From a bacterium HR08 (lineage in GTDB: Bacteria; Acidobacteriota; Blastocatellia; HR10), in NCBI GenBank assembly GCA_002898775.1, contig BEHK01000002.1, positions 1 to 49,533 on the forward strand: DNA of 49,533 nucleotides, in the 5' to 3' direction. Numbering within the stretch: the stretch's first letter is position 1; every line of letters starts with the position of its first letter. The notes beneath the pieces were generated by a model. The model did not search any database and was not told where the DNA came from. It was given only the letters and a program-made list of their open reading frames with translations. Positions 1 to 49,533 of the stretch are shown here, one piece after another. The translations under genes and the position numbers were made by a program.

Positions 1-334
1 TTTTTACATCGTCGGTCGGATCAAGGATGTGATCATCTCCGGTGGGGAGAACATCTACCCGGCGGAGGTCGAGAGCGTGATGCTGGGGCATCCGGATGTA
101 GCGGAGGCCGCGCTGATCGGGGTGCCGGATCCGGAGTGGGGGGAAGTCGGTCGGGCGATCGTCGTGCGCCGGCCGGGGAGCGCGCTGACGGAAGCCGAGC
201 TCCTGGCCTATCTGCGCTCTCGCCTCGCGAGTTACAAGGTGCCGAAATTCGTCGTCTTTGTCGAAGATCTGCCGAAAACCGGCGCCGGAAAAATTGATCG
301 AGCGATGCTCAGACGATGCTATGGGAACCAGTGA
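1..334 (+). CDS. Long-chain acyl-CoA synthetase / AMP-binding enzyme, C-terminal part (5'-truncated)
   Basis: FYIVGRIKDVIISGGENIYPAEVE...GVPDPEWGE...YKVPK...LPKTGAGKIDR are the conserved ANL-family C-terminal motifs. Confidence 0.92.
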   Translation, partial: FYIVGRIKDVIISGGENIYPAEVESVMLGHPDVAEAALIGVPDPEWGEVGRAIVVRRPGSALTEAELLAYLRSRLASYKVPKFVVFVEDLPKTGAGKIDRAMLRRCYGNQ

Positions 335-380
335 GAGAGGGTGAATGCGTCCTTCCGCAGATGCGCACTCGAGGAGAGAG

Positions 381-1403
381 ATGATGACGGTCATAAGTCT
401 TGCAGGACTTGGTCTGTATATCCCGGAACGCACGATGACGGCTGAGGAGTTGGCCGCGATCTCCGGGATCCCAGCCGAAGTGATCCGAACGAAGTTCGGG
501 TTGAATCGGAAGCATCTCGCCGACGTCGCTGGAAAGGGAGAGACCGTCTCCATGATGGCTGCTGAGGCTGGGCGGCGCGCCCTTCAGGACGCCGGAATAG
601 CTCCGGAGGAGGTCAACGCCTTGATTTACTTCGGGAGCATGCACAAGGACTACTACGTGTGGCTGGCCGCGCCGCGCATTCAGGAGCTTTTAGGAGCGCG
701 GCGCGCCTACGCGTTTGAAATCAGCGGAGCATCGGCCGGGCTTCCCTTCGCCTTGAAAGTGGCCCGAAGTATGATGCTCACGGATCCCGCCTTGCGCCAC
801 GTGCTGCTGGTGGCCGCTTCGACCGAGTCCATGCTCTTGGACTATACGAATCACCGTGCGCGCTTCATGTTCAACTTCGGCGATGGGGCCGCGGCGTGCC
901 TGCTCCGCCGCGATTTTCCCGTCAACATCGTCTTAGAATCCGCTTTCCTCACTGACGGCCGCTTCGCCGAATTCGTTCGCGTTCCGGCTGGAGGAGCCGT
1001 GCTCCCCCCTAGCCACGAGACCGTCGAGCGCCGTCTGCACGTTCTCGACGTCACGGATCCCGCGCGAATGAAAGAAATGCTCGATCCTATCTCACTAGAC
1101 AGCTTCGTGCGCGTTGTGCGAGAAGCCCTCGCCCGCAGTGGAGGCCTCCGTCCTGACTTCCTGATCCCCTTGCATACGAAACGCTCGCTCTTTGAGGCGC
1201 TACTGTCCGCACTCGGGCTGACGGAATCACAAGCGATCTACCTCTCGGATTACGGCCACCTCTCGGCAGCCGATCCGTTGCTCGGACTTCATCTGGCTCG
1301 GCAAGAGGGGCGATTGCGCGATGGGGACGTGGTGGTTCTGGTGAGCGCGGGGACCGGATACTCTTGGGGAGCAACGGTCATACGATGGGGGAGATTCGCA
1401 TGA
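381..1403 (+). CDS. 3-oxoacyl-ACP synthase III (FabH/KAS III)-like protein with Ser at the catalytic Cys position
   Basis: GLGLYIPE, AFEISGASAG, FNFGDGAAA, IPLH, DYGHLSAAD and SAGTGYSWGA thiolase-fold motifs; GAGGAG before ATG 381 (alternative start 345). Confidence 0.88.
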   Translation: MMTVISLAGLGLYIPERTMTAEELAAISGIPAEVIRTKFGLNRKHLADVAGKGETVSMMAAEAGRRALQDAGIAPEEVNALIYFGSMHKDYYVWLAAPRIQELLGARRAYAFEISGASAGLPFALKVARSMMLTDPALRHVLLVAASTESMLLDYTNHRARFMFNFGDGAAACLLRRDFPVNIVLESAFLTDGRFAEFVRVPAGGAVLPPSHETVERRLHVLDVTDPARMKEMLDPISLDSFVRVVREALARSGGLRPDFLIPLHTKRSLFEALLSALGLTESQAIYLSDYGHLSAADPLLGLHLARQEGRLRDGDVVVLVSAGTGYSWGATVIRWGRFA

Positions 1404-1804
1404 GCGACCTACGCATCGGTGCGAGCGCTTCCTGGTCGAAGACGATCACCATGGCCGACATTCGGGCTTTCGCCGCCCTCACCGGCGACGAGAACCCACT
1501 TCATGTGGACGAGGCTTTCGCTCAAACGACGCGCTTTGGCCGACCGATCGCTCACGGCATGCTGGTGGCGAGTTTGATCTCGACCGCGCTGAGCCGACAT
1601 CTTCCCGGACCGGGGACGATCTACCTCAGCCAGAGTCTCGAGTTCGTTCGCCCCGTCTATCCGGGCGATACGGTCACGGCCTTGGTGGAGGTGACCGAGA
1701 TCCGGGATGATAAGCCGGTGGTCACGCTGATCACGCGATGCGTGAACCAACATGGGGAAGAGGTCGTGCGCGGGAAGGCCGTCGTCCTCGCTCCCGGAAC
1801 ATGA
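1400..1804 (+). CDS. MaoC-family (R)-specific enoyl-CoA hydratase / dehydratase (PhaJ-like)
   Basis: FAALTGDENPLHVD and IAHGML, LPGPG, FVRPVYPGD motifs; ATGA overlap with the upstream stop. Confidence 0.92.
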   Translation: MSDLRIGASASWSKTITMADIRAFAALTGDENPLHVDEAFAQTTRFGRPIAHGMLVASLISTALSRHLPGPGTIYLSQSLEFVRPVYPGDTVTALVEVTEIRDDKPVVTLITRCVNQHGEEVVRGKAVVLAPGT

Positions 1805-1861
1805 CGCGTATGATGAGGATCTCATCGGACTCAAAGCGATGGCGGCCCTCGGCGGTCTACC

Positions 1862-1889
1862 TTGACAGGCCTCCATCCTCTGCTACGCT
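1862..1889 (+). promoter_or_regulatory. sigma70-type promoter of the tandem TetR gene (near-leaderless transcript)
   Basis: TTGACA (1862-1867), 16-nt spacer containing TG, TACGCT (1884-1889); ATG 9 nt downstream with no SD. Confidence 0.6.
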
Positions 1890-1898
1890 TTTCCTTCG

Positions 1899-3164
1899 AT
1901 GGGACCGATGACGCGTGCGGCGAAAAAGACACGAGCGCCCTCGACCGCACGAGGTTTGGCGACGAGGGAGCGCCTTTTGGCTGCCGCCCAAGAGGTCTTC
2001 GCCGAGGGGAGCTATCATGAGGCGTCCGTCTCCGCCATCTGCCGCCGCGCGGGCGTCGCTCTCGGGACCTTCTACCAATACTTCGCCGATAAAGAGGCGA
2101 TCTTCTCCGAATTGGTCGCGCGCACCAGCATGGCCTTGCAGGCGGAGCTCACTCGTGCCCTGCACGCCGAAGGCGACCTTCGCGCGCAACTGGATCGCAT
2201 CCTGGCGACGTTCTTCGCCTTCATCCGTCACCATCGAGCCTCTTATCGGATCTTTCGAGAGGTGGAATTCATCAACGAGCGCATGCATCATCGGTTCTAC
2301 GACGGGCTCATCGCGCTCTTACGGGAATTCCTAGCCGAGCAACGTCGCCGCGGGCAGGTTCGCGCCCTCGATCCTGAGGTCGCCGCCCTCGCCCTTATCG
2401 GCGTGGCGTACTTCCTGACCCTTCGATGGCTCATCCTCGGTCCTGGCGAGGTCCCCGAATCCACTCGCCATACGGCCGTCGAGTTCCTCCTGTCTGGGAT
2501 CGATACCGGTCGTCCCCTCACCCCCTCTCCGCAACGCCCCACCAGCGCCACCTCATTCGGCGAAGTCACTTCGTCCTCTCCCGCGACGCGTGGCGCGCTC
2601 TCTCGCCAGAGACTGCTGCAAGCCGCCAGGACGTGCTTCAGCCGCAAGGGCTTCTACGCGACGTCCATCGCGGAGATCACCCGGCGCGCGGGCGTCTCCC
2701 TCGGAGCCTTCTATCTCTACTTCTCCAGCAAGACCGAGATCCTCGATGAGCTGGTTCGGGAGCTCAACGCACAACTACGCCGGAATGCTCGCGCGGCGAT
2801 CGCCGGCCTCACCGACCGCCGCGAGATCGAGCGCGAGGGCTTTCGCGCCTTCTTCCACTTCATCCGCCAAAATCGCGAGGCCTATCGCATCGTCCGCGAA
2901 GCCGAATTCGTCTCCCCCTCGGTCGCCCGCTGGTACTTCGAGCGATTAGCCCATGGATATGTCCGCGGACTCCAAGAAGGAATGCGTCGCGGAGAGATTC
3001 GCCCGCTTGACGCGGAGACCCTGGCGTATTGCCTCATGGGCATCGGTCACTTCGTGGGCTTGCGCTGGGTCGTCTGGTCCTCACGTCCCTCGCTTCCGAA
3101 GCGTGTCTTCGATCACGCCTTGGACTTAATCCTTCGTGGCTTGAAGGGCCCGCTCCCTGAATAG
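1899..3164 (+). CDS. Tandem (double-domain) TetR/AcrR-family transcriptional regulator
   Basis: Two HTH units (RERLLAAAQEVF...AGVALGTFYQYF and RQRLLQAARTCF...AGVSLGAFYLYF), each followed by a YRI.RE.EF ligand domain, joined by a Pro/Ser/Thr linker. Confidence 0.92.
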   Translation: MGPMTRAAKKTRAPSTARGLATRERLLAAAQEVFAEGSYHEASVSAICRRAGVALGTFYQYFADKEAIFSELVARTSMALQAELTRALHAEGDLRAQLDRILATFFAFIRHHRASYRIFREVEFINERMHHRFYDGLIALLREFLAEQRRRGQVRALDPEVAALALIGVAYFLTLRWLILGPGEVPESTRHTAVEFLLSGIDTGRPLTPSPQRPTSATSFGEVTSSSPATRGALSRQRLLQAARTCFSRKGFYATSIAEITRRAGVSLGAFYLYFSSKTEILDELVRELNAQLRRNARAAIAGLTDRREIEREGFRAFFHFIRQNREAYRIVREAEFVSPSVARWYFERLAHGYVRGLQEGMRRGEIRPLDAETLAYCLMGIGHFVGLRWVVWSSRPSLPKRVFDHALDLILRGLKGPLPE

Positions 3165-3292
3165 GCGGTGAAGACTTCCTGCCGGATGGGTGCGCCCCAG
3201 CGCCTAACGCACGCGATATCGGCCAGCGACGACCGCCAACGCCCCCTCGACGCTCAGATCCTCGAATGGTCGGAATCTCTCCGCTGACCCCC

Positions 3293-3333
3293 TTGACAGG
3301 TTGGACGACTTATGATATATGAATCGGGTCTCA
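3293..3333 (+). promoter_or_regulatory. Candidate promoter plus pseudo-palindromic operator of the TBDR/hydrolase operon
   Basis: TTGACA 3293-3298, AT-rich TATGATATATG 3311-3321 (imperfect -10 at 17 nt), TGAATCGGGTCTCA 3320-3333. Confidence 0.4.
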
Positions 3334-3360
3334 GAAATCGAGATTTTTGGAGGCCAAGAT

Positions 3361-4188
3361 ATGAACTTAGCTCATCGAGTGCTCGAACTCACGGTGACAG
3401 TGCTCATAGTGTCACTAGGCGTCGGGATGGCTCCGGCGCAGGGCGGTCCCCCCTCCCTGCTTCTTGAGGTCGCGCCGCCAGAGGCTGGTCCCATTGGCGG
3501 GAGCGTGCGCGTGGTGGGGATGGCGCCGAGTGTGGTGGACCTGAACGCGATTTTCAGCGGGCAGCTCATCAGTCCGATTCCGCTGGCCGGGCCGCCGCAG
3601 ATCAACATCGAGCCGCTGTTTGACGCCAGCGAGTTCCCCGATGGACCGCGACGCGTCACGCTGACCTACCGCCCGGTGACCATTCGGGCGAACACGCCGT
3701 TCATTCCAGGAGCCGTCGGGTGGGTGCTGCCGGCGCGTATCGGTTCGACGCTCACCCCCGAATCGTTTTTGCGTCGCTTCCTGAGCGATTACATCCTGGA
3801 GGTCAATGGCTTCAAGTTCGCCGACGAGGACCTCATCAAGCCGGAGAACGTCGTCTCCATCGGTCCGATTGACGGTGCGGTGGTCGGCTTCCCCGGTCAG
3901 ATGGTTCATATTTGGGCGGTCAATTTCTCGCAACGCATCAGTGAGCCGGGCACCTATCGGATTCGGAACAGCGTTCGGATCCCGAAAACGGAGCCCGCTC
4001 CCGAACTCGGGCTTTCGTTTCTCGCCGGCGAATTGATCATTGACATCACGATCAACATCCAACCCGTCGGTGCCGCGGCCGCCTCGGTTGGCCCTCAGCC
4101 GCCTGCACTGAACCATTGGGCGGCCATCGGCCAAATGCTGCGCGACGTTCAGGCGGCGCTCGGTGCTGATCCCCTGTCATGGAGGTGA
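3361..4188 (+). CDS. Secreted hypothetical protein (beta-strand-rich)
   Basis: GGAGG SD before ATG 3361; hydrophobic N-terminus ending APA-Q; stop 4 nt before the TBDR start; no family recognised. Confidence 0.75.
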   Translation: MNLAHRVLELTVTVLIVSLGVGMAPAQGGPPSLLLEVAPPEAGPIGGSVRVVGMAPSVVDLNAIFSGQLISPIPLAGPPQINIEPLFDASEFPDGPRRVTLTYRPVTIRANTPFIPGAVGWVLPARIGSTLTPESFLRRFLSDYILEVNGFKFADEDLIKPENVVSIGPIDGAVVGFPGQMVHIWAVNFSQRISEPGTYRIRNSVRIPKTEPAPELGLSFLAGELIIDITINIQPVGAAAASVGPQPPALNHWAAIGQMLRDVQAALGADPLSWR

Positions 4189-4192
4189 GAAG

Positions 4193-7100
4193 ATGAAGTT
4201 CAAACGACTTTCTCTCCTGTGCCTGATACTGGTTCTCTGCAGCAGCGGTCGCGCTGCTGCGCAATCAGCTTCGACCGGACAGATCACGGGGACCGTTCGG
4301 GACCCTTCGGGAGCCGTCCTCCCCGATGCGCTCGTGGTGGCGAAGAGCCCGACGGGTCTGGTTCGAGAAGTCCGCACGGATGAAGCCGGTCGCTATGTCA
4401 TCCCGCTCCTCCCTCCCGGCGTCTATCGGCTGGAGATCAGCCGTGCGGGATTCAAGACCTACGTGCTCGAAGACGTCACCGTGCGCCTCACCGAGACGAC
4501 GGTGGCCGACGCGAGCCTGGAGATCGGTGAACTCGCCGAGACGATCACCGTGGAGGCGGAGAATCCGCTGCTTCAAGCGGACCGGCCGACGACCGGGCGG
4601 GTGATCACGGGACGGGCGTTGACGGAACTGCCGCTCGCCACGCGCAATTTCACGCAACTGTTCGCCCTGACGGCGGGCACCAACGTGGATCTCCCCGATC
4701 ACTCGGCTGCGGGATTGAACACGCTCGACATCTCGGTCAACGGCCTGAACCGCTACAACAACAACTTCCAGCTCAACGGCATTGACACCAACGGCATCGG
4801 CATCAACAACGCCTTCAGCTATCCCGTCCCGGCGCCGGATGCCCTGCAGGAGTTCAAAGTCCAAACGAGCCTCTACGATGCCTCCTACGGCCGCAGCGCG
4901 GGCGGACAGATCGTCGTCGTCACGCGATCAGGGACGAACGAATTCCACGGCAGCTTTTATCATTTCCTGCGCAACGACAAGCTCAACGCTAACGACTTCT
5001 TCTTCAACAGTACAGGGACGCCCCGACCGAAATTCATTCGCAATCAGTTCGGGTTCACCCTCGGCGGCCCGATCTCCCGGGATCGAACGTATTTCTTCGG
5101 GTCGTATCAAGGCTCGCGGGAACGCAATGGAGCCGCTCGCGGGGCTCTCTCGACGTTGGCCTTGCCGCCCCTGCTGACGAACGATCGTTCCCCGGCGGGA
5201 ATCGCGCGCGCCTCGGGAGTCCCCGAAGCGGTCATCTCGCCGGTAGCCTTACGGCTCCTCAACGCGCGCCTGCCTGATGGCTCGCTGGTCATCCCCTCGC
5301 CTCAGGTGAACCGTCCGGGCGTAAATTATTCCGTCTCGGTCCCCATTCGCTTTCGGGAAGACCAGTTCACCGTCAACCTGGATCACCAACTCCGTGCCAA
5401 CAACAAGCTGAGCGGGAAGTTCTTCTTCACGCAGAATCCGGAGAAGGTCGGTCTCAACGTCTTCTTCGGCGCGAACGTGCCCGGATTCGGCTCCTCGCTG
5501 CAAAATAACAACCGACACCTGGCTCTGTCCGATCTCCATATCTTTGGTCCGAACTTGACCAACGAGGTGCGCGTCGGGCTGCATCGGCTGGCAGCAGATT
5601 TTCGTCCGAACGAGCCGATCACAGCGGCATCGGTCGGGATCTCGCGCTTCAACACCTCGATCTTTCCCGGCATTCCGACCATCGGCGTGCTCGGCAGCTT
5701 TCAAATCGGTCCCGGCCCCTTCGATCAGCTCTTCACCGTGATCAACACCTTCACCTATGCCGACACCATCTCCTACGTTCGCGGCCGTCATCACCTGCGG
5801 GTAGGAGTCGAAGTCCGTCGTCTTCAGGAGAACGGCGATTTGCCCTCGTTCCATCGCGGGCAAATTCTCTTCCTGGACTTCCCCTCGTTCGTGCGGGGCG
5901 ACATCTTTTTGACGCTTGTGGCCTCCGGCATCAGCGACTTTCATTATCGCAACACAGACTTCAACGCCTTCGTCCAAGACGATGTGAAAGTCAGCCCGCG
6001 CCTGACACTCAACCTCGGCCTGCGATACGAGTTCAACGGGGCGGCGTCGGACAAGTTCGGCCGGTTGCAGACGTTCGATCCCGCACAGTATCGTACCGGC
6101 CCTCCCCCCAATGGATTCGTGATCGCCGGCAATGCGAAGGGACGATTTCGGGTCCCCGGCGTCCCGTTGGTGAGCGACACGATCCTGAAGAGCGAGGACC
6201 CCAACAACTTTGCGCCTCGTTTCGGTTTCGCGTACAGACTCTCGGAGGCGCATCGTGTAGTCCTGCGTGGCGGGTATGGCATCTTCTTTGATCGGCTCTC
6301 GAATCAGCCTCCCTTCTTCGCCGTCGGGTCCATCCCCTTCGGAGCCTTTGACGTCGGCGTCTTCCCGACCGCGTTCCGTGGTGCGACGTTCGCCAATCCC
6401 TTCCCCAACCTCGGTCTGCCGAGCGAATTCCCGAAAGTCCCCATCGTTCCAAATGCCGCTCAGTTGGCGGCCGGAACGGCTCCCATCTCCGGCTTCTTCA
6501 TGGATCCGAACATGCGCACGCCCTACGCGCAACAATACAACCTGAACCTCCAATACGAGTTCGCCAAAGATTTTCTTCTGGAGATCGGCTACGTCGGGAC
6601 GAAAGGAACGAAGCTCATCCAGCAGGTGCGAATCGCGCAGGCGCAACTGGCCAGCCCATCGCGCCCGATCAACGGGATCACCGAAAATACGCCGGCCAAC
6701 GCCGTGCTGCGCTCCCGATTCCTGGGATTCTCTCCTGATGGACTGAAGCAGTTTCAAACGTCGGGCAATTCCACTTATCACTCGCTGCAGCTCACGGTGA
6801 CCAAGCGCCTCGGTCGCGGGCTTCAATTTCTGGCCGCGTATACGTTGAGCAAGTGGTTGGACGATCGAACCACGATCACGGGCTTGCAGGGCGATGCGAC
6901 GGCCTTCGCCCCCGGCGATCAATTCCATCTCTCGCTCAACAAAGGCCGGTCGGACCTCGATCGGCGCCATCGCCTGGTCGTCAGCGGGACATACGATTTC
7001 CCGACGATCGCAAAGCGTGGAGCGCTCGGCCATCTCCTCTCCGGCTGGGAGCTGGCTTGGATCGCCACATTCCAATCGGGCCGTCCCTTCAGCATCCTGG

Positions 7101-7501
7101 ACTCCAGCGGGGCGTCGCTCTTCGGCGTGACGACCTCGCGCGCGAGCTTCGCTCCGGGAGCGACGCTCAAGACGGCTCTCCGACAAGGGCCTGTGCACCG
7201 CCGTTTGAATCAGTTCTTCAATCCGGCGGCGTTCGTCACGGCGGGCCCGGGCTTTGGGAACGCCGGGCGGAATATCCTCACCGGGCCGGATCAGCGAAAC
7301 GTGGACCTATCGCTCCTCAAGCGAATTCCCGTTCGTGAGGGGCAATATCTGGAATTCCGCGCCGAGTTCTTCAACGCCTTCAATATCGTCAACTTCGCCA
7401 ATCCGGGGAGCGACATCGCCACGCCGGCGACCTTCGGGGTGATCACTCAAACGAGCACCAGTCCGCGCCTCGTTCAGTTCGCCCTGCGGTACAGCTTCTG
7501 A
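4193..7501 (+). CDS. TonB-dependent receptor, Oar-like, with N-terminal carboxypeptidase-regulatory-like domain
   Basis: Signal peptide, GQITGTVRDPSGAV, LQEFKVQTSLYDASYGRSAGG, SGTNEFHG, LTLNLGLRYE, NNFAPRFGFAY, C-terminal PRLVQFALRYSF. Confidence 0.95.
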   Translation: MKFKRLSLLCLILVLCSSGRAAAQSASTGQITGTVRDPSGAVLPDALVVAKSPTGLVREVRTDEAGRYVIPLLPPGVYRLEISRAGFKTYVLEDVTVRLTETTVADASLEIGELAETITVEAENPLLQADRPTTGRVITGRALTELPLATRNFTQLFALTAGTNVDLPDHSAAGLNTLDISVNGLNRYNNNFQLNGIDTNGIGINNAFSYPVPAPDALQEFKVQTSLYDASYGRSAGGQIVVVTRSGTNEFHGSFYHFLRNDKLNANDFFFNSTGTPRPKFIRNQFGFTLGGPISRDRTYFFGSYQGSRERNGAARGALSTLALPPLLTNDRSPAGIARASGVPEAVISPVALRLLNARLPDGSLVIPSPQVNRPGVNYSVSVPIRFREDQFTVNLDHQLRANNKLSGKFFFTQNPEKVGLNVFFGANVPGFGSSLQNNNRHLALSDLHIFGPNLTNEVRVGLHRLAADFRPNEPITAASVGISRFNTSIFPGIPTIGVLGSFQIGPGPFDQLFTVINTFTYADTISYVRGRHHLRVGVEVRRLQENGDLPSFHRGQILFLDFPSFVRGDIFLTLVASGISDFHYRNTDFNAFVQDDVKVSPRLTLNLGLRYEFNGAASDKFGRLQTFDPAQYRTGPPPNGFVIAGNAKGRFRVPGVPLVSDTILKSEDPNNFAPRFGFAYRLSEAHRVVLRGGYGIFFDRLSNQPPFFAVGSIPFGAFDVGVFPTAFRGATFANPFPNLGLPSEFPKVPIVPNAAQLAAGTAPISGFFMDPNMRTPYAQQYNLNLQYEFAKDFLLEIGYVGTKGTKLIQQVRIAQAQLASPSRPINGITENTPANAVLRSRFLGFSPDGLKQFQTSGNSTYHSLQLTVTKRLGRGLQFLAAYTLSKWLDDRTTITGLQGDATAFAPGDQFHLSLNKGRSDLDRRHRLVVSGTYDFPTIAKRGALGHLLSGWELAWIATFQSGRPFSILDSSGASLFGVTTSRASFAPGATLKTALRQGPVHRRLNQFFNPAAFVTAGPGFGNAGRNILTGPDQRNVDLSLLKRIPVREGQYLEFRAEFFNAFNIVNFANPGSDIATPATFGVITQTSTSPRLVQFALRYSF

Positions 7502-7513
7502 GGAGGGTCGCTC

Positions 7514-8299
7514 ATGCCGTTCGTCTCCGTAGGCGATCTTCGCATCCATTATCGAGAGCATGGCGCGGGTGATGAGCCGGTCCTCTTTGTCCACGGGAAT
7601 CTCGCCTCCGGGCGATGGTGGGAGCCGGTGATCTCTCGCCTGCCCGCCGAACGCTATCGAATGGTGGCGCCAGACCTGCGCGGCTGTGGACAGAGCGACA
7701 AACCCGACACGGGATACACTGTGCCGGAACTGGCTGAGGACGTTCGGGCCTTTGTGACGGCAGTGGGGCTGCGCTCGTTCCATCTGATCGGACACTCGAT
7801 GGGCGGCGCGATCTCGCTTCTCTACGCGCTCGATCATCCGATGACGGTCCGAAGCCTGACGCTGATCGCGCCGGTTCCGCCCGAGGGCCTCACGCTGGCC
7901 GAGGAGCTTTATCCCCTCATGGAGGAGATGCGGCGGGATCGAGCACGGCTGCGAGAGGGATTCCTCGAATTCCTGCCCGGGCTCGCGACCGATGAGCTGT
8001 TGGAGGCGCTCGTGGATGATGCCTTCGTCTGCCATCCGGCGTGCTACGGCGAGCTTCCCCGAAGCTTCGGAACATTGCAGTTTGCCGATCGGCTGACGAC
8101 GCTCCGGTTGCCAACGTTGATCGTATGGGGCGAACAAGATCGGCTCATCCCTCGCATGGCCATGGAACGATTGCGTGACGCTATCCAAGGCAGCCGATTG
8201 GAGATCCTGCCTGATGTCGGGCATGGGCCGCAGGTGGAAGCTCCAGACCGCCTCGCCGCCCTTCTTGGTGAGTTCCTGACATCCCTCAAGGGAGAGTGA
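7514..8299 (+). CDS. alpha/beta-fold hydrolase (esterase/lactonase-like), no signal peptide
   Basis: FVHGN oxyanion region, DLRGCGQS, GHSMGG nucleophile, GEQD, VGHGPQVE. Confidence 0.92.
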   Translation: MPFVSVGDLRIHYREHGAGDEPVLFVHGNLASGRWWEPVISRLPAERYRMVAPDLRGCGQSDKPDTGYTVPELAEDVRAFVTAVGLRSFHLIGHSMGGAISLLYALDHPMTVRSLTLIAPVPPEGLTLAEELYPLMEEMRRDRARLREGFLEFLPGLATDELLEALVDDAFVCHPACYGELPRSFGTLQFADRLTTLRLPTLIVWGEQDRLIPRMAMERLRDAIQGSRLEILPDVGHGPQVEAPDRLAALLGEFLTSLKGE

Positions 8300-8301
8300 G
8301 T

Positions 8302-9546
8302 ATGCGCCTTCGAGTCTCCTTTCTATTCAGCGCCCTCGTGCTCGGCATCTCTTCCTCTTCGACCCGAGGAGGGTTAGGCGCTTCATCGCTCGTTTTGGAA
8401 GCGACGTTCACGAGCGTCGCCAACGGCTGGGTTAAGGTTGAGCGGTGGCGGGATATGAACCCGAATTTCATCCAAGAAGATTTCCCTCCTGATGGCCGCG
8501 GGGATCAGGATGGGCAACGGGCCACGTTCTTTGGGACCTCGCGACCGCACTCGAGTCAGTTTCTCCTCTACTATGCCCCAGGATGGGATACGAATCCGCG
8601 CCCCGTTCCCGTCCTGCTCGTCCACGGAGCGAACTATAATGCAGATCTGGCGTGGGCGAATCCCGCCGAAGCAGGACCGTATGCGTGCGGTGCGGCGACG
8701 TGTCCGTCCACGGGGCTCATGCAGTTTCTGAGCGCGCGCGGATATAAGGTCTTCGCCATCAATTTCCCCCATAGACAGGGGGATAATTACTTCTGGGCTC
8801 AACTGATTCGCGACGCCATTCAGGTGGTAAAAGCCAGAACCGGAGCGGCACATGTTGACATCGTCGCGTGGAGCAAAGGAGCCTTCGCAGCACGGATGTA
8901 CGTGAGCGGCGTTCGGACGTGGGGAGACGCTTATGCGAACGACGTGAGGAAACTCGTCCTGATAGGCAGCCCAAATGCGGGAACGGATTGGACATTCCGG
9001 CACGGATGGTCTCACAACTTTCTCATCTGGCCGGAGTGCGGGGGTCGCGTTAATGGGCCTTCCCCTCACACGGGGATGGTGTGTTGGGGACTCTGGAGAT
9101 TCCATCCGGAGCTCTCTGTGTATCGGACTCCAACGGGAGACTTCTTCCCCGGCGCGCGGCAGATGCTCGCACGTTGGGATGGCGTATACCCGCTTCCCTT
9201 GTGGGAACAAGACAGTTGGTCAACTTATTACGGCGGATGGGGAGTCTACACCTTCGGCTACGGGATTCAATTTGCCATAGATCAAGGCTCCCTCGTCTCT
9301 GCCGTATTGAATGCGAGTATCCCAGCGAGCGTGCAGGTGTATCTCCTCTCTGGAAATGCGGCCGATATTCCCGGCATTCACAACGAACACACCGGGCCTA
9401 GCGATGGCATTGTTTTCGTGGCCAGTTCTGCAAACACGCGGGGCATCAACACAGTGAGTGGCAACGTGATCCTTAATGGCCTGAATCATCTGAAATTGAT
9501 ATGGGCAGATGCAGCGATGAATCAAATCGAGAGCTGGCTTCAGTGA
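8302..9546 (+). CDS. Secreted lipase/esterase-fold hydrolase (candidate polyester depolymerase)
   Basis: Signal peptide; PVLLVHGAN, VDIVAWSKG nucleophile elbow, IGSPNAG, PSDGIV (Asp), LNHLKL (His); four Cys; Trp/Tyr-rich. Confidence 0.85.
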   Translation: MRLRVSFLFSALVLGISSSSTRGGLGASSLVLEATFTSVANGWVKVERWRDMNPNFIQEDFPPDGRGDQDGQRATFFGTSRPHSSQFLLYYAPGWDTNPRPVPVLLVHGANYNADLAWANPAEAGPYACGAATCPSTGLMQFLSARGYKVFAINFPHRQGDNYFWAQLIRDAIQVVKARTGAAHVDIVAWSKGAFAARMYVSGVRTWGDAYANDVRKLVLIGSPNAGTDWTFRHGWSHNFLIWPECGGRVNGPSPHTGMVCWGLWRFHPELSVYRTPTGDFFPGARQMLARWDGVYPLPLWEQDSWSTYYGGWGVYTFGYGIQFAIDQGSLVSAVLNASIPASVQVYLLSGNAADIPGIHNEHTGPSDGIVFVASSANTRGINTVSGNVILNGLNHLKLIWADAAMNQIESWLQ

Positions 9547-9676
9547 CCGCGGGGATCCCCTGCCTTCAAAGGTCGGGGAGGGCGATGGCTCGCGGGCTCA
9601 CTATCTCCACCGATGGGGCGGGCCGAATGAGGTCGCACCCATACGGGCGGAGCTCTCAACTTAGGGAGGCAGCAGT

Positions 9677-12600
9677 ATGTTGAAACGAGCATCTTCTGCT
9701 CTCGGCTGTGTGATGCTTCTGTTAGGAAGCATCTCCGCAGGGATGGCCCAAACCGCCTCCACCGGGCAGATCGTCGGGACGGTGCGAGATCAAACGGGCG
9801 CCGTGATTCCGGACGTGACCGTCGTGGTGACGGAAACGTTGACGGGCGCCCGGCGGGAGACGAAAACCGATGCCTCGGGCGGCTATGCGGTGCCGCTTCT
9901 GCCGCCGGGCGTCTACACGGTGGAATTCAGCCGCGAGGGGTTTCGTCGGCTCGTCCGGGAAAACGTCGCCGTGCGCATCACGCTGACAACGACGGTGGAT
10001 GTGACGCTGGAGGTCGCGCCGCTCGGTGCGGAGACCGTCACCGTGACGGAAGAAGCGCCGCTGTTGCAAACGGATCGCCCGACGACCGGTCGCGTGATCG
10101 AAGAACGCGCGATCCGGCAACTGCCGTTGGCCACGCGCAATTTCCAACAACTGCTGGCGCTCTCGCCGGGCACGCTCGCCTCGGTCGTGCGCAACACGGA
10201 CGTAGGTCGCGGCGATGCCATCATTCAGGTCAACGGTCAGCGCCAGACGCAAAACAACTTGCAGATCAACGGCGTGGATGCGAATTCCATCGCCCTGCAC
10301 TCGACGTTTAACCTGCCCGTTCCGGCAACGGAAGCCATCCAAGAGTTCATCGTCCAGACGAGCCTCTACGATGCGTCGCAAGGGCGCAATAGCGGAGGGG
10401 TCATCGCCGCCGTCACCAAATCCGGCACGAACGAATTTCACGGCAACGTCTACGAGTTCCTCCGCAACCGCGTGCTCAACGCCAACGATTTCTTCCTGAA
10501 TGCTTCCGGCCAGAAACGTCCGATTCTCACGCGCAACCAGTTCGGCTTCACACTGGGCGGACCCGTCGTCAGAGACAAAACGTTCTTCTTCGTCTCCTAC
10601 CAAGGCACGCGCGAGCGCAACGGCGCTTCGCTCATCAACAGCGTGACGAGCGTGATCCTGCCTTCGGCCCTGACCGACAACCGCAGTGCCGAAGCGCTGG
10701 CGGCAGTCGGCAATACGCTCTTGCCCGCGGGGGTGACGCCGCTCCGCCCCTCCGACATTCATCCGGTCGCGCTCGCTCTGCTCAACGCGCGCTTCCCCGA
10801 TGGGCGCCTGGTCATTCCGAGTCCGCCGCCCGGCTCGGCCGGCCCCCTCACCACGCTCACGCAATCGGGCCTCTCGCGCTTCCGCGAAGATCAATTCAAC
10901 GCCAATCTCGATCATCGCCTCACCGCCAACAATACGCTCTCGGGCAAGTTCTTCTTCAACAATGACACCACCGATGCGGCCATCACTTCGTTTGTGATTC
11001 GTCCGGCCAATGCCGTGCTCGGCTGGGGCGGGCCGCTCGAGCGCAATAACCGCGTCTTCTCGCTGCGTGATACGCTCGTCCTCACGCCGACGCTCCTCAA
11101 TGAGGCGCGTTTCGGCTACGCGCGCATCTTCCTCGAAGCTGTCCCTCGTGAGCCCTTCACAGCGGCTCAGTTCGGAATCGAGAGCCCGCTCCGGATGCTC
11201 TTCCCTGGCCTGCCGCAGATCAACGTCTTCGGCCTGTTCACCCTCGGTCCGGAAGGGCTCTTTGATGCCGAGGTCGTCCAGGAGCATTTCACCTATGGGA
11301 ATACGCTCACCTGGACGAGAGGACGACACACGCTTCGCGCGGGGTTCGAGGGGCGACACTATCCGTTCCTGCTCCGATTCCGACTGTGGAACCGCGGGTT
11401 CGTGCAGTTCCTCAACTTCGTGGATTTCCTCCAAGGCGACATGTTCATTTCGTTCATCGGCTCGGGCGATCCCGAGCGCGAGCCCCGCATTCGCGATCTG
11501 GCGGCCTTCGTGCAGGAAGATTTCAAGGTCACGGATCGGCTGACGCTCAATCTCGGCCTTCGATACGAGCTGCTCGGCTACATGAGCGAAGTGCGCGGGC
11601 GGTTGGTCGGCTTCTTCCCCGATCAATACCGATCGGGGGCTCCGCCGAACGGTTTTGTGCTCGCGGGGAATGCCACGGTCTCGCTCCCCAACGTGCCGCT
11701 GGTCGAGAAGACCCTCATTCCTCAGGATGAGAACAACTGGGCGCCGCGCTTCGGTATGGCCTGGCGGCTTCATGATCGCCTCGTCCTGCGCGGTGGCTAT
11801 GGCATCTACTTCATCCGCACATCGGGACAGATCGGCGGAGGGATTCAACTCTTCAACTACCCGTTCTTCGTCCTGCCGGTCGGGGCCGGATCGCGCCTCT
11901 TGCAATCGCTCGGATTTCCATTGCCGGTGGCCCGCACGCTCGGCCTGCCGTTCAACCGCCCCTTCCTTCAGGTACCGCCGCCGTCGGCCTTCCCCGTCGT
12001 TCCGACGATCCCGTCACCGTTGCGGGATCAATTCGGCAATCCCATCCCCATCTCGGGCGTCTATCTGGATCGCGGATTCCGTACTCCCTACACCCATCAG
12101 TTCGGATTGAACCTGCAATGGGAGATAGCCCGCTCGCTGCTTCTCGAAATCGGATACACGGGGACGCGAGGGATCAAGCTCACGCAGCTCTTCAACCTCA
12201 ATCAGCCCGTCTTCGACCGAGCGGCGGGGCGGTTCATTACCCCCCTGCCGGCGTTCTCCAACAATGGGAACATCGCCGCGGGCTTGCACCTGATCCAGAC
12301 GACGGGACAATCCTATTACCACTCGCTGCAACTCTCAGCCACTAAGCGCCTGAGTCGCGGATTGTCCTTCCTGGCGTCCTACACGCTCAGCAAATCCATA
12401 GATACGAACTCCGGCCCGTTGGCCGGTGATCTGGCCGCCAATCCCGGCGATCAACAGAACCATCGTCTGAATCGCGGGCCCTCGGATTGGGATCGGACGC
12501 ACCGGTTCGTCTACAGCTTCGTGTACGACCTGCCGAAATTCTACGATGGTGATTCGGGCCTCGGGCGACGGCTGCTCAACGACTGGCAGATCGCGGGCGT

Positions 12601-13048
12601 GGCTGTCTTTCAATCCGGGACGCCTTTCACCGTCTTCGCTACCGGAGGAGGTGGCGGCATGAATCTGACGCGCGCCAATTTCGCGCCGGGATTCCGCGGA
12701 TCGGCCGAACTGAGCGGTTCGGTCACGGCTCGCCTCACGCGCTTTTTCAACACGGCCGCCTTCGTCCCGCCGCTTGGCGCGACCTTCGATCCGAATGCTC
12801 CCTTCGGCAACACAGGAAGGAACATCTTGCGCGGACCGGACCAGCGCAACGTGGATTTCTCGATCATCAAGTTCATCCCCATCACCGAGAGAACGCGCGT
12901 GGAGTTCCGCACCGAGTTCTTCAATCTGACGAACACGCCCAGCTTCGCCAATCCCGATTCGAACGTGCTCTCTTCGGCGTTCGGCCGGATCTCGAGCACG
13001 AGCACGGGCCCGCGCGTGATTCAGTTCGCGCTGAAGCTCAACTGGTGA
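9677..13048 (+). CDS. TonB-dependent receptor, Oar-like (paralogue of 4193-7501)
   Basis: Signal peptide, GQIVGTVRDQTGAV, IQEFIVQTSLYDASQGRNSGG, SGTNEFHG, LTLNLGLRYE, C-terminal PRVIQFALKLNW. Confidence 0.95.
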   Translation: MLKRASSALGCVMLLLGSISAGMAQTASTGQIVGTVRDQTGAVIPDVTVVVTETLTGARRETKTDASGGYAVPLLPPGVYTVEFSREGFRRLVRENVAVRITLTTTVDVTLEVAPLGAETVTVTEEAPLLQTDRPTTGRVIEERAIRQLPLATRNFQQLLALSPGTLASVVRNTDVGRGDAIIQVNGQRQTQNNLQINGVDANSIALHSTFNLPVPATEAIQEFIVQTSLYDASQGRNSGGVIAAVTKSGTNEFHGNVYEFLRNRVLNANDFFLNASGQKRPILTRNQFGFTLGGPVVRDKTFFFVSYQGTRERNGASLINSVTSVILPSALTDNRSAEALAAVGNTLLPAGVTPLRPSDIHPVALALLNARFPDGRLVIPSPPPGSAGPLTTLTQSGLSRFREDQFNANLDHRLTANNTLSGKFFFNNDTTDAAITSFVIRPANAVLGWGGPLERNNRVFSLRDTLVLTPTLLNEARFGYARIFLEAVPREPFTAAQFGIESPLRMLFPGLPQINVFGLFTLGPEGLFDAEVVQEHFTYGNTLTWTRGRHTLRAGFEGRHYPFLLRFRLWNRGFVQFLNFVDFLQGDMFISFIGSGDPEREPRIRDLAAFVQEDFKVTDRLTLNLGLRYELLGYMSEVRGRLVGFFPDQYRSGAPPNGFVLAGNATVSLPNVPLVEKTLIPQDENNWAPRFGMAWRLHDRLVLRGGYGIYFIRTSGQIGGGIQLFNYPFFVLPVGAGSRLLQSLGFPLPVARTLGLPFNRPFLQVPPPSAFPVVPTIPSPLRDQFGNPIPISGVYLDRGFRTPYTHQFGLNLQWEIARSLLLEIGYTGTRGIKLTQLFNLNQPVFDRAAGRFITPLPAFSNNGNIAAGLHLIQTTGQSYYHSLQLSATKRLSRGLSFLASYTLSKSIDTNSGPLAGDLAANPGDQQNHRLNRGPSDWDRTHRFVYSFVYDLPKFYDGDSGLGRRLLNDWQIAGVAVFQSGTPFTVFATGGGGGMNLTRANFAPGFRGSAELSGSVTARLTRFFNTAAFVPPLGATFDPNAPFGNTGRNILRGPDQRNVDFSIIKFIPITERTRVEFRTEFFNLTNTPSFANPDSNVLSSAFGRISSTSTGPRVIQFALKLNW

Positions 13049-13127
13049 TGGAGCGTGGACTTGTGGCATGTTCTCCGCGTGGGGTAAAAATGGGGGGAGT
13101 GAATCATACCCTGTCGGAGGTGTGACC

Positions 13128-14552
13128 ATGATGAAAGAGTATCCCCTTCTGCTGGGGGGCGAGCCGAGGTATTCGGGAGCGAAGGTGGAGCTTCGGGATC
13201 CGTACGATCGCTCGGTGATCGGCGTGGTCCATTGGGCGTCGGCGGAGGAGGCGGCCGAGGCTGTGGCGGGAGCCATGCGCGCGTTTGAGGAGACGCGGCA
13301 GCTGCCGTCGCATGCGCGGGCGGAGGTTCTGCGGCGCGTGGCGGCGGAGTTGAGCCAGCGGCGGGAGGAGCTGGCTCAGCTCATCACTCGCGAGGCGGGC
13401 AAGCCGATTCGGGACGCGCGCCTGGAGGTGGCGCGCGCCATCCAGACCTTCACCGTGGCGGCCGAGGAGGCCAAGCGCATGGGTGGGGAGGTGCTGCCCC
13501 TGGATTGGATGGCGGGTTCGGAGAACCGATGGGCGCTCGTGCGTCGCTTCCCCATCGGGCCTATTCTGGGCATCACGCCGTTTAATTTCCCGCTCAATCT
13601 GGTGGCGCACAAGGTGGCGCCAGCGCTCGCCTCGGGCAATCCGATCATCATCAAACCGGCGCCGCAGACGCCGCTCTCGGCGCTGGCGCTAGGGGAGATT
13701 GTGGTTCGAGCGGGATGGCCGCGCGGGGGGATCAGCGTCCTGCCGTGCGCGAATGAGGTGGTGGCTGAGCTGCTGCGGGACGAGCGAATCCGGATGCTCT
13801 CGTTCACAGGCAGCGCGGAGGTCGGCTGGAGGCTGAAGGCACAGGTGCCGAAGAAGCGAGTGACGCTGGAGCTCGGGGGGAATGCCGCCGTCCTCGTGCA
13901 CGAGGATGCCGATCTGGAGTACGCGGCGCGGCGAGCGGTGCACGGGGGCTTCACTTATGCGGGACAGACGTGCATCTCGGTGCAGCGGATTCTCGTCCAT
14001 GAGGCAGTGAGTGAGCCCTTCCTGATCCGATTCCTAGAGGGGGTGCGGAATCTGGTCGTGGGGGATCCGAAGGAGGAGGCGACCGACGTGGGGCCGATGA
14101 TCAGCGAGGCGGCCGCCGAGCGGGCCGAACAGTGGATTCGGGAGGCCGTCGCCGCGGGAGCGCGCGTGTTGGTGGGCGGCGAGCGGCATGGGGCCTTTCT
14201 GATGCCGACGGTGCTCGCCGATGCGCCGCCGGAGACGAAGGTCTGGAGCGAGGAGGTGTTCGCCCCCGTGGTGGTGGTGAACCGATACGCCGATTTCGAG
14301 GAGGCTTTGCGACAGGTCAACGCCTCGCGCTATGGGCTTCAGGCCGGCCTCTTCACCCGCGACGTGCGGCGCATCTTCCGGGCCTATGAGGTCCTGGAGG
14401 TCGGCGGGCTCATCGTCAACGAGGTGCCCACCTATCGCGCCGATCACATGCCCTACGGCGGCGTGAAGGACTCCGGCTTCGGCCGCGAAGGCGTGCGCGC
14501 CGCCATCCAGGAGATGACCGAACCCCGCCTCCTCGCCCTGAACCTGAATTGA
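13128..14552 (+). CDS. NAD(P)-dependent aldehyde dehydrogenase
   Basis: ITPFNFPLN, FTGS, LELGGN (Glu), GQTCIS (Cys), EEVFAP, PYGGVKDSGFGREG; GGAGG before ATG 13128. Confidence 0.95.
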   Translation: MMKEYPLLLGGEPRYSGAKVELRDPYDRSVIGVVHWASAEEAAEAVAGAMRAFEETRQLPSHARAEVLRRVAAELSQRREELAQLITREAGKPIRDARLEVARAIQTFTVAAEEAKRMGGEVLPLDWMAGSENRWALVRRFPIGPILGITPFNFPLNLVAHKVAPALASGNPIIIKPAPQTPLSALALGEIVVRAGWPRGGISVLPCANEVVAELLRDERIRMLSFTGSAEVGWRLKAQVPKKRVTLELGGNAAVLVHEDADLEYAARRAVHGGFTYAGQTCISVQRILVHEAVSEPFLIRFLEGVRNLVVGDPKEEATDVGPMISEAAAERAEQWIREAVAAGARVLVGGERHGAFLMPTVLADAPPETKVWSEEVFAPVVVVNRYADFEEALRQVNASRYGLQAGLFTRDVRRIFRAYEVLEVGGLIVNEVPTYRADHMPYGGVKDSGFGREGVRAAIQEMTEPRLLALNLN

Positions 14553-14556
14553 AGAG

Positions 14557-15363
14557 ATGCCACGCACACGGGTCAATGGGATCGAGCTGTATTACGAAGT
14601 CCACGGCGCCGGGGAGCCGCTGCTCCTGATCGCCGGACTCGGATTCGGCGCCTGGAGCTGGTTCCGCCAATTCCCGGATTTCTCGCGGGAGTTCCTGACT
14701 ATCGCTTTCGACAATCGGGGAGCAGGTCTCTCGGAGAAGCCTGAGGGCGACTACACCATTGAGATGATGGCCGAAGACGCCGCAGGACTCCTTCGCGCGC
14801 TGAACGTGGAGCGGGCCCACGTGCTCGGTCATTCGATGGGGGGATACATCGCGCAAGAGCTGGCGCTTCGTCATCCCGACGTCGTCGCCAAACTCGTCCT
14901 GGTCTCGACGAGCTTTGGAGGGAAGAACGCCGTGCTCATGTCTCCCGAAACAGCAGCGCAGATGCGCTCGGAGCTGGAGGCTATGGGTGAGGAGAAGGAG
15001 AGAGCCTTGCGTCGCGGCCTGGTGCTGCGGTTCAGCGAACGATTCCTCGCCGAGCATTCGGAGATCGTCGAAGAATTCCTCGCGCGGCGCAAGGCCCATC
15101 TCCCCCCGGCGGATGCGTGGCAGCGGCAATTCGCCGCCTGCCTCCGCTTTGAGACCGAATCGCGTTTGAGCGCGCTTCGCGCGCCGACGCTGATTTTGAC
15201 CGGCAGCGACGACCCGATCGTCCCGCCGGAGAACTCCTTCCGACTCACTCGTGCCATCGCAGGAGCTCATCTGGTCATCTTTCCCGGAGCGCGCCACCTC
15301 GTCTTCATCGAGCGCGCGGAGGATTTCAATCGCCTCGTCATGGAATTCGTGAAAGGAGCGTGA
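14557..15363 (+). CDS. alpha/beta-fold hydrolase (enol-lactonase/esterase-like)
   Basis: FDNRGAGLS, GHSMGG, GSDDPIVP, GARHLVFIE. Confidence 0.92.
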   Translation: MPRTRVNGIELYYEVHGAGEPLLLIAGLGFGAWSWFRQFPDFSREFLTIAFDNRGAGLSEKPEGDYTIEMMAEDAAGLLRALNVERAHVLGHSMGGYIAQELALRHPDVVAKLVLVSTSFGGKNAVLMSPETAAQMRSELEAMGEEKERALRRGLVLRFSERFLAEHSEIVEEFLARRKAHLPPADAWQRQFAACLRFETESRLSALRAPTLILTGSDDPIVPPENSFRLTRAIAGAHLVIFPGARHLVFIERAEDFNRLVMEFVKGA

Positions 15364-15366
15364 AGG

Positions 15367-16464
15367 ATGAGAACTGCGAAAGCGGCGGTCATGCCGGACT
15401 TCCACCGTCCCCTGGAGATCCGCGAGTATCCTCTGCCGGAGGCGTTGGACCCCGGCATGGTGCTCGTTCGCGTCGAGATGGCCGGCATCTGCGGAACGGA
15501 TGTCCATCTCTGGAAAGGGCAACTTCCGATCCCGCGTCCGCTCATCCTCGGCCACGAGACCGTGGGGACGATTGTGAAACTGGGCGAGGGAGTGACGACG
15601 GATTGGACCGGGGTGCCCTTGAGCGAAGGCGATCGCGTGACGTGGTATGCCGGGCGCTTGTGCGGCCAATGCTTCTACTGCGTGCGCAAGCGACAACCCA
15701 CGCGCTGTCTCAAGCGCCGAGCCTACGGTATCACGTATGCCTGCGACACTCCTCCGCACTTCCTCGGCGGCTACGCGGAATATCACGTGCTGCTCCCGGG
15801 ATCGGCGATCTTCAAACTGACGGATCTCTCCACGGAGATGGTCATCGGCGCCGGATGCGCGCTCAACACGGCTGTTCACGGCATCGAGCGCGTGGGGATC
15901 AGTTGGGGAGACATCGTCGTCATTCAGGGGAGCGGTCCCGTGGGCCTGGCCGCGCTCGCCGTGGCGAAAACCGCCGGCGCTCACCTCACGATCGTGATCG
16001 GTGGCCCGGCGCACCGGTTGGAGTTGGCCAAACAATTCGGGGCCGATCAGACGATCTCCATCGAGGACGTGCCCGATCCGGGAGAACGAATCGAACGCGT
16101 GCGATCGCTCTCCGGCGGCTATGGGGCCGATGTCGTCATCGAATGCGTGGGGATCCCCAGCGCGGTCGCGGAAGGATGGGAGATGTGTCGCGATGGGGGG
16201 AAGTATCTGGTGCTCGGCCACTACGGCGACGCGGGCCCGACGGCGCTCAATCCTCATGTGATCACGCGCAAGCAGCTGACCGTCTACGGCTCGTGGGCGA
16301 GCGAACCCCGCCACATGGCCATGGCGCTGGAGTTCCTGAGGCGAGCGGGCGATCGCTTTCCCTTCGATCGTTTGGTCTCGCACCGCTTTTCGTTGGACCG
16401 AGCGGCCGAAGCCCTCGAAGCGACAGCGCGTTGGACATCAATCAAAAGCGCGATCGTCCCCTGA
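15367..16464 (+). CDS. Zinc-dependent alcohol dehydrogenase (MDR family)
   Basis: GICGTD, LGHE, CGQCFYC...C structural Zn site, GSGPVG Rossmann motif. Confidence 0.95.
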   Translation: MRTAKAAVMPDFHRPLEIREYPLPEALDPGMVLVRVEMAGICGTDVHLWKGQLPIPRPLILGHETVGTIVKLGEGVTTDWTGVPLSEGDRVTWYAGRLCGQCFYCVRKRQPTRCLKRRAYGITYACDTPPHFLGGYAEYHVLLPGSAIFKLTDLSTEMVIGAGCALNTAVHGIERVGISWGDIVVIQGSGPVGLAALAVAKTAGAHLTIVIGGPAHRLELAKQFGADQTISIEDVPDPGERIERVRSLSGGYGADVVIECVGIPSAVAEGWEMCRDGGKYLVLGHYGDAGPTALNPHVITRKQLTVYGSWASEPRHMAMALEFLRRAGDRFPFDRLVSHRFSLDRAAEALEATARWTSIKSAIVP

Positions 16465-16487
16465 CGCTCGCCTGAACCTCCGCGGCT

Positions 16488-19400
16488 TCACGCGAAGACG
16501 TCCGATGGGGATTCCAGCGCGCGCTCGCTCATTGAGGCGAACGCGCGCTCGCGGAGCGAGGCTTCGATTCGCTCATCCACCCCGAGGGGGAGGACTTTCC
16601 AGAAGAATCCCTTCCATTCCTCCCAGCGTTCGAGCAGCTCTTGAGCGCGCGGGCTCGAAGTCGCCCGAACGTGTTCGCGCAGGAGCGCGCTCACCAGCTC
16701 TTCGTCCGCATCACCGAGCGGCACCAGACGCACGAGCTCGGGATTGTATCGCCGGGGCAAGCACCTGCGCTCGTCGAAGACGAAGGCCAAGCCCCCCGTC
16801 ATCCCCGCGGCGAAATTCCGGCCGACCTCGCCGAGCACGAGGACGACGCCTCCGGTCATGTATTCGCATCCGTGATCGCCGACGCCTTCGACCACGGCAA
16901 TGGCCCCACTGTTGCGCACGGCGAACCGTTCGCCCGCCCGTCCGGCGGCGAAGAGCCGTCCTCCGGTCGCCCCGTAGAGGACCGTATTCCCCATGATGAC
17001 ATTCTCATGCCATGCGTAGGATGCGCCTTCGGGCGGACGCACGATGATCTCCCCGCCGTGCATTCCCTTACCGACGTAATCATTGGCGTCGCCGAGGAGG
17101 ATCATCCGCATCCCCGGCACGCAGAAGGCCCCGAAGCTCTGCCCGGCCGATCCCACGAAGCGCAGCTCGATCTCCGTTCCCGGCAGGCCCGCATCTCCAT
17201 ACCGCCGGGCGATCTCACCGGCGATGCGAGCCCCTACCGTCCGATCCGTATTTCGAATCGGCAGCGCGAGCCGAACACTTCGCTCCCCCTCAATGGCCGG
17301 CTTCACCTCGGGCAGGAGGCGCTCATCGAGCGTATCTGAAGATGCTCCACGACGCGCCGAAGCATCACGCCTGCGCAGGCGTACATGCGCCTGTGACCGT
17401 CCGTCGCGCGCATCTCTCCCACGCGCCTCTTCATTCAGACCCGCATGAAGCAGCTCATTCAAGAAGAGGCGCGCCTCCCGATGCGGAAGGAGAAGATCGC
17501 CGTCCGCGTCCAGCTCACCGGCTCCGATCGCTCTCGGAATGAGGAGATCGGTCCGACCGATGATCTCCGCCAGGTGTCGGACCCCAAGCTGTGCGAGAAT
17601 CTCCCGAACGTCCTCGGCGATGAAGAGGAAGAACCGCTCGACGTGCTCCGGACGTCCGGGGAATCGCGCGCGCAGATCCTCGCGCTGGGAGGCCACGCCG
17701 ACCGGACACGTGTTCAAGTGGCACTGTCGCGCCATCACACAGCCGATGGCGACGAGCGCCGCCGTGCCGAACCCGAACTCATCCGCTCCCAGCAACGCTG
17801 CCATGACGACGTCGCGCCCCGTCTTCAGTCCCCCATCCACGCGCACGCGGACGCGCTCGCGAAGGCCGTTGGCGCAGAGGACGCGGTGCACTTCGCTCAA
17901 CCCCAGCTCCCACGGAATCCCCGCGTGTTTGATCGAGCCCAAAGGCGAGGCTCCTGTCCCCCCATCGTGGCCGCTCACGTGAATGACATCGGCCCCAGCC
18001 TTCGCTACGCCCGCCGCGATCGTCCCGATCCCCGCTTCGGCCACGAGCTTCACGGCGATGCGCGCCGCGGGATTGATCTGGCGCAGATCATAGATGAGCT
18101 GCGCCAGGTCCTCGATCGAATAGATGTCGTGATGGGGCGGGGGGGAGATGAGGGTAATGCCAGGGAGAGTGTGACGGATGCGGGCAATTTCTGAGGTGAC
18201 TTTGTGCCCGGGGAGTTGTCCCCCCTCGCCCGGTTTGGACCCTTGCGCCATCTTGATCTCCAACTCGACGGCCGAACAGAGGTACTCCGGCGTGACGCCA
18301 AAGCGCGCCGACGCCACCTGCTTGATGACGCTGTTGGACCACGTTCCATCGGGGCGAGGACGATACCGCTCGGGATCCTCGCCCCCCTCGCCACTGTTGG
18401 ACCGCGCGCCGAGCCGATTCATCGCGATGGCGATCACTTCATGGGCCTCACGGCTGAGCGCCCCATGCGACATCGCCGATGTGGAGAAACGCCGCACGAT
18501 CGCCTGGACCGGTTCCACCTCCTCCCTCGGCAGCGAATGGGCCGCTCGCCGAAAGTCCAGCAGGTCGCGCAACGCGGTCGGAGGCCGTTCCTCGACGGCG
18601 CGCGCGTACGCGCGAAAGGCCTCCGGATCACCCGTGCGCACCGCGCGCTGCAATGTCCGAATGATCTCGGGATTGAACGCATGATACTCACCCTGACGAC
18701 GGAAGCGATAAAACCCATGATCCTCCAGCCCGCGCGCGCTCGTTCGGAAAGCCGAGTCGTGAATCCGAAGGACATCCCGAGCCAATCCCTCGTAACTCGC
18801 CCCTCCGATGCGCGAGGGCGTGCCGGCGAAGCACTCCTCCACGACCTCGCGCGCCAATCCGATCGCCTCGAAGACCTGCGCGCCCTGATAGCTGAGCAAC
18901 ACCGAGATGCCCATCTTCGACATGATCTTCAAAAGCCCCTTCTCCAGGGCGCGAACGTAGTTCTCCAGCGCCTCGGCCGGCTCCATCCCGCGCTCGCGCG
19001 CGAGGGCTCTCACTGTCTCGAAGGCGAGATAGGGATGCACGGCGCTCGCCCCGTAGCCGAGCAAACAGGCGAAATGATGGTCCTCGCGCGGCTCTCCGCT
19101 CTCCGCGATCAGGCTCGCCCGCAATCGGAGCCCGCGCCGAAGCAGGTGATGATGCACGGCTCCGACGGCCAGCAGCATCGGGATGGGCGCGCGCTCGGCG
19201 TCCACGGCGCGATCGCTGAGCACAAGCACGCGGACGCCCTCACCCACCGCTCGCTCCGCATCCTCGCAGAGCCTTCGAACCGCGCGCCGAAGTCCCCCCG
19301 GTCCATCAGCCACCGGGAAGACCGCTTCCAAACGAGCCCATCGTCCGCGACTTCGATCGAGCACCCAGGCGAGCGCCTCTTCGCTCAGGATCGGGCTCCG

Positions 19401-21092
19401 CAACTTGATCAGGCGACACGCCTCCGGCGCTTCCTCCAGCCAGTGACCACGAGCACCGATGAGCGTCGAGAGCGACATCACCAACTGCTCGCGCAACGGA
19501 TCAATCGGCGGGTTCGTCACCTGAGCGAACCGTTGCTTGAAGTACGTGTAGAGCAGGCGCGGCTTCTGCGAGAGCACCGACAGCGGCGTATCATCGCCCA
19601 TGGAGCCCGTCGGCTCCTTTCCCTCCACGACCATCTGCTTGAAGAGGAAATCCAGGTCCTCGGTCGTGTATCCGAAAACCCGCTGCTCGCGCACCAATTC
19701 GCCGGCTTCTCGCGCCGGCCGATCGAAAGAGGCCGCCGCCAGAAGAGGGGGTCCTGTGATCAGGTGCTCCTGAATCCATCGAGCATATGGGCGATGCGCG
19801 GCCACCGAACGCTTGATCTCCTCATTTCGAAGCAATCGTCCCTGCGCCATATCTACGGCGAGCATCATCCCAGGCCCCAATCGCCCCTTCTCGACAATCC
19901 GCTCCTCGGCAATAGGAAGCACGCCGACCTCTGAGGCGACGAGAATGATCCCCTCCGACGTCACCACATACCGCGCGGGTCGCAAGCCGTTCCGATCCAC
20001 GGCAGCCCCGACGATCCGCCCATCGCTGAAACAGAGCGCCGCCGGCCCATCCCACGGTTCCATCAGACATTCGTGATACTCGTAGAAGGCCCGCACCTCC
20101 TCATCCATGTCCGCGATCCCCTCATGGGCCTCCGGCACAAGCATCATCATCGCGTGCAAGAGCGAGCGCCCCGAGAGGACCAGCAACTCCAGCGCATTGT
20201 CCAGGTTGGCCGAATCGCTCCCCTCCTCCCACAGAATCGGCGCCAGAAGCTCCCCATCTTCCCCCCACACCGATGCCCGCAGGTCAGCCTCTCGGGCCCG
20301 CATCCAATGCCGATTCCCCTGGAGCGTGTTGATCTCCCCATTGTGCGCGAGCATGCGAAAGGGCTGGGCGAGCCGCCAATTCGGAAGCGTATTCGTGCTG
20401 TATCGCTGATGAAAGATCGCGAACGCCGTCTTGAACGACCGATTCCGCAAATCAGGATAAAACCGCCCAAGCTGCGAGGAGACCATGAGCCCCTTGTAGA
20501 CGATCGTGCGGTGCGAAAGGGAGACAATATAAGTCGAGAGCGCCGCCGCGCGCATCCGCCGCTCGATCAGCTTCCGAAGCAGATACAGCTCGCGCTCGAA
20601 ACGCTCGCCCGAACACGGCGCCTCCCCACTGGAGATCAGAAACTGCTCAATCGCCGGACACTCGGCCGCGGCTTTCTCACCGAGCACATCAAGGACGACG
20701 GGCACCGAGCGCCATCCGATCCATCGCACGCTCAATCGGCCGGGCCGAGACGGCCATTCTCGTACCGTCTCTTCAATGATCCGCCGCGCCTCGGTCAACT
20801 GTTCGCGTTCCGCAGGAAGAAAAGCCATCCCAACCGCTAATCTCTCGGTGTGGCAGAGGCGCGCTCCGAGCCGCACCGCCTCACGCCGGAAAAATCCTCG
20901 CGGGAGTTGAAAGAGCACACCAGCCCCATCTCCCGTCTCCGCATCCGCCGAAACCGCTCCGCGATGCTGCAGCCGCCCCAGTGCTTCAAGAGCCCACGCC
21001 AGAATCTCAGGCCGGGCCACCCCGCTCATATCGGCGATGAACCCCACGCCACAAGCATCGCGCTCGCTCAACGCCTCCCTCCATCCATCCAT
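16488..21092 (-). CDS. gltB: Glutamate synthase large (alpha) subunit
   Basis: ERDA/CGVGF N-terminal nucleophile, HQRYSTNT, AHNGEINT, KMAQGSKPGEGGQLPG, CVMARQCHLNTC 3Fe-4S motif, C-terminal beta-helix (GDHGCEYMTGG). Confidence 0.97.
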   Translation of the reverse strand: MDGWREALSERDACGVGFIADMSGVARPEILAWALEALGRLQHRGAVSADAETGDGAGVLFQLPRGFFRREAVRLGARLCHTERLAVGMAFLPAEREQLTEARRIIEETVREWPSRPGRLSVRWIGWRSVPVVLDVLGEKAAAECPAIEQFLISSGEAPCSGERFERELYLLRKLIERRMRAAALSTYIVSLSHRTIVYKGLMVSSQLGRFYPDLRNRSFKTAFAIFHQRYSTNTLPNWRLAQPFRMLAHNGEINTLQGNRHWMRAREADLRASVWGEDGELLAPILWEEGSDSANLDNALELLVLSGRSLLHAMMMLVPEAHEGIADMDEEVRAFYEYHECLMEPWDGPAALCFSDGRIVGAAVDRNGLRPARYVVTSEGIILVASEVGVLPIAEERIVEKGRLGPGMMLAVDMAQGRLLRNEEIKRSVAAHRPYARWIQEHLITGPPLLAAASFDRPAREAGELVREQRVFGYTTEDLDFLFKQMVVEGKEPTGSMGDDTPLSVLSQKPRLLYTYFKQRFAQVTNPPIDPLREQLVMSLSTLIGARGHWLEEAPEACRLIKLRSPILSEEALAWVLDRSRGRWARLEAVFPVADGPGGLRRAVRRLCEDAERAVGEGVRVLVLSDRAVDAERAPIPMLLAVGAVHHHLLRRGLRLRASLIAESGEPREDHHFACLLGYGASAVHPYLAFETVRALARERGMEPAEALENYVRALEKGLLKIMSKMGISVLLSYQGAQVFEAIGLAREVVEECFAGTPSRIGGASYEGLARDVLRIHDSAFRTSARGLEDHGFYRFRRQGEYHAFNPEIIRTLQRAVRTGDPEAFRAYARAVEERPPTALRDLLDFRRAAHSLPREEVEPVQAIVRRFSTSAMSHGALSREAHEVIAIAMNRLGARSNSGEGGEDPERYRPRPDGTWSNSVIKQVASARFGVTPEYLCSAVELEIKMAQGSKPGEGGQLPGHKVTSEIARIRHTLPGITLISPPPHHDIYSIEDLAQLIYDLRQINPAARIAVKLVAEAGIGTIAAGVAKAGADVIHVSGHDGGTGASPLGSIKHAGIPWELGLSEVHRVLCANGLRERVRVRVDGGLKTGRDVVMAALLGADEFGFGTAALVAIGCVMARQCHLNTCPVGVASQREDLRARFPGRPEHVERFFLFIAEDVREILAQLGVRHLAEIIGRTDLLIPRAIGAGELDADGDLLLPHREARLFLNELLHAGLNEEARGRDARDGRSQAHVRLRRRDASARRGASSDTLDERLLPEVKPAIEGERSVRLALPIRNTDRTVGARIAGEIARRYGDAGLPGTEIELRFVGSAGQSFGAFCVPGMRMILLGDANDYVGKGMHGGEIIVRPPEGASYAWHENVIMGNTVLYGATGGRLFAAGRAGERFAVRNSGAIAVVEGVGDHGCEYMTGGVVLVLGEVGRNFAAGMTGGLAFVFDERRCLPRRYNPELVRLVPLGDADEELVSALLREHVRATSSPRAQELLERWEEWKGFFWKVLPLGVDERIEASLRERAFASMSERALESPSDVFA

Positions 21093-21132
21093 GCCCCTTT
21101 TGCCTCCCTCCCAAGCTCACCGTTCAACCCCA

Positions 21133-21336
21133 TCACATAATCTTCGCGGTTATAACCCCTTCCTCAGGCCGCATATAGAGCGACTCAGGCAGAAGCGAAA
21201 CAATGATGTCATACTCCCGCACATCCTTGATGAACCGCCGAATCTCTCGAAGCAGGAACTGACGGAACTCTTGCTCTGAACCACAGTGCTCACGTTGAGC
21301 TAAGAGAAATTGCATGATCTGCCCGTATCTTCCCAT
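21133..21336 (-). CDS. Small hypothetical protein (67 aa) between the sigma54 promoter and gltB
   Basis: GGGGAGG SD, ATG 21336, amphipathic helical sequence, ends 40 nt before the gltB start. Confidence 0.65.
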   Translation of the reverse strand: MGRYGQIMQFLLAQREHCGSEQEFRQFLLREIRRFIKDVREYDIIVSLLPESLYMRPEEGVITAKIM

Positions 21337-21378
21337 AGCGATGCATCCTCCCCGTGAATCTCTCCCCGGTCTCGCCTG

Positions 21379-21395
21379 AGCAACTATTGTGCCAA
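21379..21395 (-). promoter_or_regulatory. sigma54 (-24/-12) promoter for the small ORF-gltB unit
   Basis: Minus strand TTGGCACAATAGTTGCT, a near-perfect TGGCAC-N5-TTGC. Confidence 0.85.
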
Positions 21396-21851
21396 AACAG
21401 GGGAGAAGGAGATCACCAGCCATCACATTGAAAACAAGCAACTTACACGTCAACCGCGGGAAAGGCGACTCCTCAAATGTGAACAGAAACGTACCAAACT
21501 CAGAAATTGAGACATAAAAGTAACGACCCCTCGCGAATCTCAAGTCCATCCGATCGAAGCCGCAGGCGATTCGTGAAAGATTGCTACACTTTTGTCCTAA
21601 ATTTTCTCGATCCGGAACGGATTTGATCGGTAGCATGATGATTCGAAAGGGCTTTCAAGTGTCGGTGACGAAAAGGCACACATGTCCCCCCATCTGCAAC
21701 GATCGTCCAACAGAGATTCTGATTTGTCGTCTTTCTGGACGAAAGAGACGATCTTGTTTCGACACTCAGCCCCGGTCTTCGGAGGCCGTGAGCAAGCCAT
21801 CTTTCCTCAGAGCAACGAGATAACGAGAGAAGGGGAGGCTCGCTCAAGGGT

Positions 21852-21868
21852 CCGGCATGGAGTTTGCA
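21852..21868 (+). promoter_or_regulatory. sigma54 (-24/-12) promoter for the porin gene
   Basis: CCGGCATGGAGTTTGCA: GG-N10-GC spacing with a TTTGCA -12 element. Confidence 0.7.
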
Positions 21869-21975
21869 AATAAAGCTCCTTCGCGCGAGGGGAAGACGAG
21901 AGCCTCGCTCGGGCGCATTTGGGTCGGGTCCACGCGCGAGGCTCCCCCTCACTCCACGAAGGAGGAGGTGTTTTT

Positions 21976-23232
21976 ATGTTAATGGAGAAGAAGACGCTCA
22001 CGCAAGTCGGATCATCCCTTCCTCCCGGCTCCCAAGGTGGTGTCCTCTGGACAAAACGGACGATCAGCGCTCAGTTCCTGGTTTGCCTTATCTGCCTTAT
22101 CCTCGCCTTACAAGAGCCCTTTTCATGGGCGCAGGAATCCCAAGCTCAGAAGCAGAATGCAGGAGCAGCCTCCCAAGAGCAGGGCTCCTCATTCTGGAAA
22201 GGCATTCGGTGGAACGGACATTTGGCGATCTCCTATATCCACAATACCACCAGCTCAACGAGCACCTTTCGAGTCTTCGATGAAGAGGCTCGCCGGTTCA
22301 CTCTCCATCAGATGGGATTCTGGCTTGAAAAACCACCCACCGGAGAATCGCCGTTCGGATTTGGAGTAGACATCGTCTTGGGCTCCGATGCCAAGAAGAT
22401 TCACGCGATGGGCTTGGGGGATACGGATGACCCGTTCGATCTCACTCAGGCTTACATCACGTACATGGTTCCCCTCGGAACCGGCCTCATGTTGAAGGTC
22501 GGAAAGTTCGTGACCCTGCACGGAGCCGAAGTTATCCGTCGTCCCGAGAACTTCAACGTCTCTCGTTCGATCCTCTTCGGATATGCGATCCCCTTCACCC
22601 ACACGGGGCTCCTCGCGACCTATCCCATCACCGACCGATTCACTGTGACCGCGAGCATTGTCAATGGGTGGGACAATGTCACCGATAACAACTCCGGGAA
22701 GTCGCTGCACGGCATGGTCACGCTCCTCCCCCGCAAGGATCTGACCGTGACCATTGGGGGAACGTGGGGTCCGGAGCGAGCGGGTACGAACGGACCAAAG
22801 CGCGGCCTGGTGGACATCGTCGCTGCATATAAGCCGACCCCGACCGTATCCCTCATAGCGAACTTCGACTATGGGCGCGAGGCGGATGCCGTCCCCAACC
22901 AACTCGGTGAAGCCCAGAAGGCCCACTGGTATGGGGGCGCCGGATATATCCTCTATGATCTCACGACCCGATGGGCCATCGGCCTGCGGGGAGAATTCTT
23001 CAACGATCCGCAAGGCCTTCGCCTCGGATGGACCGATGCCCATACGGGTCTCCCCATCGGACTCACTCTCCGGGAGGTGACGGGCACGGTCCGTTACAAG
23101 ATCACCGAGCAACTTCTCGCTAATTTCGAATATCGCCAGGATTTCGCCAATCATCCGGTCTTCGGCCAGAGCCCTGGACGACAGAAGTCCCAGGGCACCA
23201 TCCTCGTGGAGCTGGTCTATGTATGGAAATGA
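21976..23232 (+). CDS. Outer-membrane beta-barrel porin (putative BBP2/DUF1597-like family)
   Basis: Signal peptide; LTQAYI, KVGKFVTLHGAEVI, NFNVSRSILFGYAIPFTHTG, VNGWDN, GLRGEFF, FEYRQD; C-terminal LVYVWK; GGAGG SD. Confidence 0.85.
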   Translation: MLMEKKTLTQVGSSLPPGSQGGVLWTKRTISAQFLVCLICLILALQEPFSWAQESQAQKQNAGAASQEQGSSFWKGIRWNGHLAISYIHNTTSSTSTFRVFDEEARRFTLHQMGFWLEKPPTGESPFGFGVDIVLGSDAKKIHAMGLGDTDDPFDLTQAYITYMVPLGTGLMLKVGKFVTLHGAEVIRRPENFNVSRSILFGYAIPFTHTGLLATYPITDRFTVTASIVNGWDNVTDNNSGKSLHGMVTLLPRKDLTVTIGGTWGPERAGTNGPKRGLVDIVAAYKPTPTVSLIANFDYGREADAVPNQLGEAQKAHWYGGAGYILYDLTTRWAIGLRGEFFNDPQGLRLGWTDAHTGLPIGLTLREVTGTVRYKITEQLLANFEYRQDFANHPVFGQSPGRQKSQGTILVELVYVWK

Positions 23233-23336
23233 TCCCCATGAGAGGCTCAGCGCGAAAAATCCCGAGTAACCAATGGACCCCTTGCGCGTTTGATTTCGAA
23301 AACGTCCTCCGGCCATAGGGGTCGAGGCGAAGCGTC

Positions 23337-23972
23337 TTACATCCGAAATTCTCGTGCGCGACGGCGGAGCCATCCCGTCACGCTGAAGCGCTCCTTTCGG
23401 GTCGGCTGCACCTCGTGCTCCACCGTGTCGCTCCGCAGGAGGACGAAGGTTCCGGCTCGCGGCAGGATATCGTGAGCCGTCCCATCAGGATCGTAAATCC
23501 TCAACGCGCCCCCATCGTCCTCACTCCACGCGGGATTCAGATAGAGAATACATGAGATCACCCGTTCGTCGGCCGTGAGAAACCGGTCGCGGTGCCGCCG
23601 ATAAAAGGCTCCCGAAGGGAAGACGGCGTAGTGAACCTCGAACGCGATGAGTCCGAGGAACAGCGCTTCATTCAGAACCTGCCGCAGTCGCTCGATCTCC
23701 GCCCAGTAGATGGCTTGAATGGGCGTCAGGGCATCCTCGTCCCACCAGAGGATCCAATCCCCACGAATCTCCGAGCGAACCCGATAGCCTGTACCGCGCC
23801 CGATCCCCGCGGGTCGGAATTTCCCCTCGTGCCAGAGACGTCGCGCCTCCTCGGCCAACTCGTGGACGACCCACGCGGGGAGAGCGTCCGTCGTCACGGT
23901 CCATCCTCGCTCCACGAGCTGGTGGAGCGCAGTTGAGAACCGCCCTTCGGATCCCCCCCAGATGCCGTGCAT
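23337..23972 (-). CDS. 2OG-Fe(II) oxygenase, prolyl-hydroxylase (EGLN/SM-20)-like
   Basis: IRGDWILW, FYRRHRD (HxD), ILYLNPAW, GGALR, EHEV, RFSVTGW. Confidence 0.9.
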   Translation of the reverse strand: MHGIWGGSEGRFSTALHQLVERGWTVTTDALPAWVVHELAEEARRLWHEGKFRPAGIGRGTGYRVRSEIRGDWILWWDEDALTPIQAIYWAEIERLRQVLNEALFLGLIAFEVHYAVFPSGAFYRRHRDRFLTADERVISCILYLNPAWSEDDGGALRIYDPDGTAHDILPRAGTFVLLRSDTVEHEVQPTRKERFSVTGWLRRRAREFRM

Positions 23973-24065
23973 ATCGGCGCTCTGGTCTGGGCGATCTGAA
24001 CCTTACTCAATTATACGGCGAGATGCGCCGGATTCGACTCTTCTCGAATCTGACCTCCTGCCCTC

Positions 24066-24094
24066 TTGACGCTAAAGGCGAAGGCGGATAGGCT
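24066..24094 (+). promoter_or_regulatory. sigma70-type promoter of the D-aminoacylase gene
   Basis: TTGACG-17 nt-TAGGCT, 12 nt upstream of ATG 24107. Confidence 0.55.
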
Positions 24095-24106
24095 CCCCCT
24101 CTGGCG

Positions 24107-25732
24107 ATGAGCAAGTGGGCCCGCGCCTTAATGCGGCGGACGCTCATGTCGCTCCTGATCGGGAGCGCGATGTGGTCCTCTCATCTCCCCTCAGCACCAC
24201 TGGTGGTATCCTCCTCGTCATCTCCGGCCTCATGGGTGATCGTGGGAGCGACCATCGTGGATGGCAGCGGCCGACGGCGTTTCCGCGCCAATGTTCGCAT
24301 CTCCGGTGACCGCATCGTCCGCGTCGGACGGTTCGCGCCCGGACCCAATGAGCGCGTGCTCCGCGTCCCGGGTCTTGTTCTCGCCCCGGGTTTCATTGAC
24401 CTGCACAACCATTCGGATCGTGGGCTGGAGGCGGAGCCCACGGCGACCAGCCAGATCGCTCAAGGGATCACGACGATCGCGCTTGGCCTGGACGGCAGCT
24501 CCCCATGGCCGATCGCCGATTACCTCCAGAGGCGTCGAGAACGTCCGGCAGCGGTCAACGTCTTGCTCTTCGTCGGCCATGCCACAGTGCGCCAACTCGT
24601 CATGGGACGCGAGACGAACCGACCGGCCTCCGAGCGCGAGATCATGGAGATGGAACGGCTCGTCGAGCGAGGAATGCGAGAAGGCGCCTTCGGACTCTCT
24701 ACCGGTCTCGAATATGATGTCGGCTATTGGAGTACGACGGAGGAGATCATCGCCCTGGCGCGCGTCGCAGCGCGTCAGGGAGGCCTCTATGTGAGCCACA
24801 TCCGCGATGAGGGCAATGGCATGCTCGAGGCTCTCGAGGAAGCGCTGCGCATCGGTCGCGAAGCCAACATTCCGGTCCACATCTCGCACATCAAGCTGGC
24901 GACCGTGAGCGTGTGGGGGAAGGCGCGCGAGGTCGTCGCGCGGATCGAGCGCGCGCGTCAGGCGGGGGTAGATGTCACCGCCGATGCGTATCCTTATGAG
25001 GCGTGGGCTTCGACGATCACCGTCCTTGTGCCGAGTCGTCGGCATGAGGATCCCGCGGCCGTCGCGCAGGGCCTCGAGGATATCGGGGGCGCGGACCGCA
25101 TTCTCCTCACGACTTGTCCCGCACATCCTGAATATGAAGGGAAGACGCTGCAAGAGATCGCCCGGGAGCGAGGGATGACGCCGGTTCAGGTCTACATGGA
25201 GATCGTTCGCGAGGGCGGAGCCGGCGTCGTCTGCCGCTCCATGCAGGAAGCCGATCTTCGCGTCTTTTATCGCCAACCGTGGGTCATGGTCGCCAGCGAC
25301 GGGGGCATCGGCATGCGCCATCCGCGCGGTGCGGGCGCTTTTCCTCGCGTCCTCGCTCGCTATGTGCGCGAGCAACGTCTGCTCGCCCTCGAAGAAGCGA
25401 TTCGAAAGATGACGGGCCTGCCCGCCGCTCGTTTGGGACTGAAGGATCGCGGACTCATTCGCGAAGGCTTCGCGGCCGACCTCGTTCTCTTCGATCCCCG
25501 CCCCGTTCACGACCGCTCGACCTTTCGCGAGCCGCATCTGCAGCCCGTGGGTATCGAGTATGTCTTCGTGAATGGCCGGCTCGTGTGGGAGCGCGGTCGC
25601 CCGACAGGCGCGTGTCCTGGCCGCGTCCTCACACCGCCCGAGCGACCGGCCCGGAAGAGGGGGGGAGCCATCGGAGCGCTGAACCGTTCTGGAGATCACG
25701 AGGTCAACGCCGCGCGCCTTCAGCCTCCATAG
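24107..25732 (+). CDS. N-acyl-D-amino-acid deacylase (D-aminoacylase) family amidohydrolase, probably exported
   Basis: APGFIDLHNHSD, GAFGLSTGLEY, SHIRDE, HISHIK, DAYPY, ASDG, HPRGAGAFPR, ADLVLFD; N-terminal signal-like segment. Confidence 0.92.
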   Translation: MSKWARALMRRTLMSLLIGSAMWSSHLPSAPLVVSSSSSPASWVIVGATIVDGSGRRRFRANVRISGDRIVRVGRFAPGPNERVLRVPGLVLAPGFIDLHNHSDRGLEAEPTATSQIAQGITTIALGLDGSSPWPIADYLQRRRERPAAVNVLLFVGHATVRQLVMGRETNRPASEREIMEMERLVERGMREGAFGLSTGLEYDVGYWSTTEEIIALARVAARQGGLYVSHIRDEGNGMLEALEEALRIGREANIPVHISHIKLATVSVWGKAREVVARIERARQAGVDVTADAYPYEAWASTITVLVPSRRHEDPAAVAQGLEDIGGADRILLTTCPAHPEYEGKTLQEIARERGMTPVQVYMEIVREGGAGVVCRSMQEADLRVFYRQPWVMVASDGGIGMRHPRGAGAFPRVLARYVREQRLLALEEAIRKMTGLPAARLGLKDRGLIREGFAADLVLFDPRPVHDRSTFREPHLQPVGIEYVFVNGRLVWERGRPTGACPGRVLTPPERPARKRGGAIGALNRSGDHEVNAARLQPP

Positions 25733-26220
25733 AAGATCTTCGGGCCGAGGTCCTTCAACCACAAGACGGCCTCATCGGGCCGCCCTTCGGGTTCGCGTCG
25801 AACACCGGCCTCGACCACCTCCCCGACGACCACGGCATGATCGCCCCGCTCGACGACGTCCGTGACGCGACATTCGACGAAGGCCGGCACCGCCCGCAAA
25901 ATGGGGCTTCCCGTTGTCCCCGCGTCATACTCATGCCCGCCGATCTGCCGCTCGTCACTCTCAACCGGTTTGAAGAACGCGTAGGCGATCTCTCCTTGAT
26001 CCTTCCCCAGAAAATTCAATGCGAACGCTCCAGAAGAGCGCAGCACGCCGTAAATGCGCGAATCCGTTTTGACGGCGACGACCACAAGGGGAGGCTCGAA
26101 CGACGCTTGCGTCACCCAATTGACCGTCGCCGCCGCGGCTCCCTCCGACGAACGCGACGTCAAGACATAGAGTCCGTAGGGAATCATGCGCAACGCCGTC
26201 TTCTTCGCCTTCTCGTCCAT
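25720..26220 (-). CDS. Flavin reductase-like FMN-binding protein
   Basis: IPYGLYVLT, WVTQASFEPPL, GDHAVVVGEV; convergent 13-nt overlap with the D-aminoacylase. Confidence 0.9.
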   Translation of the reverse strand: MDEKAKKTALRMIPYGLYVLTSRSSEGAAAATVNWVTQASFEPPLVVVAVKTDSRIYGVLRSSGAFALNFLGKDQGEIAYAFFKPVESDERQIGGHEYDAGTTGSPILRAVPAFVECRVTDVVERGDHAVVVGEVVEAGVRREPEGRPDEAVLWLKDLGPKIFYGG

Positions 26221-26333
26221 CCTCGCCTCCTCGAAGAAGAATCGCGAAGGGGTTCAAATCTTACCAGAAGCGCTCGCTCCTTGAAAGACCGGGCGAGCGT
26301 TCGCGGCGTGTTCGGCCGTGAGGCACCGGGCGT

Positions 26334-26362
26334 TTGACTCTCCCGCCCGAGCTTGATAATGT
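26334..26362 (+). promoter_or_regulatory. sigma70-type promoter of the propeller-amidohydrolase gene
   Basis: TTGACT-17 nt-TAATGT with extended TG; GGAGGGAGG SD downstream. Confidence 0.55.
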
Positions 26363-26392
26363 GACCCCGAAACGCCTTCTGGAGGGAGGGTC

Positions 26393-29300
26393 ATGAGGAG
26401 ACGGAATCGAAGGGCGCGCTCACTTCGCGTCGCGCTTTTTCTGCTCGCGATCATCGCCTGCCCTTCTCCTTCGCGCTTTCCCCTCTGGGGCCAGGAACCG
26501 AGGTCGGAATCGAAGCCGGAGGAGAAGAGAGAGGAGCTCCCCCTCACACCGACGGAGACGATCGAGTTCGTCACGGACGAAGGCACATGGATGTCGCTGG
26601 ATGTCTCTCCCGATGGCCAGACGATCGTCTTCGATCTTCTGGGGGATCTCTATGTGCTGCCCATCACCGGTGGTGAAGCGAAGCGCATCTTCGGGGGGAT
26701 GTCCTTCGAGAGCCAGCCGAGGTTCTCACCCGATGGAAAGCGGATCGTCTTCCTCAGCGACCGCAGTGGGGCCGAGAACGTATGGGTGGCCAATGCCGAT
26801 GGCTCCGATCCGAGGCCGGTGACGAAAGGGCGCCACCAGATGTTCGCCTCGCCGACGTGGACGCCGGATGGTCGCTATATCGTCGTCTCCCGCTCGACCG
26901 ATCCGATTGGGACGTTCTCCCTCTGGATGTATCACATCGAGGGAGGGACGGGCGTTCAGATCGGGCCGCCGGATCCCCCCCTTCCCGAACCGGACTCGCA
27001 AGAACCGGCTCGGCCTCGCCAGAATAAACTGGGAGCGGTCGTCTCGCCCGATGGGCGATATCTCTACTATTCCGTGCGCACGGGGGCGTTCACCTACAAC
27101 GCGATGTTTCCTCTCTGGCAGATCGTTCGCTTCGACCGTGAAACGGGAGAGACGACGACCCTCACCAATGCTCAGGGGAGCGCCATGCGGCCTGTTCTCT
27201 CGCCTGATGGGAAGAGGCTCGTCTATGCGACCCGGTATGAGACCGGAACGGGCCTGCGCATCCGCGATCTGGAGACGGGCGAGGAGCGCTGGCTGATCTA
27301 TCCGGTCACGCGCGACGATCAGGAATCGCGCGCGACGCGCGATACGATGCCCGGATATGCCTTCCTCCCTGACGGGCGAGCGCTCATCGTTCCCATCGAA
27401 GGGAAGATCTGGCGCGTGGATGTCGAGACGGGGCAGCGCACACTGATCCCTTTCACGGCTAAAGTCGAAGCGGAGATCGGCCCGCGCGCCTACTTCCAGT
27501 ACCGAGTGGAAGACAGTCCGATGGTGCGCGCGCGCTTGATTCGCTGGCCCACCCTCTCTCCGGATGGCCGGCGTTTGGCCTTCACCGCGTTCAACAGGAT
27601 TTGGATCATGGAGTGGCCTTCGGGGACGCCGCGACGGCTGACGAATGCCTCTGTCGGAGAATTCATGCCCACGTGGTCTCCCGATGGCCGGTACATCGCC
27701 TACGTGACATGGACGCCGCAGGGCGGCCACATCTTCCGCGCGGCCGTTGACGGAGGTTCACCTCCGGAGCCACTGACCCGTCGCCCGGCGTACTACTCCT
27801 CCCCCGTCTACTCGCCCGATGGCTCCAAGATCGTCTTCATTTCCGGTCCGACGCGGCAACACCTGTATGCAGAACTCCGAGAGCGTGCTTCTGGACCGCG
27901 TCCGGACCTCCTTTCCGAAGGAGCCCACGCCGCGGAGATCACGGGCATTCCGCCGAGGATCGGGCTGGACTTGCGGTGGATCCCCGCCGAAGGGGGAGGG
28001 TCCAGGCTCATCGGGCCGACGCAAGGAGGCATTTCGCCCCACTTCGCTCGTGAGCCCGACCGCATCTACATGACGACGTCGCGCGGCTTGGTCTCGCTGC
28101 GACTGGATGGACGGGATCGGCGCACCCACTTTCGCGTGCGCGGTTCGGCTCCTGGTCCGTTCCCGCCCGATGCTGAAGAGATTCGGCTCTCGCCTGATGG
28201 CGAGCGCGCTTTCGTCAGCCTGCAGAACAAACTCTATCTCATTCCCGTCCCAAAGGCCGGGGGCGAGACGATCACCATCGCGATCACGCCAAATGGGCCA
28301 TCGGCCGTGCCCGTCAAGCGACTCTCTCTGGAGGGTGGTGATTATCTCAACTGGACGGCGGATGGAAAGGCGATCACGTGGTCCTGGGGAGCGAGATTCT
28401 ACCGGCAGGACCTCTCGGCCGAGAAACCGGACATGACGGACGTCGTCGTCGAAGTCCCCCGAGCGCGACCGACCGGTACGATTGTCCTGAGCGGCGCACG
28501 ACTCATCACGATGAAGGGCGATGAGGTCATCGAGCGGGGCGACATCGTCATCACCGGGAATCGCATCGTGGCGATCGGCCCCAAGGGCCGAGTCCCCATT
28601 CCCGCTGGCGCTCGCGTTCTCGACGTGACCGGGAAGACGATCATCCCGGGCTTTGTGGACGTCCACGCGCACATGTGGCCGCCGCGCGGCGTGCACCAAA
28701 CGCAGGTCTGGCAATACCTGGCCAATCTCGCCTACGGCGTCACGACCACGCGTGATCCGCAAAGCTCGACGACCGATGTCTTCGCGTACGCCGATCTGGT
28801 CGAGGCCGGCGAGATTCTCGGACCGCGCATCTTCTCGACCGGTCCTGGGGTCTTCTCGCGCTCGGGGCTTGATGACCTGGACGCGACGCGCGCCCTCCTC
28901 AAGCGATACAAAGAGGCGTATCAGACGAACACGCTGAAGCAGTACGTGGCGGGTGATCGCATCGTGCGACAGTGGGTGGTGATGGCCTGCCGAGAGTTGG
29001 GGATCACGCCGACGACCGAAGGCGCGCTCGACATGAAGCTGGACCTCACGCAGATGGCCGACGGCTTCTCCGGACAGGAACACGCGCTGCCGATTCAACC
29101 GCTCTACAAGGACGTCATCGAGTTCGTCGCGCGAACGAAGACGTTTTATACCCCCACGATCCTGGTGGCTTACGGAGCGCCGTTCACGGAGAACTATTAC
29201 TTCACCTCGCACGATGTGCACGGGGATCGGAAGCTGCGTCGCTTCATCCCTCATGAGGTCTTAGACACGATGGTCCGACGTCGGCGCCAGTGGTTCCTGG

Positions 29301-29725
29301 CTGAGGAATATGGACACACGGGGATCGCTCGCGCCTGCGCCGCCATCGTTCGCGCCGGCGGGCGCGTGTGCCTCGGCAGTCACGGACAGCTTCAAGGTCT
29401 CGGCGCGCATTGGGAGTTGTGGAGCATCGCTTCGGGCGGGATGTCTCCCCATGAGGCGTTGAAGGTCGCGACGATCTTCGGCGCCGAAGCGATCGGCCTG
29501 CAGCAAGACCTCGGATCGCTCGAAGTCGGCAAGCTCGCGGATCTCCTCGTGCTCGATCGGAATCCGCTCGTGGACCTCCGTCACACGGTGAGCATCCGCT
29601 ACGTGATGAAAAACGGCTTCCTCTTCGACGGCGACACGCTCGATCAACTCTGGCCTGTGCCGAAGAAGTTGGAGCGTCAGTACTGGTGGGAGGATGACCC
29701 TCCCCCGGCCACGACGAACAAATAA
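26393..29725 (+). CDS. Secreted amidohydrolase with N-terminal TolB-like (PD40) beta-propeller repeats
   Basis: Signal peptide; EGTWMSLDVSPDG and many SPDG repeats; IPGFVDVHAH, GSHGQLQG, GKLADLLVL. Confidence 0.93.
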   Translation: MRRRNRRARSLRVALFLLAIIACPSPSRFPLWGQEPRSESKPEEKREELPLTPTETIEFVTDEGTWMSLDVSPDGQTIVFDLLGDLYVLPITGGEAKRIFGGMSFESQPRFSPDGKRIVFLSDRSGAENVWVANADGSDPRPVTKGRHQMFASPTWTPDGRYIVVSRSTDPIGTFSLWMYHIEGGTGVQIGPPDPPLPEPDSQEPARPRQNKLGAVVSPDGRYLYYSVRTGAFTYNAMFPLWQIVRFDRETGETTTLTNAQGSAMRPVLSPDGKRLVYATRYETGTGLRIRDLETGEERWLIYPVTRDDQESRATRDTMPGYAFLPDGRALIVPIEGKIWRVDVETGQRTLIPFTAKVEAEIGPRAYFQYRVEDSPMVRARLIRWPTLSPDGRRLAFTAFNRIWIMEWPSGTPRRLTNASVGEFMPTWSPDGRYIAYVTWTPQGGHIFRAAVDGGSPPEPLTRRPAYYSSPVYSPDGSKIVFISGPTRQHLYAELRERASGPRPDLLSEGAHAAEITGIPPRIGLDLRWIPAEGGGSRLIGPTQGGISPHFAREPDRIYMTTSRGLVSLRLDGRDRRTHFRVRGSAPGPFPPDAEEIRLSPDGERAFVSLQNKLYLIPVPKAGGETITIAITPNGPSAVPVKRLSLEGGDYLNWTADGKAITWSWGARFYRQDLSAEKPDMTDVVVEVPRARPTGTIVLSGARLITMKGDEVIERGDIVITGNRIVAIGPKGRVPIPAGARVLDVTGKTIIPGFVDVHAHMWPPRGVHQTQVWQYLANLAYGVTTTRDPQSSTTDVFAYADLVEAGEILGPRIFSTGPGVFSRSGLDDLDATRALLKRYKEAYQTNTLKQYVAGDRIVRQWVVMACRELGITPTTEGALDMKLDLTQMADGFSGQEHALPIQPLYKDVIEFVARTKTFYTPTILVAYGAPFTENYYFTSHDVHGDRKLRRFIPHEVLDTMVRRRRQWFLAEEYGHTGIARACAAIVRAGGRVCLGSHGQLQGLGAHWELWSIASGGMSPHEALKVATIFGAEAIGLQQDLGSLEVGKLADLLVLDRNPLVDLRHTVSIRYVMKNGFLFDGDTLDQLWPVPKKLERQYWWEDDPPPATTNK

Positions 29726-29800
29726 CCGCGCCACTTCTCGATGCGGGATCGGGCCCTCACGTCGGACTCGATCCATCGCCCGGCGGCCAGGACGCGCGCT

Positions 29801-31147
29801 TCACCGCTCAGCCGAAGCCTGGCCGCGCTCGTCCTTCTCCCGTTCGATCTCCGCGCCGAGGGAGCGCAGCGCGAGGTCGAGCCGATCATATCCCCGCTCC
29901 AAATGCTCGACCCCTTCGATCACGCTCTCCCCACGCGCGGCGAGCGCGGCCAGAAGGAGCGCCGCCCCGCCTCGAATATCCGTCGTCCGCACCGTCGCCG
30001 GGCGAAGCGGCGTCGGTCCGAAGATGCGAATGGCATGGAAGAATTCAGGGCGATCGTCCTCGAGATTGAAGTTGTACACAGCATCCGGATCCTCGACAGG
30101 GGGATTGAAGAACTCGATGCGCGCGCCCATTCGCTGCAACTCCCGCGCGTAGTGGAAGCGGTCCTCGAAGACGGTCTCATGAATGACGCTCACGCCGTGA
30201 GCCTGTGTGAGCGCTGGAGCGATGAGCGGCTGCCAATCGGTCATGAACCCCGGATGCGGCGCCGTTCGAAGGAACACCGGCCGCAAGGGCCCTTGAGACC
30301 AGACGCGCCACCTCGTCCCAACGCACGCGAATCCCGCGCCGATCTCCTCCAACACGGTGAGGAACGCGCGCACATCAGCCGGTCGCACATCCTCGATCTC
30401 GACGTCTCCTCCCGTCACCAGTGCCGCGCAGGCGAAGGTGACCGCTTCGTTGCGATCCGGCAACACGCGATGCCGAGCGCCGTGCAGCCGCGAGACCCCC
30501 TCGATGCGAATCGTTCGCCGATCCGGGCGATGAATACGCGCTCCCATCGCCGTCAGGAAGGTGATGAGATCGTCCACCTCGGGCTCTTCGGCGGCGTTCT
30601 CCAAAATGGTCTCCCCCCGTGCGCACGCGGCCGCCAGAAGCATAGCCTCAGTCCCCGTATGCGTATTCTTCGGGAAGCGATATCGCGCGCCGCGCAGCTG
30701 TTTGGCGCGAACGCGCAGATGCTCGCCACACTCGTCCACGCGGGCGCCCATGGCCTCGAGTCCGGCGAGGAGGCGATCCAGAGGGCGCCGCCCGATCGGA
30801 TCTCCCCCGGGCTGAGGGACGCTCGCCTCGCCGAAGCGCACAAGCAGCGGTATCAGCAAAAGCGGCGAAGCCCGAGTTCGCTCCACCGAGCCCGCGCGCA
30901 CGTGCGCGTCCTGAAGGGAGCGCGGATCAATGATCCACGTCGTCGGATCGGAGCGCATCGCCCGCCCTCCCAGACGCTCGATCGTGCGCGCGACGATGCG
31001 CACGTCCTCGACATCGGGAACATTCTCCAGGACGCTCGGGCCGTCAGCCAAGAGCGCGGCGATCATTGCCTTGAACGCCGTATTCTTGGCCCCGCTGACG
31101 CGCACGCGCCCGCTGAGCGGTCGTCCGCCTCGGACCTTCCACCTCAT
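29801..31147 (-). CDS. murA: UDP-N-acetylglucosamine 1-carboxyvinyltransferase (Asp-type active site)
   Basis: SGAKN, RAS, PGGDPIGRRP, ENAAEEPEV, PDRNEA, PHPGFMTDWQ, HETVFEDR, DIRGG, LERGY; ATGA overlap with murB. Confidence 0.93.
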   Translation of the reverse strand: MRWKVRGGRPLSGRVRVSGAKNTAFKAMIAALLADGPSVLENVPDVEDVRIVARTIERLGGRAMRSDPTTWIIDPRSLQDAHVRAGSVERTRASPLLLIPLLVRFGEASVPQPGGDPIGRRPLDRLLAGLEAMGARVDECGEHLRVRAKQLRGARYRFPKNTHTGTEAMLLAAACARGETILENAAEEPEVDDLITFLTAMGARIHRPDRRTIRIEGVSRLHGARHRVLPDRNEAVTFACAALVTGGDVEIEDVRPADVRAFLTVLEEIGAGFACVGTRWRVWSQGPLRPVFLRTAPHPGFMTDWQPLIAPALTQAHGVSVIHETVFEDRFHYARELQRMGARIEFFNPPVEDPDAVYNFNLEDDRPEFFHAIRIFGPTPLRPATVRTTDIRGGAALLLAALAARGESVIEGVEHLERGYDRLDLALRSLGAEIEREKDERGQASAER

Positions 31148-32079
31148 GTGTCCCACGTCCCCAGGTATCGAATCTCTTCCTCCAGCAGAATGCCGAACCG
31201 ATCGCGCACGGCCGCCTTCGCCAACTCGATCAGCGCCCGAATCTCCCGCGCCGTCGCCCCACCGACGTTGAGGATGAAGTTGGCATGCTTCTCGGAGATC
31301 TGCGCTCCACCCAGCCGATATCCCTTCAACCCGCAGGCCTCGATCAGGCGACCGGCGTAATCCCCCGGGGGATTTTTGAAGACGGAGCCCGTGCTCGGTC
31401 CCGAAGGTTGATGCTTCCGCGCCTCGAGCATCTGCTGCATCCTCGCCTCGATGTCGGAGCGCGATGCCCGATACCCCCGCAGCCGAGCCGCCAGCACCAC
31501 GTCGCTCGTTCGCTGAAATCGGCTCCGCCGGTATCCGAAGTCCAACTGCGAAGCCGGCCAGACGACCACCTCACCCCGATCGTCCACCGCCTCCACCTCG
31601 AGCACGCGCTCGCCGATCCATTCCTCCCGCGTCCCGGCATTTCCGACGATCGCCCCCCCCAGCGTTCCGGGGATTCCGATGAGGAACTCAAATCCGGCGA
31701 TCCCCGCCTCACACGCGCGGCGCGCCAGGGCCACGAGATTCGCCCCCGATTCGGCCCGGATCTCCGCCCCAGAAATCGCCACGCCTTCGGTGCGATTGAG
31801 GATGACGAGTCCGGGGATTCCGGCATCGGAGACGAGGACATTGGCGCCGTATCCGAGGACCGTCACCGGCAGCCGAGCCTCGCGCGCCACGCGAACGGCG
31901 GCCAACAGGTCCGCTGGCGTGCGAGCGATGAAGAACCATTCAGCCGGTCCTCCCACGCGCCAATTGACATAAGGCGCCAGTCGCTCGCGACGCCGAAGCC
32001 GCCCCGGCCCCAATCGCGTTTCGAAGGCGCGCGCGAATTCAACGGCCGCCGCTTCGGCGGCTTCACCCCTCTTGGCCAT
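31144..32079 (-). CDS. murB: UDP-N-acetylenolpyruvoylglucosamine reductase
   Basis: WRVGGPA, GYGANVLV, GIPGTLGGAIVGNAG, FGYRRS, GSVFKNP, SEKHANF. Confidence 0.95.
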   Translation of the reverse strand: MAKRGEAAEAAAVEFARAFETRLGPGRLRRRERLAPYVNWRVGGPAEWFFIARTPADLLAAVRVAREARLPVTVLGYGANVLVSDAGIPGLVILNRTEGVAISGAEIRAESGANLVALARRACEAGIAGFEFLIGIPGTLGGAIVGNAGTREEWIGERVLEVEAVDDRGEVVVWPASQLDFGYRRSRFQRTSDVVLAARLRGYRASRSDIEARMQQMLEARKHQPSGPSTGSVFKNPPGDYAGRLIEACGLKGYRLGGAQISEKHANFILNVGGATAREIRALIELAKAAVRDRFGILLEEEIRYLGTWDT

Positions 32080-32107
32080 CTCGCCCCTTGATCGGCATCA
32101 ACGCCGC

Positions 32108-32956
32108 TCAGCTCATGCGGAGAATCTCTTCCAGGGCCGTGCGCCCGTCCGTCTGCTCATCGCGATATTTCACAATGAGCGGCGTCAGGATCGAGAGCCC
32201 GTGGGCGCGTGCGAACTCTCCCGAAGCCGGCCGTGTGCCCGGGACGACAACCGCGCCCTCCGGAATCACCAGAGGCTCGTCACGCGTGCCGCGATAGATG
32301 CGCTCGCGCACGAGGTCGTAGACGGGCGTCGAGCCGGTCAGGATCACACCCGCGCCCAGCACGGCTCGCCGTTTGATGATCGTCCCCTCGAAGACGCCGC
32401 ACTGACTCCCCACGAGCACCTCATCCTCAATGATGACCGGCCATGCGCCGGGGGGTTCCAGCACCCCACCGATCTGCGCGCCGGCGCTCAAATGCACGCG
32501 CTTGCCGATCTGCGCGCAGGAGCCGACCAGCACATGGGAATCCACCATCGTGCCCTCGTCCACGTACGCCCCCACGTTGATGTAGGAAGGGGGCATGACG
32601 ACGACGCCCGGCGCCAGATACGCCCCATCGCGAATCGTCGTCCCCCCAGGCACGATGCGAATCCCCAGGCGCATCCCCTCGAGCGCCTTCAAAGGATAGG
32701 TGTCCTTGTCGAAGAATCGGAACTGCGCGTTGATCGAATAGTCGGCGAGCGCACCGATGCGGAATCCGAGCAAGATGCCCTTCTTCACCCATGCATTCAC
32801 GATCCAACGCCCCTGGACGAGTTCGGCCGCTCGGATCCGCCCTTGGTTGAGCTCCCGTTTGAACTCCTCGAAGATCGGACGACCCTCCCGCCGCGCCTCC
32901 TCCAGGGGGGCGTCCAAGAGCCGCTCGATCTCAGCTCTGAGCCGCGTGTGCTCCAT
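32108..32956 (-). CDS. dapD: Tetrahydrodipicolinate N-succinyltransferase
   Basis: [52 protein letters not shown] hexapeptide repeats. Confidence 0.95.
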
Positions 32957-33860
32957 GTCCTGCTCCCGCCGGAATGAGATTCAAATCGGCGAGAATCTGC
33001 CGCAGCCGCTCGCGCGTCTCCGGGCGCGGCGGGACCAGCGGCAGGCGATAATTTTCCTCGATCAACCCCATCATGGCCAGGGCCGCTTTGACGGGGATGG
33101 GGTTCGTCTCCAGGAAATTGCCACGCATGAGCGGCAGCAGCCGATAATGGAGCTCGCGAGCGCGCGCCCAATCCCCGGCGAGCGCGGCCGCCACCAGCTC
33201 TCGCATCTCGGCCGGCGTCTGGTTGGCGATGACGGAGATCACCCCATCCCCCCCGAGCGCGAGGACCGGCAACGTCCACGCGTCGTCTCCGGAGAGAACG
33301 AGGAACCCCTGCGGTCGCACGCGCAAAAGCTCCATGATTTGCTCCAGGTTCCCCGACGCCTCCTTGATGCCGATGATGTTCGGAATCTCCGCCAGACGCA
33401 AGACCGTCTTCACCTCCAGATTACATCCGGTCCGACTCGGCACATTGTAGAGGATCACGGGAAGGCGCACCGACTCGGCGATTGCTCGGAAATGTTGATA
33501 GAGCCCCTCTTGCGTCGGCCGATTGTAATACGGGGTGACCGAGAGCACGGCGTCGGCCCCCGCTCGCTCAGCGTGCCGCGCCAGCTCCACGGCCTCCTCG
33601 GTCGCGTTCGTCCCAGCTCCCGCGATCACGGGCGCGCGCCCGCGAACGCGCTCGACGACGCGGCGAATGATCTCACGCTGCTCCTCCGGATGCAGCGTGG
33701 CGCTCTCGCCCGTCGTCCCACAGGGGACGAGACCATCCATCCCCGCCTCGAGCTGGAAATCCACAAGCGCCTCCAACCGCTCATAATCCACCTGTCCATC
33801 GCGCCGAAACGGCGTGACCAAAGCGACAAAGCATCCGCGAAATCGGCTCGTTCCACTCAT
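32931..33860 (-). CDS. dapA: 4-hydroxy-tetrahydrodipicolinate synthase
   Basis: [49 protein letters not shown]. Confidence 0.96.
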
Positions 33861-34612
33861 AGGCTTCCTCCTTCTTGAAGAAGGTGATCCACGACCTCCT
33901 CGAACGAAAAGATACCCCGACGGTCTCTCGCAAACCGGGCAGCGACGAGCGCCCCCAGCGCGAAGGCCCGCCGATGGCGAACCGTGTGCGTGATCTCCAA
34001 AGTTTCAAACGGAGCGTCGAATCCCACCAGGTGCGTCCCCGGATGCGCGCCAGCACGAACCGAAGCGACGCTGATCCCATCGGGCGGGATGCGCCCTTCG
34101 AGCCGCGTGACCAGGTGCGTCTTCCGCTCCAGATGCTCGAGCAGAATCCGTCCCAAGCGAAGTGCTGTGCCACTCGGATGATCGGCCTTCCGCCAATGGT
34201 GCCACTCGACGAGGTAGGGATCGAAGTCGGAGAAATGCCGGAAGAGGCGCGCGCCATACGCCACCAGGCGAAAGAGCACGTGGATCCCCAGACAGAAATT
34301 CGGCCCGTAGACGAACCCGATCTCCGCGCGCTCGATCGCCGGCCGCACCTCATCCCACCGATCGTACCACCCGGTCGTGCCGACGACCATGGGCTTGCGC
34401 GCCTCGACAACCCGCTGAATATTGGTCACAACGGCCTGCGGCGTGGAGAAGTCCACGCAGACATCCACGTCGCGCAGGGCTTCAGCGGTCAGCCCTCGCC
34501 CCTCCGGATTCGTGCGCGAGGTGAAGATCGGCCCGACCTGAAAGCCCGCCTCACGAGCCGCCCGTTCGACCTCTCGTCCCATCTGCCCATATCCAATCAC
34601 CGCGATACGCAT
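33857..34612 (-). CDS. dapB: 4-hydroxy-tetrahydrodipicolinate reductase
   Basis: IGYGQMG, VDFS, VVGTTGW, EWHHWRKADHPSGTA, RRAFALGA; GGAGG SD. Confidence 0.95.
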   Translation of the reverse strand: MRIAVIGYGQMGREVERAAREAGFQVGPIFTSRTNPEGRGLTAEALRDVDVCVDFSTPQAVVTNIQRVVEARKPMVVGTTGWYDRWDEVRPAIERAEIGFVYGPNFCLGIHVLFRLVAYGARLFRHFSDFDPYLVEWHHWRKADHPSGTALRLGRILLEHLERKTHLVTRLEGRIPPDGISVASVRAGAHPGTHLVGFDAPFETLEITHTVRHRRAFALGALVAARFARDRRGIFSFEEVVDHLLQEGGSL

Positions 34613-34622
34613 CGTGACCTCC

Positions 34623-34661
34623 AAAATAAAAAGCCCCTCGAAACCGAGGGTTTCGAGGGGC
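34623..34661 (-). terminator. Intrinsic terminator (attenuator) immediately upstream of the dapB SD
   Basis: Minus strand GCCCCTCGAAACC-CTC-GGTTTCGAGGGGC perfect 13-bp stem followed by TTTTTATTTT. Confidence 0.9.
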
Positions 34662-34686
34662 CCGATCCACGCCGGCCCGAATGGGG

Positions 34687-34851
34687 CTACGTCACCCCCT
34701 CAGGCCGAGGAGGACCGAGCCCCGTGCGCTTGACCCGCTTCATCTGCGCATGCTCGCGCAGGATATGATCATCCCATCGGACGGAGACGCCCGATGCGAT
34801 CCCACGCGCTTCACCGCCCATCCCGTTCACCGCTCGCGCCTCTGCGTTCAT
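34687..34851 (-). CDS. Putative dap-operon leader peptide (54 aa; alternative 18-aa form from ATG 34743)
   Basis: MNAEA...QMKRVKRTGLGPPRPEGVT*; its only two Lys codons (34738-34740, 34729-34731) lie just before a hairpin; stop lies 25 nt upstream of the terminator stem. Confidence 0.6.
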   Translation of the reverse strand: MNAEARAVNGMGGEARGIASGVSVRWDDHILREHAQMKRVKRTGLGPPRPEGVT

Positions 34852-34860
34852 CGCGCGGTG

Positions 34861-34889
34861 ATGATGCCACATCTTCTTCACGGTGTCAA
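34861..34889 (-). promoter_or_regulatory. sigma70-type promoter of the leader-dapBAD-murBA transcript
   Basis: Minus strand TTGACA-17 nt (ending TGG)-CATCAT; leader ATG 9 nt downstream. Confidence 0.65.
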
Positions 34890-34979
34890 GCCGATCATCG
34901 CGCGCCTCTCGCGACATGGCGAGCGCCGCTCGCGAAAGCTGAGAACAGGCGCCCCCCACAGCACGAGGAAGCCCTCCCC

Positions 34980-37493
34980 TCAGAACGGCATAGGCTTCAC
35001 GCCGAACTCGCGAAAGAGCGCGCGCTGGTTGTAGAGCATCGGCCGCACGACCGGGAGCCATGGGAAGAACCGGCTCGGCGGAATGAACGCGCTCTGCCCC
35101 GAGGGAAGGCGATTCCATCCGCGCGGCGGATTCGTCAGCTCCACGACCTGCGTGTACGTGGCTCGATTCGCCTTCGGAACCGAAGGGCCCACATGAAATC
35201 CGAAGAGGTGGCGAAAGCGGATCATCTCGCGCGCGCTCCATGGCATCATCCACATCGCCCCATACATGCGCCCGAGATCCTCCACAGCCTCCCGCGCGCT
35301 CCTCGCGATGACCTCGCGCCAGTCCGCGCCATTGAAATAGTCGCGCGCGGGAGGGACGCCGGACCGCGCGCCCTCCAGGACGTGAAGCACCGTGCTGATG
35401 TTCACCTCCGAGAGCCCCTCATCGCCCAATTCATCGGCGAAGATGTTCCGAACGAGGCGCCGCCAAATAGCCTCGAAGACCACATTCGCCGGATCCGCGC
35501 CGGGCGCGGCGATGGCATCGGCGTAGAGCGCGCCGTCCCAATTCTGCAGGAGCTGCACGACCACCCCTAAGCGCGGATCGCTGGAACTCGCTTCCTCCAG
35601 CGCCCGCGTGAGATATCCCCCGAGGAATTCCAGCTTCGGACCGGTGTCGTCGAAGCGCGCGATGTCCTCCTCCAATGTCAGAAGATCCTCGACCCCTATC
35701 CGCGCATCGCGCGCCTCTTTGGAAGCGCGTCGGATGAGCCGCATGGGCTCGGCCAAGAGACTCATGATCCGCAGCACGCGATGTTGCTTCCCGAAGAGCA
35801 CGTCGTCCGGATTATCGAAGTCCACCGCCGGCTTATTGTTCCAATTCGCGAGCCACCCCTGCCGCGGATTGCGCACATGAGGCAAGGGATGCGTCGTCGC
35901 GCTCCACTCGGCTTCCCCTGTCCCCGGCAAGGGGAGGCGCGGATCGTATTCGCTCGGGCGAACGGGCACCCATCCGGCGAGCCAATAGGCGATGTTCCCG
36001 TCCACATCCGCATAGAGAAAGTGGTGCGAAGTCGGGATCCGCCGAACCGCTCGCTCGAAATCCTCCAGCGTCTGCGCCCGATTGATCTCCAAAAATCCCA
36101 CCCACGTCTCCGTCTCCCTCATCCAATGAGCCCGCTTGAGCGTGATCGCGATGTGGTTGGCTTCGTCCACGTAGAGCACGGGACCATGAACCGTCCGCCT
36201 GACGAGAATCGTCTTCGTCTTCGCCGCGCGCAGCGGAAAACCGAGCGGAGACGTCCGAATGGCGATGACCTCCTCGCGGACCTCCATGCGCCGATACGCC
36301 CCTTGGTAGAGGTACTCCTCGTGATTCGCGGGATTCAACTGCTCGATGTAGAGATCAGCATTATCGCCGGGACCACTGGTCGTCGTCCACGCGATCCGCT
36401 CATTGTGCCCGATCAAGACGGCCGGTCCGCCGGCGAAGGCCATCCCCGTCACGTGCCACCCCGGAGCTTTCAGATGCACCTCGTGCACGATGTCCGGATA
36501 GAGGAATCCCATCTGCGGCCCGCCGAGCAAGAGGGGGTGCCCTGTCCGCGACCTGGCCCCGTCAATGACGAATCCGAAACTTCCGAACGTGACGGGCAAG
36601 CCCAAAAGTTGGAAGAGCGTTCGACGCCGCTTCTGCCACCGCTCATATGCGGTGAGGAAGGAGCGGAGATCCGGAAGCCGACGGTAAAACGAGAGCAGAG
36701 GATTCCGCCGCTTGGAACGGGTGCGCATGGCGAGCGCGCGAGCGCTTTGCCCTGGGCTCCACTGCTCCTCGGGCGGTACGGTCACTGGGGCTTCCGGATC
36801 ATTCAACCACCGGAGGTCTTCGAAGATCGCTTCTCCCTCCTCCGGTCCGTGTCGGTTCACGAGCTGCTGGTAGAGGGCGAGATTGCGCAATTCCCGCCCG
36901 CCGCGCTCGCCGAAGATGCGCGCGGCTAATCGGCAGATGGCGATCGAATCCGTGACCGTCCACGGCTCCGGGAAGTATCCGAGGAGGTGGAATTCCCACG
37001 GCAGCTTTCGCATCGGGTCCTGGCGCGCCTCCGCCAGGTACCGATTGATCCCATCGCGATAGGCGGCGATGGCGCGCCGGGCGAATTCGGGCATCGCCGC
37101 GTACATGAGTTGATATTCCGACTCCGTATATCCGTGCTGACGCTGCTCGACATCCAGCTCGACGAGCTCAATCGGCCCCCGCACCTCGACGCTCGTCACG
37201 ATGTTGCCGAGAACCTCCGCCAAACGTCCGCGCGCGGCTCGCCGAAAGACCTCCAGTTGCCAGAGTCGATCCTGCGCGACCGCATAACCGTAGGCCTCGA
37301 AGAGATCGCGTTCGTTCTCCGCCTCGATGCTCGGCCGACCGTACTCGTCCCGAGAGATTCGCGCCGTCGAGATGGTCGTCTCCTCGGCGCGATCGGCTGT
37401 GACCGCCGGTATCCCCAAGGCCCTCCAGAGGAGGATCGAGAGACACGCGATCCCCACGCTCCATCGGGTGAAACGTCGAGACAGCCGACACAT
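34980..37493 (-). CDS. Penicillin/AHL acylase-family Ntn-hydrolase (peptidase S45), secreted
   Basis: Signal peptide; ISRDEYGRP, GYAVAQDRLWQL, beta-chain start G/SFGFVIDG (Ser codon 36579-36581), GHNERIAW, RRTVHGPV, YADVDGNI, NWNNKP. Confidence 0.93.
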   Translation of the reverse strand: MCRLSRRFTRWSVGIACLSILLWRALGIPAVTADRAEETTISTARISRDEYGRPSIEAENERDLFEAYGYAVAQDRLWQLEVFRRAARGRLAEVLGNIVTSVEVRGPIELVELDVEQRQHGYTESEYQLMYAAMPEFARRAIAAYRDGINRYLAEARQDPMRKLPWEFHLLGYFPEPWTVTDSIAICRLAARIFGERGGRELRNLALYQQLVNRHGPEEGEAIFEDLRWLNDPEAPVTVPPEEQWSPGQSARALAMRTRSKRRNPLLSFYRRLPDLRSFLTAYERWQKRRRTLFQLLGLPVTFGSFGFVIDGARSRTGHPLLLGGPQMGFLYPDIVHEVHLKAPGWHVTGMAFAGGPAVLIGHNERIAWTTTSGPGDNADLYIEQLNPANHEEYLYQGAYRRMEVREEVIAIRTSPLGFPLRAAKTKTILVRRTVHGPVLYVDEANHIAITLKRAHWMRETETWVGFLEINRAQTLEDFERAVRRIPTSHHFLYADVDGNIAYWLAGWVPVRPSEYDPRLPLPGTGEAEWSATTHPLPHVRNPRQGWLANWNNKPAVDFDNPDDVLFGKQHRVLRIMSLLAEPMRLIRRASKEARDARIGVEDLLTLEEDIARFDDTGPKLEFLGGYLTRALEEASSSDPRLGVVVQLLQNWDGALYADAIAAPGADPANVVFEAIWRRLVRNIFADELGDEGLSEVNISTVLHVLEGARSGVPPARDYFNGADWREVIARSAREAVEDLGRMYGAMWMMPWSAREMIRFRHLFGFHVGPSVPKANRATYTQVVELTNPPRGWNRLPSGQSAFIPPSRFFPWLPVVRPMLYNQRALFREFGVKPMPF

Positions 37494-37629
37494 ACCCCTC
37501 CCCCCGTGACATCTTCGGTGGAGAGGAAGATCACCGCCCTCTTCACGCAGGGGATGTGCTCATGAACCCCATGCGAGAGGACTCGCGTCCCTCCACCCTT
37601 GCCCTATCTATCCCCATCCTCCGCCGAGG

Positions 37630-37658
37630 ATTATAAGGTGAGCTGAGGCGTCAGGCAA
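37630..37658 (-). promoter_or_regulatory. sigma70 promoter of the acylase gene
   Basis: Minus strand TTGCCT-17 nt-TATAAT. Confidence 0.7.
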
Positions 37659-37703
37659 GATGGCTGTACGAAAGGGCGAACAGGGGACCCTCGCCGCTCG
37701 CGT

Positions 37704-39542
37704 TCAGACTTCCGATGAGGGATGATCGGGATCCATCGCCGGGTCGGAGGTCTGACGCTTCCGCCTCCGATAAAAGATCGAGCGATGCAGGCCCGAACGC
37801 CGCGCGGCTTCAGCGATGTTCCCCCTTGCCTCTTCCAGCGCGCGGCGGATCAGGGCGTCCTCCAACTCGGCGATATACGTGCGCGCGATCTTCAGAATGG
37901 CGCGACGACGCCGTTCCAAGTCCGCTCGATCCACCGGCGGCGTGCGCAGATAGACGCGAAGGGGATTCTTCTCCGCCTCAAGAGCGCGCCACCGACCGAG
38001 CAGCGACTCCGGCAAATCTTGGACGCGAATCTCATCCGATAGGGCCAGCAGGACGAGCCGCTGCACCAGGTTCTCCAGCTCTCGAACGTTGCCGGGGAAT
38101 GAATACTCCTGGAGCGCGATCAACGCCTCGGGATGAAACCGGAGCGTCGGACGCCCGGCGGCCGGAGCGTATTTCTTCAGGAAGTGCAGCGCCAGCAGGG
38201 GAATATCTTCCGGACGTTCGCGAAGCGGTGGGAGGCGCACGGGGATGACATTCACGCGATGGTAGAGCGCTTCCAGAAACTTCCCCTCGGCAACCATCTG
38301 GTGGAGCAGGCGACTCGTAGCGGCGACGACGCGAACATCCACGCGAATCGGCCGGCTCCCCCCCAAGCGCTCGAACTCCTGAAATTGCAGGAAGCGAAGT
38401 AACTTCGCTTGCACGGGGAGAGGGAGCTCGCCGATCTCGTCCAGGAAGAGCGTCCCCCGATGGGCCAATTCCACGCGTCCCAGGCGACGTTCGAGCGCAC
38501 CGGTGAACGCCCCCCGTTCATGTCCGAACAATTCCGATTCCGCCAGCGCCTCCGGCACAGCCGCGCAATTGACGACCACGAACGGTCCCTGGGCTCGCGG
38601 ACTCAGCGCGTGCAGCGCGCGCGCGAGCATCTCCTTCCCCGTCCCCGACTCCCCCTCAAGCAAGACGGTCGCCGAAGACGGCGCCACCTGAACGATCGTC
38701 TGCACGACCCGTCGCCACTCCGGATTGATGCCCACCAAGCCCTGCAAGACCTCGCCGGGCGGCTCGCGCGAGAGCGCATCGCGAGCGCTCAGAGCCGCGT
38801 GCAACCGATCAGCCGCTTCCAGATATACGGCGATGATCGGCGCAATCCGGGCGAGGAATTCCCGATCCGCCTCCGAATACATCGCGGCGACGGTATTGTT
38901 CTCCAAATAGATCGCGCCGAAGCTCACGCCGCCAATGGCGAACGGGGCCACCAGGACGGAGCGCACGCCGCGCCGCACGATGCTCGTCTCCTGCGCATAT
39001 GCGGGATCCGAGAGCGCATCCCGAATGAGCAGCGTTTCGCCGGAGGTGAGCGCGCGCCACAGCAGCGTCCGACTGAAGGCGTGCTCCTCCGCCGCCAAAT
39101 CCTCCGAGCGAAAATTCCGAGCGCACGCCAGCAGAACGCGCGTCGGATCCACGCCGATCTCCTCCCCGATGCGCCGTCCCCCCGGATACAGCACCAGAAG
39201 AGCGCGTTCCGAGCGCGTCTCGGCGAGCAGCAGATCGGCGACCTGCTTTAGAAAGTCCCCCGAAGACGCGCTGTGGAAGTAGAGATCGGCCAACTGTCCG
39301 GCGACGCGCCCCAGGCGACTCTCCCGCACAAGCGACTGCAACTCGATGAGCGCTCGATCGAGCTTCTCCAGCTCATCGCCGCGAATCTGCCCGAGCGCCC
39401 TGGCGACCGCACTCAGCAGACGCCGGGCCTCGGGCTCCGAGAGATCCTCCTGCTGCGCGCGAGCAACGCGTTGCTCCAATTGCTCGAGCGCCCACCGGAC
39501 GTCACGGAGAAGATGCGCCGCTCTCTCCCACCACGTGCTCAT
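37704..39542 (-). CDS. sigma54-dependent enhancer-binding protein: N-terminal coiled coil, GAF, AAA+ and Fis-type HTH
   Basis: GAF (RSVLVAPF...GAIYLEN), GESGTGKE, ESELFGHERGAFTGA, LFLDEIGE, FPGNVRELEN, GNIAEAARRSGLHR. Confidence 0.95.
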   Translation of the reverse strand: MSTWWERAAHLLRDVRWALEQLEQRVARAQQEDLSEPEARRLLSAVARALGQIRGDELEKLDRALIELQSLVRESRLGRVAGQLADLYFHSASSGDFLKQVADLLLAETRSERALLVLYPGGRRIGEEIGVDPTRVLLACARNFRSEDLAAEEHAFSRTLLWRALTSGETLLIRDALSDPAYAQETSIVRRGVRSVLVAPFAIGGVSFGAIYLENNTVAAMYSEADREFLARIAPIIAVYLEAADRLHAALSARDALSREPPGEVLQGLVGINPEWRRVVQTIVQVAPSSATVLLEGESGTGKEMLARALHALSPRAQGPFVVVNCAAVPEALAESELFGHERGAFTGALERRLGRVELAHRGTLFLDEIGELPLPVQAKLLRFLQFQEFERLGGSRPIRVDVRVVAATSRLLHQMVAEGKFLEALYHRVNVIPVRLPPLRERPEDIPLLALHFLKKYAPAAGRPTLRFHPEALIALQEYSFPGNVRELENLVQRLVLLALSDEIRVQDLPESLLGRWRALEAEKNPLRVYLRTPPVDRADLERRRRAILKIARTYIAELEDALIRRALEEARGNIAEAARRSGLHRSIFYRRRKRQTSDPAMDPDHPSSEV

Positions 39543-39557
39543 GCTCCGTGCGGCCCC

Positions 39558-39974
39558 TCATGCCCCCTCGACGCACAGCCCGCAGGGCAAGCACATCCCA
39601 TCGCATTCGCAATAGCCGATGGGGCAGATCCCATCCAGGCCGAGCGTCTCGCGCGCGAGCGCGCGCACGCGCCGCTCGACCGCGGCCGCTCGTTTCGCCC
39701 TCTGCGCCGCCGTCCTGCCGGCCAAAACGTAATAGACGGCGAACTGCTCGAACGCAGCGAGCACTTCCCGCAACCGCACATAGGAGGCCAAGTCCTCCCC
39801 ACTCAGCTCGCGCGTCTGAATCTCCCACCGATCCCACTGATTCTTCGCCGCCAGTTCCAATAAGACCGGAGGGATCCCGCGAATCCCTTCTTCGCGCTTC
39901 CGCCGTCGTCCGACCTTTCGCACCGGGATGCGAATCTTCAAGGACGTCCCTTTTCCCGTTCTCGGCTTCTTCAT
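39558..39974 (-). CDS. Hypothetical protein with a basic N-terminus and a six-Cys C-terminal tail
   Basis: GAGGAG SD before ATG 39974 (or ATG 39992 overlapping the kinase stop); fills the gap between two co-oriented genes; ends CPIGYCECDGMCLPCGLCVEGA. Confidence 0.8.
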   Translation of the reverse strand: MKKPRTGKGTSLKIRIPVRKVGRRRKREEGIRGIPPVLLELAAKNQWDRWEIQTRELSGEDLASYVRLREVLAAFEQFAVYYVLAGRTAAQRAKRAAAVERRVRALARETLGLDGICPIGYCECDGMCLPCGLCVEGA

Positions 39975-39988
39975 CAAAGGTTCTCCTC

Positions 39989-42883
<2,895 letters not shown>

Positions 42884-43063
42884 CTCGCCCCCCTCAGCTC
42901 TTCGGCGGCGATGACTTCCGGCCTCGGTCTCGATCCGCGCCGTGTTCGTCATTCATGCTCTCCACCTCATCCGTTGAAAATCGCGCCGAGCTTCGCCCCA
43001 ATGATAGACGAAAGGCGAGACGGCGGCAATCGCCTCCCCAAGGAGCACGACCCGTCCACCCCC

Positions 43064-43092
43064 TTGCATCGCCGGAGTCATCCGGGGATAAT
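43064..43092 (+). promoter_or_regulatory. sigma70-type promoter of the Tat-protein/amidase pair
   Basis: TTGCAT-17 nt-GATAAT; GGAGG SD at 43111. Confidence 0.55.
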
Positions 43093-43123
43093 AATCCGGC
43101 ATGTATCCGGGGAGGTCCGAATC

Positions 43124-43462
43124 ATGAGAACGCGAAGGCGAGCGACACGACGGCACTTTCTCAAGACCATGGCCGTGACGGCGATCTGCCCTCCCGCGCT
43201 CGCTCTCCCGAAAGCGGCGAAGGAGGGAGACGCCCTGCGGACGACTCCGCCACAGCAACCGCAACAGCCGCTCACCCCTTCGGCGGCGGCGGAAGCGCTG
43301 GGCCAGTTGGTCCGAGCGCGCTACGGTCAGTTCCTGACGGCCGAACAGCTCGCGGAAGTCGTCCGGCAGATCGAGCGGAATCTTCGTTCGGCAGAACGTT
43401 TGCGCAGCGTCGCGTTGACGAATGCCGACGAGCCAGATCTCGTCTTCCGCGCGATGCCGTGA
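43124..43462 (+). CDS. Small Tat-signal protein, candidate amidase accessory subunit (GatC/AtzG-like)
   Basis: TRRHFLK twin-arginine motif, Pro/Gln linker, helical region ending LTNADEPDLVF; SD GGAGG. Confidence 0.75.
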   Translation: MRTRRRATRRHFLKTMAVTAICPPALALPKAAKEGDALRTTPPQQPQQPLTPSAAAEALGQLVRARYGQFLTAEQLAEVVRQIERNLRSAERLRSVALTNADEPDLVFRAMP

Positions 43463-43495
43463 GCGCGTCTTGCTCTCCTCGCAGGAGGTTCGGCG

Positions 43496-44905
43496 ATGTC
43501 CGATCAAGAACTCGCTTTCCTCTCGATCCGCGAACTCGCTCACCTCATTCGATCCCGGCGTCTCTCGCCGGTCGAACTCACGAGAGTGTATCTCGATCGG
43601 CTCGAGCGGCTTGGACCGAAACTCGGCGCCGTCGTCACGATCACGCACGACGCGGCCCTGGAACAAGCCCGTCGGGCTGAACGCGAGATCATGCGCGGCC
43701 GGTATCGCGGCCTGCTGCACGGCATCCCGTACGGAGTGAAGGACCTGCTGGCGACCAAAGGCATCCCCACCACCTGGGGCGCCGCGCCGTATCGGAATCA
43801 GATCTTCGATCACGATGCGACGGTCGTGCGCCGTCTGCAGCGCGCCGGCGCTGTGCTCGTCGCGAAACTCGCGATGGTGGAGCTGGCCGGAGGCATGGGG
43901 TATAACACGGCCGATGCCTCCTTCACGGGACCGGGACGCACGCCATGGAATCCCGAGTACTGGAGTGGGGGATCTTCCTCGGGGTCCGGAGCGGCCGTCG
44001 CCGCTGGGCTCGTCGCCTTCGCCATCGGCTCGGAGACTTCGGGTTCGATCCTGACGCCCGCGGCCTTCTGCGGCATCTCGGGTCTGCGCCCGACCTACGG
44101 GTTGGTGAGCCGATACGGCGCCATGGCGCTGTGCTGGACGCTCGATAAGCTCGGCCCCATGTGTCGGACGGCTGACGATTGCGGGATCGTGCTCGCCGCG
44201 ATCTCCGGCAAAGATCCGAAGGATCCCTCGAGCGTGGCTCGACGATTCACCTATTCGACCCCCCTCCTTCCCACGCGACGTCTGCGGGTGGGCATTGTCC
44301 GAGGCGCGCTCGACCGTGTGCAACCTGAAGTGCGGAAGAATTTCGAGGACGCGGTCGAAGTCCTCAAGAAATACGCCACCGTGGATCCTGACGTCGTGCT
44401 GCCGGACCTCCCCTATGGGCAGGTCGTCGGGATCATCGTCAATGCGGAAGGCGCGAGCGCCTTCCGCGAGCTGATCGAGAGCGGGCGTCTGGCGGAATTG
44501 CAGAATCCGCGCGATCGCCTTGGAGGGTATGTGGGGATGACCATCCTGGCCGTGGATTATCTGCAGGCTCAACGCGTTCGCGTGCGAATCCGTCGCGCGC
44601 TCGATGAGGTGCTCTCCCGGTACGATGCCCTGATCGCTCCGACGCGGGCGACGGTCGCCTATCCGATCGGCGTGGAATTCGAGCGCGCGTATCCGGGCAT
44701 GGGCGGCGGGCCAGCCCTCATCCCGGCCGGCAATGCCGCGGGCGTTCCGGCGCTCTCCGTCCCCAACGGGTTCGGACAAGCGGGATTACCGACGGCACTC
44801 CAACTGATGGGTCGCGCCTTCAGCGAAGCGACGCTCATCGCGCTGGCCAATGCGTACCAGCGAGAGACGGATTGGCATCGGAAGCGCCCACCGCTCCAGG
44901 CGTGA
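43496..44905 (+). CDS. Amidase-signature family amidase (GatA-like fold), no signal peptide
   Basis: HGIPYGVKDL (Lys), GGSSSGSGAAVA, IGSETSGSI, GLRPTYG; AGGAGG SD. Confidence 0.95.
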   Translation: MSDQELAFLSIRELAHLIRSRRLSPVELTRVYLDRLERLGPKLGAVVTITHDAALEQARRAEREIMRGRYRGLLHGIPYGVKDLLATKGIPTTWGAAPYRNQIFDHDATVVRRLQRAGAVLVAKLAMVELAGGMGYNTADASFTGPGRTPWNPEYWSGGSSSGSGAAVAAGLVAFAIGSETSGSILTPAAFCGISGLRPTYGLVSRYGAMALCWTLDKLGPMCRTADDCGIVLAAISGKDPKDPSSVARRFTYSTPLLPTRRLRVGIVRGALDRVQPEVRKNFEDAVEVLKKYATVDPDVVLPDLPYGQVVGIIVNAEGASAFRELIESGRLAELQNPRDRLGGYVGMTILAVDYLQAQRVRVRIRRALDEVLSRYDALIAPTRATVAYPIGVEFERAYPGMGGGPALIPAGNAAGVPALSVPNGFGQAGLPTALQLMGRAFSEATLIALANAYQRETDWHRKRPPLQA

Positions 44906-44936
44906 ACTCGCGCCGGGAGAAGGCGGGATGCCCCCT

Positions 44937-45407
44937 TCAGGCCAGTTCGGAGAACGCCGCGACCGTCGGCTCGCTCAACCGCAGGAAATCGGCCATGCGC
45001 ATCCGAATCGAATCCGTATGCGTCCCCGCGTTGAAGACGATCTCCTCATCCTGCGTCAAGGGCTCGGCCACGTAGACAGGAAGGCCGTAGAGATTGCCGA
45101 AAATCGGCATCGCGCCAATCTCGCAGTCTGGGAAGAGGTCTTTGAACTCAGCCTCCGTGGCCAAACGGACGTCCGTGGCGCCGACGACTTCGGCGAATCG
45201 CGCCAGATCCACCTTGTGATGCGCGGGCAGGACGGCCATCACGAACCGGTCGTCGGCTTTGAGGATCACCGCCTTCGCCATCTCGCGGCCCCGCACATGG
45301 AGCGCGTGGGCGATCTCCTGCGCCGTGAACGCCAGCGAGTGCGTGCAGGCGACATAGGGGACGTGGTGCTCATCGAGGTATTGCTTCAATCGGGCGATGA
45401 TTCCCAT
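44937..45407 (-). CDS. YbaK/ProX-family aminoacyl-tRNA editing protein
   Basis: MAKAVIL (Lys), RLATEAE, FPDCEIGAMPIFG, VFNAGTH. Confidence 0.9.
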   Translation of the reverse strand: MGIIARLKQYLDEHHVPYVACTHSLAFTAQEIAHALHVRGREMAKAVILKADDRFVMAVLPAHHKVDLARFAEVVGATDVRLATEAEFKDLFPDCEIGAMPIFGNLYGLPVYVAEPLTQDEEIVFNAGTHTDSIRMRMADFLRLSEPTVAAFSELA

Positions 45408-45509
45408 ACCCCCCCTCCACAGATCGTGCGCTCAAAGGGAGTCTCGTCGTGACCTTCGAGATCGCGCGAGGCACCCGCGAGCTATTGTCCCACGTTCGGA
45501 GGGCAGCGG

Positions 45510-47588
45510 TCAATCCCCGCTCGGAGGCGCCTCTTCGCGCGATGCCCTCGCCGAGGCCTGACGCTCGAAGAAGCGCTCCACATCCTCGATCCGCGTCGTG
45601 ATCGGACAGGGGGGGAGGCTCTGCAGGAAGATCGCGCCGTAGCTCTTGGTGCGAATCCGAGGGTCGAGGATCGAGAGGACGCCCGTGTCGCTCCGGCTCC
45701 GGATCAATCGGCCCAATCCCTGCTTGAGCATGATGACGGCCTGCGGGACGGCGTAGTCGTAGAAGGGGTCGCCCCCGTTCTGCTCGATATATCGCTGCCG
45801 CGCGGCCACAATGGGATCGGTGGGGACGGCGAAGGGCAATCGGTCAATGATGACGCAGCTCAAGGCCTCGCCCTGCACGTCCACCCCTTGCCAGAAACTC
45901 GCCGTGGCGAAGAGCACCGAATGCGGCGTCGCGCGAAATCGAGCCAGCAGCCCTGATTTCGATCCCTGCCCTTGAACGAAACAGGGGAACGGCACGCGGT
46001 GGCGAACCCGCTCGTACATCTCCGTCATCTGTTGAATCGCCGTGCAGAGGATGAAAGCGCGGCCTCGCGTCACCTGCAGCAGCTTCACGATCTCCTCGAC
46101 GGCAGCCTCCGTGAACTGCGGGCTCCGCGGATCCGGCATCTGAGGCGGGAGATAGAGGATCGCCTGCTCCGCGTAATCGAAATGCGAGGGGACGATCAGC
46201 TCTCGCGCCTCGCGAATGCCCAGGCGGGATCGGATGAAGTCGAAACGACCGCCACTGGTCAACGTCGCCGACGTCAAGATGGCCGTGCGCACACGATCGA
46301 AGAGTCGTTCGGCCAAGATCTCGGAGACATCAATGGGCGTCGCTTGAAGGAAGAGGCCCCGCCCTCGCCGCTCGTACCAGCGGACGAATCGCGGATCTTG
46401 CCCGAGAAGGATGAAGTCCAGATCGGCCCGCACCTGCGCCGTTCGACGCATGAGCGTCTCGACCTCCTGCGGCGGATCCTTCACCATCGCCAGCGTCGTC
46501 TCTAAGAGCGAGAGGGCGTTCATCAACCCGAGCAAGCTCTCCCCAGCGCGCGTCAGCTCCGGCACCTCCCTCGATTCCCCTTCGATGTCCGACGCGCTGC
46601 GATCTTCGGAAGCCCCTCTGGCCTCCTCGTCGGCAACAGCCGAACGGAAGAGAAAGTCCGGCTCCAGCGGGTATCGGCCTTCGGGCCGCCCATCGTTCAG
46701 AAAATGCCTCCAGAAGCTCTCGGCGCGCTGCTGCACCCGCAGACTGACGCGCATCAGTTCCGCGGCCGACGCCGTATCCGTGATCGGGAGATTCTGCACA
46801 TCGCGAACCAGTTCGGCCACGCGATAATTGCTCACCTGCGCCCCGAAATATTCGGAGGCGATCTCCTCCAACTCGTGCGCCTCATCGAAGATGACGACGG
46901 CATAATCCGGGATCACCGCCCCGTATTCATTCCCGCGCAGCGCGAGATCGGCGAAGAAGAGGTGGTGATTGACGATCACGATATCGGCCTTCAGCGCCCG
47001 CTCGCGCATCTTCGTGATGAAACAGGCGTCGTAATCCGGGCACTTCTGCCCCAGACAGATCTCCGAGCGCGCGTCAATGGAGGACCAGAAGCTCAGGTTC
47101 TCCGGCACATCCGTCAGCTCCGCTCGATCTCCGGTCTCCGACTGGAACGCCCATCGGCGAATCTCATCGAAATACTTCGCCTCCTCCAGATCGGCGAGGA
47201 GGGGCTGCGTCTCGGCCCGCTTCAGGCGATAGAGGCAGACGTAGTTCGATCGGCCCTTCATGGAGGCGACGCGCAGCTTCCGCCCCAGCGCCTTCTCCAA
47301 GAAGGGAATATCCTTGAGCAGGAGCTGTTCCTGAAGGTTCTTCGTCCCCGTGGAGATGATGATTCGTTCTGAGGCCGCGAGCGCCGGAACAAGATACGCG
47401 AGCGTCTTTCCCGTTCCCGTCCCGGCTTCGACGAGGAGATGCCCCCCTTCGACCAGGGCGCGATAGACGGCCTCGGCCATGCGAATCTGTCCGGGCCGAT
47501 ACTCGTACTGCGGGTGATGCCGGCAGAGCAGCCCCCCTTCCCCGAAGACTTCCTCCATGAGGGCGGTCTCTTCGCTTCGTCGGCCCAT
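45510..47588 (-). CDS. DinG/YoaA-family Fe-S DNA helicase
   Basis: YEYRPGQ, EAGTGTGKT, Fe-S Cys (YVC, EICLGQKC, DAC), DEAH, TSATL, FWQGVD, QGLGRLIR. Confidence 0.95.
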   Translation of the reverse strand: MGRRSEETALMEEVFGEGGLLCRHHPQYEYRPGQIRMAEAVYRALVEGGHLLVEAGTGTGKTLAYLVPALAASERIIISTGTKNLQEQLLLKDIPFLEKALGRKLRVASMKGRSNYVCLYRLKRAETQPLLADLEEAKYFDEIRRWAFQSETGDRAELTDVPENLSFWSSIDARSEICLGQKCPDYDACFITKMRERALKADIVIVNHHLFFADLALRGNEYGAVIPDYAVVIFDEAHELEEIASEYFGAQVSNYRVAELVRDVQNLPITDTASAAELMRVSLRVQQRAESFWRHFLNDGRPEGRYPLEPDFLFRSAVADEEARGASEDRSASDIEGESREVPELTRAGESLLGLMNALSLLETTLAMVKDPPQEVETLMRRTAQVRADLDFILLGQDPRFVRWYERRGRGLFLQATPIDVSEILAERLFDRVRTAILTSATLTSGGRFDFIRSRLGIREARELIVPSHFDYAEQAILYLPPQMPDPRSPQFTEAAVEEIVKLLQVTRGRAFILCTAIQQMTEMYERVRHRVPFPCFVQGQGSKSGLLARFRATPHSVLFATASFWQGVDVQGEALSCVIIDRLPFAVPTDPIVAARQRYIEQNGGDPFYDYAVPQAVIMLKQGLGRLIRSRSDTGVLSILDPRIRTKSYGAIFLQSLPPCPITTRIEDVERFFERQASARASREEAPPSGD

Positions 47589-47642
47589 CGGCGATGCCTC
47601 ACCGCGGAGGAATGTCCATCGCTTCCTGAGCGCGGGAGCGCT

Positions 47643-48920
47643 TCACACTTCGCGCAGATTGCGAAGCCGATGGGGATAGAGCGGGAACTGCTCGGTCAAC
47701 TCCCACACCCGCTGCCGCACCGAGCGCTGCACCGATTCGCTCTCGGGCTGATCCAGAACCTCGGCGATCCACTGCGCGATCTTGCGCATCTCGGGCTCCT
47801 TCATCCCTCGCGTCGTGACCGCGGGCGTTCCCAAACGAATGCCGCTGGCGATCATCGGCGGTTGCGTGTCGAAGGGGATCGTGTTCTTGTTCACGGTGAT
47901 CCCCGCGCGCTCCAACGCGCTCTCGGCCTGCTTCCCCGTCAAGCCTCGGGAGAAGACGTCCACCAGGACGAGATGAGTATCCGTCCCCCCGGAGACGATG
48001 CGATATCCCGCTCGAGCCAGCTCCTCGGCCAAGACGCGAGCATTCTTGATCACCTGCTCCTGATAAGCGCGGAATTCGGGCTGCATGGCTTCTTTGAAGC
48101 ACACGGCCTTGGCCGCCATGATGTGAACGTGCGGCCCCCCTTGCACGCAGGGGAAGACGGCGCGATCGATCTCCCGCGCGTACTTCTCCTTGCACATGAT
48201 CATGCCGGCGCGCGGGCCACGCAGCGTCTTGTGCGTCGTCGTCGTCACGAAATCGCAGCCAGGGACCGGGCTCGGATGCAACCCGGTCGCCACAAACCCC
48301 GCAATGTGTGCGATGTCGGCCATCACGACGGCCCCCACGTCGCGAGCGATCGCCGCGATCCGCTCGAAATCAATGGTGCGGGGATAGGCGCTCGCCCCAC
48401 AGACGATCATTTTCGGCCGATGCTCATGCGCCAGCCGCTCCAGCTCTTCGTAATCAATCTGCTCCGTCTCGCGATGCACGCCGTAGGGGATCACCCGAAA
48501 GTATTTCCCCGAAAAGTTCAAGGGATGGCCGTGCGTCAGATGCCCTCCATGCGAGAGGTTCATCCCGAGGATCGTGTCCCCCGGTTGCAGCATGGCGATG
48601 TAGACGGCCATGTTCGCCTGCGATCCCGAATACGGTTGCACGTTGACGTGCTCGGCCCCGAAGAGCTGCTTCGCCCGCTGGATGGCCAGCGATTCCACCA
48701 CGTCCACGAATTCGCATCCCCCATAGTAGCGCCGTCCCGGATACCCCTCGGCGTATTTGTTGGTGAAGACCGACCCCATGGCCTCCAGGACCGCCTCGCT
48801 GACGAAATTCTCCGAGGCGATCAATTCCAAGCCCCGCGCTTGTCGTTCGGTCTCCCGGAGGATGGCCTCAGCGATCTCCGGATCCACTTCGCGCAGCGGA
48901 CGCATCCGCCACTGGTTCAT
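47643..48920 (-). CDS. glyA: Serine hydroxymethyltransferase
   Basis: [44 protein letters not shown]; AAGGAG SD before ATG 48920. Confidence 0.97.
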
Positions 48921-48969
48921 CGCCGTCGCTCCTTCTCCGCATGATCCCCGCACGCTCGTGCGAGACGGA

Positions 48970-48999
48970 ATCTTACCGCATGGCGGAGGACACCTTCAA
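48970..48999 (-). promoter_or_regulatory. Candidate sigma70 promoter for glyA
   Basis: Minus strand TTGAAG-18 nt-TAAGAT. Confidence 0.45.
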
Positions 49000-49533
49000 G
49001 CACGCGCGCCAGGAGAGCGCTCCGCACCGACGCGCTTTCGCTCCCGACCTCTTCCCAGATAGGCCCGGCAGAGATCCAAAAAGGCCAGGAGCGCATCCGA
49101 GGGCGCCTCCTCCTTGAGATAAGCCAAACCCAGCTCCCACCGACTCTTCAACCCGCGAATGGGCAGCGCCCGCAGCAGCCCCGCGTGCACCTCGCGCTGA
49201 ACGGTGAGCCAAGGGAGGATGCCAACGCCCAGACCGACCTCCACCATCTTCTTGATCGCCTCGTCGCGATTCAGCTCCATGACGACGTGCGGCCGAACGC
49301 CAGCATGTTCGAAGAAGAGATCAATGATCCGCCGCCGATTCCCCCCGCGCTCTCCGAGGATCAACGGCTCGGAAGCCAGTTGCATGACCGTCACTTCGCG
49401 CGCTTGTGCCAGCGGATGGCTCGGCGGGATCACGGCCACGAGCCGATCCCCATACAGCGGTTCCGTATGGACCAGCGGCGCTTCGACCGGCAGGGAGATG
49501 AGCCCGACGTCCAGCCGATGCTCCAGCAGACGA
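48996..49533 (-). CDS. LysR-family regulator, substrate-binding domain (5'-truncated by the window edge)
   Basis: LDVGLISLP, PPSHPLA, EAIKKMVEVGLGVGILP. Confidence 0.9.
   Translation of the reverse strand, partial: RLLEHRLDVGLISLPVEAPLVHTEPLYGDRLVAVIPPSHPLAQAREVTVMQLASEPLILGERGGNRRRIIDLFFEHAGVRPHVVMELNRDEAIKKMVEVGLGVGILPWLTVQREVHAGLLRALPIRGLKSRWELGLAYLKEEAPSDALLAFLDLCRAYLGRGRERKRVGAERSPGARA

Follow-up and report, generated by a model that had tools for sequence, protein, structure and literature searches.

What purpose does a run of twelve co-oriented genes, setting two TonB-dependent receptors (TBDRs) among hydrolases and acyl-CoA enzymes, serve in its host, a hot-spring acidobacterium? The earlier note had read these genes as a PUL-like ester or polyester utilisation locus built on two TBDRs. 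In the window (the whole 49,533-nucleotide stretch of DNA analysed, from genome G000) the twelve genes, their positions and their shared plus-strand orientation were confirmed, and Pfam and NCBIfam profile searches gave these calls:

2-334, plus strand: acyl-CoA ligase, C-terminal 110 aa, truncated by the contig start; PF13193 (AMP-binding_C), 91 bits
345-1403, plus: KAS III-like thiolase-fold enzyme; NF005308/PRK06840, 428.7 bits (cut-off 315)
1364-1804 (likely start 1385 or 1400), plus: PhaJ-type (R)-specific enoyl-CoA hydratase; MaoC, PF01575, 93.8 bits
1899-3164, plus: double TetR regulator, 421 aa; two TetR_N domains in a single chain (Pfam)
3319-4188 (likely start 3361), plus: Unk289, predicted exported protein; hydrophobic N-terminus, no family
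4163-7501 (likely start 4193), plus: TBDR1, Oar-type TBDR; PF25183, 692 bits, with PF13620 and Plug
7514-8299, plus: Est1, alpha/beta hydrolase, predicted cytoplasmic, no signal peptide; PF00561, 136 bits
8296-9546 (likely start 8302), plus: Lip, exported Lipase_2-clan serine hydrolase; PF01674, 34 bits (cut-off 20.3)
9677-13048, plus: TBDR2, core Oar-type TBDR; PF25183, 670 bits
13068-14552, plus: aldehyde dehydrogenase (ALDH), ALDH21/succinate-semialdehyde-dehydrogenase-like; Aldedh PF00171, 502 bits
14557-15363, plus: Est2, alpha/beta hydrolase, predicted cytoplasmic, no signal peptide; PF00561, 121 bits
15367-16464, plus: Zn-dependent alcohol dehydrogenase (Zn-ADH); PF00107 and PF08240
16488-21092, minus: gltB, convergent, closing the cluster

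Listed reading frames overlap or lie 2-154 nt apart, and a search of the locus for promoter and terminator consensus gave nothing informative. As the earlier note had said, none of the twelve genes carries a glycoside hydrolase domain; its other domain calls also stand in Pfam and NCBIfam, with corrections to the FabH-like enzyme, the "esterases" and the upstream limit. The cluster extends upstream of position 1, the contig start, as seen from sister genomes, where a third alpha/beta hydrolase (Est3) and a full 505-aa ligase lie upstream of the KAS III-like gene. The ligase fragment matches the final part of the 505-aa AMP-binding protein of sister G002 at 89% identity, and the best NCBIfam families for the ligase fell under cut-off (PRK06839, 466 against 748; PRK06187, 446 against 476).

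The earlier note had called for a synteny search, and six sister genomes were compared. A core set (esterase, ligase, KAS III-like enzyme, PhaJ-type hydratase, double TetR, TBDR2, ALDH, esterase and ADH) was present, most or all of it, in 6/6 of these genomes. The genomes counted here and below are mutual relatives and not independent samples. It lies beside gltB in G002, G004 and G005, the three whose examined stretch extended that far. Orthologues of TBDR2 (84-95% identity) and of the double TetR (64-92%) occur in all six. Between TetR and TBDR2 sits a variable cassette of Unk289, TBDR1, Est1 and Lip, missing wholly or partly in four of the six; TBDR1 was found in G002 and G003 only, and Lip in a single sister genome. 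The secreted lipase is an optional, strain-variable add-on. Of the two receptors, TBDR2 alone is in the conserved core and TBDR1 is part of the cassette, and the locus can no longer be described as built on two TBDRs.

Elsewhere in the class, TBDR2 relatives (46-59% identity) have TetR, esterase, KAS III-like and ligase genes as neighbours. From outside the genus we took the 23 best loci of the TBDR2 clade: TetR and a KAS III-like gene each flank 14 of them, an Est2-like gene 11 and a ligase 9; the Est2-like gene comes after the TBDR in 11 of the 23. At least one of these four lay within 1.5 kb in 21/23, and the other two loci have ALDH-Est2-ADH or Est2-KAS III-like-ligase farther along. In the control, such a homologue lay within 3 kb at only one of the 20 remaining Oar-type TBDR loci of G000. 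Loci of this clade across the class also carry MaoC and MFS transporter genes; G401, G219 and G334 hold a full operon (TetR, TBDR, esterase, KAS III-like, ligase, esterase, MaoC, MFS), and G417 the same set minus the first esterase. Judged by sequence and gene order, the window locus is a rearranged, expanded version of a putative operon conserved across class Blastocatellia, comprising TetR or PhaR, TBDR, esterase, KAS III-like enzyme, acyl-CoA ligase, esterase, PhaJ and MFS. The earlier note had named a lack of recurring co-occurrence as a point that would speak against it; the genes form a recurring unit, with the core kept in all sisters and shared genes at TBDR-clade and Lip loci elsewhere. 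That functional unit and the PhaJ-type hydratase are what survives of its overall interpretation, while the two-TBDR basis and the PUL label are lost.

We regard it as fairly probable that the locus scavenges ester-linked acyl or (R)-3-hydroxyacyl compounds by TonB-dependent uptake: fatty or hydroxy-fatty ester compounds are probably imported via dedicated outer-membrane receptors and then converted to acyl-CoA. We infer every step of this route from sequence and synteny. Where present, Lip would cut an insoluble or large ester outside the cytoplasm. Its N-terminus resembles a signal peptide, and in a diderm it may act in the periplasm instead of outside the cell. Ser191, Asp368, His396 and four cysteines are invariant in a 13-sequence alignment; in a second alignment, of 51 sequences, the same triad, Cys129 and Cys134 never vary, and Cys246 and Cys261 hardly do. 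The predicted structure (pLDDT 92.8) has BlEst2, MAJ1 and MAS1 as nearest folds (Z 21.5-22.4), closest to true lipases, which appear among its best 50 structural neighbours; PhaZ7 does not. Lip and PhaZ7 share the Lipase_2 clan (profile match of 25-26 bits). Lip belongs to an uncharacterised family with an (A/G)WSKG motif.

TBDR2 and TBDR1 would then carry the products across the outer membrane. Both combine CarboxypepD_reg with OMP_b-brl_4 domains (Pfam), and in a quick tree they form one clade (SH-aLRT 100) separate from five other G000 TBDRs, with TBDR1 sister to the TBDR2 clade. No NCBIfam model matched either receptor at E <= 0.001, and therefore none for SusC/RagA did; having no SusC, SusD or CAZyme, the locus falls outside PULs as defined. 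Unk289, an orphan exported beta-sandwich, may help uptake. It has no Pfam or NCBIfam family and only 16 homologues, of which the three with a source name come from Blastocatellia or Acidobacteria MAGs. Its model (pLDDT 83) consists of an N-terminal helix and a beta-sandwich, for which structural searches gave no match (Foldseek E >= 0.011; best VIA Z 4.0). The locus in the window encodes no inner-membrane transporter, which counts against the scavenging route.

Ester hydrolysis would be completed in the cytoplasm by Est1 and Est2, with Est3 in sister genomes. Neither of the two window "esterases" passes a curated equivalog model; both are generic alpha/beta hydrolases. For Est1 the best NCBIfam family was i_nPHAscl (133 bits, cut-off 300), and in the PDB it came closest to 6i8w (99 bits) and then to the PHB depolymerase 8ynv (93.6 bits, confined to the N-terminal half); Est2 matched 6eb3, "Est1", at 207.6 bits. 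Against curated PHA-depolymerase models, all three hydrolases scored below cut-off (133/300, 27.5/450 and 68.8/250.6).

In the window's genus, Zn-ADH and ALDH would oxidise the alcohol moiety. The ALDH matched PDB 5mz5 (456 bits) and passed no NCBIfam equivalog; the Zn-ADH matched 1vj0 (211 bits) and reached 226 bits against a cut-off of 328 for TIGR03366. Their closest relatives use small polar aldehydes and alcohols, another point against the scavenging route. Since this pair occurs at the locus only in the window's genus and one other genome, and has such relatives, the alcohol-to-acid oxidation proposed earlier keeps its genes and becomes a lineage-specific add-on.

The ligase would form acyl-CoA, and the PhaJ-type hydratase would convert (R)-3-hydroxyacyl-CoA to enoyl-CoA for beta-oxidation. 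The assignment of the MaoC protein to the PhaJ type is borne out by its full-length match to 1iq6 (137 bits; 5cpg, 118 bits), and it has the GDENPLH motif. G000 encodes beta-oxidation genes, with six acyl-CoA dehydrogenase matches above cut-off as well as thiolases. The "FabH-like" enzyme does have a KAS III-like thiolase fold, but its triad is Ser130-His277-His305 and not Cys-His-Asn: aligned with E. coli FabH (1ebl), Cys is replaced by Ser and Asn by His, identically in 5/5 sister orthologues. It would use acyl-CoA as acyl donor. This enzyme is a part without an evident place in a catabolic route, and a full-text literature search for the family name "PRK06840" returned no paper. The double TetR would de-repress the locus once acyl-CoA appears. 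Its C-terminal half resembles acyl-CoA-binding TetRs, matching PDB 6el2 (142 bits), 6o6n (47.8 bits) and 3whb (42 bits), with weaker matches to FasR, FadR and Mce3R than to 6el2.

The neighbourhoods of Lip bear on the substrate. A ligase and a KAS III-like gene lie within 7 kb of Lip-family genes at 21 of 80 loci, in 14 of 32 genus-level groups (Acidobacteriota, Chloroflexota, Bacillota, Actinomycetota). These loci also hold MaoC or a FabG-like SDR, a FabG equivalog (318 bits, cut-off 296) standing in MaoC's place in other phyla, and the Lip-locus transporters fit the cell envelope, with TBDR and MFS types in diderms and either Liv-type ABC or MFS types in other phyla. Another 33 of the 80, mostly in Nonomuraea, Planotetraspora and other actinomycetes, have no ligase, KAS III-like or alpha/beta hydrolase gene nearby. 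A class III PhaC-like gene adjoins Lip in G039, G035, L087 and L037, PhaR accompanies the locus in G023, G010 and G035, and in L044 an extracellular scl-PHA depolymerase (NF050058, 295 bits, cut-off 150) lies two genes from Lip. These hints would favour a PHA-type (R)-3-hydroxyacyl ester substrate. Against the scavenging route stand the 33 Lip loci without such neighbours, the sub-threshold PHA-depolymerase scores, the place of PhaZ7 outside Lip's 50 best structural neighbours, and the lack of PhaC and PhaR in the window's genus (two genomes searched). The most likely candidates are PHA-type or lipid-derived (R)-3-hydroxyacyl esters, with neutral lipids a close second.

An alternative that we consider unlikely is anabolic salvage, in which imported free fatty or hydroxy-fatty acids would enter the cell's own fatty-acid synthesis instead of being burnt, or supply PHA synthesis in PhaC-bearing relatives. 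The ligase would make acyl-CoA, a DpsC-like KAS III would prime or move the acyl group to ACP, and PhaJ (FabG in other lineages) would give (R)-3-hydroxyacyl intermediates. Pseudomonas aeruginosa KAS III, which shunts octanoyl-CoA to fatty-acid synthesis, is a precedent. The Ser-His-His triad is that of the priming ketosynthase/acyltransferase DpsC, in the part of PMC9573744 available to us, and salvage is also consistent with the FabG equivalog replacing MaoC and with the PhaC-like gene and PhaR that four lineages have at or close to the locus. However, free acids need neither the three to four hydrolases per locus nor ALDH and ADH, the locus has no ACP gene, PhaC and PhaR were not found in the window's genus (two genomes searched), and the TetR is as close to regulators of fatty-acid degradation as to those of synthesis.

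It is improbable that the locus makes a lipid-like secondary metabolite or signal (alkyl-pyrone, beta-lactone, olefin or butyrolactone-type autoinducer), built by the ligase, KAS III-like enzyme, hydratase and alpha/beta hydrolase, sensed by TetR and re-imported by the TBDR. OleABCD and beta-lactone clusters do contain trios of ligase, thiolase-fold enzyme and alpha/beta hydrolase, the N-terminal half of the TetR matches the ScbR autoregulator-binding family (114.9 bits, below the cut-off of 150), and BTAD/SARP-type regulators accompany the Paenibacillus and one Chloroflexota version of the Lip locus. Yet the KAS III-like protein and ligase pass no OleA, OleC, DarB or StlD model, ACP, PKS and NRPS genes are missing from the locus, an exported disulfide-rich hydrolase and import-type transporters occur in every lineage, and PhaJ with a FadR-like TetR suggests primary acyl-CoA metabolism. 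Chance juxtaposition of unrelated small co-oriented operons is already disfavoured and very improbable: G000, at 2.6 Mb, has about 48 separate open frames for TBDRs of this type, which makes a TBDR beside any given gene not rare, gaps of 94-154 nt leave room for at least four transcription units and the consensus search was uninformative, but the same roles stand beside the TBDR clade in 21/23 other-genus loci against 1/20 other TBDR loci of the same genome, and the core is kept in 6/6 sisters.

Compared with known systems, the proposed scavenging locus resembles Bacteroidota SusC/SusD PULs in encoding a TBDR next to hydrolases, both exported and intracellular, and to a regulator of its own, and in accessory enzymes that differ between strains; unlike them, it lacks CAZymes and a SusD-like gene (the adjoining Unk289 has no family or fold match), and its downstream metabolism would run via acyl-CoA. 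The sphingomonad PEG operon includes an acyl-CoA ligase. In the part of PMC11644497 available to us, it comprises the TBDR PegB, dehydrogenase PegA, aldehyde dehydrogenase PegC and permease PegD, likewise joining a TBDR to alcohol and aldehyde oxidation for a non-carbohydrate polymer; its dehydrogenase is FAD-dependent whereas ours is a Zn-ADH, the regulator type differs, and esterases, a KAS III-like enzyme and PhaJ are not described in that part. With PhaJ/PhaC/PhaR systems the locus shares the PhaJ-type hydratase, and related loci the PhaC-like gene and PhaR. Set against PHA depolymerases (family IX PhaZ7 and the intracellular PhaZ of Bacillus type), the hydrolases score far under cut-off with every PHA-depolymerase model, and Lip has (A/G)WSKG around its nucleophile instead of the AHSMG in the motif table of PMC5171882. 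DpsC, whose triad is Ser-His-His in the available part of PMC9573744, has the thiolase fold and triad of the window enzyme, which nevertheless belongs to NF005308/PRK06840, scores only 50-52 bits against DpsC structures and has no PKS context. Set beside the TetR-type acyl-CoA sensors (FadR of Bacillus, FasR, 6el2), the regulator here is a fused double TetR, as in Mce3R (9b7y, only 39 bits). Vectorial acylation by FadL/FadD/FadR differs in using a FadL channel instead of an energised TBDR and in having no hydrolases within the unit, but follows the same logic, in which entry is through an outer-membrane protein, a ligase makes acyl-CoA and a repressor responds to acyl-CoA.

We rate the locus at positions 1-16464 as a probable class-wide acyl or ester utilisation operon, specific to one clade of TonB-dependent receptors (TBDRs), with strain-variable exo-hydrolase cassettes and an uncharacterised hydrolase family. 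Twelve + strand genes fill it, and neighbouring ORFs listed here either overlap or stand 2-154 nt apart. Pfam and NCBIfam bore out both the twelve co-oriented genes and the domain calls of an earlier note on this DNA.

Genes of the locus, with the matches that identify them
2-334, +, acyl-CoA ligase C-terminus, first gene, at the contig start (Pfam)
345-1403, +, KAS III-like protein (NF005308, 428.7 bits against a cut-off of 315)
1364-1804, +, MaoC hydratase (PF01575, 93.8 bits)
1899-3164, +, double TetR, 421 aa (two TetR_N domains)
3319-4188, +, Unk289, no family, N-terminus hydrophobic
4163-7501, +, TBDR1, Oar type (CarboxypepD_reg and OMP_b-brl_4; both receptors 1,110-1,120 aa)
7514-8299, +, Est1, alpha/beta hydrolase without signal peptide
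8296-9546, +, Lip, Lipase_2 with a signal-peptide-like N-terminus
9677-13048, +, TBDR2, Oar type, domains as for TBDR1
13068-14552, +, ALDH (Pfam/NCBIfam)
14557-15363, +, Est2, alpha/beta hydrolase without signal peptide
15367-16464, +, Zn-ADH (Pfam/NCBIfam)

A convergent gltB (16488-21092) closes the cluster, and the remainder of the window is unrelated housekeeping. Also unrelated to the locus are a 1,110-aa PD40-repeat and amidohydrolase protein (26393-29725, + strand), an 837-aa penicillin-amidase-family protein (34980-37493, - strand) and a Ser/Thr kinase (987 aa) with fused PD40 repeats (39989-42952, - strand). The window covers positions 1-49,533 of contig C2 in genome bin G000 (2.6 Mb, 73% complete); searching the bin's other contig ends for the N-terminus of the ligase matched paralogues alone. 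Scanning 1-17000 gave no promoter-like site (2.4 expected) and six terminator-like sites (12.4 expected). Among relatives with a name, an uncultured Blastocatellia bin comes closest to the genome. Two sequencing runs holding 0.54 and 0.43 of the window's sampled words are labelled hot-springs metagenome, and are not independent support because one may be the source sample.

The locus had been called PUL-like, but none of the three features that define a SusC/SusD polysaccharide utilisation locus was found. The two TBDRs had no NCBIfam match at E <= 0.001, SusC/RagA included; no SusD family occurs among the twelve genes, the neighbouring Unk289 having no family; and GH, PL and CE domains are all absent from them, in keeping with the note's own remark on glycoside hydrolases. 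Both receptors are instead of the Oar type, with PF13620 (78 and 73 bits for TBDR1 and TBDR2) followed by the PF25183 barrel (692 and 670 bits). Across its 2.6 Mb, G000 has 73 PF25183 matches in about 48 distinct open frames, 19 of which span the whole barrel model, a receptor density unusually high for a 3-Mb genome. Its contig C7 (11805-42856) has two more Oar-type TBDR genes next to a second ligase, along with a series of thiolase and acyl-CoA dehydrogenase genes, and this region may be another lipid-related TBDR locus.

Comparison with six sister genomes of the genus (G001-G006) separated a constant core from a variable slot. The double TetR was found in all six, and the core order is Est3 (a third alpha/beta hydrolase), full ligase, KAS III-like gene, MaoC, double TetR, the slot, TBDR2, ALDH, Est2 and ADH, with Est3 and/or the ligase visible only where the stretch extends far enough upstream. 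gltB adjoins the core in G002, G004 and G005, the genomes whose stretch reached it. Beside the TetR of G006, homologues of the ligase, KAS III-like and MaoC genes were not found. The slot (window 3165-9676) is a hot spot of gain and loss; its contents are of four kinds in seven genomes of one genus, with a fifth, without Unk289, on a metagenome contig from run X3 that links 3080 to 4268.

What the slot holds in each genome
G000 (window) and G003: Unk289, TBDR1, Est1, Lip
G001: other genes, then Unk289, Est1
G002: TBDR1, Est1
G004, G005 and G006: empty

This variation among genomes makes the second TBDR and the lipase accessory and not the foundation of the locus; the earlier description of a locus built on two TBDRs gives way to a core with TBDR1 and Lip as additions. 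In run X1, positions 1-3080 and 10133-17000 are matched at 90-95% identity by contigs that diverge from the window at 3080 and about 10020, continuing in dissimilar sequence; separate contigs cover 3496-10162. Because none joins across, they give a weak hint of a related strain lacking the cassette. Runs X3 and X12 leave 8506-9639 (Lip) uncovered, which has no bearing on its absence. Contigs of X12, an RNA library, come from a 90-95% relative and cover 5778-8211 and 10672-12692, which is not proof of transcription.

The core receptor recurs with the same partners well beyond the genus. Among 151 genomes of the class, 46 matched TBDR2 at E <= 1e-200; the best 30 loci were listed, 23 of them from other genera. 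The synteny search that the earlier note had suggested as a check did find recurrence, at least one of four partners lying in 21 of 23 flanks, counts that overstate independence because the genomes are relatives.

Partner genes within 1.5-kb flanks of the 23 other-genus TBDR2-clade loci (among the best 30)
TetR: 14/23
KAS III-like gene: 14/23
Est2-like hydrolase: 11/23
Ligase: 9/23
At least one of these: 21/23

At the remaining two loci, in G008 and G010, the flanks hold Unk289 with ALDH or PhaR; further along comes Est2, accompanied either by ADH or by a KAS III-like gene and a ligase. As a control, only one of 20 other Oar-type TBDR loci of G000 has a partner-gene homologue within 3 kb. In a quick maximum-likelihood tree with long outgroup branches, TBDR1 (3 rows) is sister to the TBDR2 clade (20 rows), and together they split from five other G000 TBDRs with an SH-aLRT of 100. 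An operon of TetR, TBDR, esterase, KAS III-like gene, ligase, esterase, MaoC and MFS is found in G401, G219 and G334 (G+C 0.52-0.56), and the same set minus the first esterase in G417 (G+C 0.42).

Variants of the operon in three further genomes
G023: PhaR, ligase, esterase, KAS III-like, ligase, TBDR
G010: divergent PhaR, then TBDR, Unk289-like, 456-aa Lipase_2, esterase, KAS III-like, ligase
G008: Unk289, TBDR2 (87% identical), ALDH, Est2, ADH, MFS

About 4 kb beyond the G010 operon lies a class III PhaC (367.7 bits against 365.3). The exported 456-aa Lipase_2 of that locus (contig C90; 11747-13117 of the compared stretch L149) differs from Lip and stands at the place Lip has in the window; it scores 72 bits with PF01674, and a Pur_ac_phosph_N-like domain precedes at its N-terminus.

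Lip is one of a family of proteins about 415 aa long, and our search gave 682 matches at E <= 0.001. Among these, the top 120 share 55-100% identity with it (55-75% across phyla) and come from Chloroflexota, Paenibacillus, Brevibacillus and Rubrobacter as well as numerous actinomycetes, among others; homologues are named by their sources just 'lipase' or 'esterase/lipase family protein'. Lip falls in the Lipase_2 clan (PF01674, 34.0 bits against a gathering score of 20.3). A Ser191-Asp368-His396 triad is invariant in alignments of 13 and 51 sequences, with Ser191 aligned to the LipA nucleophile; the four cysteines are all invariant in the 13, and among the 51 two are invariant and two nearly so. 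The N-termini of all aligned members are hydrophobic. The nucleophile elbow of the family is (A/G)WSKG, not AHSMG, the motif that a table in PMC5171882 gives for family I.4 lipases and PhaZ7. With the AlphaFold model (pLDDT 92.8), VIA-align placed the true lipases BlEst2 (Z 22.4), MAJ1 (21.8) and MAS1 (21.5) nearest, then monoglyceride lipases and CALB, in a flat list running from Z 22.4 to 18.6 over 50 entries; PhaZ7 is not among these 50 best. Foldseek intermixed lipases, Lin2722, PhaZ7 and LCAT at query-normalised TM-scores <= 0.45, and a PDB profile search put LipA-type lipases (33-39 bits) above PhaZ7 (25-26 bits), all weak. The conserved triad, hydrophobic N-termini and nearest folds mark Lip as a predicted serine esterase or lipase that is exported and belongs to an uncharacterised family; its fold does not name its substrate.

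Lip is present in one of the six sister genomes; among 41 relatives, full-length matches occur only in G000, G003, G039 and G035. In an Acidobacteriota sample it was found in 1 of 401 genomes, G000 itself, so that acidobacterial synteny for Lip rests on few genomes and MAGs. The nearest matches outside the genus are unsourced metagenomic proteins (75% and 71% identity). A Chloroflexus bin (71%) and an Anaerolineales bin (68%) exceed other Acidobacteriota (50-61%), and the ligase C-terminus (53-56%) and MaoC (57-58%) are likewise nearest to Chloroflexota versions, a pattern that suggests lateral transfer between mat-dwelling phyla. Neighbours within 7 kb of Lip were scored in the best 80 of 310 confirmed relatives, scanning one genome per species.

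Genes within 7 kb of Lip (best 80 of 310 loci)
Alpha/beta hydrolase: 42/80
Acyl-CoA ligase: 29/80
KAS III-like gene: 21/80
Ligase and KAS III-like gene together: 21/80
MFS: 15/80
FabG-like SDR: 14/80
Liv-type ABC ATPase: 11/80
TetR: 9/80
MaoC: 4/80
None of ligase, KAS III-like gene and alpha/beta hydrolase: 33/80

Ligase and KAS III-like gene co-occur in 21 loci, which belong to 14 of 32 genus-level groups (assigned from record titles) and four phyla; the 33 loci lacking those two genes and an alpha/beta hydrolase are mostly from Nonomuraea, Planotetraspora and related actinomycetes. In selected loci annotated with Pfam and NCBIfam, non-orthologous genes fill the same roles: MaoC or FabG, a TetR or BTAD regulator, two KAS III-like types, both atypical, and two ligase types. 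A class III PhaC-like gene lies directly upstream of Lip in acidobacterial G039, G035, L087 and L037 (353-355 bits against 365.3 in the two loci scanned). A Chloroflexota locus (L044) encodes, two genes from Lip, a true scl-PHA depolymerase of the extracellular kind (NF050058, 295 bits against 150); this type-1 enzyme (6721-8400) stands between two alpha/beta hydrolases, next to Lip, a KAS III-like gene, a ligase and a FabG-like SDR. Two family-less ORFs recur in related operons, one of 110 aa (L009 9576-9908; also L087 and G467) and one of 195 aa (L149 6487-7074).

The processing enzymes were compared with characterised proteins individually. The MaoC/PhaJ-type assignment of the hydratase was upheld (PDB 1iq6, 137 bits over residues 15-144): its translation contains FAALTGDENPLHVDEAFA and a GDENPLH stretch, which we matched to what we take to be the hydratase-2 motif with its catalytic Asp and His, and it has a single MaoC hot-dog domain, as in PhaJ-type enzymes. 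The enzyme first described as FabH-like stands as KAS III-like; a canonical FabH is ruled out, the Cys-His-Asn triad being absent. Aligned to E. coli FabH (1ebl), Cys112 is replaced by Ser130 and Asn274 by His305, and His277 falls one position from FabH His244. This Ser-His-His set is retained in five of five sister orthologues (81-97% identity) and is common to DpsC, a priming ketosynthase/acyltransferase whose triad is described in a passage of PMC9573744. Full-text searches gave no paper for 'PRK06840', the family name of the KAS III-like protein, nor for '6EB3' with 'esterase', 6eb3 being the metagenomic esterase that Est2 matches at 207.6 bits. The C-terminal half of the double TetR matched 6el2 (142 bits), which we take to be the acyl-CoA-binding FadR of Sulfolobus acidocaldarius, ahead of 6o6n, 3whb and 5gp9 (42-48 bits); the weaker matches include FasR, Bacillus FadR and KstR2, and the double-TetR Mce3R reached 39 bits. 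By this similarity to FadR-like acyl-CoA-sensing TetRs, acyl-CoA binding is predicted. ALDH is nearest ALDH21 and succinate-semialdehyde or lactaldehyde dehydrogenases (5mz5, 456 bits), and ADH an uncharacterised Thermotoga Zn-ADH (1vj0, 211 bits). Est1 matched 6i8w, and its N-terminal half also a Bacillus-type PHB depolymerase (8ynv). Checked against PHA depolymerases, as the earlier note had advised, none of the three hydrolases passes a curated NCBIfam model: for intracellular scl-PHA depolymerase NF050089, Est1 scored 133.3 and Est2 63.8 bits against a cut-off of 300, and the extracellular native scl-PHA (PhaZ7) model NF050060 gave 27.5 bits against 450. Unk289 has 16 homologues, the three with a source name being from Blastocatellia or Acidobacteria MAGs, and neither a family nor a fold match was found for it.

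Because the conserved partners act on acyl thioesters or esters, we read the TBDR clade as putative importers of acyl or hydroxyacyl compounds in ester linkage, or else of their acids. Where present, exported Lipase_2-type enzymes would free transportable pieces; cytoplasmic alpha/beta hydrolases would complete hydrolysis, the ligase would trap the acid as acyl-CoA, PhaJ would handle (R)-3-hydroxyacyl-CoA and the TetR would sense acyl-CoA. Products could be taken further by beta-oxidation genes, which G000 encodes. ALDH and ADH, an addition of this genus and G008, would presumably serve the alcohol part. 

As substrate, neutral lipids rank in our reading slightly behind PHA-type or other (R)-3-hydroxyacyl esters, and neither is established. 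Hydroxyacyl esters would account for PhaJ and its alternation with FabG between lineages, PhaR at three related loci, the PhaC-like genes adjoining Lip and the true depolymerase beside Lip in L044; i_nPHAscl is also the top-scoring model, although below its cut-off, both for Est1 and for recurrent hydrolases of 357-371 aa. PhaC and PhaR are, however, absent from the window's genus in the two genomes searched, TIGR01836 giving no PhaC match in G000 (73% complete) or G001 (98% complete); it does match at or near related loci in G010, G039 and G023. Ordinary lipids, slightly behind, would suit the lipases among Lip's structural neighbours and the FadR-like TetR. An MFS transporter gene is absent from the window, and the lack of an inner-membrane transporter is consistent with fatty-acid uptake by vectorial acylation; in PhaC-bearing relatives, the PhaC/PhaJ context could equally reflect lipid-to-PHA storage. 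We hold it unlikely that the TBDR1/TBDR2 clade imports PHA oligomers or (R)-3-hydroxyalkanoate esters, that the Lip family comprises new exported PHA or hydroxyacyl-ester depolymerases and that Lip is a public good, all together. Lip would act as one because some strains of one hot-spring genus have it and others do not; if so, few strains would make Lip, and many keeping the uptake and processing core would exploit it.

Acidobacteria genomes carry dozens of Oar-type TBDRs each, and to our knowledge almost none has an assigned substrate. Class-wide synteny ties one well-supported receptor clade to acyl-CoA metabolism, and its substrate therefore becomes testable. The analysis also defines a widely spread, uncharacterised family of exported hydrolases whose conserved partners are a ligase, an atypical KAS III-like enzyme and either PhaJ or FabG. 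Core-plus-cassette modularity could explain division of labour in degrading storage lipids or polyesters in microbial mats.

Full-text searches found no paper on a TonB-dependent receptor in the uptake of PHA or lipid-ester oligomers, and those pairing TBDRs with PHB depolymerase, oligomers, lipase, Acidobacteria or Blastocatellia gave no account of a locus like this one. The locus would function like a utilisation locus, yet it lacks all three features that define a SusC/SusD PUL. Nearer precedents are the fatty-acid uptake logic of FadL/FadD/FadR and the sphingomonad PEG operon, in which, according to a figure legend in PMC11644497, a TBDR is coupled to alcohol and aldehyde dehydrogenases.

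Follow-up and report, generated by a model that had tools for sequence, protein, structure and literature searches.

The L-box riboswitch is the textbook regulator of genes for lysine and diaminopimelate synthesis. The alpha-aminoadipate (AAA) lysine cluster of Thermus thermophilus is reportedly attenuated through Lys codons of a leader peptide. Leader-peptide attenuators of the classical kind control enterobacterial operons for amino acids (trp, his, leu, thr, pheA, ilv). Background on them is given in PMC2965389 and PMC1262725. Like these attenuators, the leader studied here has a promoter-proximal short ORF with codons for the pathway product and an intrinsic terminator before the first gene, and an alternative hairpin shares bases of the terminator 5' arm. 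As in those operons, the position of the ribosome is predicted to decide the fold. The leader lies on the minus strand of a 49,533-nt stretch of DNA from the bacterium HR08, which was analysed as a whole and is called the window, and it precedes the genes dapB-dapA-dapD-murB-murA. We think it likely, with moderate confidence, that it is a ribosome-mediated transcription attenuator which senses Lys-tRNA at its AAG codons. A shortage of charged lysine tRNA probably induces the diaminopimelate and cell-wall precursor genes of this hot-spring acidobacterium. A Lys-codon attenuator had been proposed in a preliminary description of the locus; its ribosome-read leader and terminator, with no riboswitch or T-box, are supported by computation, but its three-hairpin layout as drawn is not.

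Enterobacterial attenuator leaders have 14-32 codons, whereas the dapB leader has 45-54 and is apparently leaderless. The dapB leader also differs in having only two sensing codons, three codons apart, in overlapping the terminator by only 6-7 nt, and in its host, which belongs to an Acidobacteriota lineage. No conserved 1:2 protector hairpin was seen in it, in contrast to the enterobacterial systems, so that the default fold of the untranslated RNA would be the antiterminator. With the lys leader of T. thermophilus it shares Lys codons, the transcription attenuation proposed for a lysine-pathway operon, and a thermophilic host. Compared by description only, the two differ in pathway (AAA there, DAP here), in phylum and in the leader itself.

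The features of the locus are collected in Table 1. The identities proposed earlier for the five downstream genes agreed with Pfam and NCBIfam, and dapB starts with an ATG at 34612 on the minus strand. The promoter, TTGACA-17-CATCAT, was recovered by a consensus scan at 34889..34861 on the minus strand, with TG preceding the -10; such promoter-like sites numbered 2 in 2.5 kb against 0.3 expected. The spacer was 17 in 11/11 aligned rows, in which the -10 took the forms CATCAT, CATCCT, CATTCT, TACTCT, TACTTC and TACTCA. The terminator and the U tract abutting the dapB Shine-Dalgarno (SD) sequence were likewise present as first described, the stem having 13 Watson-Crick and 2 G-U pairs.

Table 1. 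Features of the dapB leader and operon in the window (positions are those of the window; -, minus strand).
Feature	Position	Strand	Basis or remark
-35 hexamer TTGACA	34884..34889	-	Consensus scan; GGCTTGAC kept in all aligned leaders (TTGACA/TTGACG in relatives)
Extended -10, TG + one base + CATCAT	34861..34869	-	Consensus scan, aligned leaders
Leader ORF, 54 codons + TAG, near-leaderless	34687..34851	-	Frame open in 10/10 distinct variants
First invariant Lys codon AAG (AAG#1), predicted productive stall site	34738..34740	-	17 nt before antiterminator
Second invariant Lys codon AAG (AAG#2), borderline stall site	34729..34731	-	8 nt before antiterminator
Long antiterminator hairpin, 67 nt	34657..34723	-	MFE + RNAalifold consensus
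Smaller hairpin of the preliminary description, transient alternative sub-fold	34683..34723	-	MFE only at 72-78 nt, window only
Intrinsic terminator stem-loop, 15 pairs, loop CUC	34631..34663	-	99.3% of cells paired across variants
U tract UUUUUAUUUU	34623..34632	-	Sequence reading + scan
dapB Shine-Dalgarno GGAGG, immediately 3' of U tract	34618..34622	-	Sequence reading
dapB, 4-hydroxy-tetrahydrodipicolinate reductase	33857..34612	-	TIGR00036, 140.9 bits vs cut-off 122
dapA (DHDPS family)	32931..33860	-	Pfam/NCBIfam family search
dapD, tetrahydrodipicolinate N-succinyltransferase	32108..32956	-	Pfam/NCBIfam
murB	31144..32079	-	Family search
murA (EPSP_synthase fold family)	29801..31156	-	Name inferred from family and neighbours; position after murB suggests MurA

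A homologous leader precedes dapB in 6/6 other genomes of the genus. Ten distinct versions of the leader were compared, taken from 7 genomes of this one Blastocatellia genus and from metagenome contigs (8 metagenome loci). Left out of the counts were L023, whose leader is the same as that of the window, L025, L026 and L027 (identical to L006, L024 and L002), L029 (232 nt only), and two peptide-only variants without DNA. As all ten variants come from one genus, they may represent perhaps 3-4 independent lineages. Blastn against 34 genomes outside the genus gave no homologous leader, and in five other genera of the order dapB had different upstream regions, with lysC or another gene abutting or without a terminator. 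When 401 genomes of the class were searched with a peptide profile, the 7 genomes of the genus were recovered together with 3 weak matches; on inspection these fell within unrelated genes or in a 5' region of another kind and were discarded. A pattern scan with one genome per species gave 5 records, labelled HR10, Blastocatellia, Acidobacteriota, 'uncultured Clostridia' and 'bacterium'.

The leader ORF runs from an ATG at 34851 to a TAG at 34689-34687 on the minus strand. As had been described, it is near-leaderless, and its only Lys codons (2/54) are the AAG at 34740-34738 and the AAG at 34731-34729, in MKRVKR; overall the leader is thus not rich in Lys. The ATG lies 9 nt after the -10 hexamer in the window. 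Across the variants the start codon (ATG in 9, GTG in 1) is 9-10 nt downstream of the -10 in 10/10, and it opens a frame of 45-54 codons which always ends at a stop in the hairpin loop. This is the sole one of the six frames that is open in all 10 variants; the two other forward frames have 1-5 stops each, and none of the reverse frames is open in all 10. The distance from the start to the first invariant AAG takes five values (111, 105, 102, 99 and 84 nt), all of them multiples of 3. Both AAG codons are invariant, at 17 and 8 nt from the hairpin in 10/10 variants, and conservation begins exactly at AAG#1, 17 nt upstream of any conserved helix. Thus the alignment with relatives that had been suggested as a check found start, frame, both AAG codons and stop kept in 10/10. 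KRVKR also occurs in two more peptide variants in the protein database. The TAGC of the leader stop is invariant within an otherwise variable hairpin loop.

Over the N-terminal 33-37 codons, the differences were spread evenly across codon positions and were mostly non-synonymous. Between the window and G005, for example, there were 6, 11 and 6 differences at codon positions 1, 2 and 3; 4 codons differed synonymously and 15 non-synonymously. This pattern fits a translated leader with an unconstrained peptide sequence, that is, a peptide whose translation would matter while its own sequence would not. The comparison of the ten versions, taken as a whole, supports a translated leader. A short ORF from the ATG of MKRVKR was considered as the conserved leader and rejected; that ATG is present in 4/10 variants, the others having ATA, CTC, ATC or GTC.

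The MFE fold of the leader and the RNAalifold consensus gave the same long hairpin of 28 pairs. Its outer stem pairs GGGGCUCGGUCC (34723-34712) with GGAUCGGGCCCC (34668-34657), and the leader stop codon is in its loop. Of 279 cells, 93.5% form standard pairs. In 3 pairs both partners change, and one inner pair shows GC/AU compensation. Covariation is thin because the 3' half of the leader is almost invariant, and 13/28 pairs never vary. The leader was more stable than shuffled sequences, with z -3.7 (249 nt) and -4.7 (123 nt), and 0/200 shuffles were as stable. In the terminator 11/15 pairs never vary. Its 5' GGGCCCC is common to both hairpins, and the outer antiterminator stem takes GGCCCC (34662-34657). 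The competition thus involves an overlap of 6-7 nt only, and in the window the two folds are nearly isoenergetic (-65.8 kcal/mol for the antiterminator vs -64.8 kcal/mol for the terminator). In the ~115 nt upstream no conserved helix was predicted by RNAalifold, which argues against an aptamer, nor did RNAalifold find a conserved helix sequestering the 5' arm of the antiterminator.

The preliminary description had drawn different folds, in a mutually exclusive 1:2 / 2:3 / 3:4 layout. Its smaller hairpin (34723-34683) can form as written and contains the TAG, but the full leader folds otherwise. This hairpin was the MFE only for nascent transcripts ~72-78 nt into the test segment, and only with the window sequence. 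When forced, it was 7-20 kcal/mol worse than the MFE (-52.4 vs -71.1 and -57.7 vs -77.2 kcal/mol in two relatives). Across the variants 89.9% of its cells were paired. As described, the GAGGGG arm (34701-34696) can pair with CCCCTC (34660-34655), yet the terminator has a far stronger competitor: the 6-bp GAGGGG:CCCCUC antiterminator was displaced by the conserved 28-pair hairpin (34723-34657) of the RNAalifold consensus. These two elements were therefore rejected as the main folds, and with the 1:2 hairpin energetically poor outside the window's own subgroup, the three-hairpin layout as drawn is not supported. In the folding models the leader has two states, and a clear protector hairpin is missing.

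The leader was also folded with and without a masked ribosome footprint, as had been suggested, and the predicted fold flips. These tests were thermodynamic models only. As free RNA the leader was mostly in the antiterminator fold; in 2/10 variants the full terminator was already in the MFE. When AAG#1 was placed in the A site, the MFE kept the antiterminator in 10/10 variants for a footprint edge of +11 and in 9/10 for +15. At equilibrium under this stall, 4 variants had an antiterminator occupancy of the contested C10' of 0.50 and the other 6 one of 0.86-0.99; in the window's subgroup it was predicted at only ~0.5. With the A site on AAG#2 the antiterminator was kept in 5/10 at +11 and 0/10 at +15, so that the outcome hangs on the assumed footprint. 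When the RNA was masked through the end of the 5' arm, the terminator took the contested C's with a probability of 1.00 in 10/10. Masking to this point was used in place of simple masking at the stop codon, under which the outer arms paired around the ribosome in 4/10 variants, a result judged physically implausible.

From these parts we infer the following course of events. Transcription would start a few bases before the ATG, which lies 9 nt after the -10, and a ribosome would thus load on a (near-)leaderless ORF of 54 codons. Its translation would run into the 67-nt hairpin and end at the UAG in the loop. The outer stem of this hairpin uses the GGCCCC needed by the terminator (34663-34631), and the long hairpin would therefore act as an antiterminator. 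With ample Lys-tRNA, translation would carry the ribosome into the 5' arm of the hairpin, which it would keep open, the full terminator would form, and transcription would stop ahead of dapB. When Lys-tRNA is scarce, the ribosome would wait at AAG#1, or at AAG#2, which abuts the hairpin. The antiterminator would then be closed and the terminator reduced to a 9-bp stem apart from the U tract, and RNA polymerase would read through into the operon.

Specificity for lysine does not follow from the fold: with no conserved protector, any stall in the long N-terminal part or a failed initiation should also leave the antiterminator closed. The leader could accordingly be a translation-coupled attenuator whose terminator works only while a ribosome translates through the hairpin. 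It would then report how much translation the cell can sustain in general, or a shortage of whichever amino acid the leader uses, with KRxKR kept for another reason such as slowing the nascent chain. We consider this unlikely. As no protector hairpin is conserved and the free RNA mostly folds as the antiterminator, a stall anywhere upstream should act like a Lys stall, and the N-terminal part offers many codon types, 5-7 Arg included. The operon mixes DAP and murein genes, and with murB and murA in it the purpose of the control may be to supply the cell wall, not lysine. However, the two AAG codons and the following CGC are the only invariant sense codons outside the helices, and Lys is rare in this DNA, with 39/2441 codons (1.6%) in six neighbouring genes vs 11.1% for Arg. 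Two other leaders of the genome have pathway-matching codons, and more synthesis of cell-wall precursors in general starvation would make little physiological sense.

Alternatively, a trans-acting RNA-binding protein or a small ligand might set the balance between hairpin and terminator by binding AAGCG-N4-AAGCGC or the hairpin, the open frame being incidental. The 17 nt before the hairpin and the loops of hairpin and terminator are conserved beyond the needs of pairing, and as the two folds are close in energy, even a weak binder could tip them. We find such a factor improbable, because frame, start and stop are kept in 10/10 variants while all other frames close, and the indels of the leader are multiples of 3. 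There is no conserved upstream structure and no Rfam match, and the codon after AAG#1 shows third-position changes (CGG, CGT, CGA). The word AAGCG-N4-AAGCG occurs 28 times in the genome, mostly within genes and with no link to lysine genes, and was dropped as a shared binding site.

TnaC and SpeFL are arrest peptides that sense their ligands. The C-terminal KR-x-KR...G-L-x-P-P-x-P-E of the dapB leader might likewise make the ribosome pause within the 5' arm, either at Pro-Pro or on reaching the stop, perhaps depending on EF-P or free lysine. P47, P48 and P50 are invariant in 10/10, and in 5/10 variants the second Pro codon has changed from CCU to CCG, which keeps Pro while breaking the RNA pair at columns 46-82 and hints at selection on the amino acid. 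Most of the C-terminal conservation, however, is explained without the peptide, because the same nucleotides form the helices, and synonymous changes were not above non-synonymous ones in the C-terminal 17 codons (1 vs 5 for G004 vs G003), making an arrest-peptide sensor very improbable. That there is no regulation at all, the ORF being an upstream small-protein gene with its own terminator and dapB being expressed by leak-through or from an unrecognised promoter, is likewise very improbable. The ORF is long for a leader peptide, and 6 database entries contain overlapping versions of it called as genes. However, purifying selection on the amino-acid sequence is not seen in its N-terminal two thirds, and no Pfam family matches the peptide. 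The U tract directly adjoins the dapB SD and leaves no room there for a promoter, and the ORF ends within a hairpin in competition with the terminator.

No Rfam family accounts for the leader. Across the whole window, the 4227 Rfam families gave 0 gathering matches. In the sensitive mode, the region 34500-35100 gave 8 sub-threshold matches at E up to 10, the best with 22 bits vs a cut-off of 49.5 bits; as the preliminary description had expected, none was a lysine riboswitch or a T-box. RF00168 was matched in 0/7 genomes of the genus but in 9/41 relatives overall, and also in the control genomes. In G009, of the same order, it precedes lysC, an M20 peptidase gene, dapB, dapA, dapD and an aminotransferase gene, the same regulatory position as that of the dapB leader. 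Unlike the riboswitch, the dapB leader has no aptamer-like conserved structure and would sense charged tRNA at the ribosome, not free lysine. Neither lysC nor lysA was found in the window's own assembly, which is 73% complete, and by inspection lysA and lysC of the genus relatives have no such leader or terminator.

If the attenuator reading is right, a single bacterial order has rebuilt the same control point around another sensor, with charged tRNA taking the place of free lysine, and leader-peptide attenuation extends to the Acidobacteriota. We know of no leader-peptide attenuator characterised in this phylum. In the literature covered, which leaves out most subscription journals, no Lys-codon leader was found described for dap genes or for Acidobacteria; one match, on 'tandem lysine codons', concerns translation efficiency and was set aside. 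The design would be unusual for its long leaderless ORF and its two states with no protector hairpin. As a speculation that we regard as doubtful, the thermophilic Blastocatellia genus might have replaced its dap lysine riboswitch with a leaderless peptide of ~50 codons that reads Lys-tRNA charging at two AAG codons right before the antiterminator, and in which the invariant Pro-Pro-x-Pro acts as a brake, holding the ribosome on the 5' arm so that the terminator fires. Such an element would combine the sensing of codons with a programmed pause, and would be one of a set of Lys, Ile and Cys attenuators.

Two further leader peptides with terminators were seen in the window's own genome, an Ile-rich one (...AITIRLIIL...) before citramalate synthase (cimA) and one beginning MARLCCC... 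before cysteine synthase (cysM). Like the dapB leader, both have a short ORF, pathway-matching codons before competing hairpins, and a strong terminator, and the cysM leader has a similar promoter (TTGACA, 17 nt, TG-extended -10). By inspection they have the ordinary four-segment layout and possible Shine-Dalgarno-led starts, whereas the dapB leader is longer and is predicted to start at the 5' end of the transcript and to be two-state. Three amino-acid-matched leaders in one small genome would make a compact system for transcription-translation coupling in an uncultured thermophile. Both the cimA and the cysM leader are kept in 7/7 genomes of the genus.

The genes dapB, dapA, dapD, murB and murA lie on the minus strand of the window. 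The 368-nt spacer between dapB and the end of its upstream neighbour, a penicillin-amidase gene (end at 34980), is the site of a promoter, a leader ORF, a hairpin and a terminator. A preliminary description had claimed the promoter, an ORF with Lys codons at two sites only and a terminator abutting the dapB Shine-Dalgarno sequence, and all three were found, as listed in the table. Two promoter-like sites were detected by the promoter scan, against 0.3 expected. Upstream of the penicillin-amidase gene is a GAF-domain sigma-54 activator (enhancer-binding protein; 37704-39542, minus). The operon probably ends with murA. Two long ORFs downstream of it (498 and 171 aa; 27758-29776, minus) have no Pfam match, are overlapped by a 1110-aa plus-strand ORF (26393-29725) and are probably not genes.

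Features of the dap-mur operon and its leader, and candidate leaders elsewhere in the same genome (G000, own genome; C, contig; L, locus)
Feature	Position	Strand	Basis or remark
Promoter TTGACA-17-CATCAT	34889-34861	minus	promoter scan; TG upstream of -10
Leader ORF	ATG 34851 to TAG 34689-34687	minus	sole Lys codons AAG 34740-34738 (first) and AAG 34731-34729 (second)
Terminator	34663-34631	minus	15 pairs (13 Watson-Crick, 2 G-U); U tract continues into dapB GGAGG
dapB	34612-33857	minus	Pfam, NCBIfam
dapA	33860-32931	minus	Pfam, NCBIfam
dapD	32956-32108	minus	Pfam, NCBIfam
murB	32079-31144	minus	Pfam, NCBIfam
murA	31156-29801	minus	Pfam, NCBIfam
Candidate isoleucine attenuator	G000 contig C47 ~6923-7333 (L040:1924-2340:-)	minus	outside window
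Candidate cysteine attenuator	G000 contig C17 ~2480-2826 (L041:180-527:+)	plus	outside window

Blastn matched the leader upstream of dapB in each of the six other genus genomes, and 34 genomes from outside the genus gave no match. Four of those six show similarity only from about the first AAG onward. Eight more loci came from a pattern scan of metagenome contigs. Excluding repeats (L023, L025, L026, L027) and the truncated L029, ten distinct leaders were compared, all from one genus. Upstream of dapB, five further genera in the order carry different sequence. When 401 genomes from the class were searched with a peptide profile, the sole matches were the seven genus members and three weak ones, which were dismissed on inspection. 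The single sequencing run listed is labelled as a hot-spring metagenome.

In all ten variants a start codon (ATG in nine, GTG in one) stands 9-10 nt past the -10 hexamer, giving a predicted 5' UTR of 2-3 nt if transcription starts at the usual ~7 nt past the -10. The frame from this start, 45-54 codons long, is open in every variant to a stop in the hairpin loop; the remaining two forward frames have 1-5 stops each, and the three reverse frames stay open in 7, 6 and 0 variants, none of them in all ten. From the start to the first AAG there are 111, 105, 102, 99 or 84 nt, five distances that are each a multiple of 3. Over the N-terminal 33-37 codons the three codon positions differ about equally between variants, and most changes are non-synonymous. 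The peptide sequence is thus free to drift while its frame is retained, as would be anticipated for a leader peptide but not for a functional small protein. The TAGC of the stop is invariant inside a variable loop. L028, from a metagenome contig, is one G short in a G-run, and its frame ends five bases (two codons) early at an overlapping TGA, which could be a real variant or a homopolymer assembly error. The codons for Pro-Pro-Arg-Pro (34702-34713, minus) keep Pro-Pro-x-Pro in all ten leaders, the second Pro codon changing from CCU to CCG in five with the loss of one RNA pair; this motif may make ribosomes pause on the antiterminator arm.

When the dapB upstream regions of relatives were aligned for the Lys codons on which the preliminary description had relied, both AAG codons proved invariant (10/10), and in every variant their first bases lie upstream of the hairpin by 17 and 8 nt. 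Column conservation starts exactly at the first AAG, and the next 17 nt hold no conserved helix. In the codon that follows the first AAG, the third base varies (CGG, CGT, CGA); once this codon is TGG. KRVKR also occurs in two more peptide variants in the protein database. Lys makes up 1.6% and Arg 11.1% of the 2441 codons of six neighbouring genes; two Lys within four codons are thus a local enrichment, and the adjoining Arg codons are unremarkable.

The leader is more stable than its shuffled versions (z -3.7 and -4.7), none of 200 shuffles being equally stable. Its minimum free energy (MFE) fold is a 67-nt hairpin (34723-34657) in which GGGGCUCGGUCC pairs with GGAUCGGGCCCC and the UAG lies in the loop of the inner stem. 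The last six pairs involve GGCCCC (34662-34657), which is also needed by the 5' arm of the terminator, and closing the hairpin cuts the terminator to a 9-bp stem five bases from the U tract. This competition argues that the predicted 67-nt hairpin is the antiterminator. The shorter hairpin (34723-34683) drawn in the preliminary description can fold as drawn, but it is the best fold only in nascent chains of ~72-78 nt, counted from the start of the folded test segment, and only for the window sequence. Forcing it cost about 7 kcal/mol in the window (-66.8 versus -74.1 for the MFE fold), about 19 in variant L005 (-52.4 versus -71.1) and about 20 in variant L004 (-57.7 versus -77.2).

Across the ten variants the antiterminator has standard pairs in 93.5% of 279 cells, with three pairs altered on both sides and 13 of 28 invariant, and it is also the RNAalifold consensus, with a GC/AU exchange (four and four sequences) at one inner pair. 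The terminator is paired in 99.3% of cells. The two structures have just 6-7 nt in contention, and their energies in the window are ~1 kcal/mol apart; a leaky switch is therefore possible. In five variants (L005, L006, L007, L024 and L030) an additional stretch of ~15 nt (CGGCGAAUUCGAGGAGG and similar) separates the U tract from the start of dapB; UUCGAGG in it overlaps the dapB Shine-Dalgarno sequence, is by eye complementary to CCUCGAA of the terminator 5' arm, and may provide a second, translational layer.

Folding with the ribosome footprint masked, a check proposed in the preliminary description, gave predicted folds that depended on the position of the ribosome. With the A site on the first AAG, the antiterminator was kept in the MFE fold of all ten variants for an edge at +11 and of nine for +15; at equilibrium it held the contested C10' at 0.50 in four variants, including the window, and at 0.86-0.99 in six. 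With the A site on the second AAG, five of ten kept the antiterminator at +11 and all ten formed the terminator at +15. When the 5' arm was wholly masked, the terminator held the contested bases with a probability of 1.00 in all ten. With the second AAG in the A site the hairpin would begin at +12 from the P site, roughly the position at which structural studies of mRNA entry channels and of frameshift stimulators still allow a duplex to persist; we thus read this AAG as the last codon at which a ribosome could wait without opening the hairpin. At the stop codon ~13 nt separate the leading edge from the terminator stem, so a ribosome terminating there should leave the terminator unblocked.

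We consider it reasonably probable that the dapB leader is an attenuator with Lys sensing. The attenuator proposed in the preliminary description is supported in substance, but its structural model gives way to one with the 67-nt hairpin as antiterminator. Like classical trp/his-type attenuators, with which it shares most defining features, the leader would respond to ribosome position; it differs from them in its length, its leaderless start and its just two spaced sensing codons, and it has no counterpart of their protector hairpin, none being conserved among the variants. Untranslated RNA, or a stall anywhere in the long N-terminal part, should therefore also read through. This behaviour would also fit a non-specific translation-coupled terminator, the main rival, which we regard as rather improbable; lysine specificity rests on codon conservation and context and not on the fold. 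An aptamer is unlikely, since RNAalifold predicted nothing convincing as conserved structure in the upstream ~115 nt of the leader.

Rfam gave no match at gathering level in the whole window. Its sensitive mode returned eight sub-threshold matches in 34500-35100, the best (22 bits against a 49.5-bit cut-off) essentially on the terminator, and neither a lysine riboswitch nor a T-box in that interval, as had been expected. The lysine riboswitch model matched none of the seven genomes of the genus (own assembly 73% complete) and 9 of 41 relatives overall. In G009, a genome of the same order, the riboswitch lies directly ahead of lysC, followed in one direction by an M20 peptidase (DapE-like), dapB, dapA, dapD and an aminotransferase (whole array G009:C134:3465-9500, L042), so lysine-responsive control of such genes exists in the lineage. 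By inspection, no leader of this kind precedes lysA or lysC in the genus. In all five genus genomes searched (G001, G003-G006; for example G005:C16, lysA 44493-45836 and dapB 26119-26865), lysA shares a contig with dapB at a distance of ~18 kb. It was not found in the own assembly; its expected place just past the end of the window's contig would explain this.

A Lys-codon leader is reportedly known from Thermus thermophilus, where it serves the aminoadipate lysine cluster. In the literature searched, which included few subscription journals, we found neither a leader of this type ahead of DAP-pathway genes nor any leader-peptide attenuator characterised in Acidobacteria.

A scan of the own genome for terminators lying shortly before long ORFs gave 25 candidates, two of which, besides dapB, have short ORFs carrying matching codons. 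The gene after the candidate Ile leader is that of citramalate synthase (TIGR00977, 747 bits); the leader has a 45-codon ORF that finishes with ...LPLAITIRLIILPASGSG and the stop, competing hairpins and a 15-pair terminator. The candidate Cys leader (MARLCCCRR...) precedes a cysteine synthase gene, for which cysM was the best model (368 bits, slightly below the 394-bit cut-off), and has 3-4 TGT codons and a promoter TTGACA-17-GAAAAT with TG; read by eye, its CUCUCCGGCGG is complementary to the upstream CCGCCGGA and to the terminator 5' arm. All seven genus genomes retain both leaders, with 3-4 codons for Ile or Cys preserved. This conservation suggests that leader-peptide attenuation with pathway-matched codons is in use across the genus, and so raises the likelihood that the dapB leader works in this way too.
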